From Chiloscyllium plagiosum (taxonomy: Eukaryota): a DNA stretch of 64,000 nt. The notes under the pieces were generated by a model. That model saw only the letters and a list, made by a program, of their open reading frames with translations, was not told the origin of the DNA and made no database searches. Position numbers and translations under genes: made by a program. Below are positions 1 through 64,000 of this stretch, one piece after another. The DNA is taken from contig NC_057719.1 of assembly GCF_004010195.1 (NCBI RefSeq), positions 29,694,419-29,758,418 on the forward strand, in the 5' to 3' direction. Each line of letters opens with the position of its first letter. Positions within the stretch are counted from its first letter, which is position 1.

Positions 1-30
1 CCAATTTGGTATAGTCAATAAATACTGGTC

Positions 31-430
31 TTCCCAGCAATGTCAACATCTCCTGAATGAATAATAAAATAATGTCTCCAGGTCAAATAGTTCAGCCCGA
101 GCAGTGAAGAGTAAATCAAGTTAGGATTGCTGAAGTGATTGTGTGTAACAAGTGTCGGAACAAACTATGGGCATAGTTGAACACCATAGGGAAAAGTATG
201 GACTGCAGATGGAATCAAAAGTGTGGTGCTTTCCCAGCAATGTCAACATCTCCTGAATGAATAATAAAATAATGTCTCCAGGTCAAATAGTTCAGCCCGA
301 GCAGTGAAGAGTAAATCAAGTTAGGATTGCTGAAGTGAATGTGTGTAACAAGTGTCGAAACAAACTATGGGCATAGTTGAACACCATAGGGGAAAGTAAG
401 GACTGCAGATGGAATCAAGAGTGTGGTGCT
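31..430. repeat. 200-bp tandem duplication (31-230 and 231-430)
   Basis: Two adjacent copies at period 200 with 5 substitutions, all in the second half. Confidence 0.95.
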
Positions 431-507
431 GGAAAAGCACAGGAGGTCAGACAGCATCTGAGGAGCAGGAGAGTCAACATTTCAGGCAAAAGCACTTTAT
501 CAAGAAT
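391..507 (-). mobile_element. PLE family A pseudo-LTR cassette, decayed
   Basis: Matches the aaagtgaggactgcagatg...ttcaggaat unit at 22411 and 46057; hammerhead core mutated. Confidence 0.8.
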
Positions 508-705
508 CTGATACATAATGGCAATATGAATACTAAAGTGGCTAAGAGACAGAAAGCAGATTATTTTGTACAGGTTTTCCTGAGTTGTTGGTATTAGATC
601 ACTTCTCTTTCTGATGTAAATAAATAACCTGGATTTGGGTACACAAGACATAATTTCAAAGTTTTCAGCTGACTTAAAACTCTGAAATCTACTAACAATG
701 GGAAT

Positions 706-903
706 AAAGTTAAAAATCACATAAAACACCAGGTTATAGTCCAACAGGTTTAATTGAAAGCACACTAGCATTCAGAGTGCTGCACCTGCTCCGGCTCCGA
801 AAGCTAGTGTGCTTCCAATTAAACCTGTTGGACAATTACCTGGTGTTGTGTAATTTTTAACTTTGCACACCCCAGTCCAACACCAGCATCTCCAAATCAT
901 GAC
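706..903. mobile_element. Fold-back PLE-type pseudo-LTR insertion (family C)
   Basis: 12-bp TSD aacaatgggaat at 694-705 and 904-915; inverted arms at about 706-775 and 793-864; hammerhead 3' half gctcc-GAAA-GCTA. Confidence 0.75.
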
Positions 904-2279
904 AACAATGGGAATGGCAGTAACAAACTCCAAAAGAACATTATCAGAAAGGGAAAATGTGAAGGACACATGGCAGATGAAGGGAATATGTCAGCACAGG
1001 TTGCACATTAAAGCAGAAAAAGAAAGCATTAGTTAATAGATCTGTTTCTGACTAGAGGAAGGTAAATGGTGGAGGCTTCTCAATGTCCACTGATTGGAAC
1101 ACTGTGCTTCTTAATACATATAAATGAATTTGATTCCAATCAACTAACAGAAAAGTAAATCTCAAGATAAATGAAAACACTACCTTGAATATATCCAGAG
1201 GCATTCAGCAGTGAAACAGCTCGGAAAATAAGAGGCCAAAAATATATTTCATCATTTTAAGCGGTGGTGGGACAGAAAGAGATGCAGTAAACATCCCTCC
1301 CACAATTACTAGATATTCCCTTCTTTGTAAATATAACAAAATATACAGACAATACCAAAAAAAAGAACAAAGGTAAATGCCAAAGTATTTATGAGAACAC
1401 AGACATATCAGTAGATTAGTCAAATAGAGGCCAAATTAATATAGAGAAAAAAGTCAAGGGGACGATATACACACTGAAAAGTTAACTTTCTTTGTGCCAA
1501 CGGAGCAGAAATTAAAAGGGAAAGACAAAAATATATCCAAAATTGAAAGGACAAAATCAGGAGACCTTGTACATGAAGATCTGAAATAAAATTTATGGGA
1601 TAAAGTATAAAGCACAAGACAAGGAGATAATGCTAAACAGATAAATCATTGTTTAGATCATAATTAGAAAATAACATTTAGTTTAGATATCTTTCTTCAG
1701 AAAACAAAAGCCATGGAGCGAGTGCAGAAAAGATAAAAGCTGGGCTTTTATTTATATGCAGAGATGGAAATTTGATCTCTTTTCATTAGAACAAAGCTGG
1801 TTAGGATAAGATCTGAAATTTGTTCCAAGTTATGAAGGAATTAGAGAAATACTTCAAAAAATACTTCTATTACATAATCCTGGTCCTGTTAGAATTCTTG
1901 ACCTGCCTAGATCTGGAGTTGAGAGAGTCATAAAATTAAGAAATTTTCACCTCACCACATTTCTATACTTCAACAGAAATAAAAATCAGAGAGATATAAA
2001 TCGGGTTGTTAACTTATTACCCATTTTATAATATCACATCATATTACAAGGTCTACCAACTACCTGTAATTCTATGACAAATTTTCAATTGGAGCGAATG
2101 AAGTTGAGAGAATTTGTGCAGATAAATTGTATGAATCTCAACAGACACCAATGATCACCTAATTTTGTACTGAAGTGGTTCAACCTTAAATAGAAATTCT
2201 CTTTCATCATTTCAACATATTCAATTAATAAATATTCTACAGTTCGTTTAAACAGTCCTTTAATAATTGTAGTCCATAC

Positions 2280-2404
2280 CTGTGTTATATATTCAAAGTC
2301 AATAAAATATTCAGGAACAACCAGTTCATGGTCAAACACAAACCACTCATATTGACGAAGGCTGCAATCACAGCTGCCGTGGAACTTTAAGGAACTTGAG
2401 AATC
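2280..2404 (-). CDS. LRRC9: LRRC9 coding exon I (end of ART-like domain)
   Basis: catgcaag|GA...CAG|gtatgg; 125 nt, phase 1-0; FSSSLKFHGSCDCSLRQYEWFVFDHELVVPEYFIDFEYITQ. The AAG acceptor is the only nearby phase-compatible one, so it is less certain than the donor. Confidence 0.88.
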
Positions 2405-3276
2405 CTTGCATGTACATGAAACATGGGAGGCAATTAAAAAAGTTAGAAAATTAAACATATACATTTTTCAATAGTATTGGTAGAAACCTATCCAAAGAGC
2501 AACTTTCTGATACTAACATTGTGTGCATTAAATGATAACTGAAAAATATGAGAGCTAAGCTTGTAAGCTGTAAGAAATCAATTCTTTGTTAAGTCATACA
2601 ACAAGTTTTTAAGATATTATCTATGATTATTGTTAGGTTGTATGCAGATAGCCATCCTGTGCTTTTTGCAGAACACATTTTCTATTTTAGGTACCTGAAC
2701 CTTTTAAATATCATATACTGACCTCACTCAAAATAACCTAAGCATTTTTGGTCACTGTTTGACTTCCGAGTATTTTTTGCTTAATTCTACAAGTGGTGAA
2801 ATTTCACTGTCTGCAGAATTTTTCGCAATGTTGTTGCTTTTTGCCACACGTTTTCTTGCTGCAGACATGATAGTCTGATAGGCAGCCTTTTGGAATGGAG
2901 AACGATTGCCATCATACCATTGTGCTGGTAAAGTTCCCAGAAAAGTGAAAAGGGAGATGAGACTGTTACACAGGAGGTCATACCGACAGAGGATCTTGGA
3001 GAAGTATTCATTCTACTTCACTTACAGTGTACAAGTTGAATTTGCTTTCAGAGGCATATTAAGCTACAATCATCAGTGCCAACCTCAACAAAACCTAAAA
3101 TCATGAACAAAAGCATTACATTCAACTATCAAGGTTACTATAGTCCACTTCTTTTCTATCGCAGGTAGAGTTCAACAGCAACACCTCATAATTCGCAGGC
3201 CTTGGATGTACTGGAGAAGTCACCTCTACATTGGAAACATTTATATTTCCTATCCATTTAACAGTGAAGGAAGAAA

Positions 3277-3449
3277 GGAGAAAGTGAAAGTGAGGACTGC
3301 AGATGCTGGAGATCGGAGTCGAAAAGTGTGACACTGGAAAAGCACAGCGGTCAGGCAGCATCCGAGCAGCAGGGGAATCAATGTTTTGGGTATAAGCCCT
3401 TCGTCAAGAATGGGGTGGGGTGGGATTCAGGGAGGTGGCTGAGAGATAA
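3277..3449 (-). mobile_element. PLE family A pseudo-LTR fragment next to an N gap
   Basis: Same unit as 22411-22537, extended; Ns at 3450-3455. Confidence 0.75.
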
Positions 3450-3879
3450 NNNNNNAAAGTTGCCCCTTAGGTCTCTTTTATATCTTTCCCCTCTCACCCT
3501 AAACCTATGTTCTGGACAGGATGGTAGGATCTGGATGAGGTGGGGGGGAGGGGAGATCAGGAAACTGGTGAAATCAATGTTGCAATAATACTTATGGTAT
3601 TAGAGTGGACAAATCAAAGCAATTTTCAGCCAATAGAATACTTCCTAAGTGTCATAATGTAGGAAATGTGGCAGGCAGTTTACATACAGCTAGCCTCCAA
3701 CATATAGCAACGAGATATTGCCTGGATAACTTTTCTCTGCAATATCGACAGAGGGATGAATGTTGACCAGAGCAATTACCTGGTTCTTTATAGCACCAAA
3801 AGATCTTTTATGTTAACCTCAGAATCCCAAGCATTTCAGATATCCACCTATTTTGAAAAACGTACTTTTCCGCTGTCAT

Positions 3880-4862
3880 CCAGAAAGCCCTCCACCTCAC
3901 CACTCCATTCCCCATCGCACTGCTCTAAACCACCCCTTTCTAAATGCAATAAAGACAGAGTCTCACTTGTCCTCACTTAACACCCTACCAATCTCTGCTT
4001 CCAACCCATCATCCTTAAGCACTTCCGCCAACTCCAACTAGACCCCACCACTTCTTCCCTTTCACACTCTTCTCTGCCTTCCACAAGGACCGTTCCCTTT
4101 GCCAAGCCTTGGTTTACGCCACTCTCCCCAACAACCCTCCAAACCCCCAGGTACCTTCCCATGCAACCGGAAAAGATGCAAACCTATGGCACACCATCCC
4201 CCTATCTCCATCCAGGGCCCCAAACAGTCCTTCTAGGTGAGACAGAGGTTCACCGTTCCCTCCTTGAACCCAATTTATTGTATGCAGTGCTCCCAATATG
4301 GTCTTCTGTACACTGGGAAGACCAAACATAAACTAAGAGAACATTTCACTGAGCATCTCAGTCAGGTTCGCAGGGGCCGATGGGGCCTCACAGTAACCGC
4401 CCATTTTAAATTCCCCCTGCCACTCTCTTTCCGACATGACCATCCTTGACCTCCTCCATTGCCACAATGAATCAAATCGTAAATTGGAGGAACAACACTC
4501 ATCTTCCACTTGGACACCCTACAGCCCAGATGACTCAACATAGAGTTCTCCAATTTCAAATTACCTCCCTTTCCATCCACCGACTCCCTTCACAGCCCCT
4601 CCTCTCTTTTCCATACCTCTCAGCCACCTACCAGATTCATGCCTCCCATTGACCAATCAGACCGTACCCTTTACTTGAGTTCACCTATCCCCTTCTCAAC
4701 ACCCTTCATCCCACCCCCTTTATCTGCAGCTCCCTTTACATCCACCCTAGTCCTGAAGAAGGGTTACACCTGAAAAGTCGACTTCTTCATTTTCTGACCT
4801 TGCCTGGCTTTTTGCGTTCACCCAGGCTCCTGCTTGTCTGCCCTGAATTCCAACATTTTGTT
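3880..4862 (+). mobile_element. Penelope-like element 3' part (GIY-YIG endonuclease and pseudo-LTR), decayed
   Basis: IYCMQCSQYGLLYTGKTKHKLREHFTEH (GIY-YIG with CxxC-like insert); hammerhead-like motif at 4749-4782. Confidence 0.85.
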
Positions 4863-5460
4863 TTGTTTGCCTCCAACCCCAGAATGCCGACAGGGCCTCA
4901 GTTTAATATCTCTTATGAAAGGTGATACTTGCAACAATGTAGCACTACCACAGCATCACTCTGGATTATCAGTCTAGGTCTTTGTGCTCAAGTCTCTGGA
5001 GTGGGACCTACAACCAGAGGTAAACTTGCTGCTAATGAACCACAGCTGAATGTAGTAGTAGTAGCGCTGATCTGTCTGGCAGGCTTCACAAAAGGTGCAT
5101 GGTGCAATGACTGAAGACAACATATTACTTTGTATGCTCCATATAAAAAGCCTGGTATATCTGTTCAGTAAAAGGATTCCACTCCTTCAAAGTACAACTG
5201 GTTTCAAATCTCCCCAGCAGCCATCACAACACTTACATTCATGCCACAAGTAACATCATGAAATAAACAAACAATCGACATGATACAAGTAATGCTTTTG
5301 CTTCCTACGCAGTTTTGGAGGAGCTTTGCTGTAACATTCTTACCACATCTTCAAGCTTCATCATGGGGTGGTAGGGACAACATGCATACTGCATTTAGTG
5401 GGTAAGAATTGGGCTTGCTTTAGATGTGCTGGAAAATGGGGTTAGAATAGTTAAATTCTT

Positions 5461-5628
5461 CAAAGTTTGTGCGAAGATTTGTAGCTCGGGTGCTCGTTGT
5501 TATGGTTCTGTTCGCCGAGCTGGAAGTTTTTGTTGCAAACGTTTCGTCCCCTGGCTAGGCGACATCATCAGTGCTTGGGAGCCTCCTGCGAAGCACTTCT
5601 TTGATGTTTCCTCCGGTGTTTATAGTGG
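5461..5628 (-). mobile_element. PLE family B solo pseudo-LTR cassette
   Basis: 9-bp TSD taaattctt at 5452-5460 and 5629-5637; same sequence as the terminus of the GIY-YIG-coding element at 25094-25947. Confidence 0.88.
5535..5574 (-). ncRNA. Minimal type-I hammerhead ribozyme motif, intact core
   Basis: Minus strand gca-CUGAUGA-u-GUCgCCUagccAGGgGAC-GAAA-CG-UU-ugc; stem I gca/ugc, palindromic AACGUU stem III. Confidence 0.8.
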
Positions 5629-5915
5629 TAAATTCTTGTTTGTGACTGGCACAGACTTGATAGGTTGAAGGGATTTTTCTGTGCTGTGGACGTCTGCTTC
5701 TATGTATTGGATAAAGTCTAGACTTCTATTGGAATGTATGGATAGCTGCTAAGTTTTGGATTCACCTTACTGTCAAATATGAAAATGTTACTAAGTACAT
5801 TAGGTTCTTTCAGAGTCTACTTTTTCTTTCATTTTATTTTCTTTAACCATAGACTTATTCAAAGATCGCTAACTATTTTTGGAAAGCAAATCTAGTGCAA
5901 TATACTATTTGTTAC

Positions 5916-6056
5916 CTGTATCATTTGCACATCTGGTGTTCACTTTTCGAGGTCTGTAGACAGAATTTGCGTTTGGATACTTCAACTGTTCAACAGGTTC
6001 TGAATCGATGGCCTGAACACTATGACCAAGGAAAACTTTGGCAATAATGAGCTGAC
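5916..6056 (-). CDS. LRRC9: LRRC9 coding exon H
   Basis: ttgtttttag|GT...G|gtaaca; 141 nt, phase 1-1; QLIIAKVFLGHSVQAIDSEPVEQLKYPNANSVYRPRKVNTRCANDT(G). Confidence 0.93.
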
Positions 6057-6599
6057 CTAAAAACAAAGTTGAATGGTTTATTGCAATGTTTTCTGAAATT
6101 GAATTTTTGAATTCATTCAAACCTGACATGGAAGATATGTAATATAGCAATAGTGTGGAGGAAGATGACAAGTTGACCTGATGCATCCCCCCAATTTCTG
6201 CCAATAGACAAGATGTTTTGATTTTCCCAGTCAGAAAGCAATTTATGCAATGACCTGAGGGAGGTAAAGAATCACAGAGAATGGAAAGAAATAAATTCAT
6301 CCGTAACTTACATAGCTGACAATATCAATCTAACTTACTGTACATTATATTATTCAAAACCAATCAATTGCACTTCAAAGATTACATTTCGATGATCTCA
6401 ACATGGGAATAACCATTATATTTCACATATCAGTGACAACCACATACACTTATCTACTGAACATTCACCCAGTTTTGATATAAATTTCATTTACATAATT
6501 TTCCTAATTTTTCTTAAACTTGGCTTCAATGTTTTGAATCTTTGCTGAAATGCTGCTCAGAAGTGCCCATTTTGTATAGTAGTCAAGTGTTACAATTTA

Positions 6600-7240
6600 T
6601 ATAAAGTCTTCAACACAATGTCACTCAGCTTCTTTACTAGTTTTATGTCTTTCCTGAATACCACATACCCTTCAATATCCAGATTCCAAGCTAGGCCATT
6701 CTGCAGCCTTGTGTCAGTTACGGTCACTAGATTGTACTGATTAATTTTAATTGTGAAAGTTCATCGGTTTCGCTTCAAATGCTACACCCATTCAAATACA
6801 AAGCCTCAAGTTTCGTCCTTTAATTGTTTTTGTAATTTCCAGTCGTATCTGTGGATGTTCTCTTAGAGGTGCAGTCTCTGTCCCTTCCTGTCATTGTCTG
6901 TTTACCATTATGCATTTGCCCCACTCTTTGATTCACCACAATATTCCAAGTTTGATCCCTTGACCCTACTATTTAGTTTAGAATCCATTTCCCTAGTTTA
7001 CGTGGTTTGCAAGAACACCACTTCCAGTACAATTCCGGAGTAGACCTTCTCACCAATACAGATCCCACTTTCTCCGGCATTGCTGCTCGTGCTCCAGGAA
7101 CCAGAATCTACTTCCCCCATACTGGTCTTTCAGCCATACATTCATCTCACTAACTTTGTCAACCATATGTCAATTTCCCATGGCTCAGGTAATAATCCAG
7201 CTATTACTTTGAGATTTTACTTCTTAATTTGATGCAGGTC
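6600..7240 (-). mobile_element. Old CR1-like LINE 5' region fragment
   Basis: Degenerate resemblance to the CR1 ORF1/ORF2 junction; approximate. Confidence 0.45.
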
Positions 7241-7585
7241 AGTCTTCCCATTCTGCTTCACTGTAGTGAGTGCAGACTACTCTTTCCCCCACTTATATTC
7301 ATGGTTCATCATTGTATGGTGCATGCATCACAATGTAATATTTAAAGGGGTTTGTGTTGGAAAGTAGGAGGATGCAAATTCAATGGGTTGCACGGCCTCC
7401 TCCTGCGTTGTACTATTTTATGATTCTGTGAAACTGCACTTTTGGTAGAGTCCAACATGGTATATTATCTTTCATTTATAGTTTCAAATAATACAGTTAT
7501 GCCAACTCAATTCTTAAGAAATAATACAAGCACTCCCAAGAGAACAAAAATCTAATAATTAATACACATAATTTAATTAATTTAC

Positions 7586-7718
7586 CATATCTAAAAGGTA
7601 TTGCATCAAATACATTGGTGTTCTGGACTTTAGCTTGTTGCTGCAGGTAATCAATTCTGGGTTGTTCACATAGGCTCATACTATTACAGAGAGGGACTGC
7701 CTCATCACGACCTTGAAG
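7586..7718 (-). CDS. LRRC9: LRRC9 coding exon G
   Basis: ttttcttag|CTT...G|gtaaat; 133 nt, phase 0-1; LQGRDEAVPLCNSMSLCEQPRIDYLQQQAKVQNTNVFDAIPFRY(G). Confidence 0.92.
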
Positions 7719-7984
7719 CTAAGAAAATGAACAAAAATACGTGGATCAGTTACATTTGTTTTGTGAGAAGCCTGTAAATTGGTGTTTAACATTAATGACA
7801 AACTGTTCTCTATCAGTTGTGCAACTGTATAACAGTAAATGATCTATCTATACACATTTGAATAAAGTCCATGAAATATTACCTAGTAAAAAATTAGAGC
7901 AGCGACACTTCTGTAATTCAGATTATATGCTAAAGCAAGGTTCCCCATTTCAAACATAAATGTCCAGGATGTAGAAGGGAGCAT

Positions 7985-8480
7985 CCATCAGCATCAACAG
8001 CAGTCCCTTGCAGACATGGATGACTGTCTTCAACTCGCAGGGGGAGTCTGCAGGTGACTCTGCCTGATACGGCTAACACAGGTTCTGTTACACTTGGGGC
8101 AGGTGGTGGTCACAGGAAGGGGGTGGATGGGGCATGATGTGACAGCAAGGTGTTTTTGACTGGCTTCCATTTTATCTGATGGCAAGTCTTGTGCTTGACA
8201 CTTTCCAGATCCTCCTCCACCACTTTGGATAGTCTTGCGCCAGTGATTCCCACGTGTCTGTGGGAATATTGCGCTTCGCCAATGAGGCCCTGAGAGTATC
8301 ACTGAAGCACTTCTTCTGATCACCTAGGATTTGACTGCTGTTTCAAAGCTGTGAGAACAGCACCTGCTTGGGAAACCTCAAGTCAGTCATGCTGTTGATA
8401 TGCCCAGCCTGTCATATCCGACCAAGGATGGTCAATGCCTCAATGCTGTGATGTTGGCCTGGTTGAGGACATTATTGGAG
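7985..8480 (-). mobile_element. RTE-clade LINE 3' fragment
   Basis: C-terminal zinc-finger-like TTCPKCNRTCVSRIRQSHLQT; (GAT)n-like tail near 7985-7997. Confidence 0.7.
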
Positions 8481-9023
8481 CAGTAAGAGGATGAAACCCT
8501 GAATTAGGCAGTAATTGTCTAAACATGGGCCTCTACCTGGCTATCGGTTAGGGACCCACTCAACACTTTACCCACCGCCTGCAAAATTGTGGTGGGATGG
8601 GGTGGGTGGGCTAGTGGTGGACATGCCTTAATTTATGGTCTACTCACTTTGTTTCATGTTTATGGGTATCCTAAATAATTGAGTCCACAGAAATGCTTAT
8701 GAGGCTGGTTAAGAGCTACAATCATACCTGCTGGGAATTTTGGTCAAGCTAGTTTAACTCTGACCTCAGTTAAAACTATAGCCAGGACATGTGGTGAGCT
8801 GTTCTGTAATCTGTGACCTGAAGTTTCCCATGTTGTCCAAATAAGGCAAGTGTCATGGTATCTCTAGACATACAGGCACCACGAGTACTTTTTGTGGAGT
8901 ATGGCATGTCACAGTTAATGGCTTGGTCACAATATTTGGGAGCTGTCTATTGGTAAATGTCATTGGCTGGTAAGGAAAGGATCACATTTTCAGATAAATT
9001 AACAGAACAAAGACGTTTTTTCT

Positions 9024-9054
9024 CAGAGAGAGAGAGAGAGACAGACAGAGACAG
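9024..9054. repeat. (AG)n/(AGAC)n microsatellite
   Basis: cagagagagagagagagacagacagagacag. Confidence 0.85.
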
Positions 9055-9179
9055 AAGCAGCAGCTTCAAGATCGCAGCAGCTTCGAGATCACATTGGAAA
9101 AGCACATACTTTGAAATTACTTTCAGAGAGAACAAAGAATCATTAGGCCTTCACCAAAACCACGTTAGCTACTTTACTC

Positions 9180-9926
9180 TGTTATGAAGTTGAAGGCGTT
9201 TACTATACCTTTAAGAGAGTGAATGCTGTTTTGCACTGAGAGCTTACAAGCACCTGTCATGTGACTAGCTAGCAGTCTCAGAGTGTACTGGAAAATTGAA
9301 AATATGTAACATTTGGCTGTGAAATAGATACAGGAGTTGGTTGCTGTTTTGACAACAATCCAAATTTAATCAGTTTAAATTAGGCCTCAGGATACTAAAA
9401 CCCAAATGAGTTTGAATTTATTGTTTTTGCCAACATCAAACCGACGAGAAGATCCGATGTTGGGGGTATACAAAGCAGGCATTTGAAGGTCAGACAGAAT
9501 AACTGCCATCGAGAGAATAACTGCCATTAAAACACTCTTTCAAATATACCTTTTCATACGAAACATCTTTACAGTAAAAAGAAAGACAATGACCCAGGGA
9601 GCTCTTCGGCTGAAAGAAGAAAGACACCAATGATGACAGTCACTGTATGGTTTTGAAATTAAGTTGATGTAATTTTAATAAGAGTTTATTGCAACAATAT
9701 ATCGTTAGAGTTGGAGGCAGATAATAAACCGTTAAGAGAAAGGGGGGCTTAGAACTGTGAATAGTCGTTTTTTAATGTTCACTTTCACAGTTAAAGAATA
9801 AATTAATATCATTTTTGTTAAATAGTGGAATTTGGGAATTCTCTGTCACTCATATTTTAACAGAGTACGAGGCGAGGTGAGCTTTTCAGGTCGATTAACA
9901 GAGGAATTCACTACCGTGTTGTAACA
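9180..9926 (+). mobile_element. Solo LTR (4-bp TSD)
   Basis: TGTTA...TAACA termini; TSD actc at 9176-9179 and 9927-9930; AATAAA near 9797; related 5' fragment at 56821. Confidence 0.88.
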
Positions 9927-11359
9927 ACTCGAATCAGGGTAGTATGGTTAAATGCGAATTAGAGAAAGTAAGGTAAAGTGAAGTTTAATGAAATGAGTTA
10001 CAGTTAAAAGTTAGGTTAGATGAAATAAGAAGTAAATGTTACAATGAATATATATTTTATATTAAATATTGGTACTTAGTGAATTAAAATAAAGAAGAGT
10101 TTGTTTAATTCAGTTCTGAATCGGTTCCCTGCCTTTTGTCTGTCACACAAACGAATACCTAGGTAAAAGGTTTGAGTACTACTTTTTGTGCAATACCATG
10201 GACATCACCGAAATGCCACTATCCTGTTAACTAAGTTGTACCTTGTTATGAATGAAGCAGGGATGAATTGATAAATTGAAAGTATTGAAAAACCAGTGAA
10301 TTCCCTGGGATGAATGTAACAAATCTCTATGCACTGAGTATGAGATGAGATTTTTGCAGCATTCAGAGGGAATCAGTAAGAAGTACCTTTGGCAATCTTG
10401 CATCATGATTTTGCGTATATTCTATTATAATATGTAGGTGGTTAAAAACTAGGTTCATTCATGGTTCTTAAACAGCTCTTAAATAGATATTAATTCTCAA
10501 CAGGCATCAGCTGAAGACATCAACAATCTTCTCAAAGACAAAGCAACATGCCAAGACTGTAGGAAGGTGGATGACAGGAACCTTGTCAATTGTGAATTAA
10601 CTACATCAGACAAAATCATCATAAAATTCAATAGCTTGTGGGCTTAAAGTTGAGTATGATGCCAACACATTGCTCAGTGTTCAAATGGCAATCCAAAGGA
10701 TGAAGACTAATAAGGAATGGAGTCTGACTAAAACATCTACAAACTTGTGGTATATATGCAGCATACTGTCCAGTCAACATGCTATTATATGAGAACTCAG
10801 CATTGAGTCTGAAAATGAAATATTAATTCTATGAGTCATTCTGAAAGAAAGAAACAAGGAAGAGAAGTTGGCTAAATGGGTTAGAAAGATTACACCAAAA
10901 GATTTGACATTAAATACTAGTCATTGCTTGCCTAAAGTATGACAAGCCTACAACAAATCTACATTTCACTAATGCACAAAAACCTCAACAAGGAACTTTA
11001 ATCAATTGTGATCAACAGAAGTAGTAAAAGATTGCATTAGCTCAAATTAAGTGACTCATAAGGCTTTCAGAAGAAGTGATAAACTGGATGTTTGAGAATT
11101 ACTTAGAATCTAGAAACATAGCTAAAACAAAAATCTGATTAAAGAAAGAGAAAAGATAATGTATACAGAAGTTAGCAAGAAACACAAAAGAAGACTATAA
11201 AAGATTCTTTAGGTAAGTGAAAGGAAAAAGAGGAGCAAGGACAAATATGAGTCCATTATGAGGAAGGGCATATTCTAAAATCTTCTCTCCAGAGAACAAA
11301 GGCTTCAAATCGATAGAATTGCTGTTGTCACCACCGATCTACATGGCAAAGAGATTTAG

Positions 11360-11839
11360 GTCACATATCAAAAGGCACTTAATGGCACTGGTGGTGCTGC
11401 ATGAAAATACTTAAATTGATGCAAACTCCAGTGTCCTCACCAAAGCCAATTGCCGGCATTGCAACCATCAGAAAAAAAATCAACTCTGCTGGTCTGGACA
11501 CTGTACATGGAAGAAAAAATAACCAGCTTCCAAAACAAGTGCTTTGCTGACAATCTAAGGATGGCATCTGATCTCATGGAGGATAAAGAAAACATTTCAA
11601 GGACATTCTGAAGATTTGCTCAAATAGGGGACAAATTAACATGGTGTCTGGAGGAACTTTTACAACATGTGTTGATGCCTCATCAAACAAGCTGTAACAC
11701 AATTCGACCTATCACAAATTTTTCCTCAGGACAACACCCGTCCTCTATTCAAAGATCTGTGGCTCCAGGATTGGCCTGCTGAGTCACAAGAGGTTACAAA
11801 ACTCAAAACCTAGCAGACATCACTCTCATTTCGAGGGAG
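11360..11839 (+). mobile_element. RTE-clade LINE 3' fragment, interrupted by a solo LTR
   Basis: Degenerate RTE C-terminus similar to 54900-55380; tail resumes after 12458. Confidence 0.6.
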
Positions 11840-12454
11840 TGTCACAAAGCTAGTCCCTTGGCTCAAGGATACTCTGTCCTTGAGTTTTTTCAGAGGGGTA
11901 ATAAACCTGGCCAGGCTCTGACCAGTCTGGTTTGGTACAGAAATGAAAAGGATTTTGAGAGGCCTTTTTGTTTATATGTAAACAGATGAGACTTCAGGCC
12001 AAAATGCCCATGTTTTGTAAGTGACCTGTATAATGAAAGGGGAGTGGTCAGCTCTCTAGCTGAGCAGTTTAGTTCAGTCCTGAACTGGTGAGGAGTTTAA
12101 AAGTGAGCTGTGAAAAATCCCTCTCTCTCTCTTTCTGCCCTTCAAATTCAACCTATAAGCATGTGTTCCATTTATACTGGTTATTAAAAGGAGTTTGTTT
12201 AAATGGACTGTTGTATATATTCGGAACAACATAATTAAATCTATTTTGGATAGACTGAGGTTTCTACAGGGTACTTCATTATTTTCTTTGCGTTTCATTG
12301 TGTAATGTTGTGAATAAACTTTTGTCTGTTTTAAACCTGGTAGTCAACCTCGCTAATTTAATCTGAATAATTTTCACTGTCGCTTACCGAAACAAATTGC
12401 AAAGTTATGGTCTGGGCTGCCTGCTTAAGAATGTTTTGAGTGGTGTTCATAACA
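11840..12454 (+). mobile_element. Solo LTR (4-bp TSD)
   Basis: TGTCA...TAACA termini; TSD ggag at 11836-11839 and 12455-12458; AATAAA near 12313. Confidence 0.88.
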
Positions 12455-12544
12455 GGAGTGACAACGATTATGATGAATGTACCATGCCAAAGCTAGATAG
12501 GTAACACACCCCTTTTTGAGAATGACGTGCACAAATTATTTTCA

Positions 12545-13066
12545 TAGATACATAGGAGTTAAGAGTATGAGGCGACTCTTTGAACCTGCTCCACCAATCA
12601 TCACGATCGTGGCTGATAATCCAACTCAATAGCTAAACTCTGCTTTCTGCCCGTCTCCTTTGATCCCATTTGCCCTAAGTGCTATATCTAGCTGCCTCTT
12701 GAATACATTCAATGTTTTGGAATCAACTGGATAATGAATTTCACAGGCTCACCACTTTTTGGGTGAAGAAATGTCTTCTCACCTCCATTCTAAATAGTCT
12801 ACCCTGAATCTCAGACTGTGACCCTTGGTTTTGGATACACCCACCAATGGGAACATCCTCTCTGCATCTACCCTACACAGTTCTGAGAGAATTTTATAAG
12901 TCTCTATGAGACCTACCCATTCCCCCTCCATTTGTCTGAACTCCAGTGAAAACAATTCCAACCTAGTCAATCTCTCCTCATAGTCAGTCCTGCTATCCCC
13001 AGAATCAGCCTGGCAAAGCTTTGCTGCATTCTTCTTCAGTAAAGAAGACCAAAACTGCACACAATT
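12545..13066 (-). mobile_element. CR1 LINE 3' fragment
   Basis: YEERLTRLELFSLEFRQM...LIETYKIL...KTKGHSL, the CR1 ORF2 C-terminus. Confidence 0.85.
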
Positions 13067-15074
13067 CTGTGGTCAGTAATTGCGGAGTTTGTTACCACAC
13101 TTTTGGAATGAGAAAAAGTCCCATTCAATTATGGAACCAATGTTTATTCTCGAACACAATTAATATTTTGGCACTGAAAATTAACTAAAACAAAACTATT
13201 GTTATTGCGGAGAGAGAAAATACTTTTCTGCACTATAATACTTTGTTGAGAGTACAGTGTCATAGGAAAGCCTTCACAGTTTTTTGGGGACAACCTATTT
13301 TATAATATTGGAGCAAACAAGTGGTCTTAAGACATCTGCTGTTTTACATTAAAATAAAACCCTTTCATCATGTAGGAAAATACAGTTTTTATAAAAACAT
13401 ACACAGAGAACATGAATCTCTCATGTGGAACTCAGCAAAAATACAATCTATTGTAATCTCTGTCACAAATATACTTGAGCACTAGCTTATTGGAATCTTA
13501 TTTAGGTAAACCAGAAATGTTGCTGCAATTCCTAATCAATATAAGAAGCATATTAGATGACGTAGCAACACTAAGGGCCAAATTTCTGTAGAGACCTTTA
13601 TAAAATGGCAGATCATTGAGTTTTAACAGATAATAAAGGATTAGCTGCCTTTGATGCAGTTACTGAATAGAAATTTGTTTGTTTTTATACCAGATTACAA
13701 ATGGATTTAAACATGCTGAATGAGTTTCATGAATGAAAGTCATTTTCTCTATCAAATTTGTATGAGCTAAAGCTCTAGCAGGTGGTTAACAACTTGTTCT
13801 CATCTCACATGACTCCTGAAGTTTGCCCTACATGAAGTTTGGGTGTATGACTATGGAGATAGAGGGGCAGCATACAAAGTGGCAACTGGGATTTGAAAGA
13901 ACATAGGATACAGGTGGTGCTGAAGAGATGTGAATGGTGAGTGGTAGAAGACTGAGGATCTGTTCAAAAAACTGAGATGAAGTCCCAGTAAACTGAGGCA
14001 GGCTTTCCAATCCTTCTGTCACAATTAGATCTCTCTCCCTCCACCAACTCAACCCCAAACCCACCTCCAGAGAAGGAACTGGATATGACAGAACCCTTTA
14101 TATCAAAGTGAGTCTGCCAAATTGGGAAATTTTCTGACTTGAGCTATTACTGAAATCCAGAATTAAGTTGCAAAATATGGGAAACACTCATCATTGGTTT
14201 CCTCCAGTTTCATGTTCTAATTCAAATAATTGATAAGTCCCTTCACTTAGCGATTACTTCATCAAAAGGTACATAGTCATTCATCTATGTTGTATGTATA
14301 AGTTCATCTATGTCATCAAAGAATGCTCCTTACATCAAAATACATAAGACAAAGTCACAACTTATTAATACTTAATATAAGTCAATTCAACTGTGCTCAC
14401 ACTCAATGGAACTTCCAGAAATGCATGGCCAACATTCTGCTTCTCTAAGGAAAATGATGCAACAAAAAAAAAGAATATTTTCAAAGAAACAACTCAATAA
14501 CATGTGACGATCCCCAATCAAACAAATGATATACTTAAAAGTTAGATTGAACCTGATCAATTGAAGATACATGTAGATCAGAGGTTTAGCCATATACAAA
14601 GCTGGGAAGAAAAAATGAGGGCAATTGTGGCATTTTTGTTGAGAGGAAAAAAAAGAACAATGTCAAATATGTTGGGAATGGATATACATTTCTATTTACC
14701 CTCCCACTACATAAACTTATAAAAAGACAATTGAAGTGAGCTAATGTAGCAAGAAGTTACTTAAACCTACCTACTAACCAAATTAATCTAGAGTTCGCAA
14801 TTTATCATTAATGAACATTTTCATCTGGGTGGAAATTTGCAAATGACATCCTTCCACACTACTCCCTCCACACAGTACTGACTAAGCTAGATAATTAAGA
14901 GGAAAAATTAGGCAGGAATTGTGAAAAAGAAAAGAATGTAAGAAATAGAAGCAAAAGGACATTATTATTCTTATCCTGCTCCTTTATCCTGATACTATGG
15001 CTTCTAGTTCTAGATTTTCCAGCCAGAGAGAATCATACTCCCAGATTCTATCCTGTCAGTACCTTACAGATATT

Positions 15075-15280
15075 TTCCTGTTCACACTTCTAGAGCAGCA
15101 GGTGAGACTTGAAACGAGGCCTCCTGGTCCAGACATGGCCACATCTCAACCATGCCACAAGAACACTTACAGAACCTCTCAAATATTTTCTAATTAACCA
15201 GCTTAGAGACATTATTAAACACTTCTAAAGCAATGGGATTTGTCTGAAACCGGTACACTACCACTGCACCACAAGAGCCA
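15075..15280 (-). mobile_element. Two short tRNA-head SINE-like fragments
   Basis: Minus strand ggctcttgtggtgcagtggtagtgt (A-box-like) and gtttcaagtctcacctgct (B-box-like); related copies at 29835-29910 and 30100-30155. Confidence 0.5.
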
Positions 15281-15769
15281 CAGGTTCTCTCTGAATGCCA
15301 AAAGTTGAAACAGATCATCTATCATTCTTTTAAATCTAAAGATAGAGGCCTGTTCTACTCAATCTCTAAAACTGTACTGACAATTTGAAATTGAAAGTAG
15401 TATGACAGTAGCAACAATATAATTTTGGTAAGTATATGTTAACTCATTTCAAATACCTTGAATATATTTCGTCCTTGCTATAACTTAATTTTCTATATCC
15501 CAAAATGTGTCAATTCCTTGATATGGAATACTACGGAAATTAATGTTGCAAACAAGAAAATATCATATATAGCCCTGAGATAATCATGATAGAATAGCTC
15601 TAAAATACATAAACATGACTATTGTCTCATATCTCCTTATTCTGCAGCATCAGAAAAAAGATTATACTCTTGTATGAGAATAATGAAACAAATATGAGAG
15701 GGAACAGATAGAACCAAGAAAATAATAAAGTTGCTATATTACAATAGAAAGAACATGTCTGATTATATA

Positions 15770-15906
15770 AAAACCGAAAGAACTGTGGATGCTGAAAATC
15801 AGAGACAAAATTAGAAATTAGAATAGGAAAATCTCAGCGGGTCTGGCAGCATCTGTGGAGAGAAATCAAAGTTAATGCTTCAGGTTGAGTGATCCATCTC
15901 AGAATG
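15770..15906 (-). mobile_element. PLE-type pseudo-LTR fragment (family D), decayed
   Basis: ctccacagatgctgccagac unit, also at 29020-29150 and 51845-51945. Confidence 0.6.
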
Positions 15907-16385
15907 CTTGTTCAAATAATTTTCTTTTTTAACACATAAATGCACAATATTAGTGAAGAAAAATGTTTGCTTTAAAATTTATTCAAGGACATGGACATTG
16001 TTGGCTAGGTCAGAATTTATTATCCCATATCCAAATACCCACTGGGCTATTAAGAGCCAACCACATCCTTGTGGACCAGATAAGACTTCCTTCCCAAAGG
16101 ACATTAGTGAACCAGATTGGTTTTTGCAACAATCAATGGTAGTTACATGGTTGGATTAAAATTTCATCTTCTGGTCTGGTGGGATTTGAACTCATGTCTC
16201 CAAAAATTCACCCAACATTACCACAGTGTCACCACTTCGACTTTATCTGTGCCAAGGAATCAGTACAACATATATTTTATAAAAGAATGGAAAATTAAAA
16301 ATGATGCAAGTTAACAGGTATAATTCCCTTTCAAATTAGGATTTTTCCATACAAAAGTATTGTTACTGAATTTTTAGGTACGTAC

Positions 16386-16503
16386 CCGATAAACATCTGC
16401 TTTTTTGAAACCACCCTCAAGAATCTGGAGAATTTCATTCTTTTCAGTAGATAATTTGGGATCATATATGTAAAATAGGTATTCCAACATCTTACTGTAG
16501 TTT
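16386..16503 (-). CDS. LRRC9: LRRC9 coding exon F
   Basis: cctcttttag|A...CGG|gtacgt; 118 nt, phase 2-0; NYSKMLEYLFYIYDPKLSTEKNEILQILEGGFKKADVYR. Not in the ORF track. Confidence 0.92.
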
Positions 16504-18599
16504 CTAAAAGAGGATAGAAATTGTTGATTTCAGTACAGTATTTATCTGATAAGGCAAAATTAATCAGTAACTATGCAAGATGTTGCAAATCTAACTTTAG
16601 ATATTTCTAAGCTGTTGTAAGGTCTAAATATATTTTATATGAAATATTAACTGGAAACAGAAGTTTAGACTGTGTTGCAAAGAAGGACCAATTGTATTAA
16701 TTCATTTTATATTCATATTAACACTGCTCAAAAACATGCTGTTTCAGAGGTCACAAAATCTGGGAACATTGGTTTGAGGCTCAGAATACATAAAAACCCT
16801 TCTGTACAATGTATGAGTAATCCCAGAGAATGTTGGTGTTAATCCAGGGATGTGAAAAGAGTGGCCTAGAGATTTATGAGAATAGTTTGTGATGTACTGA
16901 TATCTGGAGAAAGGATCCTCAGGATTGGGGGGAGGGGAAGTAAAGTTAAGGAGCACTGGGGAGGAGTTTCTGGCAGTAACGAGTCAAGCATGTGAAAGCA
17001 CACTCAGAAAAAACCAACTGCCTTCGGGTCTTGGATCATCTGACCTGCTATACCACCTTCTCAGCCTCTTCTCTGACACACTCATGGACCTAGAGGCATC
17101 ATGCAATGCTCTTTGGTTGCTGGTTCATGCATTTAGCTTCACGTTTTAAAAAATATATTCTACCTATTTATCTACAATCTATTTCTATGTACATGTGTGA
17201 TCTTTAATAGGAGTATATTTCCAGAAAGAAACACAAATTACTGGATATCTACAAATTAAAACATTCATGGTATATATTTCCACTTTTTGACTCTCTGCTG
17301 CTAGAAGGATAACAGTACATGTGGGCAAATATAGAGTTTCAAATTCTTTTATCAATCACTCATCAACTTGAAACAGATATTATTCTGCATCCCTTGCTGT
17401 CACTGAGGCAACTTTGTGAAGCTCCCTATCCAATGCCATTGCCACAAAAATTTAAATACAGAGAGTTGCATAGGGCAAATACGAGACTCTTAGGGCAACA
17501 AAGTAACAAAGCCTGGTTAACTTCTCAAAATCAAATTTCTTAAGCTCATAGACGCCATTTTAACACTGCCAACAGAGCCAGGAAGAGAAATCATGAGTCC
17601 TGATGTTTGTCCTATTTCTGGGCCCCTTAATAACTTCCCCCTGTGCTGAGAATCGGGAACCACAGTCACAGCAGAGATGAACTGTTTAATACAGATTAAG
17701 CAAAATTTCTTGGCTTTTGAACTTTATGCCTCTATTTATAAAACTATTCAAAGGCTCAGGTTTCAGTATGACATAAAAATACTGCTTTGCCAGACAGTAA
17801 TACAAAACTTGATCAATTTTATTATGTAACAACTTGTTTCTTTGAATATGGTCTCATGCGATATCTGGACAACATCCAAAAGACTTGAGCATTGCAAGCA
17901 CCGTAAACATCAATTCCGTGCACAAATGAGAATACCTTGAACGAATAGTGACATATTTTAAGAATTGGTTTAACTTGCAAGTGACAAAACTTCCAGTAAC
18001 TTAACACTGACCAATTCACCTGCAATATTTGCATCCACACAAGTGGATTTTGTTAACAAAAATAATTACACATTGAATTGAGTGATAAATATTTTCTAAT
18101 TTTAAATTGAAACTAGCTACACTTACAAGTGCCCAGCATGGAGCACACAACAGGAGAGCAAAGTAATGCGAATTCTGGAAATCTGAAACATAAGCAGAAA
18201 ATGCTTGAAATGCTCTACAAGCCAGGCACATTTATAGAAAGAGAAACAGAATGAACACTTTGGATTCACAATTGTCACTAATTTTTATGATCACTGACCT
18301 CTGTATCTCCCTGTACATATACTGCCACAGATTTGCATCACACCTATATTTACTGGAGCAAAATCAGGCCTCTTTACCAACACTGCTAAAAGCAGTAGTC
18401 ATATGAGCTTCTCATTGTCCTCAGCACCACACTGAACAAGATAAGGTATGAATAAAACATAACAAATTACTGACCCAAAAAAGTCTAAATAATACATTGA
18501 AGACTTAAAAAAATAAATAATAAAATATAAGAATTGTAAAATACCAGGTTGCAGAGCTAACTAATGGCAGCTTTTTGATGTTTTCATTTAAGAAATAGA

Positions 18600-19050
18600 G
18601 CTAGAGAGAGATATAGGCAAGGTTTCAAGTCTGAGTCATGAAGGAACATTCCTTTTCATTCTGTTCTATGCATGAGAGACTTGGACTGTATATTAGCATC
18701 ATTTCAGGAAGCTCAACCACTTTTATTGAACCTTCCTTTGGAAGCTTCAAAAGATCAGATAACGGACAGAATACCAGATAATGAGGTACTCACACAAGCA
18801 GGTATGCCAAGCATCCTCACCAAATTGAGACAATCACAACCAAGTTAGGCTGGTCATGTAACCAAATGCCTAGCACTTAAAGCAAGTCTTCTATGGTTGG
18901 CTAGAGTCTGGGGTGCATTGTCATGGCACTAAATGGAAGTGCTACAAGCATACGTTGAAGAATTCACTTGTGAGCTTTGATACAACTTCAAGACCAAGGT
19001 GAAGCAATCCCAGGATTGCTATGCTTGGCATCAACAAATAAAAACTATGG
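18600..19050 (+). mobile_element. RTE-clade LINE fragment
   Basis: Degenerate D-R-I-P-D-N-E-V-L-T-Q-A-G-M-P-S-I region typical of the RTE RT C-terminus. Confidence 0.6.
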
Positions 19051-19055
19051 AGCTT

Positions 19056-19403
19056 GCGGGGCTCAAGGGTGGAGGAGCGGGAAGTGGAGGAGATGCGGTG
19101 GAGAGCATCGTTGACCACATCTGGGGGGACATTGCGGTCTTTGAAGAAGGAGNNNNNNNNNNNNNNNNNNNNNNNNNNNNNNNNNNNNNNNNNNNNNNNN
19201 NNNNNNNNNNNNNNGGAAGGTGTTAGTAAAGTGGATGAACTGTTCAATCTCCTCGTGGCAGCACGAGGCAGCGCCGATACAGTCATCGATGTAGCGGAGG
19301 AAAAGGTGGGGGGTGGTGCCAGTGTAGCTGCAGAAGATGGACTGTTCCACATATCCTACGAAGAGGCAGGCATAGCTGGGGCCCATGCAGGTGCCCATGG
19401 CCA
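19056..19403 (-). mobile_element. Penelope-like RT fragment spanning an N gap
   Basis: AMGTCMGPSYACLFVGYVEQ...FLRYIDD, PLE RT motifs; Ns at 19153-19214. Confidence 0.88.
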
Positions 19404-19419
19404 TGGAGTAGCCATGGAT

Positions 19420-20180
19420 CGACCTCATCCTTCTAAATTCCATAGAGTATAGACCCAGAATCCTCAACTGCTCCTCATATGACACGTTCTTCCTTCCCAG
19501 AACCACTCTTGTTAACCTCCTTCAGACCTTCTCCAAGGCCAGCACATCCTTCCTTACAAAGTTCAAAACTGCTTACAATATTTCAAACATCTGATCAGAG
19601 CTTTAAACAGTCTCAGCAATAAATCTCTGCTCTTATAATTCAGTCCTCGCAAAATGAATGTTAACATTGTATTTGCCTTCCTAACTGTGAACTGAACCTG
19701 CATGTTAACCTTAAGAGAATCTTGAACTTGGATTCCTGAGACCCTTTGTGCGACAGATTTTCCAAAGCCTTTCCTCATTTAGAAAATAGTGCATGCTTCT
19801 ATTCTTCCTACCAAAGTGCATAACATCACACTTTTCTACATCATATTCCATCTGCCACTTCTTTGCCTACTTTCCTAGCCCGTCCAAGTTTCTCTGCAGC
19901 TTTCCTGCTTGTGGCAGGTGGGGAGTGAATGAGGCGGGACACCTATCACACCGTAACGAAGGTGTCCCAAGGCGAGCTCAAATGAGGCGGGACAACTGTC
20001 ACACCGTCATGAAGGTGTCCTAAGACGAGCTCAGGGAGGAGAGCAACCTCCCATGGAGCAACACTACATGTCCCTTCACTTATCTTTGTGTCATCTGCAA
20101 ACTTAGCAACAATGCCCTCAGTTCTTTCATCCAGATCATTAATGGATAACATGAACAGTTGGTCCCAACAATGGCCCCTG
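19420..20180 (-). mobile_element. CR1 LINE RT fragment with an internal insert at 19910-20058
   Basis: INDLDERTEGIVAKFADDTK and QDSLKVNMQVQ motifs. Confidence 0.85.
19928..20033. repeat. 2 x 53-bp CpG-rich tandem repeat with internal hairpin
   Basis: Units 19928-19980 and 19981-20033; stem gggacacct/aggtgtccc in unit 1. Confidence 0.9.
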
Positions 20181-20206
20181 CCTGATCATGAACATGGTTG
20201 TTCTTT

Positions 20207-20331
20207 GTTCTGGATGTAAGTTTTTGTTGCTGAGCTGGAAGGTTTGTTTTCATGAAAACAAACCTTCCAGCTCAGTGAGCAAACTTACATCCAGAACCTC
20301 AACCTGAGCCACAAATCTTCTGAAAACTCGC
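20207..20331. mobile_element. Palindromic PLE family B pseudo-LTR tail cassette
   Basis: Perfect 46-bp palindrome at 20230-20275 within longer imperfect arms; matches the pseudo-LTR tail at 45965-46030. Confidence 0.85.
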
Positions 20332-20699
20332 TAATGGTTGTCTTTGTGTTGAAGGATGATCAAGATCATGTTTATTACTCAGGACTGTGAGGAAACATAA
20401 AACATGTAGCAGTAAACAGGATTTCAATTTATTAGTATGATTTATTGAATGTAAAAAGGAACACTGTAGTATAGTTCCTTTAAAACACAATAGCGACTGC
20501 TTTCAAATTATTTTATTGGCTGTAAAATGCCTTGGGATAGCCAGAGGCTCTGAAAGGCATTACATACATGGAAGTTATTGTTTTCTTAAAGTGATGAGTT
20601 GTAGATTATTGCTTTGTACAAAATTAGCAAGATTTTAAAAGTTGTTTTGTAAGACTGTATTTAAAAAGTAATTTAAAAGCTGCAATTAAAACAACTTAC

Positions 20700-20879
20700 T
20701 CTGATTTAAAAGGAGATCCTTCTTTATTCAAAATAGATTGGATTTTATCCTCATACTTAAGGCGTAGCACTCGATTGTGAACTCTGACTATGCGATTTAT
20801 TTTTAACCCTGTCACTCCAAGTTTCTTGAAGTCCCAAGCACAGAATCGAGACAAGATTACATCATAGCAGGAAGTGAAC
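20700..20879 (-). CDS. LRRC9: LRRC9 coding exon E (start of ART-like domain)
   Basis: cccttgacag|G...GA|gtaagt; 180 nt, phase 2-2; FTSCYDVILSRFCAWDFKKLGVTGLKINRIVRVHNRVLRLKYEDKIQSILNKEGSPFKS(E). Confidence 0.94.
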
Positions 20880-22410
20880 CTGTCAAGGGAAAGAATATTA
20901 CATTTATTTACACATAAATATCCTGAATTCATACACTGTTGTAGTTTACTCACACACAGTATAGAAAATATATTCTATACATCTGCTACCATCAAATAAA
21001 TTAAAAAGTAGCCTCATTGTTATTGTAGAACAATTTTAATGTTAATGTTGAAATACTGGTAATTAATTCTTCCTTGGAAATTTTGAAATTTTAAGATGCT
21101 TTTTTTTAAAATGAAAAGAACATCTTGTATAAACTTTAAATTACAGAACCACATAAATTTAAGAGTATAGGAGGCCTGTCAGGCCATCATGTCTGCACTG
21201 CTCTTAAGCATCATTTGTTGTCAATTTCCTGCTTTTCCCCTATACCCTTACATATTATTTCTATTCAAATAATTAAACACTCTTGAAAACCTCAAAGAAG
21301 CTCAAATGATATGAGTGTCTACATACAATTAAATTCCAATATGTAGTGCATGACTGGTACTTAAAAGCTATTCTAATACAGTGCTTTGTGCAATGCTATG
21401 ATTACTATCTACTGACTTGAGCGTCACAAAGCTAGCAGCAAATCCAGAAAAGGTTTTCAGTTCCTTGGCAACCAGCTGATGGTTAGAAACATTTTTTTTC
21501 TTAAATTGAATCTTTAAGTTGAAATCTGATGAATTTATTCTTGTGATGACACTGATTGTAGGACCAGAGCCAGAAAAAAAAGGCACAGCACTGACAGCAA
21601 AGCTTAAACATAAATGTCATACATTACAAATTTCATAATGGCAAATATCCACAGGATAAAAATTCTTGGCTGCCTCAAATTAAAACAAAAATTACAAACT
21701 TTGTTAATACTTTAAATATAATTCAAGTAGTTTAATTACTTGTTACGATAAATCACAAAGTTACAAATAAAACTACCAATAATCAGCAAACATAGCAAAT
21801 GCACAACAGAAATTATCTAAAGGATTTTTTCAAGTGACTTCAATGACCAGATTGGATTTTCTTCCAGTGTAAAGCTACAAATCCAAAACTAACTGTACTT
21901 AAAAATAGTCACTAAAATCTTACAGTAAAACTGCCTCCAATAAATGTTCTCTACATAGGCCTAACATTTTAGGGCTGCAGGTCAATTTTTGAATGCAATT
22001 CATGTACAAAATACTTACCTCAGGTTTCCTTCAACATTTTCCTATGGCTTCTTTTTCTGTTTGTGAAGGTACAATAAAAAGAAATTCCAGCTTTTCAGAG
22101 TCCTTTCATGTGTGCCATCCCCTAGACTAATGTACTCTCACTAGTAATCTGGCCATACGTTTTTCCAACTCAGTTTATGGCGACTTTGACGCACCTCAGA
22201 TTTTCCAATGCTTTCAGTCCGGCTTCACAAATCTCATTCCGCTCTGAGCCCTCTTTCACAAATTTCATTGAATTTTTGCCAGCATTCCTGTAGAGAATCT
22301 CCAAATAATTGACTTCAGCCTTTCCTGTCTCCTCTTTGGCTTCTATCTCAATTATAAGTTTATAAGATATAGGAACAGAATTAGGCCAATCTTGGCTGAT
22401 ATGTTCCTCA

Positions 22411-22537
22411 GGAGAAAGTGAGGACTGCAGATGCTGGAGATCAGAGCTGAAAATGTGTTGCTGGAAAAGCACAGATCAGGCAGCATCCAAGGAACAGGAG
22501 AATCGACATTTCGGGCATAAGCCCTTCTTCAGGAATA
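22411..22537 (-). mobile_element. PLE family A solo pseudo-LTR cassette inserted in CR1
   Basis: Perfect 14-bp TSD tgatatgttcctca at 22397-22410 and 22538-22551. Confidence 0.92.
22501..22536 (-). ncRNA. Minimal hammerhead ribozyme motif
   Basis: auuc-CUGAAGA-a-GGGCuuauGCCC-GAAA-UG-UC-gauu; C>U change in the stem III palindrome. Confidence 0.65.
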
Positions 22538-24234
22538 TGATATGTTCCTCACTGCATTTTCCTGCCATTCTAAAAGTTCTTCCCATTACTCTAAGGCTGT
22601 GCCCCCAGGTCCTTGTCTCTCCTACCAATGGAAACATCTTCCCAATATCCACTCTGACCAGGCCATTCAGTATTCTGCAAGTTTCAATTAGACCCCTCTC
22701 ATCTTTCTAACTCGATTGAGTATGGACCCAGAGTCCTCAAACGTTCTTTATATGTTAGGCTATTCATTCCTGGAACCATTCTTGTAAACCTTCTCTGAAC
22801 ATGCTCTGGCTCAATACATCCTTCCTGAGATATAGGGCCCAAAACTGTACACAGTACTCCAAATGTGGCCAGACCAGAGCCTTATTGAGCCTCAGAAGTA
22901 CATCCCTGCTTTTATTTTCAAGTCCTCTCAAAATAAATGCCATCATTGCATTTGCCTTCCTAACTACTGATTCAATCTGCAAGTTTACCTTGAGAGAATC
23001 CTGGAATAGAACTCCCAAGTCTCTTTGCATTTCAGACTTCTGAATTTCCTCCCCATTTAGAAAATAGTCCATGCCTCTATTCTTCCTACCAAAGTGCATG
23101 TGACCTCACACTTTTCCACATTGTACTCCATCTGCCAAGTCTCTGCCCACTCTTCCAACCTGTCCAAATCATTCTGCAGACTCACTGCCTCCTCAATGAT
23201 ACCTATCCCTCTACCTACAAGCTTAGCCAGAAAGTCATCAGTTCCTTTGTCTATATCATTAATGCATGAAGTGAAAAGTTGTGGTCCTAACACTAAGCCT
23301 TGCAGAACACCACTTGTCACTGGCTGCCATCCTGAGAGGGACTCTTTTACTCCCAATCTCTGCTTTTGGCCAGACAAGCAGGCTTCTATCCATGCTAGCA
23401 CCTTGCTTGTAACATCACCGGCCCTTATCTTACTCAATAGCCTCCTATGTGGCACCTTGTCAAAAGCCTTCTTTAATTCCAGGTAGATAATGTCCTTTGG
23501 CTTTCCTTGGTCTAATCTGCTCATTACTTCATCAAAGAATTCTAGCAGATTTGTCAGGCGTGACCTTCCCTTCATGAAACCATGCTGACGTGGTTTTATT
23601 TTACCATACATTTCCAAGTATTCAGAAATTGCTTCCTTCACGATGAATTCCAGGATTTTACCCACGACCGAGGTTAGGTTAATTGGTCTGCAATTTTCAG
23701 TCTTCTGTCTTACTCCCTTTTTAAACAGGGGTATTATATTAGTGATTTTCCAGTCCTCTGGGACCCTCCCTGATTCTAGTGATTCCTGAAAGATTACCAC
23801 TAATGCCTCCGCTATCTCTGTAGCTGTTTCCTTTAGAACTCTGGGGTGTAGTCCATCTGGTCCAGGTGATTTATACACCTTCATTCAAGCCATTAGTTTT
23901 TCTCGCACCTTCTCCTCGGTAACGGTCACCATACTCAGCTCTGTCCCCTCACTCTCTTGGGTTTTTGGGAAATTACTCGTGTTTTCCACTGTGAAGACCG
24001 ATGCAAAGTAATTATTTAGTTCCTCAGCCATTTCTTTGTTCCCCACTACAATCTCTCCTGCATCATTTTCCAGTGGCCCAACATCCACTTTTGCCTCTCT
24101 TTTGCCCTCTACATATCTAAAGAAACTCTTACAATCTTTCTTTAAATTACTGACTAGCATGCCCTCATTTCCATCCTTAATTTTTTTTTCATTGCCCTCT
24201 TTGTAAGCTTCAACCTTTCACTCCAATACAAATT

Positions 24235-24700
24235 AAAAATCTGTTAACTCCTCCGTAAATTTACTCACTGTCTTGGCATTCACCGCACTTTGGAGCAGCG
24301 AATTTCACAGATTCACAACCCTTTGTGAGAAATAGTTTCTCTCAACTCTGTTTTAAATTTGCTACCCCTTATCCTAAGACTATGACCTCTCATCCTAGAA
24401 TGCTCCATAAGAGCACGCATCTGCTCCACGTCTACTTTATCCATACCTTTTATCAACTTGAATACTGCAATTTGATCTGCCCTCATTATTCTAAATTCCA
24501 GACAGTACAGGCCTAAACTGTTCAATCGCTTCATATGACAAACCTCTCATGTCTGGGATCAATCTATTGAACTTCCTCTGATCTGTCTCCATCTTTCTCC
24601 AAATATGGGGACCAAAACTGTGCACAATACTCCAGGTGCAGTCTTACGGTATAGTTGCAACAATACTTCCTTACCTTTATATTCTATTCCTTTAGCGATA
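24235..24700 (-). mobile_element. CR1 LINE 3' fragment
   Basis: RLNSLGLYCLEFRIMRADQIAVFKLIKG...RGHSLRIRG. Confidence 0.85.
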
Positions 24701-25093
24701 ATGTAATTTATCAAATATGTATTAATATTCCAAGTCAGGACTTGCCCAACAGGACTACACCTCTGAAATTCATGGAAGGAAACTTGTCACTTTTAATATC
24801 TAGAAATTATAGATTTATCAGTTTCTAAGGACACTGGGATTCAAATTCAACATTGTTACTTTTTTTAACAAAATATTAAAATGGACACATTAATAACCAA
24901 TTTATCAGGGTTGAGGCCTGCAAGGATTCCATTTGCATTTGGGCCACTCACTGCAAGCTTGGCTGGACATTTTAAGGCAGAACAGCTAGCTGCCTTTGCA
25001 AAGAATTCGTTCATGGCACATGGCTTCACAGGCTGGGCTAGCATTACCCATCTTTGGTTGCTCATGACATGATGACAAACTGTCTTTTAGAAT

Positions 25094-25947
25094 TCAAAGT
25101 TTGTGAGAAGATTTGTAGCTCGGGTGCTTGTTGTTGTGGTTCTGTTTGCCGAGCTAGAAGTTTTTGTTGCAAATGTTTCGTCCACTGTCTTGGTGACATC
25201 CTCAGTGCTTGGGAGTCTCCTGTGAAGCGCTTCTGTGGTGTTTCCTCTGGCATTTATAGTGGCCTGTCCCTGCCGCTTCCGGTTGTCAGTTTCAGCTGTC
25301 CGCTGTAGTGGCCGGTATATTGGGTCCAGGTCGATGTGTTTGTTGATGGAGTTTGTGGATGAGTGCCGTGCTTCTAGGAATTCCCTGGCTGTTCTTTGTT
25401 TGGCTTGCCCTATAATGGTAGTGTTTTCCCAGTCAAATTCATGTTGCTTGTCGTCTGCTTGTGTGGCTACTAGGGATAGCTGGTCGTGTCATTTCGTGGC
25501 TAATTGGTGTTCGTGGATGCGGATCGTTAGCTATCTTCCTGTTTGTCCTATATAGTGTTTTGTGCAGTCCTTGCATGGGATTTTGTACACTACATTAGTT
25601 TTGCTCATGCTGGGTATCGGGTCCTTCATTTTGGTGAGCTGTTGTCTGAGAGTGGCTGTTGGTTTGTGTGCTGTTATAAGTCCTAGGGGTCGCAGTAGTC
25701 TGGCTGTCATTTCAGAGATGTTCTTGATGTGGTAGTGTGGCTAGTCCTTTGGGTTGCGGCATGTCCTCGTTCTGTTGTCTTTCCCTTAGGCATCTGTTGA
25801 TGAAATTGCGAGGATATCCGTTTTTTGCGAATACCTTGTATAGGTGTTCCTCTTCCTCTTTTTGCAGTTCTGGTGTGCTGCAGTGTGTTGTGGCCCTTTT
25901 GAATAGTGTCTTGATGCAACTTCGTTTGTGTGTATTGAACCACAGCT
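25094..25947 (-). mobile_element. Penelope-like element family B, 5'-truncated (RT thumb, GIY-YIG, pseudo-LTR)
   Basis: 11-bp TSD tcttttagaat at 25083-25093 and 25948-25958; minus strand encodes VVYKIPCKDCTKHYIGQTGR; hammerhead motif at 25169-25208. Confidence 0.92.
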
Positions 25948-25964
25948 TCTTTTAGAATCACTGC

Positions 25965-27200
25965 TCTTCACTTGAAGGTAGACTGCAATGCCATTAGGGA
26001 GGGAGTCCCAGCATTTTGACCCAGTGACATGTAAGGAACAGTGATATATTGTCAAATCAAAATAGAGTGACTTGGGGTGGGCAGTGTATTGCAGGTGGTG
26101 TATTCCCTTGTATCTTTTAGATAGTAGTCGCCATGAGTTTGAAAGGTTCTTGGTAAGGAGTCTTGCAGTACACCTTGTAGATCTTATACACTGCTGCTAC
26201 AGAGGCTATTTCTCCTAAATGACGCCAACGGTTTGAATGTTGGAGCTGTACTCATTCAGGCAATTGGGGAGAATTCCATCACACCTCTGATTTATACCTT
26301 GTAATCAGTGCATGGGCATTACGGAGTCAAGAGGTGAGTCACCCACTGTAAGATTACTCACTTCCTACCTGCTTTTGTAGCTACAATATTTACATGGCTA
26401 GTCCAGTTCATCTTCTAATCATTGGCAAACACTGAGGATGTTGGTACTGGGGGATTAAGCAATGATAATGCCATGGAATGTCCAGACATAATAGTTCAAT
26501 ACACTGTTGTTGGAGAGAGTTAGTGCCTGTCACTTGATTGGAGTGAATGGTATTGGTTTACATGACGGCCCAAACCAACATTTTGCCCAAGTGTTGCTGT
26601 ATTTGGATATGAGCTGCTGCAGTAACTGAGGAGTCATGAATATGCTGAACAATGTGTAATCAGCAGCAGATATTCTCTCTTCTGACATGACGATTGAAGG
26701 AAGGTCTTCGATGAAGCAGCTGATGATCGATGGTTGGGTCAAGGTCACACCCTGAAGAACTTCTGCAGAGATGTACTGGAGCCGAGATACTTGACCTCCA
26801 ATAATCGTAATGGTCTTCTTTTGAGCAACCTGCAAGTTCAACTAATGGAGAGTATTCCCAATTTTTATTGACTTTTGTTTGCCACATTCAGTCAAATGTA
26901 GCCTTGAGGTCAAGTGCAATTACTCTGACCCCACCTTTGAAATTCCAATGCTTTGTTCATGTTGGAACCTAGGCTGAAATGAGGTCAGGAGTTGAGTTGG
27001 CCTTGTGAAAACTAAGTTGAATGTCAGTGAGCAGGTTATTGCTATACAAGTGCAGCTTTATAACTTCATTGTTCACTTTGTCAATATTAAGAGTAAACAC
27101 ATGGGGCAGTAATTGACCAGCCTGGACTAGTCCTGCTTTGTGAACAGGGCATCATAGGGCAATTCTGCACATTTTTGGCCAGATATCAGGGTTGTAGCTG
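25965..27200 (-). mobile_element. Old CR1/L2-group LINE RT fragment
   Basis: EVLQGVTL...SCFIEDLPSIVMSEERISAAD, a degenerate GVPQG...FADD region. Confidence 0.7.
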
Positions 27201-27529
27201 AACTCAGAATCTCTACAGTGTAGAAACAGGCCATTCGGGCCATTGAATCTACACCAATACTCCAAAGAGTATCACACTCAGACCCACGCCCCCTACCTTA
27301 TCTCTGGTACAAGGTAGTATAATGTTTAATTACAAGTCTAGTAATAACTGAAATAATTTTCAGTTGGCATAAAAACTCAAATGGTTCACTTATATTCTAT
27401 TGCGAAGGAAAATTGCACTTGACATCAAGGCTACATTTGACTAAATGTGGCATCAAGGAACTCAAACCAATATCCTCAGTGTTTGTCAATGACTAGATGA
27501 TGAACTGGACTAGCCTTATACATTATTAT

Positions 27530-27742
27530 GCATTTCTGATCGCTAATCCACCTGCCTTGCCACTCCCTGGACACCATGAGCAATTCGACATTGCAATCCA
27601 CCTAAACTGCACATTTTAGGATTGTGGGAGGAAACCAGAGCACCTGACAGAAACCCATGCAACCTCAACCACGCAGACATGGAGAGATGTGCAAAATGTC
27701 ACGCAGTCACCCAAGTCTGGAGTTGAACCAGAGTCCCTGATG
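27530..27742 (-). mobile_element. HE1-like V-SINE fragment
   Basis: Reverse complement of the V-domain core gggtttc...tgctctggtttcctcccacaatcc seen at 62036. Confidence 0.75.
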
Positions 27743-28169
27743 GGGAACCTTGGAAATTTGGCAGAATCAACAGTGCTGAGCTTTTTATTACCCTTTCTGC
27801 TGTCTATGTTTAAGCCAGTTGATCCATCTGGTTTTATTTCTCTTTTTTTCAGGTTTTGTTGCAGTTGATACAACTAAAGGTCCTTGCAAATTACCCAGCA
27901 AACAAGTGTAGTCACATGTAAACCAGACCAAGTTAAGGATGCAATTTTCCTTCACTAAAGGATATGTGAACCATTTGAGTTTTTATGTCAACTGAAAATT
28001 GTTTCACAGTTATTATTAGGCTTGTCCTCTACCTTATGCAAGGTCCCTATAACATTACCATTCAATACCATCATAATTTTTTGCCTCAACTCAACATTCC
28101 TACCCAGTCCCCACATGCATTGAATCAGTGTAACAAAATTATCAATCTTAGACTTGAATACACTCAGTG

Positions 28170-28460
28170 ATGGAGCTACAGCTGGAGGAGACAGTGACAT
28201 GGTAGTAATGTCTCTGGACTAGTAATCCAGAGGCCCAGAATATAGCCATTTCCATTCCCACTATGGCAACTGCTAGAAACTCAAATCAATTAACTAATAA
28301 AAAAATGAAAAGCTAGTCTCATTAATAGTGACCATGAAACTATTGCTAATTGTCATAATGCCTTTCAGGGAAGGAAATCAACCATCCTTAACTGGTTTGG
28401 CCTCTACATGACTCCAGCTCTACAGGGACAAGGTGGATTTGTAAATGAGCCTTGAAATAA
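28170..28460 (+). mobile_element. Ancient SINE-like repeat (related copies at 58070-58440 and 62700-62870)
   Basis: Shared ctggactagtaatccagagg and ttcagggaaggaaatc...catcctta blocks in three places; family not determined. Confidence 0.55.
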
Positions 28461-30590
28461 ACTGTCAAGGCATTCAGTTGAATTGAATTAAACTGAATTA
28501 GCTTGGTTGTCACATGTAACCAAACATGTATAGTGAAAAGCTTATAGGTCACCACTTACAGCACCGTCTTAGGCACAAAGGTACCTCGGTACAATCCTTA
28601 GTTTCAGGATAGAGAAGTTAAGAAATAAAGTTACATTATAGCTATACACAGTATAGCCATAGATCAGAAAAACAAGAAGCAAAGTTAAAAAGACAAACAT
28701 TACACAGTACAAGTACCAAGTCAGAAAGGAATGAAACCAGATGAATGACTCAGTAGTGCTTGAGTTGCCAAAATGTCCTCACACGTAGGAATGGACATCA
28801 CACTGTCCACATAGCTCTGCACTAATTTGGTACCCAATTCCTCCATGCTTTCTCAAATTACATGAAAGCTTTCTGGCAGATTTTCTATTGCTCCAAATCT
28901 TTCAAGTTTCATTAAAATGCTCATCCGTGTTCTCAGAACATATGTATAATCTTGCTGGCACCTATACCACCCTTGTCCCACACCATGGCTGAATGGGCAC
29001 ATTAGCTTTTTAACAATAGAAATGTTCCAAGGAGCGTTATTGGACCAAAAACGTTTATTGTTTCTCTCTCTACAGATGCTGCCAGACATTTTGTGTTTCT
29101 CCAGCAATTTCTGCTTTTATTTCAAATTTCCAGCATCTGTAGTATTTTACTTTCACATGTGGTGAGGGGAGTTGGGCAAACTGTCTGCAGTTTGAACAGA
29201 GAACAAAAATTGTGGGAAAAATAATTAGGACCAAAAGAAAAGGTCTGGGTACAAGGGTACAGTCATCATTTTTTGTTTAACAATCACTCTTAGCCACATT
29301 CTCACATTCATACCCATTCCCTGTTGATCACATCCCAATCTGTTCTGTAAGAGACAGAGAACAAAGTAGCAAGACAGATTATAGCTGTGTAGAATTATGA
29401 AAGGATGAGATGAAACCAGGAATATTATGAATGACTCCTGATTGATGGAGAATGTGCATTGAACATTGTGAGAATAGTGGTGCAGCGGGTGGAATATGAA
29501 GTATGAAAATATATTCATTGACTTCAACCTTTGAATTTATTGTGATACTACGTTTACAACACTAGGGCCACTCTCCTGACATTGATCACCACTATTATTT
29601 GCTCCCAAAACCATTTTCAAAGATTGGATCGTGGGTTTATTGGCCTTTGTGGACAGATTATGTTTAGCCTTCTCTCCACTACAATTTCCAGCATCTGGGA
29701 AACTTGGAACAGGCTCTGGTTCCTTTTGCATTAAATTGATTATATCCTGCTCAGATTTCTCTTCCACGATCAACTCCAACAAAAACACAGTTCTCCTCTT
29801 TTATTTTTTTAAGATCAATCTAATTGGTCACAATATGGCCACATCTCAGAGGTACCTGAACTCAGATCTTCTGGCCTAGACATAGGGATAATACCCTGCA
29901 CCATAAAACCCTTGCAGCTCTCCTTTAAGAGTATAGACTGACTTTAAATAGAGTAGGTTAGCTGTAAGCAGTATTAGTTTCACATGACCGTGGGCTTCAG
30001 CTCAGATATGCTACCATTCAGCAACACATTTATTTAGGCAACAATCACACAAATTATCAAACAGCAGATATTTTTAATCAATCTGCTCATGCATGTTACA
30101 AGACATTTCTGGAGCAGGTACGACTTGAACCCTACCACTGTGACACAAGGCCCTTGTTATCAGGCAGCATGCTATCCGAACAAGCTGATGCAGACGACCA
30201 TCCATTACAATCCCCATGCTTTATCTCAGGGACTGTATAATATAATCCCATTGTTTCCTTGAAAAACATTATAGTACTCAGTTATAGTTTTATAAAAACA
30301 ATACTAGGAAGTATAAGTTCATGCCATTAGAAAACCTATTTCTCAATGTGAACAAGACTGTGGGAAATCCCTGGATGGAATTAAAAATGAGAATAATATC
30401 CTATTAAGGACTAAATGATTGCTGTCATTGCTGAGGATCTATATGCTGTGTTTGCTAGAAACTAAGCAATCACCTCAAGTTTCAAGAGGAATTATTCTGT
30501 TCACTTTTAATTACTGTTCTAAATAATATTTGAAATTTGGTGATTAAGTATTACGAGGTTTCTGTTAGGAATTTGTAGTTATCACCATAC

Positions 30591-30722
30591 CATACATCAG
30601 AAGGAGTGCCTTCCTCAAAGCGAATGTTTCCCACGGTTTCCAGTTCAATTAACAAAAACAGAATACTCAAATTAAAAAAATCAACGATTGGCTTCAGTTC
30701 AGTCTGATACTTTACTTCAGTT
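30591..30722 (-). CDS. LRRC9: LRRC9 coding exon D
   Basis: ttttctttgacag|A...TG|gtatgg; 132 nt, phase 2-2; TEVKYQTELKPIVDFFNLSILFLLIELETVGNIRFEEGTPSDV(W). Not in the ORF track. Confidence 0.92.
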
Positions 30723-30959
30723 CTGTCAAAGAAAAGATAGGATGGAACGACTTATTTAAGTATGACAAAATAAATATTTGCATTTGATTTTAGGTTAACA
30801 GTGAAGCCAAACACATTTTAGTTAGCACATTATCACATGTCTTTTTCACATAGTCTGAGCAAAGGAAACTATGAAGGGAAACTTTATTATGCAAGATTCG
30901 TAAAATGCACAAAAAGAGCTGGTGGTAGAAAGGCATTTAGGTATCTTTGATATTCCGCT

Positions 30960-31860
30960 AAAACACCCACAGGAAAAAGTGAATCAACTACAGTTAAGAA
31001 ACTAAGTTAAAGATTGCATTAGATCAAAGAAAGTGGCTTACAAGAATGCCAGAAATAGCAGTAAGCATGAGTATTAGAACAATTTAGGAAATTGGTAAGA
31101 AAAAGGAAAAGAGAATACAAATGTAAGCTAGTAAGGAACATAAAGACAGACTGTAAAAGCTTCTGTTGATATATGAAACGAAAGAGATTAGCAAGGGCAA
31201 TTGTGAGCCAATTAGAGGTAGGGACAGGAGCATATATAGTGAAGAAACTAAACAGTTACTTGGTGTCTGTGTTCATGAAAGAAGTTACAGGAAATCTCCT
31301 AGAACTACTAGGCAATTAAGGGTCTTAAGTAACTGAAGAACTAAAAGAAATTCATTTTTTAGTAAAGAGGCAGCATGTGAAAAATTAGTTTGTTTGTTTG
31401 AGGGTTCAGAAATCTCTGTATCAGATAAGTTTCATCTCAAAGTGGTAAAGGAAGTAAAACGAATTAATGGATGCATTGGTGATTTTTCTTCATAATTGAA
31501 TAGATCTGGAAAGGATCTTGTTGAGTGGAAGGCAACTTCACTATTCAAGAAGGGAGGAAGACAGAGTAGACAACAATAGACTTATTAGCTTATCATCTGT
31601 AGTAGTGAAAATGTTAAAATTCATTTTAAAGGACGTGATAATTGAACAGTTTTGTTGAGTCAACACAGATTTCTGAAGAAACATATGTTTTACAAACTTG
31701 AAGTTGTTTTGAGGATGTTACTTGCAGCATAGGCAAAAGGAGAACCAGTAAATGTGTTTTGTGAATTTTCAGAATGACTTTTGATAAAGTTTGCCACATG
31801 AGTTTAGTGAATAAAACTACAGTATATAGGATTGGGAGGAATATACTAGTACAGATCATT
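30960..31860 (+). mobile_element. Old CR1 LINE ORF2 fragment filling the D-C intron
   Basis: Degenerate KTDCKSF, LFKKGG and FDKVCH motifs. Confidence 0.7.
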
Positions 31861-31926
31861 ATTATTAGAGAAATTAAACAGCTTTTGCAATATCATGCAT
31901 GATATATCACACAGTAATTTACTCAC

Positions 31927-32144
31927 TCATCCAGCCTGTTGTTCCAAAATGTTAGTCTTTCTTTCAGAGCATCCAATTTTTGACACATTTTCTGCTCTTC
32001 ATTGGAACCTTCTGTGTTGTCCTTTAGTGAATTACTATTGCTGTACATTTCTTCATTCCTGTCTTTATTCCTCAACCCATTCAGAAACGTCTTCACAGAA
32101 TTTGGTCTTTTGCTCAAATACAGCTTTGTCAATTCTGATTCTAG
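31927..32144 (-). CDS. LRRC9: LRRC9 coding exon C
   Basis: ttcttgaaacag|CTA...GA|gtgagt; 218 nt, phase 0-2; LESELTKL...QKLDALKERLTFWNNRLD(E). Confidence 0.92.
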
Positions 32145-32321
32145 CTGTTTCAAGAAAATTGTTTCATTAACTATTATCACATTTTTATTAAAAAATGTTC
32201 AATCTTAGCCATTTGCTTACAAGATTACATTAAAAAATAAATATATTATACAACGTGACTTCATTGCTTGATCCTGAGCATTGAGGATTGGGTCAATGAT
32301 TGATTCACCATCTCAATGTCT

Positions 32322-33457
32322 GAACATCGAACATAGAAACTTACAGCACAGAACAGACCCTTAGGCCCACGACTCAACTCACTGCTATCTATGTGCATGT
32401 CTAGCAGTCGCTTAAATGTCCCCAATGACTCTGCTTCCTCTACCTCAGCTGGCAACGCATTCTATGCATTCACAACTCTCTGCGTAAAGAACCTACCTCT
32501 GATGTCTTCTTTATACCTTCCTCCTAATATCTTCAAACTATGACTCCTCGTACCAGTCAATCCTGCCCTGGGGAAAAGTCTCTGGCTATTGACTCTATCT
32601 ATTCCTCTCAATATTTTGTACACCTCGATCAGGTCTCCTCTCTTCCTCCTCCTCTCCAGAGAGGAAAGTCTGAGTTTAGTCAATCTTTCTTCATAAGGCA
32701 AGCCCTCCAATCCAGGCAGCATCCTGGTAAACCTTCTTTGCACTCTCTCCAAACCCTCTGTATCTTTCCTATGGTAGGGCAACCAGAACTGGACACAATA
32801 TTCCAAGTGCGGTCTCACCAGGGACTTGTAGAGCTGCAGCAAAACCTCGCGGCTCTTAAACTCAATCCCCCTGTTAATGAAAGCCAAAGCACCATTTGCT
32901 TTCTTAACAATCCTATCCACTTGGGTGGCAACTTTGAGGGATCTATGTACTTGCACACCCAGATCCCTCTGTTCCTCCACACTGCCAAGAATCCGGTCTT
33001 TCATCCTATATTCAGCATTTGAGTTCGACCTTCCAAAATGCATCACTTCACATTTATCCAGGTTGAACTCCATCCGCCATTTCTCAGCCCAGCTCTGCAT
33101 CCTGTCTATGTCACGCTGAAGCCTGCTGTAGCCCTCTATTCGATCAGCGACACCTCCAACCTTTGTGTCATCTGCAAATTTACTAACCCACTCTTTAACC
33201 TCCTCATCCAAGTCATTTATATAAACTACAAAGAGCAGAAGCCCAAGAACAGAGCCCTGCGGGACCCCACTCAACACTGTCTTCCAGGTAGAGTACTTTC
33301 CATCTACAACCACTCTCTGCCATCTGTCAGCCAGCCAATTCTGAATCCAGATAGCCAAATCTCCCTGTATCCCATAGTTCCTGACTTTATGAATGAGCCT
33401 ACCATGGGGAACCCTATCAAATGCCTTGCTGAAATCCATATACACCACATCCACTAC
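32322..33457 (-). mobile_element. Young 5'-truncated CR1 LINE with an uninterrupted 330-aa RT C-terminal frame
   Basis: YMDFSKAFDRVPH, SGVPQGSVLG, KFADDTK, RPHLEYCVQFW; ttctatgttc-type 3' tail at about 32322-32340. Confidence 0.95.
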
Positions 33458-34539
33458 TCGACCGTAGTCGCCTCACATGTAGCACTTAAGATATGCTGAT
33501 TAAGATATGGTAGTTTCACATTTGAGAGAGTAATTTGATCAGTTACATCATAGTTTACACAAATCTCACTGTACCATATCTCTCAAAATTTGTCTCTGCT
33601 TGGTCTATATTTTTACAGTAATTTACTTTTATTTACTTTCATTCTCTTTACAATCATTAACATAATTATCAATACCATTACTGCCATTACCATCCACTTA
33701 GATTGAGGTAATTTGGAACTCTGGCTAGATATTGTGATCTGATTTACTTCAATTCAACAAGTTTAAGTTCAAGTGAGAGTGGATATTTCACCCAAGTGAG
33801 ATAAAGGATGAGTGAGTATACTTGGTGATTTTGATCCAAGTGGGAATTCAGGACAGAGGAGGAATGAGGCATGTTCGATTTTGCCTGTTCTCGGATGCTG
33901 CCTGAATTGCTGTGCTCTTCCAGCACCACTGATCCAGAATGTTAAGTAAGATGCACTGCAAGAAACAAAGTCTCCAGACTGGAAGGGTGTGTGGGGAGAA
34001 TAAACAGTCTGCGTTGAAACAAGCAACAAGATGATGTCACAAACCACAAATGAAATGAGTGCAGAGAGAGAAGCTGATTAGGGAGTTGGATTGGTGACTA
34101 TTTCTGGTAGAGTAAAAGTAAGATCTTCAGTGCGTATTCAAGTCTCTAGGCATTTTTCTCCTTTTCTAAAAAGAGTTTTTAAATATAAGATTTAAATTTG
34201 TGTTTAGAAACATAATTGCAATAAATTTTGGAAAAAAGGGATTCTAGAGTAATTGAAAAATTATTATAATAAAAAAAGTGTGGAAAGCAGGGATTCTGGA
34301 ATAATTAACAAATATATTAAATGAAATACAATATTAATGGTAAAGCGGTTGATGTGTTGTTGCTGCTGCAGCATGTGGCATCTGCTGCACAAAATGAGAT
34401 TTGGCTTTCAACAAGTAATTGATAGGATCTATGAAATAGTGTGTAATTGTCGATGCCAAAGGTCTTTAGGATTGCTGAATAGCCTTGAAGCTCTTAGACA
34501 GATTATTCGTTGGGAGGAATTTAAAATACCTCCATAATA

Positions 34540-35045
34540 AAATCCTTATAGGACATAGGCTTCCGGTCACAAAAACCCGCTTGAATCATCACACTCTGCT
34601 TCCTGTCTTGCAGCCAATTGTGGATCCAATTTGCCAATTCTCCTTGGGTCCCATGAGTTCTTACCTTTACTATCAGTCTCCAATACAGCACTTTATCAAA
34701 ATCCTTCCTGAGGTCCATTTCAAATGCATTGCCCTCATCTATATACATGGTCACCTCTGCATCAAATGCAGTCAGGCAAAAAGTAAGGACTGCAGATGCT
34801 GGAAACCAGAGTTTTGATCAGAGTGGGAGGCTTCCTTCCTCTATTCCTGATGAAGGGCTTTTGCCCAAAACGTCGATTTTCAAGCTTCTCGGATGCTGCC
34901 TGACCTGCTGTGCTTTTCCAGCACCACTCTGATCTAAACAAATGCAATCAGGTTGGTCAGACATGATTTCATCTTTAACAAAACCGTGCTGCTTGTTCTT
35001 GATTAATCCCTGCTTCTCCAAGTGCAGATTAATTCTATCCCTTGA
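34540..35045 (-). mobile_element. CR1 fragment interrupted by a PLE cassette
   Basis: KQHGFVK and DLRKDFDKV...GTQGELANWIHNWL on either side of the insert. Confidence 0.8.
34777..34938. mobile_element. PLE family A inverted pseudo-LTR cassette
   Basis: 14-bp TSD caaatgcartcagg at 34763-34776 and 34939-34952; CUGAUGA-GGGCuuuuGCCC-AAAA-CGUC (GAAA mutated). Confidence 0.88.
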
Positions 35046-35074
35046 TTCTTCCTACTATTCGTGATATACATTAA

Positions 35075-35781
35075 AAAATCTGGATGACTTGTTGCTAAAT
35101 TTGTAGATTACACAAGGATTATGTGGAGGGTCACATAGTGTTGTGGAAGCAGGAAGGCTGCAGGAGAACTTGGACAGACTAAGAGAGTGAGCAAACAGGT
35201 GGCTGATGGAATATAACATGGGAAAGTGTGAGGTTATGCACTTTGGTTGGAAGGACAGAAGCACAAAATATTTTCTAAATGTGGAAAGCCTTCGGAAATT
35301 TGAAGCACAAAGGAATTTGGGAGTCCGAGTTCAGAATTTTCTTAAGGTTAACATGCAGTTTCAGTTGGCAGTTAGGAAGACAAATGCAATGTTAGCACTC
35401 ATTTCAAGAGGACTAACACAAAAGAGCAAGGATGTACTGCAAAAACTGGACAAGGCTCTGGTCAGATATTTGAAATATTGTGGGCAGTTTGAGCCCCCTA
35501 GCTAAGGAAGGGTGTGCTGGCCTTGGAGGAAGTCCAGAGAAGATTAACAAATGATCCAGATAACAAAGCTCCAGTCATATGAGAAGTGGTTGAGAACTCT
35601 GGGTCTGAACTTGGAGTTGAAAAGGATGAGTGGGGGGGGATCTGATTGAAACGTTCAGAAAACGGAGAGCCCTTGATACAATCAGACATGGGGAAGATGT
35701 TTCCACTGATAGGACAGACTAGGAGCAAGGGTACCTCAGAGTAAAGGGACAAACATTTAGAATTGAGATGAGAAGGAATTT
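35075..35781 (+). mobile_element. CR1 LINE 3' fragment
   Basis: MEYNMGKCEVMHFG...NLGVRVQNFLKVNMQ. Confidence 0.85.
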
Positions 35782-35782
35782 A

Positions 35783-36350
35783 TGAGAGGGTCATGTCGTT
35801 TTGTGGCTAGTTGATGTTCATGTATCCTGAAACACACTAAAACAGAAGCTAGTGAACTTGAAAGACCTATACCGACAACAAGGAAAACTAATGTTATTTA
35901 TAAAATACCATGCAAGGACTGTAACAACACTACATTGGACAAACAGGCAGAAAACTAGCCACCAGGATATAGGAACATCAACTAGCCACAGAACGACATG
36001 ACCCTCTCTCACTAGTACCCTTACATACAGATAAGGAAGAACACCACTTCGACTGGGACAACAGATCCATCCTAGGACAAGCCAAACAGAGACACGCTAA
36101 AGAATTCCTAGAAGCATGGCATTCCAACCAGAACTCTATGAACAAACACATCAAGTTAAACCCAATCTATTACCCCCTGAGAAAAAGAACAGGAAATGAT
36201 GTCACCAACCCAAAGAAACCCAAACATATAAATAGAAAGCAGGAATTATCAACAGTGCTTCGCCCGAAGGCCCACTTAAGATGTTACCCAGTAGAGTGAC
36301 GAAACGTTTGGAAATTAACCTTCCAGCTCAGCTAGCAAACCCACATCCAG
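35783..36350 (+). mobile_element. Penelope-like family B 3' end with short inverted 5' piece
   Basis: VIYKIPCKDCN..YIGQTGRKLATRI; 35784-35829 is the reverse complement of about 35962-36008; decayed hammerhead at 36272-36311. Confidence 0.88.
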
Positions 36351-37589
36351 ATTGTGGAAAGTATTACTGCACTTTTTAAAAGCAGGTTACTGACACTCAT
36401 TACAAATGCTCTTTTTTCAAGCAGTCGGGAAAACATAGTTAAACAAACTGGAACAAGGGCATTTATACAAAATGAGATTCGGCTGGTAACAAGTAGCCAA
36501 TCAATCTTTGGAATCATGACTGATTATCAATGACAAAGGTCTTCTCTCCTGCCAACAACTATGTCATTAGCTCCAACGCAGCTGAACAGCTTGAGTGTGT
36601 GAATGTTTGGGCGGAAGCCATTGGACCTTTGGCCAGGAAGATTCTGCAATTTCCACTGCTATAAAAATAACAGCTCAAGTTTTAAGAAAACCTGTTTATT
36701 TCCCTTCAAAACTGACTTCTAAACAATAAGTCAGGGACATAAGAAGTGCAAATCATGTGTGCCTCCTAAAAATAAATGAATGAACAAAGAGATGATCAAG
36801 AAGTGATCAGTGCTGACAAGCCAAAGTATCATCTCACTGAATATTATGCATAGGAATCACTGAACTGATTTCCCAGTCTATCACTCTGCCTGTAACACCC
36901 ATTCTTGTTTTGTGTCTGTGTTTGTATGTAGGAGCAATATTATAAGGGGTTTAGAATTTAAACTGGCAGTCCAAGAATCTATTTATTTCTAATAAATAGC
37001 AATTTCTTTAAAGATAGAAACCTGGGCCCATCTTTCTGTCAACTAGGATCTAAGAGACATAAAAATTCAAAAATTGTATCCCTTTAAAGCATCTTTAAAC
37101 TTTGCAAACACACCAGGAATAGAGGGACTTGATTTCCAGCATTCTACCCCAGTGAGGCAAGAACATTAAAGCATTAAAATAGTTGTGGAGGTGGTTTTCA
37201 GAGAAGGGGAACATAAGGGAGCTAAACAAAAGGATTTGCCAGCATTGCCAGGGCAGCTATTTGAATAGTGATACTCAGTTGGACAGGAAGGAACAGATTG
37301 AATAGAGTATAGAGAAACAGAATCAAATAGGGTCAAAAGACAAAAATGTTCACTCTTCACTTATATACACACATTGTATTCGTAACAAAATAAGTAAACT
37401 AACAATGCAAAAAGGTTAATGGGAACAATCTTCCAGACATTGCAGAGACAGAGCTTCATGGAGATCAAAACCGGAGAGTAAATGTTTGGAGCTGTGAGAC
37501 TTTTCAAAAGCATAAGCAGAAAGGAATGGACAGTGACATAGCTTTGTCAGTACAAGATAGAATAAGTACAATAACTGGAAATAATCTTA

Positions 37590-38580
37590 GAATCGTAGGA
37601 TCATAGAAATGTGCAGCATGGAAACAGACCCTTCGGTCCAACTCGCCCATGTCGACCAGATATTCTGCATTAATCTAATGCCATTTGCCAGCATTTGTCC
37701 CATATCCCTCTAAATCCTTCCTATTCATATGCCATTCAGATCCTTTTTAAATATTGTAGTTGTATCAGCCTCCAACACTTCCTCTGGCAGCTCATTCCAT
37801 TCATATACTACCCTCTGCTTGAAAGAGTTGCTCCTTAGGTCCCTTTTAAATCTTTCCCCTCTCACCTTAGACCAATGCTCTCCAGTTTTGCAATCCCTTG
37901 ACCTGGGGAAGTGACTATTCACTCTATCCATTCTTGTCATAATTTTACAAACTTCTTTAATGTCAGCCTCTGACATCCAAGGAAAATAGCCCCAGCCTAT
38001 TCAGCCTCTCCCTTCAGCTCCAAAATTCCAACCCTGGCAACATTCTTGTAAATATTTTCTGAACCCTATCAAGTTTCACAACATCCTTCCTATAGCAGGG
38101 AGACCAGACTGAATGCTGTATTCCAAAAGGGACCTAACCAATGAGCCGTACACACATGACTGCCCAACTCCTATACTCAATGCACTGACCAATAAAGGAA
38201 AGCATACCAAACACTTTGTTCACTACCCTATCTACCTGCAACTCTACTTTCAAGGAGCTATGAATCTGCACCTCAAAGCTTCTTTGTATGGCAACCCTGC
38301 CCAGGACCCTATCATTAAGTGTTCAAGTCCTGCCCTGATTTGCCCTACCTAAATGTAGCACTTCATATTTATCAAAATTAAACTCCACCTGCCATTCCTC
38401 AGCTCACTGGTCCATCTGACCAATGTCTCATTGTTTTCTGAGGTAGCATTCTTCGCAGTTGACTACATCACCAATTTTGGTGTCATCTGTAAAAGTATTA
38501 ACCATACCTCCTATATTCACAACCAAATAATTTACATAAATGACAAAAAACAGTGGACCCATCACCGATCCTTGCAGCAA
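37590..38580 (-). mobile_element. CR1 LINE 3' fragment
   Basis: KVRGERFKRDLRSNSFKQRVVYEWNELPEEV. Confidence 0.85.
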
Positions 38581-39820
38581 TATATTTTGCCTAATGATAT
38601 TTTCCTACCTTCTTCCCATTATTCATTACATTCTTCCTCTTCAAATAACTACCTAACTCCTTTTGAATGCATCAAATAAATGAGCCTCAACAACACCCCC
38701 AATAAGAATATTTTATCCTGCTTTTAAACATGCATACTACCAAATACAAGATGCCCTTCCGGCTTTTAAGAACATAAAAATAACTTTAGATGATGATACA
38801 ATAAGCTTAGATCAGAAGACGTAAAATCCATATGGGTGAAGGTAAGAAATATCAAGAGGAAGATGACATTGGTAGGAGTAGGTCAAGAGAATTCCAATAT
38901 TAGCTATACTGTCGGACAGAGAATAAAGCCAGAGACCATGAGGGCATGTCAAAAAGGCAGAATATTAATCATGAGTTATTTTAATATTCTCATAGATCAG
39001 GAAAGCCAAATGGGCAGAGATAGGCTTTAGGTAGAATTTATAGAGTGCCTTTGGGACAGATTCTGAGAACAATATGTTGTGCATCCATTTTGGGATTAGG
39101 CTATGTTGAACTTGGTAGTGCAAAATGAGGCTGGATTAGAAAATGACGTCAAATTAAAAGATCCTCTAGAATTCAGCATTCTGCTTGAGAGGGTGCAACT
39201 TGGATCAGAAACAACTTAAAACAAGGGTAAATACATAGAAACAAGTTGGCTGGAATGGAGTGGGAAAGGGGTTCAGTAGAAAATATGGTTGTTGAAGAAT
39301 GACAAAGTATTTAAGAAAATAATTCACAGCTTATAATAACTATATCACAGTGTGAAAGTAGGATTCAAGGAAGGGAATAAACTAACCATTACTAACCAAA
39401 GACAGCAAATATAGTATCAAAAGTACGTATCAAAGGAAAAATATAAAATGTGGCAAGACAAAGAGTTGAGAAGGCTTAAGAACCAACAACAGGTGACCAA
39501 AAACAATAAAGAGGGAGAGGGAGAAAATAAACTGATAAATACTAACAAAATTGACAGCAAGAAACTTATTTTGAATATATAAAAAGGAAGAGAAGTCTAA
39601 GTGACCAAAGGCTCCTTAGAGAATGATGCTGGGAAAATAATAATGGGTAGCCAGGAAATAGCACAGGAATTGAATGAATGCTGTGCATCTATCTTCATGG
39701 TAGAAGATATAAATAGCATTCGAAAAATTTTAAATAATCAAGTGGGGAAGAAAGGAGGAGGAAATGAAGATTATAAAAGAGATTGGACAGACTCGGTTTG
39801 TTTCCTTCAAGCAGAGGAGA

Positions 39821-39941
39821 AAGTGAGGTCTGCAGATGCTGGAGATCAGAGCTGAGGAAGGGCTTATGCCTGAAACATCGATTCTCCTGTTCCCTGGATG
39901 CTGCCTGACCTGCTGCGCTGTTGCAGCAACACATTTTCAGC
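39821..39941. mobile_element. PLE family A inverted pseudo-LTR cassette
   Basis: 19-bp direct repeat ttccttcaagcagaggaga at 39802-39820 and 39942-39960; CUGAGGA-GGGCuuauGCCU-GAAA-CAUC. Confidence 0.9.
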
Positions 39942-40787
39942 TTCCTTCAAGCAGAGGAGATTGAGAGGGGACATGATTGTGATGCATAAAATTGTGAGGG
40001 GCACAGATAGAGCAGACAGGAAGAAACTGTCTGATGGAAGGATCAATGAGCAGGGGCACAGATTTAAGGTAAGGGGCGGAAGGTTTGGAGAAGATGTGAG
40101 GAAATATTTTTCCTGGACTTACTGCTTGTAAGGGTGGTAGAGACAGGAACCCTCATAACATTTAAGAAGCATTTAGATGTGCACTTGTGATGCACAAGTT
40201 TACAAGGCTATGAGCCAAGTGCTGAAAAATGGGTTTAAATAAGTCAGGTGGCTGTTTTTGACCAGCACTGACATAATGGACCAAAGGACCTTTTTCAGGG
40301 CTGTAAATATCTATGACTATGAAATAAATACAACAATTATCACTGAAGCAAAGTACTAAGGAAACTAATGGGGTTAAAGGCCAATAGGCCACCTGGACCT
40401 GATGGATTACATCCTAGGATATTCAACAAAGTGACTACAGAGATAATGAATACATTAGTAGGAATCTTCCAACAATCCTTAAATTCTTGGAATCTTGGAA
40501 AATTGCCATTGTTATACCCTTATTCAAAAAGGAAGGAGATAAGCAACAGGATACCATAGGCCAGTTAGCTTAATATCTGTCATCGGGAAAATGTTAAGAG
40601 TCTATATTAAAGGGTGTAATACCAAAACATTTAGAAATGCAATATCATCAAAGAGAGTCAGCAGGGTTTCATGAAGAGGAAATCATGGCTGACAAATTTT
40701 ACAAGAATTCTTGGAGGAGATAATGAATAAAAAGTAAAACCAGTAGATTTCCAAAAAAACGTTTTAGTAAATTATCATACATTGAGC

Positions 40788-41211
40788 CCAAAGTTTGGGT
40801 GAAGATTTGTAGCTCGGGTGCTCGTTGTTGTGGTTCTGTTCGCCGAGCTGGAAATTTTTGTTGCAAACGTTTCGTCCCCTGTCTAGGTGACATCCTCAGT
40901 GCTTGGGAGCCTCCTGTGAAGCACTTCTGTGGTGTTTCCTCCGGCCAAACAAAGAACAGCCAGGGAATTCCTAGAAGCATGGTATTCATCCACAAACTCC
41001 ATCAACAAACACATCGACCTGGACCCAATATACCGGCCACTGCAGCGGACAGCTGAAACTGACAACCGGGAGCGGCAGGGACAGGCCACTATAAATGCCG
41101 GAGGAAACACCACAGAAGCGCTTCACAGGAGGCTCCCAAGCACTGAGGATGTCACCTAGACAGGGGACAAAACGTTTGCAACAAAAACTTCCAGCTCGGC
41201 GAACAGAACCA
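40788..41211. mobile_element. PLE family B fold-back insertion with two inverted pseudo-LTRs
   Basis: 12-bp TSD catacattgagc at 40776-40787 and 41212-41223; arms at about 40829-40945 and 41097-41213. Confidence 0.93.
40863..40902 (-). ncRNA. Minimal type-I hammerhead ribozyme motif, intact core
   Basis: gca-CUGAGGA-u-GUCaCCUagacAGGgGAC-GAAA-CG-UU-ugc; the inverted partner at 41140-41179 has GAAA>AAAA. Confidence 0.8.
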
Positions 41212-41489
41212 CATACATTGAGCTCCTTAATAATATAAGAGTATATGGTGTTGGAGTAATATATTAGAATGGATAGAGGATTATTTAATATAAGAGAGAG
41301 TTCGGTTAAAGGGGGCATTTTCAGATTGTCAATCTGTAGCTGGTGGAGTGCCACAGAGAGCAGAAGTTAGAATATAATAAAGGAAAATAAAACTTATGCA
41401 CTTTGGTGGGAAGTATAGAGGAGCTGAATATTATTTAAATAGAAAAATGCAGGGTCCTTGTGCATAAAAAGAATATTAGAACATTATTT

Positions 41490-41893
41490 TAATGAGCCAC
41501 CACACTCTGCAGCACAGAGGAACTAAGAAGAGCAGAGGAAAATCACCTTACAATGTATTCAAAAAGAACGGTACCCAACGAACATAATCTGCCTGATTTC
41601 TCAGCAACAAACCCAAACAAGCAAACAAAACACATCCAGAAACCCTAGTCACTCTCCCTACATCAAAGACATCACGGAAATGACTGCCAGACTACTCAGA
41701 CCCCTTGGCATCATGGTAGTCCACAAACCCACCAACACACTAAAACAGCAGCTAATGAACTTGAAGGAACCTATACAGACAACAAGCAAAACTAATGACA
41801 TTTACAAAACACCTTGCAAGAACTGTAACAAACACTATATTGGACAAACAGGCAGAAAACTAGCCACCAGGATACATGAACATCAACTAGCCA
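41490..41893 (+). mobile_element. Penelope-like family B GIY-YIG fragment
   Basis: MTARLLRPLGIMVVHKP...IYKTPCKNCNKHYIGQTGRKLATRIHEHQLA. Confidence 0.9.
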
Positions 41894-43742
41894 TCATGAC
41901 TAGTGGTTCGTTTAGATCGTGCACCTGGAACATAAAAGGGAGCCATTCCTCTATCAGAAGAAATAAGGTACTCTCAAACTTCAGAAAGGAAAGGGTTGAC
42001 ATCACCCTGTTACAGGTAACATATTTGAATGACAAGGAGCATTGAAGTTACAGCAGGGAGTATTTATTAGGGTATTTTTCTCCTCTTTCAATTCTAAAAG
42101 CAGAGGAGTGGTCATACTGGTACAGAGGAACCTCCCATTCCAGATAATAGAACAAATTAAGGATGAACATGGGCGGTTCATCATCCTCAAGGCCTTAAAT
42201 CACAGGGAAGAGTATGGCATCCTGAATGTCTACTGCCCCCGATGGACCCCTTAATTCTTAATCGACACATTCTCCAAATTAATGGCTCTTGGGGTGCGCC
42301 ATAGGAATAGACTTCAACCGTCTCACAGACCCTGAGGTAGACAGGATGCCAAGGGGTGTCTCAGGTATCTCCCTGCAATCCAGACAACTAGTGGACTTGT
42401 GTGGGGAGTTTGTAGGGATTTTACCTTTTACTCCAACCTGCACAGTGCAACACAAGAATTTTATGTTCTTTGTTCCATCGATCTGTCTGGATTCAGTGTT
42501 ATCCTGCAGGATTGGGAACATAGCCATTTTGAATCATGCGGCAGTGTACTTGGATGTCAAGATCAGGGCTAGTGGAATAGCTACGCCGCACTGGTGCGTG
42601 GATCCATTTCTTTTGAAGGATAACAAATTTATAGAGTAGTTCACAAGGCAATTGAGGACCTTCTGGGACATCAACTCAGGTATGGCCAGTAACCCATCAG
42701 TGTTTTGGGAAACCACCAAGGCATATTTAAGGGATTTAATAATTTCATACTCAGCAACTCGGAAAAGGCAGAGCAGCAGTGGATGCTTGAGGCCTGCTTG
42801 AAAGCAGCCAAATCAGCATATTATGATAGACCATCTGTGGTTAAGCTATAGCGGGTCACAGCTCTCTAGCCTGCTCTGAGTTCAGTACATACCCAGGCAG
42901 CGAAGAGAGAGGTTTCCTTTACGAAGCAAAGCTTATTCGAATATGGGGATAAGTCAGGTAGATATCTGGTGTATCTGGCTAGGGATAAGTGGCCCGCGGT
43001 CCATCATGTCCACTAGGGAGAGATCCGGTAGTATCACTCGTGAGTTGAAAAAGATTAATGCCATACTCTGGAAATTTTATGCAGTTATATCAGTCGGAGG
43101 GTTGTGAGGATGGAGTAACAAGAATGGAATCCTTTTTTGAGCATCTGGACCTCCCAGGTATAAATGCAGAGTAAGCCTCCCTTTTGAATGCACCCTTAAC
43201 AATACAAAAGATAGAAGAGATACAAGAGGCAGTAAGGCAGCTCCAAAGTGGCAAAGCACCTGGCCCAGACAGATTCCCGAGTGAGTTCTAAAAAGAAATT
43301 CATAAACATGTTGGACGAGCCAGTATTGGGTGTGTACAATCATTCATACAGCCAGGACTGCCTTCCGCCTTCTTTTAGGGAGGCCACTATCTCCCTTATT
43401 CTAAAGGAAGGGAAAGATCCTGAGGACTGTGCCTCATATAGATCTATCTCACTGCTTAACGTAGATTTTAAAATCCTATCTAAAACGCTAGCCCTGAGAT
43501 TGGAGAAGGTACTGCCCACTATCATAAAGGAAGACCAGACGGGTTTTATCAAGGGTTGTAGCTCTTCCAATAATATCAGGAGGGTGTTTAATATAGTACA
43601 GGTATGCCAGCAGAGTCAATTCCAGGCTTGGTGCTCTCCTTGGATGTGAAAAAGGTGTATGATTGGGTGGAGTGGCTGTAGCTATTTGGTGCCCCTGGAA
43701 CATTTTGGTCTTGGGGAGACCTTCGTTAGATGGATGATAGTG

Positions 43743-43822
43743 ATGCTGCCTGACGTGCTGCGCTTTTCCAGCAACACATTTTTCAGCTCTGATCTCCAGC
43801 ATCTGCAGTCCTCACTTTCTCC
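43743..43822 (+). mobile_element. 80-bp PLE family A pseudo-LTR tail inserted in the L1 RT
   Basis: 5-bp TSD tagtg at 43738-43742 and 43823-43827; splits RWMIV|LYNNP. Confidence 0.88.
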
Positions 43823-45181
43823 TAGTGCTATATAACAACCCCAAGGCTGAGGTCCTTACGAGTGGCGTAAAATCAGATACTTTTAGCATTGGGAGAGGCA
43901 GCTGGCAAGGGTGTCCTCTCTCGCCACTGCTATTTATCTTAGCAATCGAAGCATTGGCGGAAGCTATTCAGAAGGACTCTGAAATAGCAGCGCCAAAGGT
44001 CGGAATGGGAGAGCACAAAATTACTCTCTACCCTGATGATGTTCTTCTCTTCTTGGCTAACCCAGAAAAGTCTGTACCCCGGCTAATACAAAAGATTAAG
44101 TTATTCGGCATTTTCTCAGGATATAAAATTAACTTTACAAAATCGGAAGCCATGCCCATGGGGGGCTTGGTGGGAGTGCCTGACCTGGAGGATGGAACAC
44201 AATTTCCTTTCTGGTGGTCACAAAAAAGTTTTCTTAATTTGGATATTTTTATTATCCCTGCTTTCCACCAGCTATACAGAGCTAACTTTGTGCACTTGTT
44301 TGATACGATAAAACAGGATCTACAGTGTTGGGAGGAGTTACCAATATCATGGTTAGGCTGAATAGCCTTGATTAAAATGAATATTCTTCCTCAGCTACTA
44401 TACCCTATGAGAATGCTCCCATTGTTGTTGCCCAGACAAGTTCTGTGGAAGTTCAATAGCTGGCTTCTGTCCTTCATTTGGTATCGTAAGCGCCCTCTTA
44501 TTAAATTTACCAAGTTGCAACTCCCTAGAGTATTGGGACGGGGGTGTGGATCTCCCAGATTTTAAGCAATACCAAATAAGGGCCCTATTGTCCTATGAGA
44601 GTGACTGGGATCCAAGGTTGATATGGCTTGATATTGAGGCCTCTCAGGCAATGTATCCCCTCTTTAACTTATTATTTATGGATAGGATGAAATCTGTTGC
44701 TGAGCATTGTAAAAGACCAATCATCATAAACATGCTCAAAGTGTGGAGAATGATGTAGCAGGGCAAGGGTAGTTTACATAAGACCTCACCTTTCAGCCCC
44801 TTAGCAGGAGCCCCAGAATTTAGGCCAGGGTCAATGGATTCTGGCTTTAAAGCATGGGAGGTCAAGGGAATCCCCTATTTGGGAGACTTCTTTGAGGGGG
44901 AGGTCCTGATGTCTTTTAATCAACTAAGTCACAGATATGGGCTACCAAATAGGTACCTCTTCCGTTATTTTCAGATTAGGGATAATATATACAGAAGGAC
45001 CATGCTGACGGCTCAGCCCTAAGTTTGACATGGAGAGAGGAGTGCTCCGGCACGTGGGCACTCTCTCAGTCAGTATTCTATATCATTTACAGACAGGGGG
45101 CACCTTCGAAGATGTGCAAAGACTCTACCGAGTCTGGAATCAGGCACTAAGAGCAGAAATTTTAATTTGAAACTTGGGAGG

Positions 45182-45652
45182 TGTGGTGAAACGGTTAAAA
45201 ATTATGTCCCAATACATGTGTGAATCTAACCGGAATGGAGGTGTTGCTTAGTCCCGTGTGAATCTTATTACACACCTCCCCGTGTGAATCTTCTTATCTG
45301 TATGTAACCAGAATGGAATGTGTTTTTTAGCCTTGCTCTGCTGTTCACATGAATGTTTATATCTGGAAAAGAGTATATCAGCTGGAAAAGTCTCCAGTTC
45401 GGTGAGTCTGCTCCGGGGTTACGTTTAACCGCCGAGCGTGGGTTGTTGGCAACCGCTCTACGAGAACTGACGGCTCCCAGTTCCGGTAACATGTAGAGTG
45501 AGTATAAGCCAGACCCGTTGTAAGTATGAGACCTGGTTGTGGCGACGCTGCGGGGAATAAAATGCTCATATTCTAGCAGACTCGCCTCTTGGTCGTTTGT
45601 TCTGTGTCAGACTACTCTCCTACGAACCTGACCTTGAGAATTTTTTAAAACA
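45182..45652 (+). mobile_element. Solo LTR (5-bp TSD) inserted in L1
   Basis: TGT...ACA termini; TSD ggagg at 45177-45181 and 45653-45657; TATAA near 45503; AATAAA near 45556; many CpGs retained. Confidence 0.92.
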
Positions 45653-46114
45653 GGAGGACATATGGGAGAATGTGAAGAAAATCTCAATATGCAATTTCCT
45701 TTTCTTTTTCTCAGAGGACGATAAATGGGGTCCAAGATGATGTGTTTGTTGATAGAGTTCCGGTTGGAATGCCATGCTTCTAGGTTTGGCTAGTGGTGTG
45801 TTAAGGGGAGGTTTGTATTTAAGATATTTAGGTAGTATCTGTTTCCTTAGGCATTCATGCAGGAAGTACAGCTGTTCGCAGATGGCGCTCTTTCGAATGC
45901 CATTGGTTTCCCATTTTTGGACCAGTTTTAGCATATTGCGCCCATAGGTGTTAATGAGTTTTGATAAGATTTGTAGCTCAGGTTGAGGTTCTGGATGTAA
46001 GTTTCCTCGCTGAGCTGGAAGGTTCGTTTTCAGATGTTTTGTCACCATAGTAGGTAGCTGAAAATGTGTTGCTGGAAAAGCGCAGCAGGTCAGGCAGCAT
46101 CCAGGGAACAGGAG

Positions 46115-46150
46115 AATCGACGTTTCGGGCATAAGCCCTTCTTCAGGAAT
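46115..46150 (-). ncRNA. Minimal hammerhead ribozyme motif, intact core
   Basis: auuc-CUGAAGA-a-GGGCuuauGCCC-GAAA-CG-UC-gauu. Confidence 0.78.
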
Positions 46151-46167
46151 GGAAGAAGGGCTTATGC

Positions 46168-46200
46168 TCCTGAAGAAGGGCTTATGCCCGAAACGTCGAT
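46168..46200 (+). ncRNA. Minimal hammerhead ribozyme motif, intact core
   Basis: uc-CUGAAGA-a-GGGCuuauGCCC-GAAA-CG-UC-ga. Confidence 0.75.
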
Positions 46201-46853
46201 TCTCCTGTTCCCTGGATGCTGCCTGACCTGCTGCGCTTTTCCAGCAACACATTTTCAGCTCTGATCTCCAGCATCTGCAGACCTCAATTTCTCCACCATT
46301 GTAGGTAACATCAGTCAGCCTCTGGTGAAGCACTGATGTTAGAGACCCACTTTCTATTTATGTGTTTAGGTTTCCTTGGAGCATGGCATTCCAACTGGAA
46401 CTCTATCAACAAACACATCAACTTGGACCCCATTTACCACCTGCTGAGAAAAAGAACAGGAAGTAGCATCACCACGGAAATGACATCACCAACCCAAGGA
46501 AACCTAAACACAAATAGAAAATGGGTCACTAATACGATGCTTCACTGGGACTCACTGATGTTATCTAGTATGGTGATGAAATGTCTGAAAACGAACCTTC
46601 CAGCTCAGCAAGTAAATTTATATCCATAAGTTAGGTTAGTCTAGCACAATTTAAGTTAATTTAAACTAATTTGCTAAGTACAGTCATTTATTAAATCTTA
46701 ATATGGAAAGATCGTTTGGTACCTTTGTGATAGTCTTGATTTGTTCTGTAGAGTAGTAGGTAGTTTATTGTTAATGTTTTTGTAATACAAGATTGTTATA
46801 TTTTTGTATTTTTATAATTTTGTGAAAGAATAAAAACCTTGCACAAAAAAAAA

Positions 46854-47530
46854 GTCACTTGGTTCAAATGGAGGTCGATACTGGTGCTGCTGTATCAGTG
46901 GTTGCAGAACCAATCTTAAACAAGATTCGCTCCGGACTCCAACATTTATATTTGCACAAGCCCTCAGATAGACTGAGAATGTATACTGGGGAACTATTAC
47001 AAATTAAGTGTAGGACTTTGGTTCTGGTCTCCTACAGTTACCACTGATTGGAGTAAAAGATTCAGGCCCAAGCTTAATGGGGTGGAATTGGTTGAGAAAG
47101 ATTCACCTTTATTGGGTCAACATTTTTCGATTAAAAAATGGCTGCCTGAGTGAAGTCCTAAATAAATACCTGGAAGTTTCTCAGAAAGGTCTAGGGGCTA
47201 TCAAAGGAGCCAAGGTCACCTTGCATGTTGACCAGGAAGCAATTCCGCAATCCTACAAGGCCTACCCAGTGCCATTTACTTTGCATGCTAAAGTAGAAGT
47301 AGAAATCAGGAGACTGGAAAGCAAAGGAACCATCAAACCAGTGCAGATTGGCTGCACTGTTCATATGGACTGTGAAGCCGAACAGATTGGTTCACCTTTG
47401 TGGGGGTTTTAAATAAATGATAAACTGCTTCTCGCAGCTGGACGAATACCAAATCCCTCGCATGAAGCTGGCAGGGGGCACTGTCATTCATTAAGCTGGA
47501 CATGAGCCATGGATATCTGGAATTACAACT
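46854..47530 (+). mobile_element. Gypsy LTR retrotransposon pol fragment (protease and RT start)
   Basis: VQMEVDTGAAVSVV (aspartic protease); KAYPVPFTLHAKVEVEIRRLESKGTIKPV. Confidence 0.88.
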
Positions 47531-47759
47531 CAGGCAGCCACTTTGTAATCAAAAAATGTTGATCCAATCTCTGAATCTTTCTAAACAATTTTGTCCCATC
47601 AAGCTTGTGCCCGAGCCTTTTACTACAGTCAGTGGTAACCACTGTCTGTGTTTGCTTCTCATAAGAGAGTGGAACCAAAGTTGTACTCTTAATCTGTAAA
47701 GGTACAGGTTCAGCCTAGCTGATGTCATATGCAAACTTAAGGGTTGGAGTTCAGACCCT

Positions 47760-48600
47760 TAGGCCACAATCAGTGAAGATGGAGGACAATATTTCATCCT
47801 CACCAACACTCAACACTGGAGCTCCCCTGAGGTGTGTACTCAGCCCCCTACTGTACTCACTGTATATCCATGACTGCGTCACCAAATACCAGACTAATGC
47901 CATGTTTGCTGATGACACCACCATTATCGGTCGAATCTCAGATGGCGACGAAATAGACTACAGAGGTGAGGTGGAAGACCTGGAAAAACAGTGCACCGAG
48001 AACAACCTAGCTCTCAACGCCAGCAAAACCAACAAACTCATTACTGACTTTTGGCAGGATGTGGACACAATGTGACTCATGTGGACACACTGGTTACAAA
48101 GGCCCAACCACGTCTCCTCTTCCTCAGGCAGTGGAGGAAATCTGGCATGATGGTGAATACCTTTGCCAACTTTTATAGGTGTGCCAGAGAGCATTCTGTC
48201 TGGATGTATCACTATCTGAACTCAGCCCGTACAATCACAAAGGCCAACCTCCCATCTATAGAATCCATCTACCAGGCTCGCTGTCAAGGAAAGGCCGCCA
48301 GGATTCTCAAAGATCCATCCCACCCTGGTAATGTTTTTCTACAACTTCTATCATCAGGGAGAAGGTACAGAAGCCTGAACACACACAGTTTTGAAACAGT
48401 TTCTACCCTACTGTTGTTCAATATTGAATGGACTTGCAAACTCTTAACATTCACCTGTACCTGTGTTTTTGTTTTTGCTGCTGTTTACCTCTTATTTACT
48501 TATTTATGCTACTTAACTCTTGATTGGCCTGCATTGCTCGCAAGACAAAGCTTTTCACTGTGCCTCGGTACACGTGACAATAAATTCAATTCAATCCAAT
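47760..48600 (+). mobile_element. Rex1/Babar-clade LINE 3' part
   Basis: LNTGAPLRCVLSPLLYSLYIHDC...FADDTTIIGRI...NNLALNASKT; AATAAA followed by a (TTCAA)n tail at 48579-48600. Confidence 0.85.
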
Positions 48601-49402
48601 CTCCACTAGAACTGGGTGGCCATTTAACCAGATGTTTAGTTTGATTGGTTCGGATTTAGACGTTCCTAAGCAATTAACTGTTCCAAACTAGGTGTAGGTG
48701 GACTTTCCAGGGTGTGCACTCTTCTCGATACCCGCCTAGGAGCGGTTTTACTCAATTTAGGTCGAGTGGGACTCTTTTGCAGCAACTAAAATTGCTTGTC
48801 AGCCCAGACCCAGAAAAAAAATGTTAACTATCTGGGGGGACGTGGCTTTAATTTGTAATTTTGCTGTGGGCTGACCTAGAGTCCCTCTGTTCAGGAAATG
48901 TCCTGAATGAGTCAATGCGATTGCCTTCGCTCAAGTGGTGTTCACTGATCTCAGTTGGACTGGTGAAGGTGTCCACTTCCATCGGAATACTCTGCAACTC
49001 ATTCTCCACTTGCTGCATTTTCTAATGATAAAGCCAGTGCCTGTTTGAAGTCCAGTTAGGTTTCAGCTTACAGGTGCTTTTCCATCGATATATCATTAAT
49101 CCTTCAAACTAAACAGTCTCCCAGCATTTCATTAAGGTTTAAACCAAAGTTACATACCTCTGCCAGTCTTCTTAACCTCATCAGATGTCCTGATAAAGAT
49201 TTCCCTGGTTCTCAAAAATGCAGAGTAAAACCAATAGCACTTCAAAATTGGGATCATAATATTCCTTAACTAAATCTGTCAACTCTTGAAAGGTTTTAGT
49301 ATTTGGTACCTCAGGGAAAATAAGGCTGCTAATAACCAAAAAAAGCTGCAGGTTCACAAGCTGTCAGATGAATTACTCATTGCTTTTCATCTGTCCCAAT
49401 GT

Positions 49403-50637
49403 CATACAGTTATACAGCTTGGAAACAGAGCCTTCGATCCAACCAGTCTATGCTGACCATGTTCCCAAACTAAACTAGTCCCACTTGCCTGCACTTGGTC
49501 CATATCCCTCCAAAATTTATCCTATTCATGAATGCATCCAAGTGTCTTTTAAACATTAACTGTACCTGCACCCACCACTTTCTCTGACAGTTCATTCCAC
49601 ACACTAACTACTCTCTGTGAACAAAGTTTCCCCTCATCTACTTTTCAAAACTCTCTTCTCACTTTAAAAATATGCACACTTGTTTTAAACTCCCCCACCC
49701 AAGGGAAAAGACCTTAGGCATCCACCTTATCAATGTTCTTCATGATATTATAAACCTCCAGAAGATCACCCCTAAAACTCCTATGCTCAAGTGAAAAAAA
49801 ATCTTAGTCTTTCCAGTCTAATTTTATATCTCAAAACGTCCATTCCTCGCAACATCCTGGTAAATCTTCTCTGAACCTCTCCAGTTTAATAATATCCTTC
49901 CTATAACAGGGTGACCAAAACTGCACAGAATAGTCCAGAAGAGGCCTTACCAATGCTTTGTACAAACTCAACATGATGTTCCAAACTCAAAGGTCTGAGC
50001 AACGAAGGCAAGTGTGCTAAATGCCTCCTTAACCCTGATGAAGGGCTCCTGCCTGAAACGTTGATTTTCCTGCTCCTCGGATGCTGCCTGACCTGCTGCG
50101 CTTTTCCAGCACCACTCTCATCTTGACTCTAAATCGCCAGCATCTGCAGTCCTCACTTTCACCTTCTTAACCACCCTGCCTACCTATGACACAAATTTCA
50201 AAGAATTGTATACCTGAATCCCTAGGTCTCTGTTCCACAACACTACCCAAGATGCTATCATTAATTGTACAAGTCCTGTCCTTGTTTGTATTAAAAAAAA
50301 TGCAAAACCTCATATTTATCCAAATTAAACTCCATCTACGACTGCTCAGCCAATTGACTCAATTGATCAGAACCTCTTTGTAATCTTGGATAACCTTCAC
50401 TATACCAATTTTGATCTCATCTGCAAACCTACCAACCATGCCTCCTATATTCTCATTCAAATAAATGACAAACAAAAGTGGATGTGTATCACTGGTCACA
50501 GGTCTCCAGTCCAAACAACCCTCCACTATCTCCTAACATAAAGCCAATTTTGTATCCAATTGGCAAGCTCACCTTGAATCCCATGTGTTCTAACTTTGCT
50601 AATTAATCTGCCATGCAGAAAACCTGTCAAAGGCTTT
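49403..50637 (-). mobile_element. CR1 LINE 3' part inserted in Gypsy gag
   Basis: Similar to the 37590-38580 CR1; carries a PLE cassette at 50035-50161. Confidence 0.82.
50035..50161 (+). mobile_element. PLE family A solo pseudo-LTR cassette starting at the hammerhead core
   Basis: 11-bp TSD cctycttaacc at 50024-50034 and 50162-50172; CUGAUGA-a-GGGCuccuGCCU-GAAA-CG-UU. Confidence 0.85.
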
Positions 50638-51349
50638 TGCCGGTAAAAATAATGCATTATTTGAACATACTTGGCCCAGTCTTCAACAGCTGATTCAAAT
50701 GAGTTAAGCTTCCCAAGTAACAGCCTAATGCTTACCCCAACTCAAAGATTACTGTTGAGAGTCAATTTCTTCAGAAGTATGTTTTTCTCTCGTCACCATT
50801 GAATTAACTCTAGAGGGGCTGGTATCGGTCACCAAGTCATCATTTATTTACATATGGAGAGTCCTTAACACTGGTCTAGCCTCCTCAGAGCCAATTCTCA
50901 GTGTCAACAGGATGTCTGACACTCCTGTTTATATCCATTAGCCAGGACTCTGATTTGATCAGGTTAACAGCCCCAACCAGGGAACTCATTCTATGACCTC
51001 GTTACAATCATCACAATTCTAAGCTGACATGCAGAATATTTTCTTACTTCTTTTAAGGAGTTGGGCATTGCCAGTTTAGCCAGCATTTATTACCCATTCC
51101 TAATTGCATTGAGGACAATTGAGGGTTAGCCACTTTGGTCTAGAGTCACATGTTGGCAAAAACAGGTATGGTTGACTGATTTCCATCTCTAAAAGACCAT
51201 TGATCAACCAGACCTTTTTTTTAAAAACAGCAAACAACAATGACTAGTTTTTCACACTTCTACTGAATTGAGGTTTGAACCTACGGCCCCAAACAGTCAT
51301 CTAGATTTCTAGATTAATCGTCAGTTAATTGCCACTTTAAAAACAAAGA

Positions 51350-51945
51350 ACAGTCCACCTTTCTCTTTAACTAAGGTTTCATTGTGGTTGACAATGCCCT
51401 CAGACACGTCTGACCTATTTCCACACTTCTGCCTTCACCCCTTCTCTCGCCTCCCACAATGATAGATTGTACCTCGTCTTTACTTTTCATCCACTAGATT
51501 CCGCATCCAAAGGATCATTTCATTTCCACTATCTCCAGCAAAATGTCAGCATTCCGTCTGCGACAATCTGTTCCACTCTCCTTCTGTTCCCAGCATTTCC
51601 CCACATTTCCACAGCACCATCTCACAGAATCACAGATGATGCAACACTTGTCTGTTTACCTCCTAGTATCCTTCTAGCGATTTTTGTCTCTCAATTATAA
51701 TCTTTTAGTTTGCCTATATCTTTTTGCTCTCTCTGCTCACTGTCTCTTTGTACTCTATTCTCTACTACCACTTCTCTCCCCACAGCCCCCCAAACTTCCA
51801 CCCCATCAACATAAATGCTAGTACCACTTCTCCCCAGTTATTTTCAGTTCTGACGAAGTGTCACAGGCCTCAAAACATTAACTCTGCTTCACTCCCTACA
51901 GATTCTGCCAGATCTGCTGAGTTTCTCCACCACTTTCTATTTATA
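51350..51945 (+). mobile_element. Old Penelope-like fragment with family D pseudo-LTR
   Basis: Resembles 3880-4200; agtt-CTGACGA...AAAACATT-aact at 51846-51883. Confidence 0.6.
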
Positions 51946-52690
51946 TTACCACGATGCCACTGCTTCACTACATTTAGTGAGTTGTAATCCTGTTGATCAA
52001 CACAACACTATCTTTAAGACTTTGGGACTATTCAGTTAATACTACATATGCTGTTTTCCACACTTTGGCAGATGTGGATTTTCCATGGCATATTTCCATT
52101 CCACTTTTTGTTCATGCAAAAATACCTTTGCTTTAACTTGTTCTATTGTTGTCCCTTACTAAATACTGAATCTATGTTGATTTTAGATTGTTACAACTTT
52201 TAGAAAGGCACTTCTATTATTAATAGTTTTTGAGGAGTCATGTCTAAAGAATTGTGAAAAATGATTCAGTTGAAGTACTAAAAAGAGTTCCTGGACCTGG
52301 CTTCGTTTTTTTAAAAAGGAAAAGGTTACTGAAGCTCAACTTGGTTGAAAGAATCAATTACTGCAAGTCACATGGTTTCATCTAACTGCTTTATTAAAGA
52401 ATGAAATCATGTCCTTTCCCTATGTCGCTGGGAAATTCTTAAAAGCTCTTCTTCTCTAAGGTTTCACATTTATTACCAAACCAAACAACCTGACCTCTAC
52501 CAGTACAATGTTTGTATAAATGTCTAAAAGTAGCAAGCTCTTGATTACTCATTGCAGAGAATGGAAAAACGGCTAGACAATTTTGAGTATTAGTAACACA
52601 GAGTATGAGAGTAGGAAAAGCAGAGCCTTTCAGTGGAGGCTGAATTAAGGGAAAAAAAAAATCAATCACCAACGTAGGTTTTGTACTTAC

Positions 52691-52846
52691 GGTTTTAATG
52701 CAGAAGCCAATGGTATTTATTCGCTCCTTAGGCACGTCCTGCAATGAACTAATTTGCTTCTGTAACTTTGCCACAATTTCAGCTTGCTGCCGTCGGATGT
52801 CCTTTATACGCATACGATAATACATTGTCTTTTTCATCACAGTTGA
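52691..52846 (-). CDS. LRRC9: LRRC9 coding exon B (coiled coil)
   Basis: ctcctgtag|TCA...ACC|gtaagt; 156 nt, phase 0-0; STVMKKTMYYRMRIKDIRRQQAEIVAKLQKQISSLQDVPKERINTIGFCIKT. Confidence 0.93.
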
Positions 52847-53293
52847 CTACAGGAGAGGAAAAATTCATCCACTAAATCATACTGCATCTTCATTTCGACA
52901 CTAATGTTAAATGTTTTAGTTTAAAATTATCAATGATAAATTTACTAATTTAAAATAGCAATTTTTTTATACTCATCACCTTTCAAAATTTAAATAGAGT
53001 TTGTAGAAGCACTGAACACTTAAATACAGTAAAAAAAATTGTAAGTTGCTGTTTTTCCTTGAAATGCTATCAAATTACCTATCATGGGTGACATATTATT
53101 TTCACTTTAACCTTACTTACAACTACATTAACGCCATCTAAACATACATTAAAATGAAAAGGGAAAACATGTGGACATTTGTATTTTGATGTCACATGAA
53201 AGGAATGCCAATCTTGTTATCCTACCTGTGCTATTTCTGAAATGGAACAGGGATCATTAAGAGAGAGATGTTTCAGGTATAGTTTAGGTATGT

Positions 53294-53913
53294 TGTTATC
53301 GACCGGACCCTTCAAAGTATTTTAAGAAAATAGCCTAGACCCTAACATTTTCTTATCTTTAAGGCAAATGCTGTGCTCCAGATACAATTTAACTGATAAA
53401 ATTACTCGACCTTAAGCACAACACTTTATTCAAACACAATAGTTAAAATACAACACAAGAAAGATAAACTTAGAATAACAACTCTAATGGAATACTTAAC
53501 AGAATAATAGATACTGTAGTCATTACTAATTAATTGTTCCAATATAGTAAAATCCCATATACACATCTCTTGGCAAAAAGGCAAAATCAGATTTTGGTCA
53601 CATGCAATGACTGTAATATGAAGAGAAACTCCAGCTCTGACTTAAGAGGGAGGGCGAGAATAGCTTCTACTTCAAAACTCTAGCAGCATCTGCTGAATCT
53701 TAAAGCAAAAAACAAAAGTAGATATCCAGGCCTAAGAGAGCTGGTCATGCCCATCCTGACTGCTTCTATTGTTCCAACTTCTTAAAAGAAAAGAACAAGG
53801 CCTCACCACCTGTTTAAGTTACCACAGACTGATCGTCACCTCTTGTTCAATCTCTCTCTCTCTCTCTAGTGAAACCAGGACAAAATATACCTCCTAAAAC
53901 CAGTGTATTCACA
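53294..53913 (-). mobile_element. Solo LTR (4-bp TSD)
   Basis: TGT...ACA termini; TSD atgt at 53290-53293 and 53914-53917; minus-strand AATAAA near 53425. Confidence 0.78.
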
Positions 53914-54339
53914 ATGTTTCAACAAAGGTAAAAGGCAACAAAGCCAATGCCAGACTCAAATGGGTGATGAGAAGATAAGAGAATATGAGGAAACAAACAA
54001 GAGTGTATAATGCATATCAGGTGAATTTTTCAAACAAGAACCAGATCAAATACAACAACGTAAGATAAGTGAAGACACAAGATAGATTAGTAAAGCAAGA
54101 ATGAGAATAAATGGCAGTTAGCATTAAACTGAACCCAAATATCTTCTATAGCACACAACCAGGAAAAAAGTTAGTGAAAACTGCTATAGTCCCAGAGGAT
54201 CACAGGCTGTTCTTTCACTGGATAGAGAAAACTGGTGGTGTGTTTATCCTGACGATCACCACACCTCAAATAATGGGTGAGGTTAAAAAGACAGTGCCTT
54301 AATTTTCACTAGGCAACTTCTCTTGTCTTGGCTTCTTTC

Positions 54340-55385
54340 CTGAAAGCCTGTGGAGTTTCTGACCAAACTGTGGAAGTATGGAATTGATTTTTATTGCTTG
54401 ACAACTCCAACTGAAATCCAGGAACAACACGAACAAATCCACTGCCCTTATTGACCTGATCAAGGGTTTTGACTCAGTTAGTTGAGAAGTGCAATGGGGG
54501 ATTCTGCTTCAACCTCAAGATGACTCAAATCTTTTCCCAATCCATCCCTGGTCAAGTTCCGGTCTATTTGTCTATTAAAGTCAATGAAGAAATCGTCCAA
54601 AAGTGGGACATTTCTTCTACTTGGAAAACTACATCTCATTAATGTTGCAGACATTCAACATCTCATCCAATCTATGACAGCTGCCTTCAGAGGCCTAAGA
54701 ATGAGAGTCTTCGATGGTCATGATACTCATCCTGATGTACAAGACTCATCCATCTGACTATGTGCCTCTAAAACCTATATTCAGTTTTGGCGCCACTTCA
54801 AGACTCTTGAGAAGTACCATCATATTGCTTGAGACACATTCTCCATATCAGCTAAGAGAACAGGGTACCAATATCAGCATCCTTGAAGCAGCTAACACCA
54901 CCAGCATCGTGGCCATGATCATCTGATACCAACTCTGCTGGACTGACCACATGCTTAGGATGCCTAAGTTCGAATTACCAAAGCAAATCCTTTTCACCCA
55001 GCTGAGGGAAGGCAAACAAACAAAAGGAGGACAAGGGAAGTTTTTCAAAGACTCTCTGAAGACTTCCCTCAAGAAATGCAACAAAGATGTCCCATGCATG
55101 GCAGATCCTCATTCAGAAGAAACTGACGTGGATGAAGTCCCTGTATGAAGAAGTACCATTCTTTGAGAACACCCAAAACAAGAGGTGGTACAGAAAAGGA
55201 ACTGGAGAAAGGAAAGTCAACAATCTTAAAAGATAAAGACCAATCCATCTCCCAGAAAGACATGCCAAATGCATGGTCTAAGAGTAGGCTCATCAGATAT
55301 GCAAAGATCCACATGACCAATGACACAGAATTTCCTAGGTGGATAATCATACTAGTCAGATAGGAATTGCTGACAATGACAATTT
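54340..55385 (+). mobile_element. RTE-clade LINE fragment, decayed
   Basis: HMLRMPKFELPKQILFTQLREGKQTKGGQGKFFKDSLKTSLKKCN. Confidence 0.85.
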
Positions 55386-56820
55386 GATACTGGAATATGT
55401 AAATAGGGATAAGGATGGGTGGGGCCTATTTACAGCAAAAGGGATGTTATATGCTTAATGACATGCAGTGAAAAATCTGCTGATTATATGGGTGAGGGTA
55501 CAAATTTAATTTTTTTGAGTAAGTGATAACAGGTGATATGCAGATGTGCTTTTTTAAAAAAGTAGCAAGTGCTTAGAACTTGGAACTCTCAGCTCACAAT
55601 GTCAGTGAAAATGGAGACATTTAATTAGTTCAAAAGGAAGGTGGACAAGCATTTGAGGGAAATAAACTTATGGGGCTCTATGGATAGAGTGGATAATGGC
55701 ACTGAGTAGATTCATTTACAGAAAACAGATGTTTTTTATTGCCAAACAATTTCCTTTCATGCTGGAATAACATTATATGCAGGTGTATCCAATCGATGGA
55801 TCTAGCCTATTTTACAACAATTAGTTTTAGTGTTATGTGTAATGTTGACTGTGTATTTGTAGTTAAGTCAATAACATCACATCAAGTGAGCATTTATGGT
55901 TGCATCTTTGTTGTTAAATAAAAAAGGCCATATAGTTCAGTTCATATGTAAGGATCCATCTTTTATGGATTGCTTGATTGCAGAGTACTTTGAGGGTTCT
56001 TTTTGAAGCCACATTGACTTAACTTTGGAATTTAAGAATGCTTTTAAAAAAAAGACAGCCAATCTAAATGATATTGCTGGTAACAGTGTGGCTCCTATCA
56101 CAGTGTGGGGGGGGATACTTAGAGGTAGCATGCTTGCAGTGAGACAGCATTGAGCATTGAATCTAGAGGTGCCATGCTACGAGTGAGGTTGTACATCAAG
56201 AGGCTACATCCTATCTAAGCAATGCCTATCTCTCCCAGTGCGATAACCAAGGTTTCAGAGCTGTCAGTCCTCAGTATCTAAACCTTGCCTGCCACCCTTA
56301 ATTGAACAGAGAGCCCGGTGGTGACCAACTAGGAGGCCAATAAAATTGCTGAACCAGTCTCATTGCCATCAAGTGTGATTTCGGGACACTGATTTGATCC
56401 CAAAACTCAATAATATATCCTGGTATTATACAATTTCAGATTCACAAATCACAAATAAATAATAGTGAAGGGGGGTCTGGTTTCACATTGACTATGTATA
56501 TCTGTTGCTTTGCTGTGAGTAGACCTATCTTAACATTCCTGGGCCTTCTCAATATGTGTCTAACTCAGTGTTCTCTTGTTTAATTATGAACAAGAAGCTG
56601 GTTTTCTTATAGCTATGTGGAAGTTCCTACCATATTTGGTAAAGGTAACAGAGACAAGCGCATTATGCTGAGTTTCTTTTTGTGCAGGACATAAACATCT
56701 CCAGCAGGCTAGAAGGTAAGTGAGAAAAACCCCTGTTTGAAATACGCAGGAGTTCCATTATTATATTTAAATAATTTAGCAGTATTCAATCATTTGATAC
56801 ATTTACTTTCATTGTAATAT

Positions 56821-57011
56821 TGTTATGAAGTTGAATGTGTGCATTGTACTTTTAAGAGAGAGTGAATGCTGTATTGCACAGAGAGCTTACAAGCACCTGT
56901 AATAGCACTAGCTAGTAGTCCCAGAGTGTACTGGAGAATGGAAAATATGTAACATTTGGCTGTGAAATGGATACTTGAGTTGGTTGCTGTTTTGACAGCA
57001 ATCAAATTTAA
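56821..57011 (+). mobile_element. LTR 5' fragment, same family as 9180-9926
   Basis: tgttatgaagttgaa...gagcttacaagcacctgt...taacatttggctgtgaaat shared with 9180-9370. Confidence 0.88.
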
Positions 57012-57102
57012 CTGCATCTGCAGTGAAACTGTTATTTTGAAATGTTTGCTATTGTGCAAAGAAAAGGAGAAATACTCTACTAAAAATCAGAATATTAAAT
57101 CA

Positions 57103-57294
<192 letters not shown>

Positions 57295-59734
57295 CTAGAA
57301 AAGTAAATTAGAAAGAACATAGACTCTTAAAGAAGTCTGGTGTAACACATCTTAAAAAGTATCATGTTTTAAAAAGGGTTGGTAGCTTGGAGCTTAAGCA
57401 TTCTTAAAAAGTACTGGTATGCTTAATTTGTTAACAAATAATTTTGTGGCACACAACTGTAAAAAATCACAAAAGGTATTCTACAAAATAAATTAGTTAT
57501 AACTATTTTCTGGGATTAAGTTTCATTTGTTTTAAACCACTGGGTGTTAAATATTCTATCACAGTTCAGTTACTCATAATGCCAAAGGAAACCAAAAATC
57601 CGACAGCATGCTAAAATAGGCAGATGATTCACTGATACCCAGCCATAAAACTAAAAAGACTAATTGCACAGGGCAGACGCTTATGGTGACTCAACACAAG
57701 ATTAAACAAGGGATCTTATTGTTACATGCTCTGTACATATGATTAATTAAAATGAAAGAATGATATTTCCATTGAGCAATTCTTAATGTTTCACAAAAAT
57801 CTCAAAAGCAGTTGATACACATGAATTATTTGAACATTTAGTCAGTGAGGTTATGGGCAAAATCCCACAACTGGCAGTGAGGTAAGTGATGCAATCAGTA
57901 ATTTGTTGCTGCTAGATGAGAAAGCAATACTTTCTAAGACTCTGGGTGAACTTCCTTCTCCTGTTTGATTGGTGACATGGAATAACATCCACTCAACTAA
58001 ATAATAGGCAGATGAGAGCTCAGTTTAATGTCTCAAAAGGACAAGACCTTTCACATTGCAGCGGAGGGGGGTTGGCAGTGTAGTGATAATAAGCACTGGA
58101 CTACTAATTCAGAAGCTCAGGGTAATGTTTGGAGGCTTGGGTTCAAATCTCCCATAATAGATGGTGTAATTTAAATTCAATTAACAATAAATCTAGAATA
58201 TAAAACTAGGTCCAGTGATAGTGACCGTGATAACCACTTTTGCAAATCCACTCTCATTCACTAATGATGTTTCAGGGAAGTGAATTTGTCATCCTTACTC
58301 ATCTGGTCTATAACAGACCCCAGATCCACAGCAAGCACTTAATAAAGTAGTTAAAAGTTAAATAGTAAATCAGCCACTCAATTCAAAGGCAACTAGGGAT
58401 AGACAACAAATGATAATCTTGCTAATTCCACCCACATCTCCCACTATCATTTTAAAATCTTTCAATATTGCAGTTGAGATCATGTGTTCCAATTCCAAGA
58501 AAATGGCTTGGCCTTGACAACATTTGGTACAAAGACTAAATTTCCACCAAATGAGCCACTTTTATTGTTAATTCGATATGAAGTGATTTTCTTTTTGTTT
58601 TTAAGTGTTTTATAGAAATACAATGGCACTTTCTCTTGAAGAATGTTCACAAATTGCTGCCAGAGCTCAAAGCAAACAATATTTATTTCCAAATGACTCC
58701 AGTGTTCAATATGACTGTCAAGTACTTTGAAAAGTCCAGTTCTTATCATTTGAAATAATGCTGTGAAAATAAAAAAGATGACAGAATGTTCAACGGAGTT
58801 GAATAAATTGAGCTAGGAATCGTTGAGGTTTTTGGCAAATGGCAATTGTTTAGAAGCGTATCATCATGTTAGTTTTTTTATACATAAGATCAGACTTGTC
58901 GTTCTTTACAGCCTCAAATTTCTCCTACCTTCCTACATATTTCCATAACTGAGAAGGCATTCAATTTAAATCCAAAGCCTTGCCAATGCTATGCAGCAAA
59001 TGGCTTTTTGAAAATTTGTGAAAGTAACAGAATAATATGTTCACTGCAACAGAGTAGAGCCTTCAGTGATTTTTAATCTCTCTTTTATGTGTATGTTTTG
59101 GACCTGATTTGTAGTTTTAATTATTAATTTTCATGACTTCTAATCAGCTTTAGTTCAATGACAGCACTTACACTTTATGACTTCAGAGACTAATTCCAGA
59201 GTCTAGAGTGTATAATTTTCTAGAGGTACTACTTCTTGTGCCATATTTTCATTGAGACATTAAAATAAGATCCCGTGTAACCTTCTCCAATTAATGCTAT
59301 GAAGGCATTCAATGAGGAACAGAGGCATATGCTTGATGTTCTTGCTAATATTTCATCACTGACTGTCCAGCATATTGGATGTCCTAAGGTTATGAAAGGT
59401 GTCATATACATCCTCTTATGAGGAAATTTCTAGAGATTGAAGGTGAAATAGATGCACAATAGTGAACCCATATAAACACTATCTAAATCTATTAAATCCC
59501 AGTGCACACATTATTCAATACCACACAAATAACAGGAATTATTTTTCAGGAATTTAAGCTGCCATCTTATTTGCTTTATAATGATCTGTACTACAGACAA
59601 AGATGCAAAAATATAGATATAAATGTGGAAATTAGGAAGTTGCTCTCAAAGGTGAAACTTTTCTGAAAACATTTCCCCCTGACTAAATGCATTAAGGAGC
59701 ATTAATTTGCTATATATGACTTTTCAAGTACACC

Positions 59735-61045
59735 TTGCATCGACCTGGCAAAGGAAACACTTACCATGCTTTTAGAAGAGACCAGCACACACACCCCAAC
59801 CACCATCAATCACATTACCAACGAAGACATTATGAAGCTAGGGGACCTGTACCTCACCACCCACTTCACCTTCAAGAACATAATCTACAAACAAACCAAC
59901 AGCACACCCATGGGATCTCCACTATCAGGATTCATAGCAGAAGCGGTAATGCAAAGACTAGAACAAACAGCCCTACTAACCATCAAACCCAAAAATCTGG
60001 GTCTGCTACATAGATGACACCTTTGTCATCACAAAACGAAACTAGATAGAAGAGACATTTAACATCATCAACAACACCCTCACAGGCATAAAGTTCACCA
60101 AGGAGGAAGAAACCTACAACAAACTCGCATTCCTGGACGTCACAGTCGAAAGAAGACAACGGAGAACTACAAACCTGCGTATACAGAAAACCGACAAACA
60201 CTGACCAAATACTTAACCACACCAGCAACCATCACAACACATACAAACGAAGCTGTATCAGAACACTATTCCAGCAAGCCACCTCACACAGACGAAGTTC
60301 GGAAAACAGAGGGGAACCACCTATACAACGTATTCAAGAAGAACGGATCTTCAAAAAATACAGTCTGCAGATTCCTCAAGAACAAACCAGGGCAAGCAGA
60401 CCAAACACAGCCAGAAACCCTAACCACCTTACCATACAGCAAAGAAGTTTCAGAAATGACAGCCAGACTACTAAGACCCCTCGGAATCCTAGTAGCACAT
60501 AAACCCACCAACACTCTCAAACAAAAACTAACAAACTTAAAAGACCCAGTACAACCTATGGACAAAACCAATGTTGTCTATAAAATTCCATGCAAGAACT
60601 GCCACAAACACTACGTAGGACAAACAGGAAGAAAGTTAGCCATCAGGATACACGAACACCAGCTAGCCACAAAAAGACACGACCCTCTCTCCCTTGTAGC
60701 CCTACACACGGAGGAAAAAAAACCACCATTTCGACTGAGACAACACATCTATACTGGGACAGGCTAAGCCAAGACATGCCAGAGGATTCCTAGAGGCCAG
60801 GCACTCCAACCACAATGCCATAAACAAACACATAGATCTAGGTACCATCTATCAACCCCTCAGAAAACGAACAGGAAATGACATCACCACAAACCCCAGG
60901 AACCCCATCCAGGACAAACATATAAATAGAAAGCAGGAGACAACAGCTTCGCTTCACTTGGAGGTCGTCACTGATGATGTTACCTAGCCAGATAATGAAA
61001 TGCCTGGATATCGAAGCTACAGCTCAGCAAGCAAACCTACACCCC
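59735..61045 (+). mobile_element. Penelope-like family B element (RT, GIY-YIG, pseudo-LTR), 5'-truncated
   Basis: YKQTNSTPMGSPLSGFIAEAVMQRLE, YIDD, VVYKIPCKNCHKHYVGQTGR; hammerhead-like motif at 60968-61007. Confidence 0.93.
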
Positions 61046-61649
61046 ACAAAATAAACTTGCCTGAAAACATTCGGATTTATTCATTTCATACTTGTATGCT
61101 TTATTATTGCATACTCACAATGACTGTCAAATGATCTCTCCAGTACTAAAGCTTGATCAATGTGGAGTTATAGTCCTTCAGATTTCAATTGTTGATGGAG
61201 ATTTTTTTAAAAAAGAATTTCCTTCCATCTCTTTAATAATCTCTTAACATTAAATTTTTATTTTCCTTGCTTAATTCACCTTTTTGAATTCAATGTCAAA
61301 TTATGTACAGTGTTCAAATTTACACTTTCTGGTTCAGACATTTTAGGTTCACTGAATAATTCTTCAATCTAATTGGTCGAAGAGATGCGCAAGTACCTTG
61401 GCTGGAGTTTAGAAAGTCCACTTCGTAATAGAAACATGCAGCTACAGCTACTGATCAAGTGAGCATAGGTGAGTGTACTCAACAAATAAAATAGGTTACT
61501 AGTCAAGTCTTTTGGGCCACTGCAAAGTTATGTGGCTAGGATCAATTTGGAATTAATTAAACAAACCCTAGGAAATTCAAATGTAATTCAGTCCACATTT
61601 TAAAGCCTTACATTTAGCCCTTATTTTTAAACACCAAATCTGATAATTT

Positions 61650-62395
61650 GGTGAGCAGGAGTAGGCTATTCACTTCTTCAAGCATGTTGTCATTCAAAAT
61701 GATTATGGTTGATCAGCAACTCAGGAACCTGTTCCCACTTCCTCCCCTTAGCCTTTGATCCTTCAGTACTAAGAACTGTATCTAATGCCTTCTCGACAGC
61801 ATTCAATGTTTTGGCCTCAACTGCTTTCTGTGACAGAGAATTCCATAGGCTCACCATTCTTAGTAAAGAATGTTGCCTCATCTCAGTCCTAAATGGAACC
61901 TCCTGTATTCTCAAACCATGACCCCTGGTTCTGGACTCCCATGTCACCGGGAATGCCCTTCCTGTGTTTACCTCTATAGTGCTTTAGAAATTTATAGATT
62001 TCTTCTAAATAGTGGTGATATAGTCCTAACCTAGTGGGGCGGCACAGTGACTCAGTGGTTAGTACTGTTGCGTCACATCACCAGGGTCCTGGGTTCGATT
62101 CCAACCTCAGGTGACTGTGTGGAGTTTGCACATTCTCCCACTGTCTGCGTGGGTTTCCTCCGGTTTCCTCCCACAGTCCAAAGATGTGCAGGCTAGGTGA
62201 ATTGGCCATGCTTAAATTATCAATTAGGTACATTAGTCAGAGGGGAAAAGGGGTTTGGGTGTGGTCCTGTTGGGCGAAGGGGCCTGTTTCCACACTGTAG
62301 GGAATCTAATCTATCCAGTCTCCCCTCACAAGTCAGTCCTGCCATCTCAGGAATCAAATTGCTAAACCTTTATGGCACTCCCTTCATAGCCAGAA
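61650..62395 (-). mobile_element. CR1 3' fragment interrupted by an HE1-like SINE
   Basis: ESRTRGHGLRIQEVPFRTEMR...LWNSLSQKAVEA. Confidence 0.82.
62036..62313 (+). mobile_element. HE1-like tRNA-derived V-SINE
   Basis: A box tgactcagtgg at 62048-62058; B box ggttcgattcc at 62092-62102; V-domain tgtgtggagtttgcacattctccc...gggtttcctcc; CR1-like 3' end. Confidence 0.88.
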
Positions 62396-63649
62396 CATCC
62401 ATTGTCTCACCAAGACCCTTTATGATTGTAGCTTGTTGTGTAAAGTATAGCAGCTTATGAATTAAAAAATACTTAGAATGCAAAAACAGAATAAAGATGT
62501 AAGAGCAGTTGATATCACTGAAGCAGAAAGGTTTCCATGCTAGGCCTGATTTTGTAATGCATAATTAGTAGCTTTCAACTGTGTTGTGTGCTAATAACGT
62601 ACAGTCCTCACAATTTACATTATTCACCCTTGTTCCAGGCCACTGCCGTCATAATTGAATTTCAGAGGCACTGTTTATAACATATTAAGCCACCAGCAAT
62701 TGTCTATTGTCAAAAAACAACCCATCTAGTTCACTCATGTCCTTTAGGGAAGGAAATCAGTCATCCTTACCTGGTGTAGACCCACATAATGTGGTTGACT
62801 CTTAACTTCCCTCTGAGCAACTAGAAATGGGCAATAAATAATGGTCTAGCCAGAGATGCCCACTTCTCATGATCAAACAGAGAAAAAAAGAAACAATTGA
62901 TTGAAGCAGCTTGTTGTAGCAACCCATGACTAAAGTTGAGAAGATGGCAGCCTGGGGCTTTTTTAGTTGACACAAGATGGCTGAAAGGGGGTTGACAGCC
63001 TACATACAGATGTTCACAGCTAGACCCATGGTGTCCTCATAGAGATACTGGATAAGATGAGATTCTCCGTAGGGATAAAAATTAGGAAAATCAATCAGGT
63101 TTCTGTAAACAGGCAGTTCTAAATATAAGCATTTTAACAAGGAACAGTTTTGAAAGGCCTAGTTTAGCCGCAGTTTCAAGTTTGTAATTTAGAAAAAAGT
63201 AGAAGAAAACATCTGATCTCTCAGTATTCTGAATTCATTAGGTAATTGTAGAATTGGAAAGGCAAAATAGTATGAAAAGGTTAGTTGGATTCTTTGAGCA
63301 AATCTTTGTAGGCAGTGCATTATTATGAAAGATACAGTAATAATAGATGGTGTAAACACAACCTTAAAAAAACCATTGGCACAGGAGGAGAGCAGAGGAA
63401 GATTGTAAAAAGAGAGAGGTCACAACTAGGGAGAGATAAAAAAAATTGAAACAATGCATATGTAGATAACTTGAACAAATTCTTACATCCAAAGATCAAG
63501 GATAAGTGACAAAGCCAAATTACAACATACAGAGAGTGAAGATGTGGCTATGTGGTTATTTGTGGAATCTAAACAAGTTTTGTTTAAAGACTTCATAAAG
63601 CTGTAAAGTGATTGAATTTTACCCTTGTCAGTGGAATTTGATTAGATGT

Positions 63650-63768
63650 TTTTGGATGTAAGTTTGCTCACTGAGCTGGGAGGTTCATTTTCAGATGTGC
63701 ACTATGATACTAGGCAACATCATCAGTGAGTCTCCAGTGAAGCATTAGTGCTGTGACCCGCTTTTATT
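63650..63768 (-). mobile_element. PLE family B pseudo-LTR fragment, decayed
   Basis: Similar to 45990-46350; tca-CTGATGA...tga with GAAA lost. Confidence 0.75.
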
Positions 63769-64000
63769 AAAAGATGATTAGTAATGGAAAGTGTTCTGCA
63801 GCTACAGTGAGAAAGGGGTTGTTTTCAATTTGTCAGTCATATCACAGAATTGTAGTAACTTTATTATTTGAGTTGATTTTAAGGACTTCATAACAATTGG
63901 TAGAATTTAATATCCTTCCTAATATCCCACACTAAAATTAGTATAGAAGAGTTCTTAGTGAGGAGCAAGTATTTACGTTATTGGTAAACAATGCAATGCA

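Follow-up and report, generated by a model that had tools for sequence, protein, structure and literature searches.

Minimal hammerhead ribozymes in the pseudo-LTRs (pLTRs) of metazoan Penelope-like elements (PLEs), including the fish Xena, Poseidon and Neptune, have been known since 2014 (Cervera and De la Pena 2014, PMC4209133), and whether those of animals cut inside the cell is left open in the literature, as represented by PMC4209133, PMC8557442 and PMC11167929. The stretch of 64,000 nucleotides of Chiloscyllium plagiosum analysed here, which we call the window, carries dispersed hammerhead-shaped repeats, and the question that it raises is whether these are PLE hammerheads and whether they have left a trace of cleavage in the genome.

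The repeats were searched with a strict descriptor (CUGANGA, optional bulge, stem II of at least 3 bp, GAAA, palindromic insert, UH, stem I of at least 2 bp). They lie where the original prediction had placed them, and far above chance: the window gave 4 strict matches (by C3: 5571-, 40899-, 46146- and 46170+), where 100 dinucleotide shuffles averaged 0.02. In 764,666 bases sampled from the genome there were 38, as against 0 in 10 shuffles. Genome-wide, 76 strict matches were found in 1.34 Mb sampled, and a profile search found about 24 hammerhead copies or tail fragments in the window. All 38 strict matches listed have a 2-nt palindromic insert as well as a 1-nt bulge, the additional base that separates 9 from 10.1, and ACGU or AGCU stands at stem III in 75 of the 76. 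The G10.1-C11.1 pair and the palindromic 15-16 region are those of the PLE minimal hammerhead, as are the CUGANGA and GAAA-NUH core boxes with stems I and II, most single copies being decayed. The Rfam hammerhead covariance models gave no match in the window at E<=5, and no tandem hammerhead-bearing array of the non-LTR retrozyme type was found there, the copies being dispersed or head-to-head. In monomer folding stem II alone formed, no better than in shuffles in 7 of 7 cases, and stem I was not in the hammerhead register. The features of the window are as follows.

4749-4783, plus strand: Neptune A-lineage minimal hammerhead of an older subfamily (aguc/gacu, GGGU/ACCU); core boxes intact, stem III palindrome gone.
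5461-5629, minus strand: Poseidon B1 pLTR stub and tail; intact hammerhead at 5535-5574, predicted cut between 5538 and 5537.
15826-15903, minus strand: D-type (A-lineage) pLTR stub, decayed; core broken.
20207-20333, unstranded: Poseidon B2 head-to-head insertion; junction 20252/20253, both arms begin at the predicted cleavage product N1.1, arm ends at about +78 and about +109, target duplication on both sides.
22411-22536, minus strand: Neptune A stub; core boxes intact, stem III palindrome gone.
25095-25937, minus strand: Poseidon B1 3' fragment with GIY-YIG, pLTR and tail; hammerhead at 25169-25208, stems II and III decayed.
29026-29117, plus strand: D-type stub, decayed; core broken.
33875-33939, plus strand: Neptune A tail fragment without core.
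34840-34935, plus strand: Neptune A stub; G12>A.
35831-36351, plus strand: Poseidon B3 3' fragment with GIY-YIG; hammerhead at 36272-36310 (cca/ugg), G5>U.
39852-39942, plus strand: Neptune A stub truncated at C3, without the 5' strand of stem I.
40788-41213, unstranded: Poseidon B1 head-to-head pair with 12-bp target duplication; hammerheads at 40863-40902 (minus), intact, and 41140-41179 (plus), G12>A.
43742-43823, plus strand: Neptune A tail fragment without core.
45784-46056, minus strand: Poseidon B2 arm running from stem II through the tail into the N-terminal ORF part, no stop.
46056-46294, unstranded: Neptune A head-to-head pair, young, nested in the B2 insertion; 13-bp target duplication, hammerheads at 46115-46150 (minus) and 46168-46201 (plus), stem I with U·U mismatch.
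46295-46629, plus strand: Poseidon B2 pLTR arm; hammerhead at about 46552-46588 (uca/uga), 3-nt core deletion.
50028-50164, plus strand: Neptune A stub; core intact, 5' strand of stem I unpaired beyond 1 bp.
51846-51944, plus strand: D-type stub (aguu/aacu); G12>A, stem III decayed.
59900-61044, plus strand: Poseidon B4 fragment with RT end, GIY-YIG and pLTR; hammerhead at 60968-61007, U16.1>C.
63644-63731, minus strand: Poseidon B2 stub; GAAA lost.

The fold-back copy at 20207-20333, the most informative object of the window, was absent from the original prediction. The stem variants that had been listed (gca/ugc, cca/ugg, uca/uga, aguc/gacu, aguu/aacu and GGGC/GCCC) are genuine subfamily traits. 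The core had been described as kept, and only 2 of the 9 named stem I examples (5535 and 40863) pass the descriptor; 4749 and 25169 have both core boxes and have lost the stem III palindrome, and in the remaining five the core is broken, by G12>A at 41140 and 51846, G5>U at 36272, a 3-nt deletion at 46553 and the loss of GAAA at 63691. The stem III given as AACGUU at 51846 reads AACAUU, and the sole site in the window of the family with AGCU at stem III (700-870) lies outside the range of the original prediction, the copy being truncated there. Likewise, the statement that the flanks stay paired fails in family A, the commonest stem I being AUUC/GAUU with a U·U mismatch (18 of the 76 strict matches).

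The window motifs are minimal type-I hammerheads in the pLTRs of dead, truncated Penelope-like retrotransposons. By their protein motifs the elements are assigned to one Poseidon family (B, with 4 subfamilies) and two Neptune families (A and C): in family B the RT is followed by a C-terminal GIY-YIG without a Cys linker, as in the Penelope/Poseidon type, and in families A (loci L068, L038) and C (L159, L186) the RT-EN linker has the Zn-finger-like Cys motif of the Neptune type; these clade calls are GIY-YIG/Cys-linker motif calls, and Nematis has the Cys motif too. In all three families the hammerheads sit 380-900 nt 3' of the GIY-YIG motifs, on the sense strand, in the pLTR, and each family has two fixed 3' ends. 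Moreover, the insertions show an inverted 5' copy, a tail on one arm and a target duplication, as those of EN+ PLEs do. The closest named proteins come from carpet sharks and, together with the GIY-YIG context, support the PLE origin, the type-I minimal form, the shark host and the several lineages that had been proposed; of the "at least four" lineages, what stands is several: two clades comprise three unrelated pLTR families and numerous subfamilies, which are not four equals. A search for a D-type parent ORF found none, and a Pfam search of the window did not recognise the PLE fragments.

The stems covary in Poseidon. The family B covariation score was 0.287, compared with 0.168 in shuffles (0 of 500 as high) and 0.02-0.10 in slid controls, with double changes at 2 pairs that represent few independent events, kinship among the sequences being left in: 2.3-1.3 reads G-C, C-G or U-A, and one stem II pair C-G, U-G or U-A. 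Covariation across families, as put forward in the original prediction, was rejected as circular, the unrelated families having been chosen by a structure descriptor. In Neptune A the record is mixed, passing through mismatched states, and the youngest subfamily is back to U-A. The motif could have been kept merely as promoter and coding sequence, with a TATA/initiator upstream and an ORF start inside, and not as a selected RNA structure; in fact, in family B the 3' half of the hammerhead doubles as the first ORF codons, and Neptune A tolerates the stem I mismatch across several subfamilies. We consider this hardly probable, since in the double changes a base outside the coding sequence is paired with one at a first codon position (2.3-1.3), stem II runs through the series C-G, U-G, U-A, the youngest Neptune subfamily regained U-A, and the core is common to unrelated clades.

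The evidence for cleavage comes from the 5' ends of the genomic copies: in Poseidon B2 and B4 these pile up sharply where the cut is predicted, and in Neptune A and C they do not. Among the B2 head-to-head junctions with a gap of 0-30 nt, both arms begin at N1.1 in 18 of 44 genome-wide (P ~7e-16 for one of 31 gap lengths), and in the 35 loci fetched 44 of the 70 parsed arm starts are at +34. In 16 of the 18 double-N1.1 pairs the flanks are unrelated and there is a candidate 8-16 bp target duplication, and in 17 one arm ends at +107-109 and the other at +72-86. In B4, which has a different stem I, both arms are at N1.1 in 4 of 7 pairs. Single B2 arms follow the same pattern, with 6 at +33, 122 at +34 and 29 at +35, about 29 of the 100 +34 matches listed resembling internal deletions; the excess is weak in B4 (1, 19 and 12 at the same offsets, 5 of the 19 being deletions). 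B2 tails starting at N1.1 make up about 1-2% (at most 122, compared with 5,480 with the upstream sequence intact), and therefore most copies came from uncut RNA. For B3, no blunt double-N1.1 pair was found among the 44.

These palindromes might be copies of one non-autonomous fold-back element, or microhomology products, and thus uninformative on RNA ends. Rotifer PLE junction palindromes were ascribed to self-priming in the account of PMC3846280, Neptune junctions are largely microhomology-driven, and in B1 12 of 17 junctions share a 6-nt palindrome that can explain them; being ambiguous, the B1 junctions were set aside as footprint evidence. For B2 and B4, however, this reading is largely refuted and we hold it to be highly improbable: their junctions have neither overlap nor microhomology, two unlike subfamilies each have their own, the arms end at the same two sites as all head-to-head pairs whatever the junction, and long and single arms too start at N1.1.

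Alternatively, the hammerhead might fold without cutting, and the reverse transcriptase might stall at the uncut core or jump across it, making the N1.1 ends. Metazoan minimal hammerheads are described in PMC4209133 as having low activity in vitro, some ends lie 1-4 nt 3' of N1.1, and the 5' strand of stem I complements N1.1-1.3, so that a jump across the core would likewise read TCA|TGA. On the other hand, a stop caused by structure should fall at the 3' edge of stem I (+37), before that stem has been copied, and no precise core-skip copy was seen in the 19 TCA-preceded B2 matches fetched or in the 7 CCA/CCG-preceded B4 matches (L328 being ambiguous). Moreover, the two Neptune families have the same fold and no peak: Neptune A gave 0 footprint junctions in 50 listed of 912, though its palindrome lies on the cut site (Fisher 1e-7), and in Neptune C the 50 listed of 426 included no blunt double-N1.1 junction, with a few arms near the site. 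Finally, at one B2 locus (L304) a U6 3' fragment is joined at N1.1, and such a join requires a free RNA end; exact patterns gave this 1 join for B2, 0 for A tails and 0 for B1 tails. We judge a stall or jump unlikely.

A protein nuclease, of the host or of the element itself, might also cut the folded RNA at the same bond, as could be suggested by the PAc RNA of Anolis, reported in PMC11167929 to be cut solely when protein is present. The same report describes the PAc cut as abolished by C3G and by G8C, recovered in part when the two are combined, and unchanged when GIY-YIG is mutated, and in the shark the cut site follows the hammerhead rule in subfamilies with different N1.1-1.3, so that a nuclease is very unlikely. 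The footprint of B2 and B4 is likely due to in vivo self-cleavage in the shark germ line. RNA reads on 25090-25520, sought in two single-cell poly(A) runs and one contig set, amounted to 445 in one run and 0 in the other; 71% of the 445 run on into unlike sequence, with no end pile-up, in a library type that is blind to 5'-OH ends.

Taken as a whole, the explanation that we favour, with good confidence, is that these are PLE pLTR hammerheads, of which the Poseidon one likely cuts a small RNA fraction in the germ line. The element protein would nick both target strands, and prime reverse transcription from each of them at a separate internal site, the two sites lying immediately 3' of the hammerhead; the two cDNAs would reach the RNA 5' end and then be joined head to head. 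This end would mostly be upstream, on uncut RNA, and at times the 5'-OH from self-cleavage, and in Neptune it may lie close to where transcription likely begins, the front edge of the hammerhead. The likely Poseidon ORF start codon is A9-U-G10.1, inside the hammerhead, and therefore a cut would drop the cap and the start codon, sparing both priming sites. Shark genomes would in that case preserve a fossil record of PLE self-cleavage in vivo. The shark Poseidon hammerheads probably cut germ-line RNA, removing cap and start codon, and the cut RNA can still be twin-primed and ligated to U6; Neptune, without a footprint, would make the activity clade-dependent and readable from 5' ends. According to PMC11167929, PAc has two internal priming sites and its hammerhead needs the element's protein for cleavage, and PMC6789731 describes RtcB joining U6 to 5'-OH RNA, the same type of join. 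That the cut serves as a protein-assisted switch from message to template is a tentative idea, which we rate somewhat below an even chance, the rest going to a tolerated side reaction. Against the favoured explanation as a whole are the reports that in Anolis RNA reads with an end at the cut were absent and hammerhead mutants kept the ability to insert in vitro (PMC11167929), and that Naiad PLEs thrive without hammerheads (PMC8557442).

The catalogue of motifs is by itself ordinary. The shark motifs belong to the PLE hammerhead kind already described, and the footprint at the cut is the added point: insertion ends cluster sharply at the scissile bond, the clustering is replicated and the same genome supplies a negative control. 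This is a cheap in vivo read-out, applicable to any PLE-rich genome, and it names sequences that should cut (B2, B4) as opposed to those that may not (A, C).

The shark hammerheads share with the minimal hammerheads of PMC4209133 the type-I topology, the short stem I, the extra base 9/10.1, G10.1-C11.1 and the palindromic stem III, as well as their occurrence as thousands of dispersed single copies and opposite-strand pairs. That paper, as far as its account goes, gives no in vivo evidence and no analysis of 5' ends, whereas here the ends pile up at the cut, in Poseidon only; no shark term was found in two of its supplement files. As described for PAc of Anolis carolinensis (Frangieh et al. 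2024, PMC11167929), the likely ORF start is at stem II and the cut follows the start codon by 26-28 nt, the tail comes from two internal priming sites and both target strands are extended; unlike PAc, for which the same report describes no RNA reads ending at the cut and no strand asymmetry of priming in vitro, shark genomic copies do end there and the pairs consist of one long-tail and one short-tail arm. Head-to-head arms, an optional tail of 30-40 bp at one end and target duplications of 8-16 bp are also described for EN+ PLE insertions (PMC3846280, PMC8557442), in accounts that do not tie the junction position to the hammerhead and call its function unclear. Non-LTR retrozymes have PLE-derived type-I hammerheads too, reported from one chondrichthyan genome, and form tandem arrays (bioRxiv 10.64898/2026.07.22.740005), unlike the copies in the shark window. 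In U6/L1 chimeras, U6 is similarly joined to 5'-OH RNA before reverse transcription (PMC6789731). As with the HDV-like ribozyme of R2, a ribozyme cut would set the genomic 5' junction; the ribozyme class and the element are different, and the R2 cut, as reported in PMC3774820, makes the full-length template, whereas the shark cut would remove the start codon and accounts for a minority of copies.

Hammerhead-shaped repeats were present at the positions where the original prediction had placed them, and they are real, being new members of an already known class. With a strict descriptor (CUGANGA, an optional bulge, stem II of at least 3 bp, GAAA, a palindromic insert, UH and stem I of at least 2 bp) four matches were obtained in the window, far above the chance level of 0.02 in 100 shuffles; the Rfam search of the window returned no hammerhead match. 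In 140 loci of the 3.56 Gb genome, placed blind at round-number positions (1,341,659 bases), we counted 76 strict matches, roughly 2 x 10^5 per genome, and 437 profile matches of every state, roughly 10^6 per genome; the first 80 loci (764,666 non-N bases) gave 38 strict matches versus 0 in 10 shuffles. Nine copies had been named by their stem I: two are intact, two keep both core boxes but have lost the palindrome, and in five the core is broken, mostly by CpG decay. The following features were located in the window:

5571, minus strand: strict hammerhead match (position of C3)
40899, minus strand: strict match
46146, minus strand: strict match
46170, plus strand: strict match
419-510 and 3321-3413, minus strand: two further decayed Neptune A copies, beyond the range originally predicted
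700-870: head-to-head family C pair, truncated inside stem II
46056-46294: young Neptune A pair nested inside an older Poseidon B2 pair (45784-46629), which fits their relative divergences
59900-61044: family B copy that takes in the RT end
41474-41893: Poseidon fragment interrupted by one LINE-type RVT_1 fragment
23057-23884, 32462-33472 and 43236-44361: LINE-type RVT_1 fragments with no relation to the hammerheads
31-430 and 19928-20033: tandem duplications of 200 and 53 bp, two copies each

The claimed origin from Penelope-like elements (PLEs) of several lineages was borne out by the GIY-YIG context. In family B, a GIY-YIG motif without Cys linker is followed about 385-395 nt further on by the hammerhead, and by the criterion in the accessible part of PMC8557442 its sequence places it in the Penelope/Poseidon type; the named proteins nearest to it belong to Stegostoma and Chiloscyllium, consistent with a shark host. 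Family A and the unrelated family C are each preceded by an RT and a GIY-YIG with Cys linker, and by this linker both are assigned to the Neptune type. The hammerhead types at 4749 and 51846 have the tail common to family A and cluster with it; the 51846 type, for which a search for a parent ORF found none, probably belongs to the A lineage. Family C has stem I cac/gug, stem III AGCU and the cut triplet CUA, with 95 profile matches in 1.34 Mb. In four Neptune A copies (L044-L047) part of the ORF is replaced by a near-identical (99.7-100%) non-ORF segment of 340-580 nt, which lies about 340-660 nt before the query match; these copies are possibly a young non-autonomous derivative. Starting at stem II, the B arm at 45784-46056 reads without stops into a PLE-like N-terminal region, and in sister B copies an ATG lies at A9-U-G10.1 of the hammerhead, in the N-terminal ORF frame; we infer that it is the start codon of the Poseidon ORF.

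The proposed covariation of the stems held within family B, where an alignment of 31 real copies (23 distinct), chosen by core pattern, scored 0.287 versus 0.168 when shuffled (0 of 500 shuffles reached it) and 0.02-0.10 with slid partners; this reflects few events among four subfamilies, the kinship of copies being uncorrected. Across clades the comparison of stems is no valid covariation test and was dropped. Of the stem cells in family B, 91.7% are paired. Four combinations (G-C, C-G, U-A and U-G) are seen at pair 2.3-1.3, and three (U-A, C-G and U-G) at the third pair of stem II. Two pairs carry double changes, no more than in shuffles; at one position of stem II, 10 of the 23 rows lack a pair. 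That the flanks always stay paired proved incorrect for the Neptune A lineage. Its older clusters (10-16% divergence) carry stem I as AGUU/AACU or AGUC/GACU; the abundant clusters (5-9%) have AUUC/GAUU, which contains a U·U mismatch, and AUUC/GAAU is found in the youngest (1.2%), an order suggested by cluster divergence. In monomer folds stem II alone forms, and all 7 sequences folded did no better than their shuffles, as expected for this hammerhead class. In long A copies (L014 and others), two stretches are complementary, one lying about 20 nt before the core and the other about 70-80 nt after it, and judged by eye the two (-26 to +85) could close a long-range helix; just upstream, a pyrimidine tract ending in AG resembles, by eye, a 3' splice site.

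The shark PLE copies have fixed 3' ends, asymmetric arms, target duplications and 5' pile-ups. With hammerhead C3 taken as 0, the 3' ends of every family fall at two positions (about +90/+124 in A, +75/+108 in B and +85/+122 in C), and almost every head-to-head pair combines one arm of each kind; a tail on one arm of PLE insertions is already known from the accessible parts of PMC3846280 and PMC8557442. The 5' ends depend on the clade, lying near the hammerhead front in Neptune and scattered in Poseidon B. Of 65 young A copies, 34 begin between -4 and +5 and none at the cut (+28); of 96 C copies, 37 begin between -14 and -1, about 30 nt past a TATA-like box, and again none at the cut (+29). 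These clusters probably mark the start of the element RNA, and microhomology may contribute.

In the window, both arms of the B pair at 20207-20333 begin at N1.1, the first base of the predicted cleavage product (+34). Searching the genome for B2/B3 tails arranged head to head across a gap of 0-30 nt yielded 44 loci, and in 18 of them the gap is 16 and both arms begin at N1.1 (15 clean, 3 with point changes); 35 loci were parsed, the other nine, visibly not double-N1.1 pairs, being kept in the 44. Arms start at +34 in 44 of the 70 parsed. The 18 pairs have unrelated flanks and show no microhomology at their junctions; 16 have a candidate 8-16 bp target duplication and 17 the long/short tail pattern. 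For B4, both arms begin at N1.1 in 4 of 7 pairs: two are blunt, one of these carrying a point change, and two have 2-5 bases inserted, the parser scoring one of the latter as overlap. In B1, 12 of 17 junctions are centred on a 6-nt palindrome spanning the cut site, compatible with the cut but ambiguous; B3 gave single arms only, with no blunt double-N1.1 pair among the 44 loci. Neptune A, despite a palindrome on the cut site, had no double cut-site pair among the matches listed (50 of 912), and Neptune C no blunt one among those listed (50 of 426). Two B4 insertions show other joins around 1503: in L322 three segments meet at N1.1, and in L329 sense N-terminal ORF sequence is joined to N1.1.

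Single arms were sought with patterns demanding three non-element bases upstream, for which the chance of matching random flank differs about twofold. B2 gave 6, 122 and 29 matches at +33, +34 and +35; judged by eye, the 100 listed at +34 include 45 of fold-back type and about 29 that resemble internal deletions. Of the 29 at +35, 14 resemble other events, also by eye. The peak was weaker in B4 (1, 19 and 12). Set against the 5,480 B2 tails whose upstream sequence is intact, cut-site starts amount to about 1-2%. Hammerhead cleavage leaves a 5'-OH. In one of 17 loci (L304), a B2 insertion carries a U6 3' fragment (Rfam E 7e-8 and 2e-5, under the gathering score) joined at N1.1; exact patterns found no such join to family A or B1 tails. 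The L304 fold-back (1330-1570; C16:2825972) has the fragment on both arms, the plus arm at N1.1 and the other junction changed. Joining of U6 to 5'-OH RNA by RtcB is described in the accessible part of PMC6789731.

The main alternative, that the polymerase stops at or jumps across the uncut hammerhead fold, appears improbable to us, and no precise core-skip copy occurred among the copies fetched. In our preferred reading, both target strands would prime cDNA at internal sites of the element RNA, and the cDNAs would extend off its 5' end, mostly uncut and sometimes a hammerhead cleavage product, before being joined. The Poseidon cut would remove the cap and the start codon yet keep both priming sites, which makes a protein-assisted switch plausible, and we propose it tentatively.

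Earlier publications already describe this class of motif, the fish that carry it and the shape of PLE insertions. In the literature searched, which covered few subscription papers, we found neither genomic 5' ends nor U6 joins at a PLE hammerhead cut, nor twin priming for PLEs. A cleavage footprint with a negative control inside the same genome bears on an open question; as a catalogue, the motifs are ordinary. For a ribozyme cut setting a 5' junction, R2 is a precedent (PMC3774820, accessible part). The shark families have the same arrangement as the PLE pLTR hammerheads in the accessible part of PMC4209133; in PAc, the Poseidon element of Anolis carolinensis, the ORF likewise begins at the hammerhead (PMC11167929, accessible part), and the two 3' ends of the shark families match its two priming sites.
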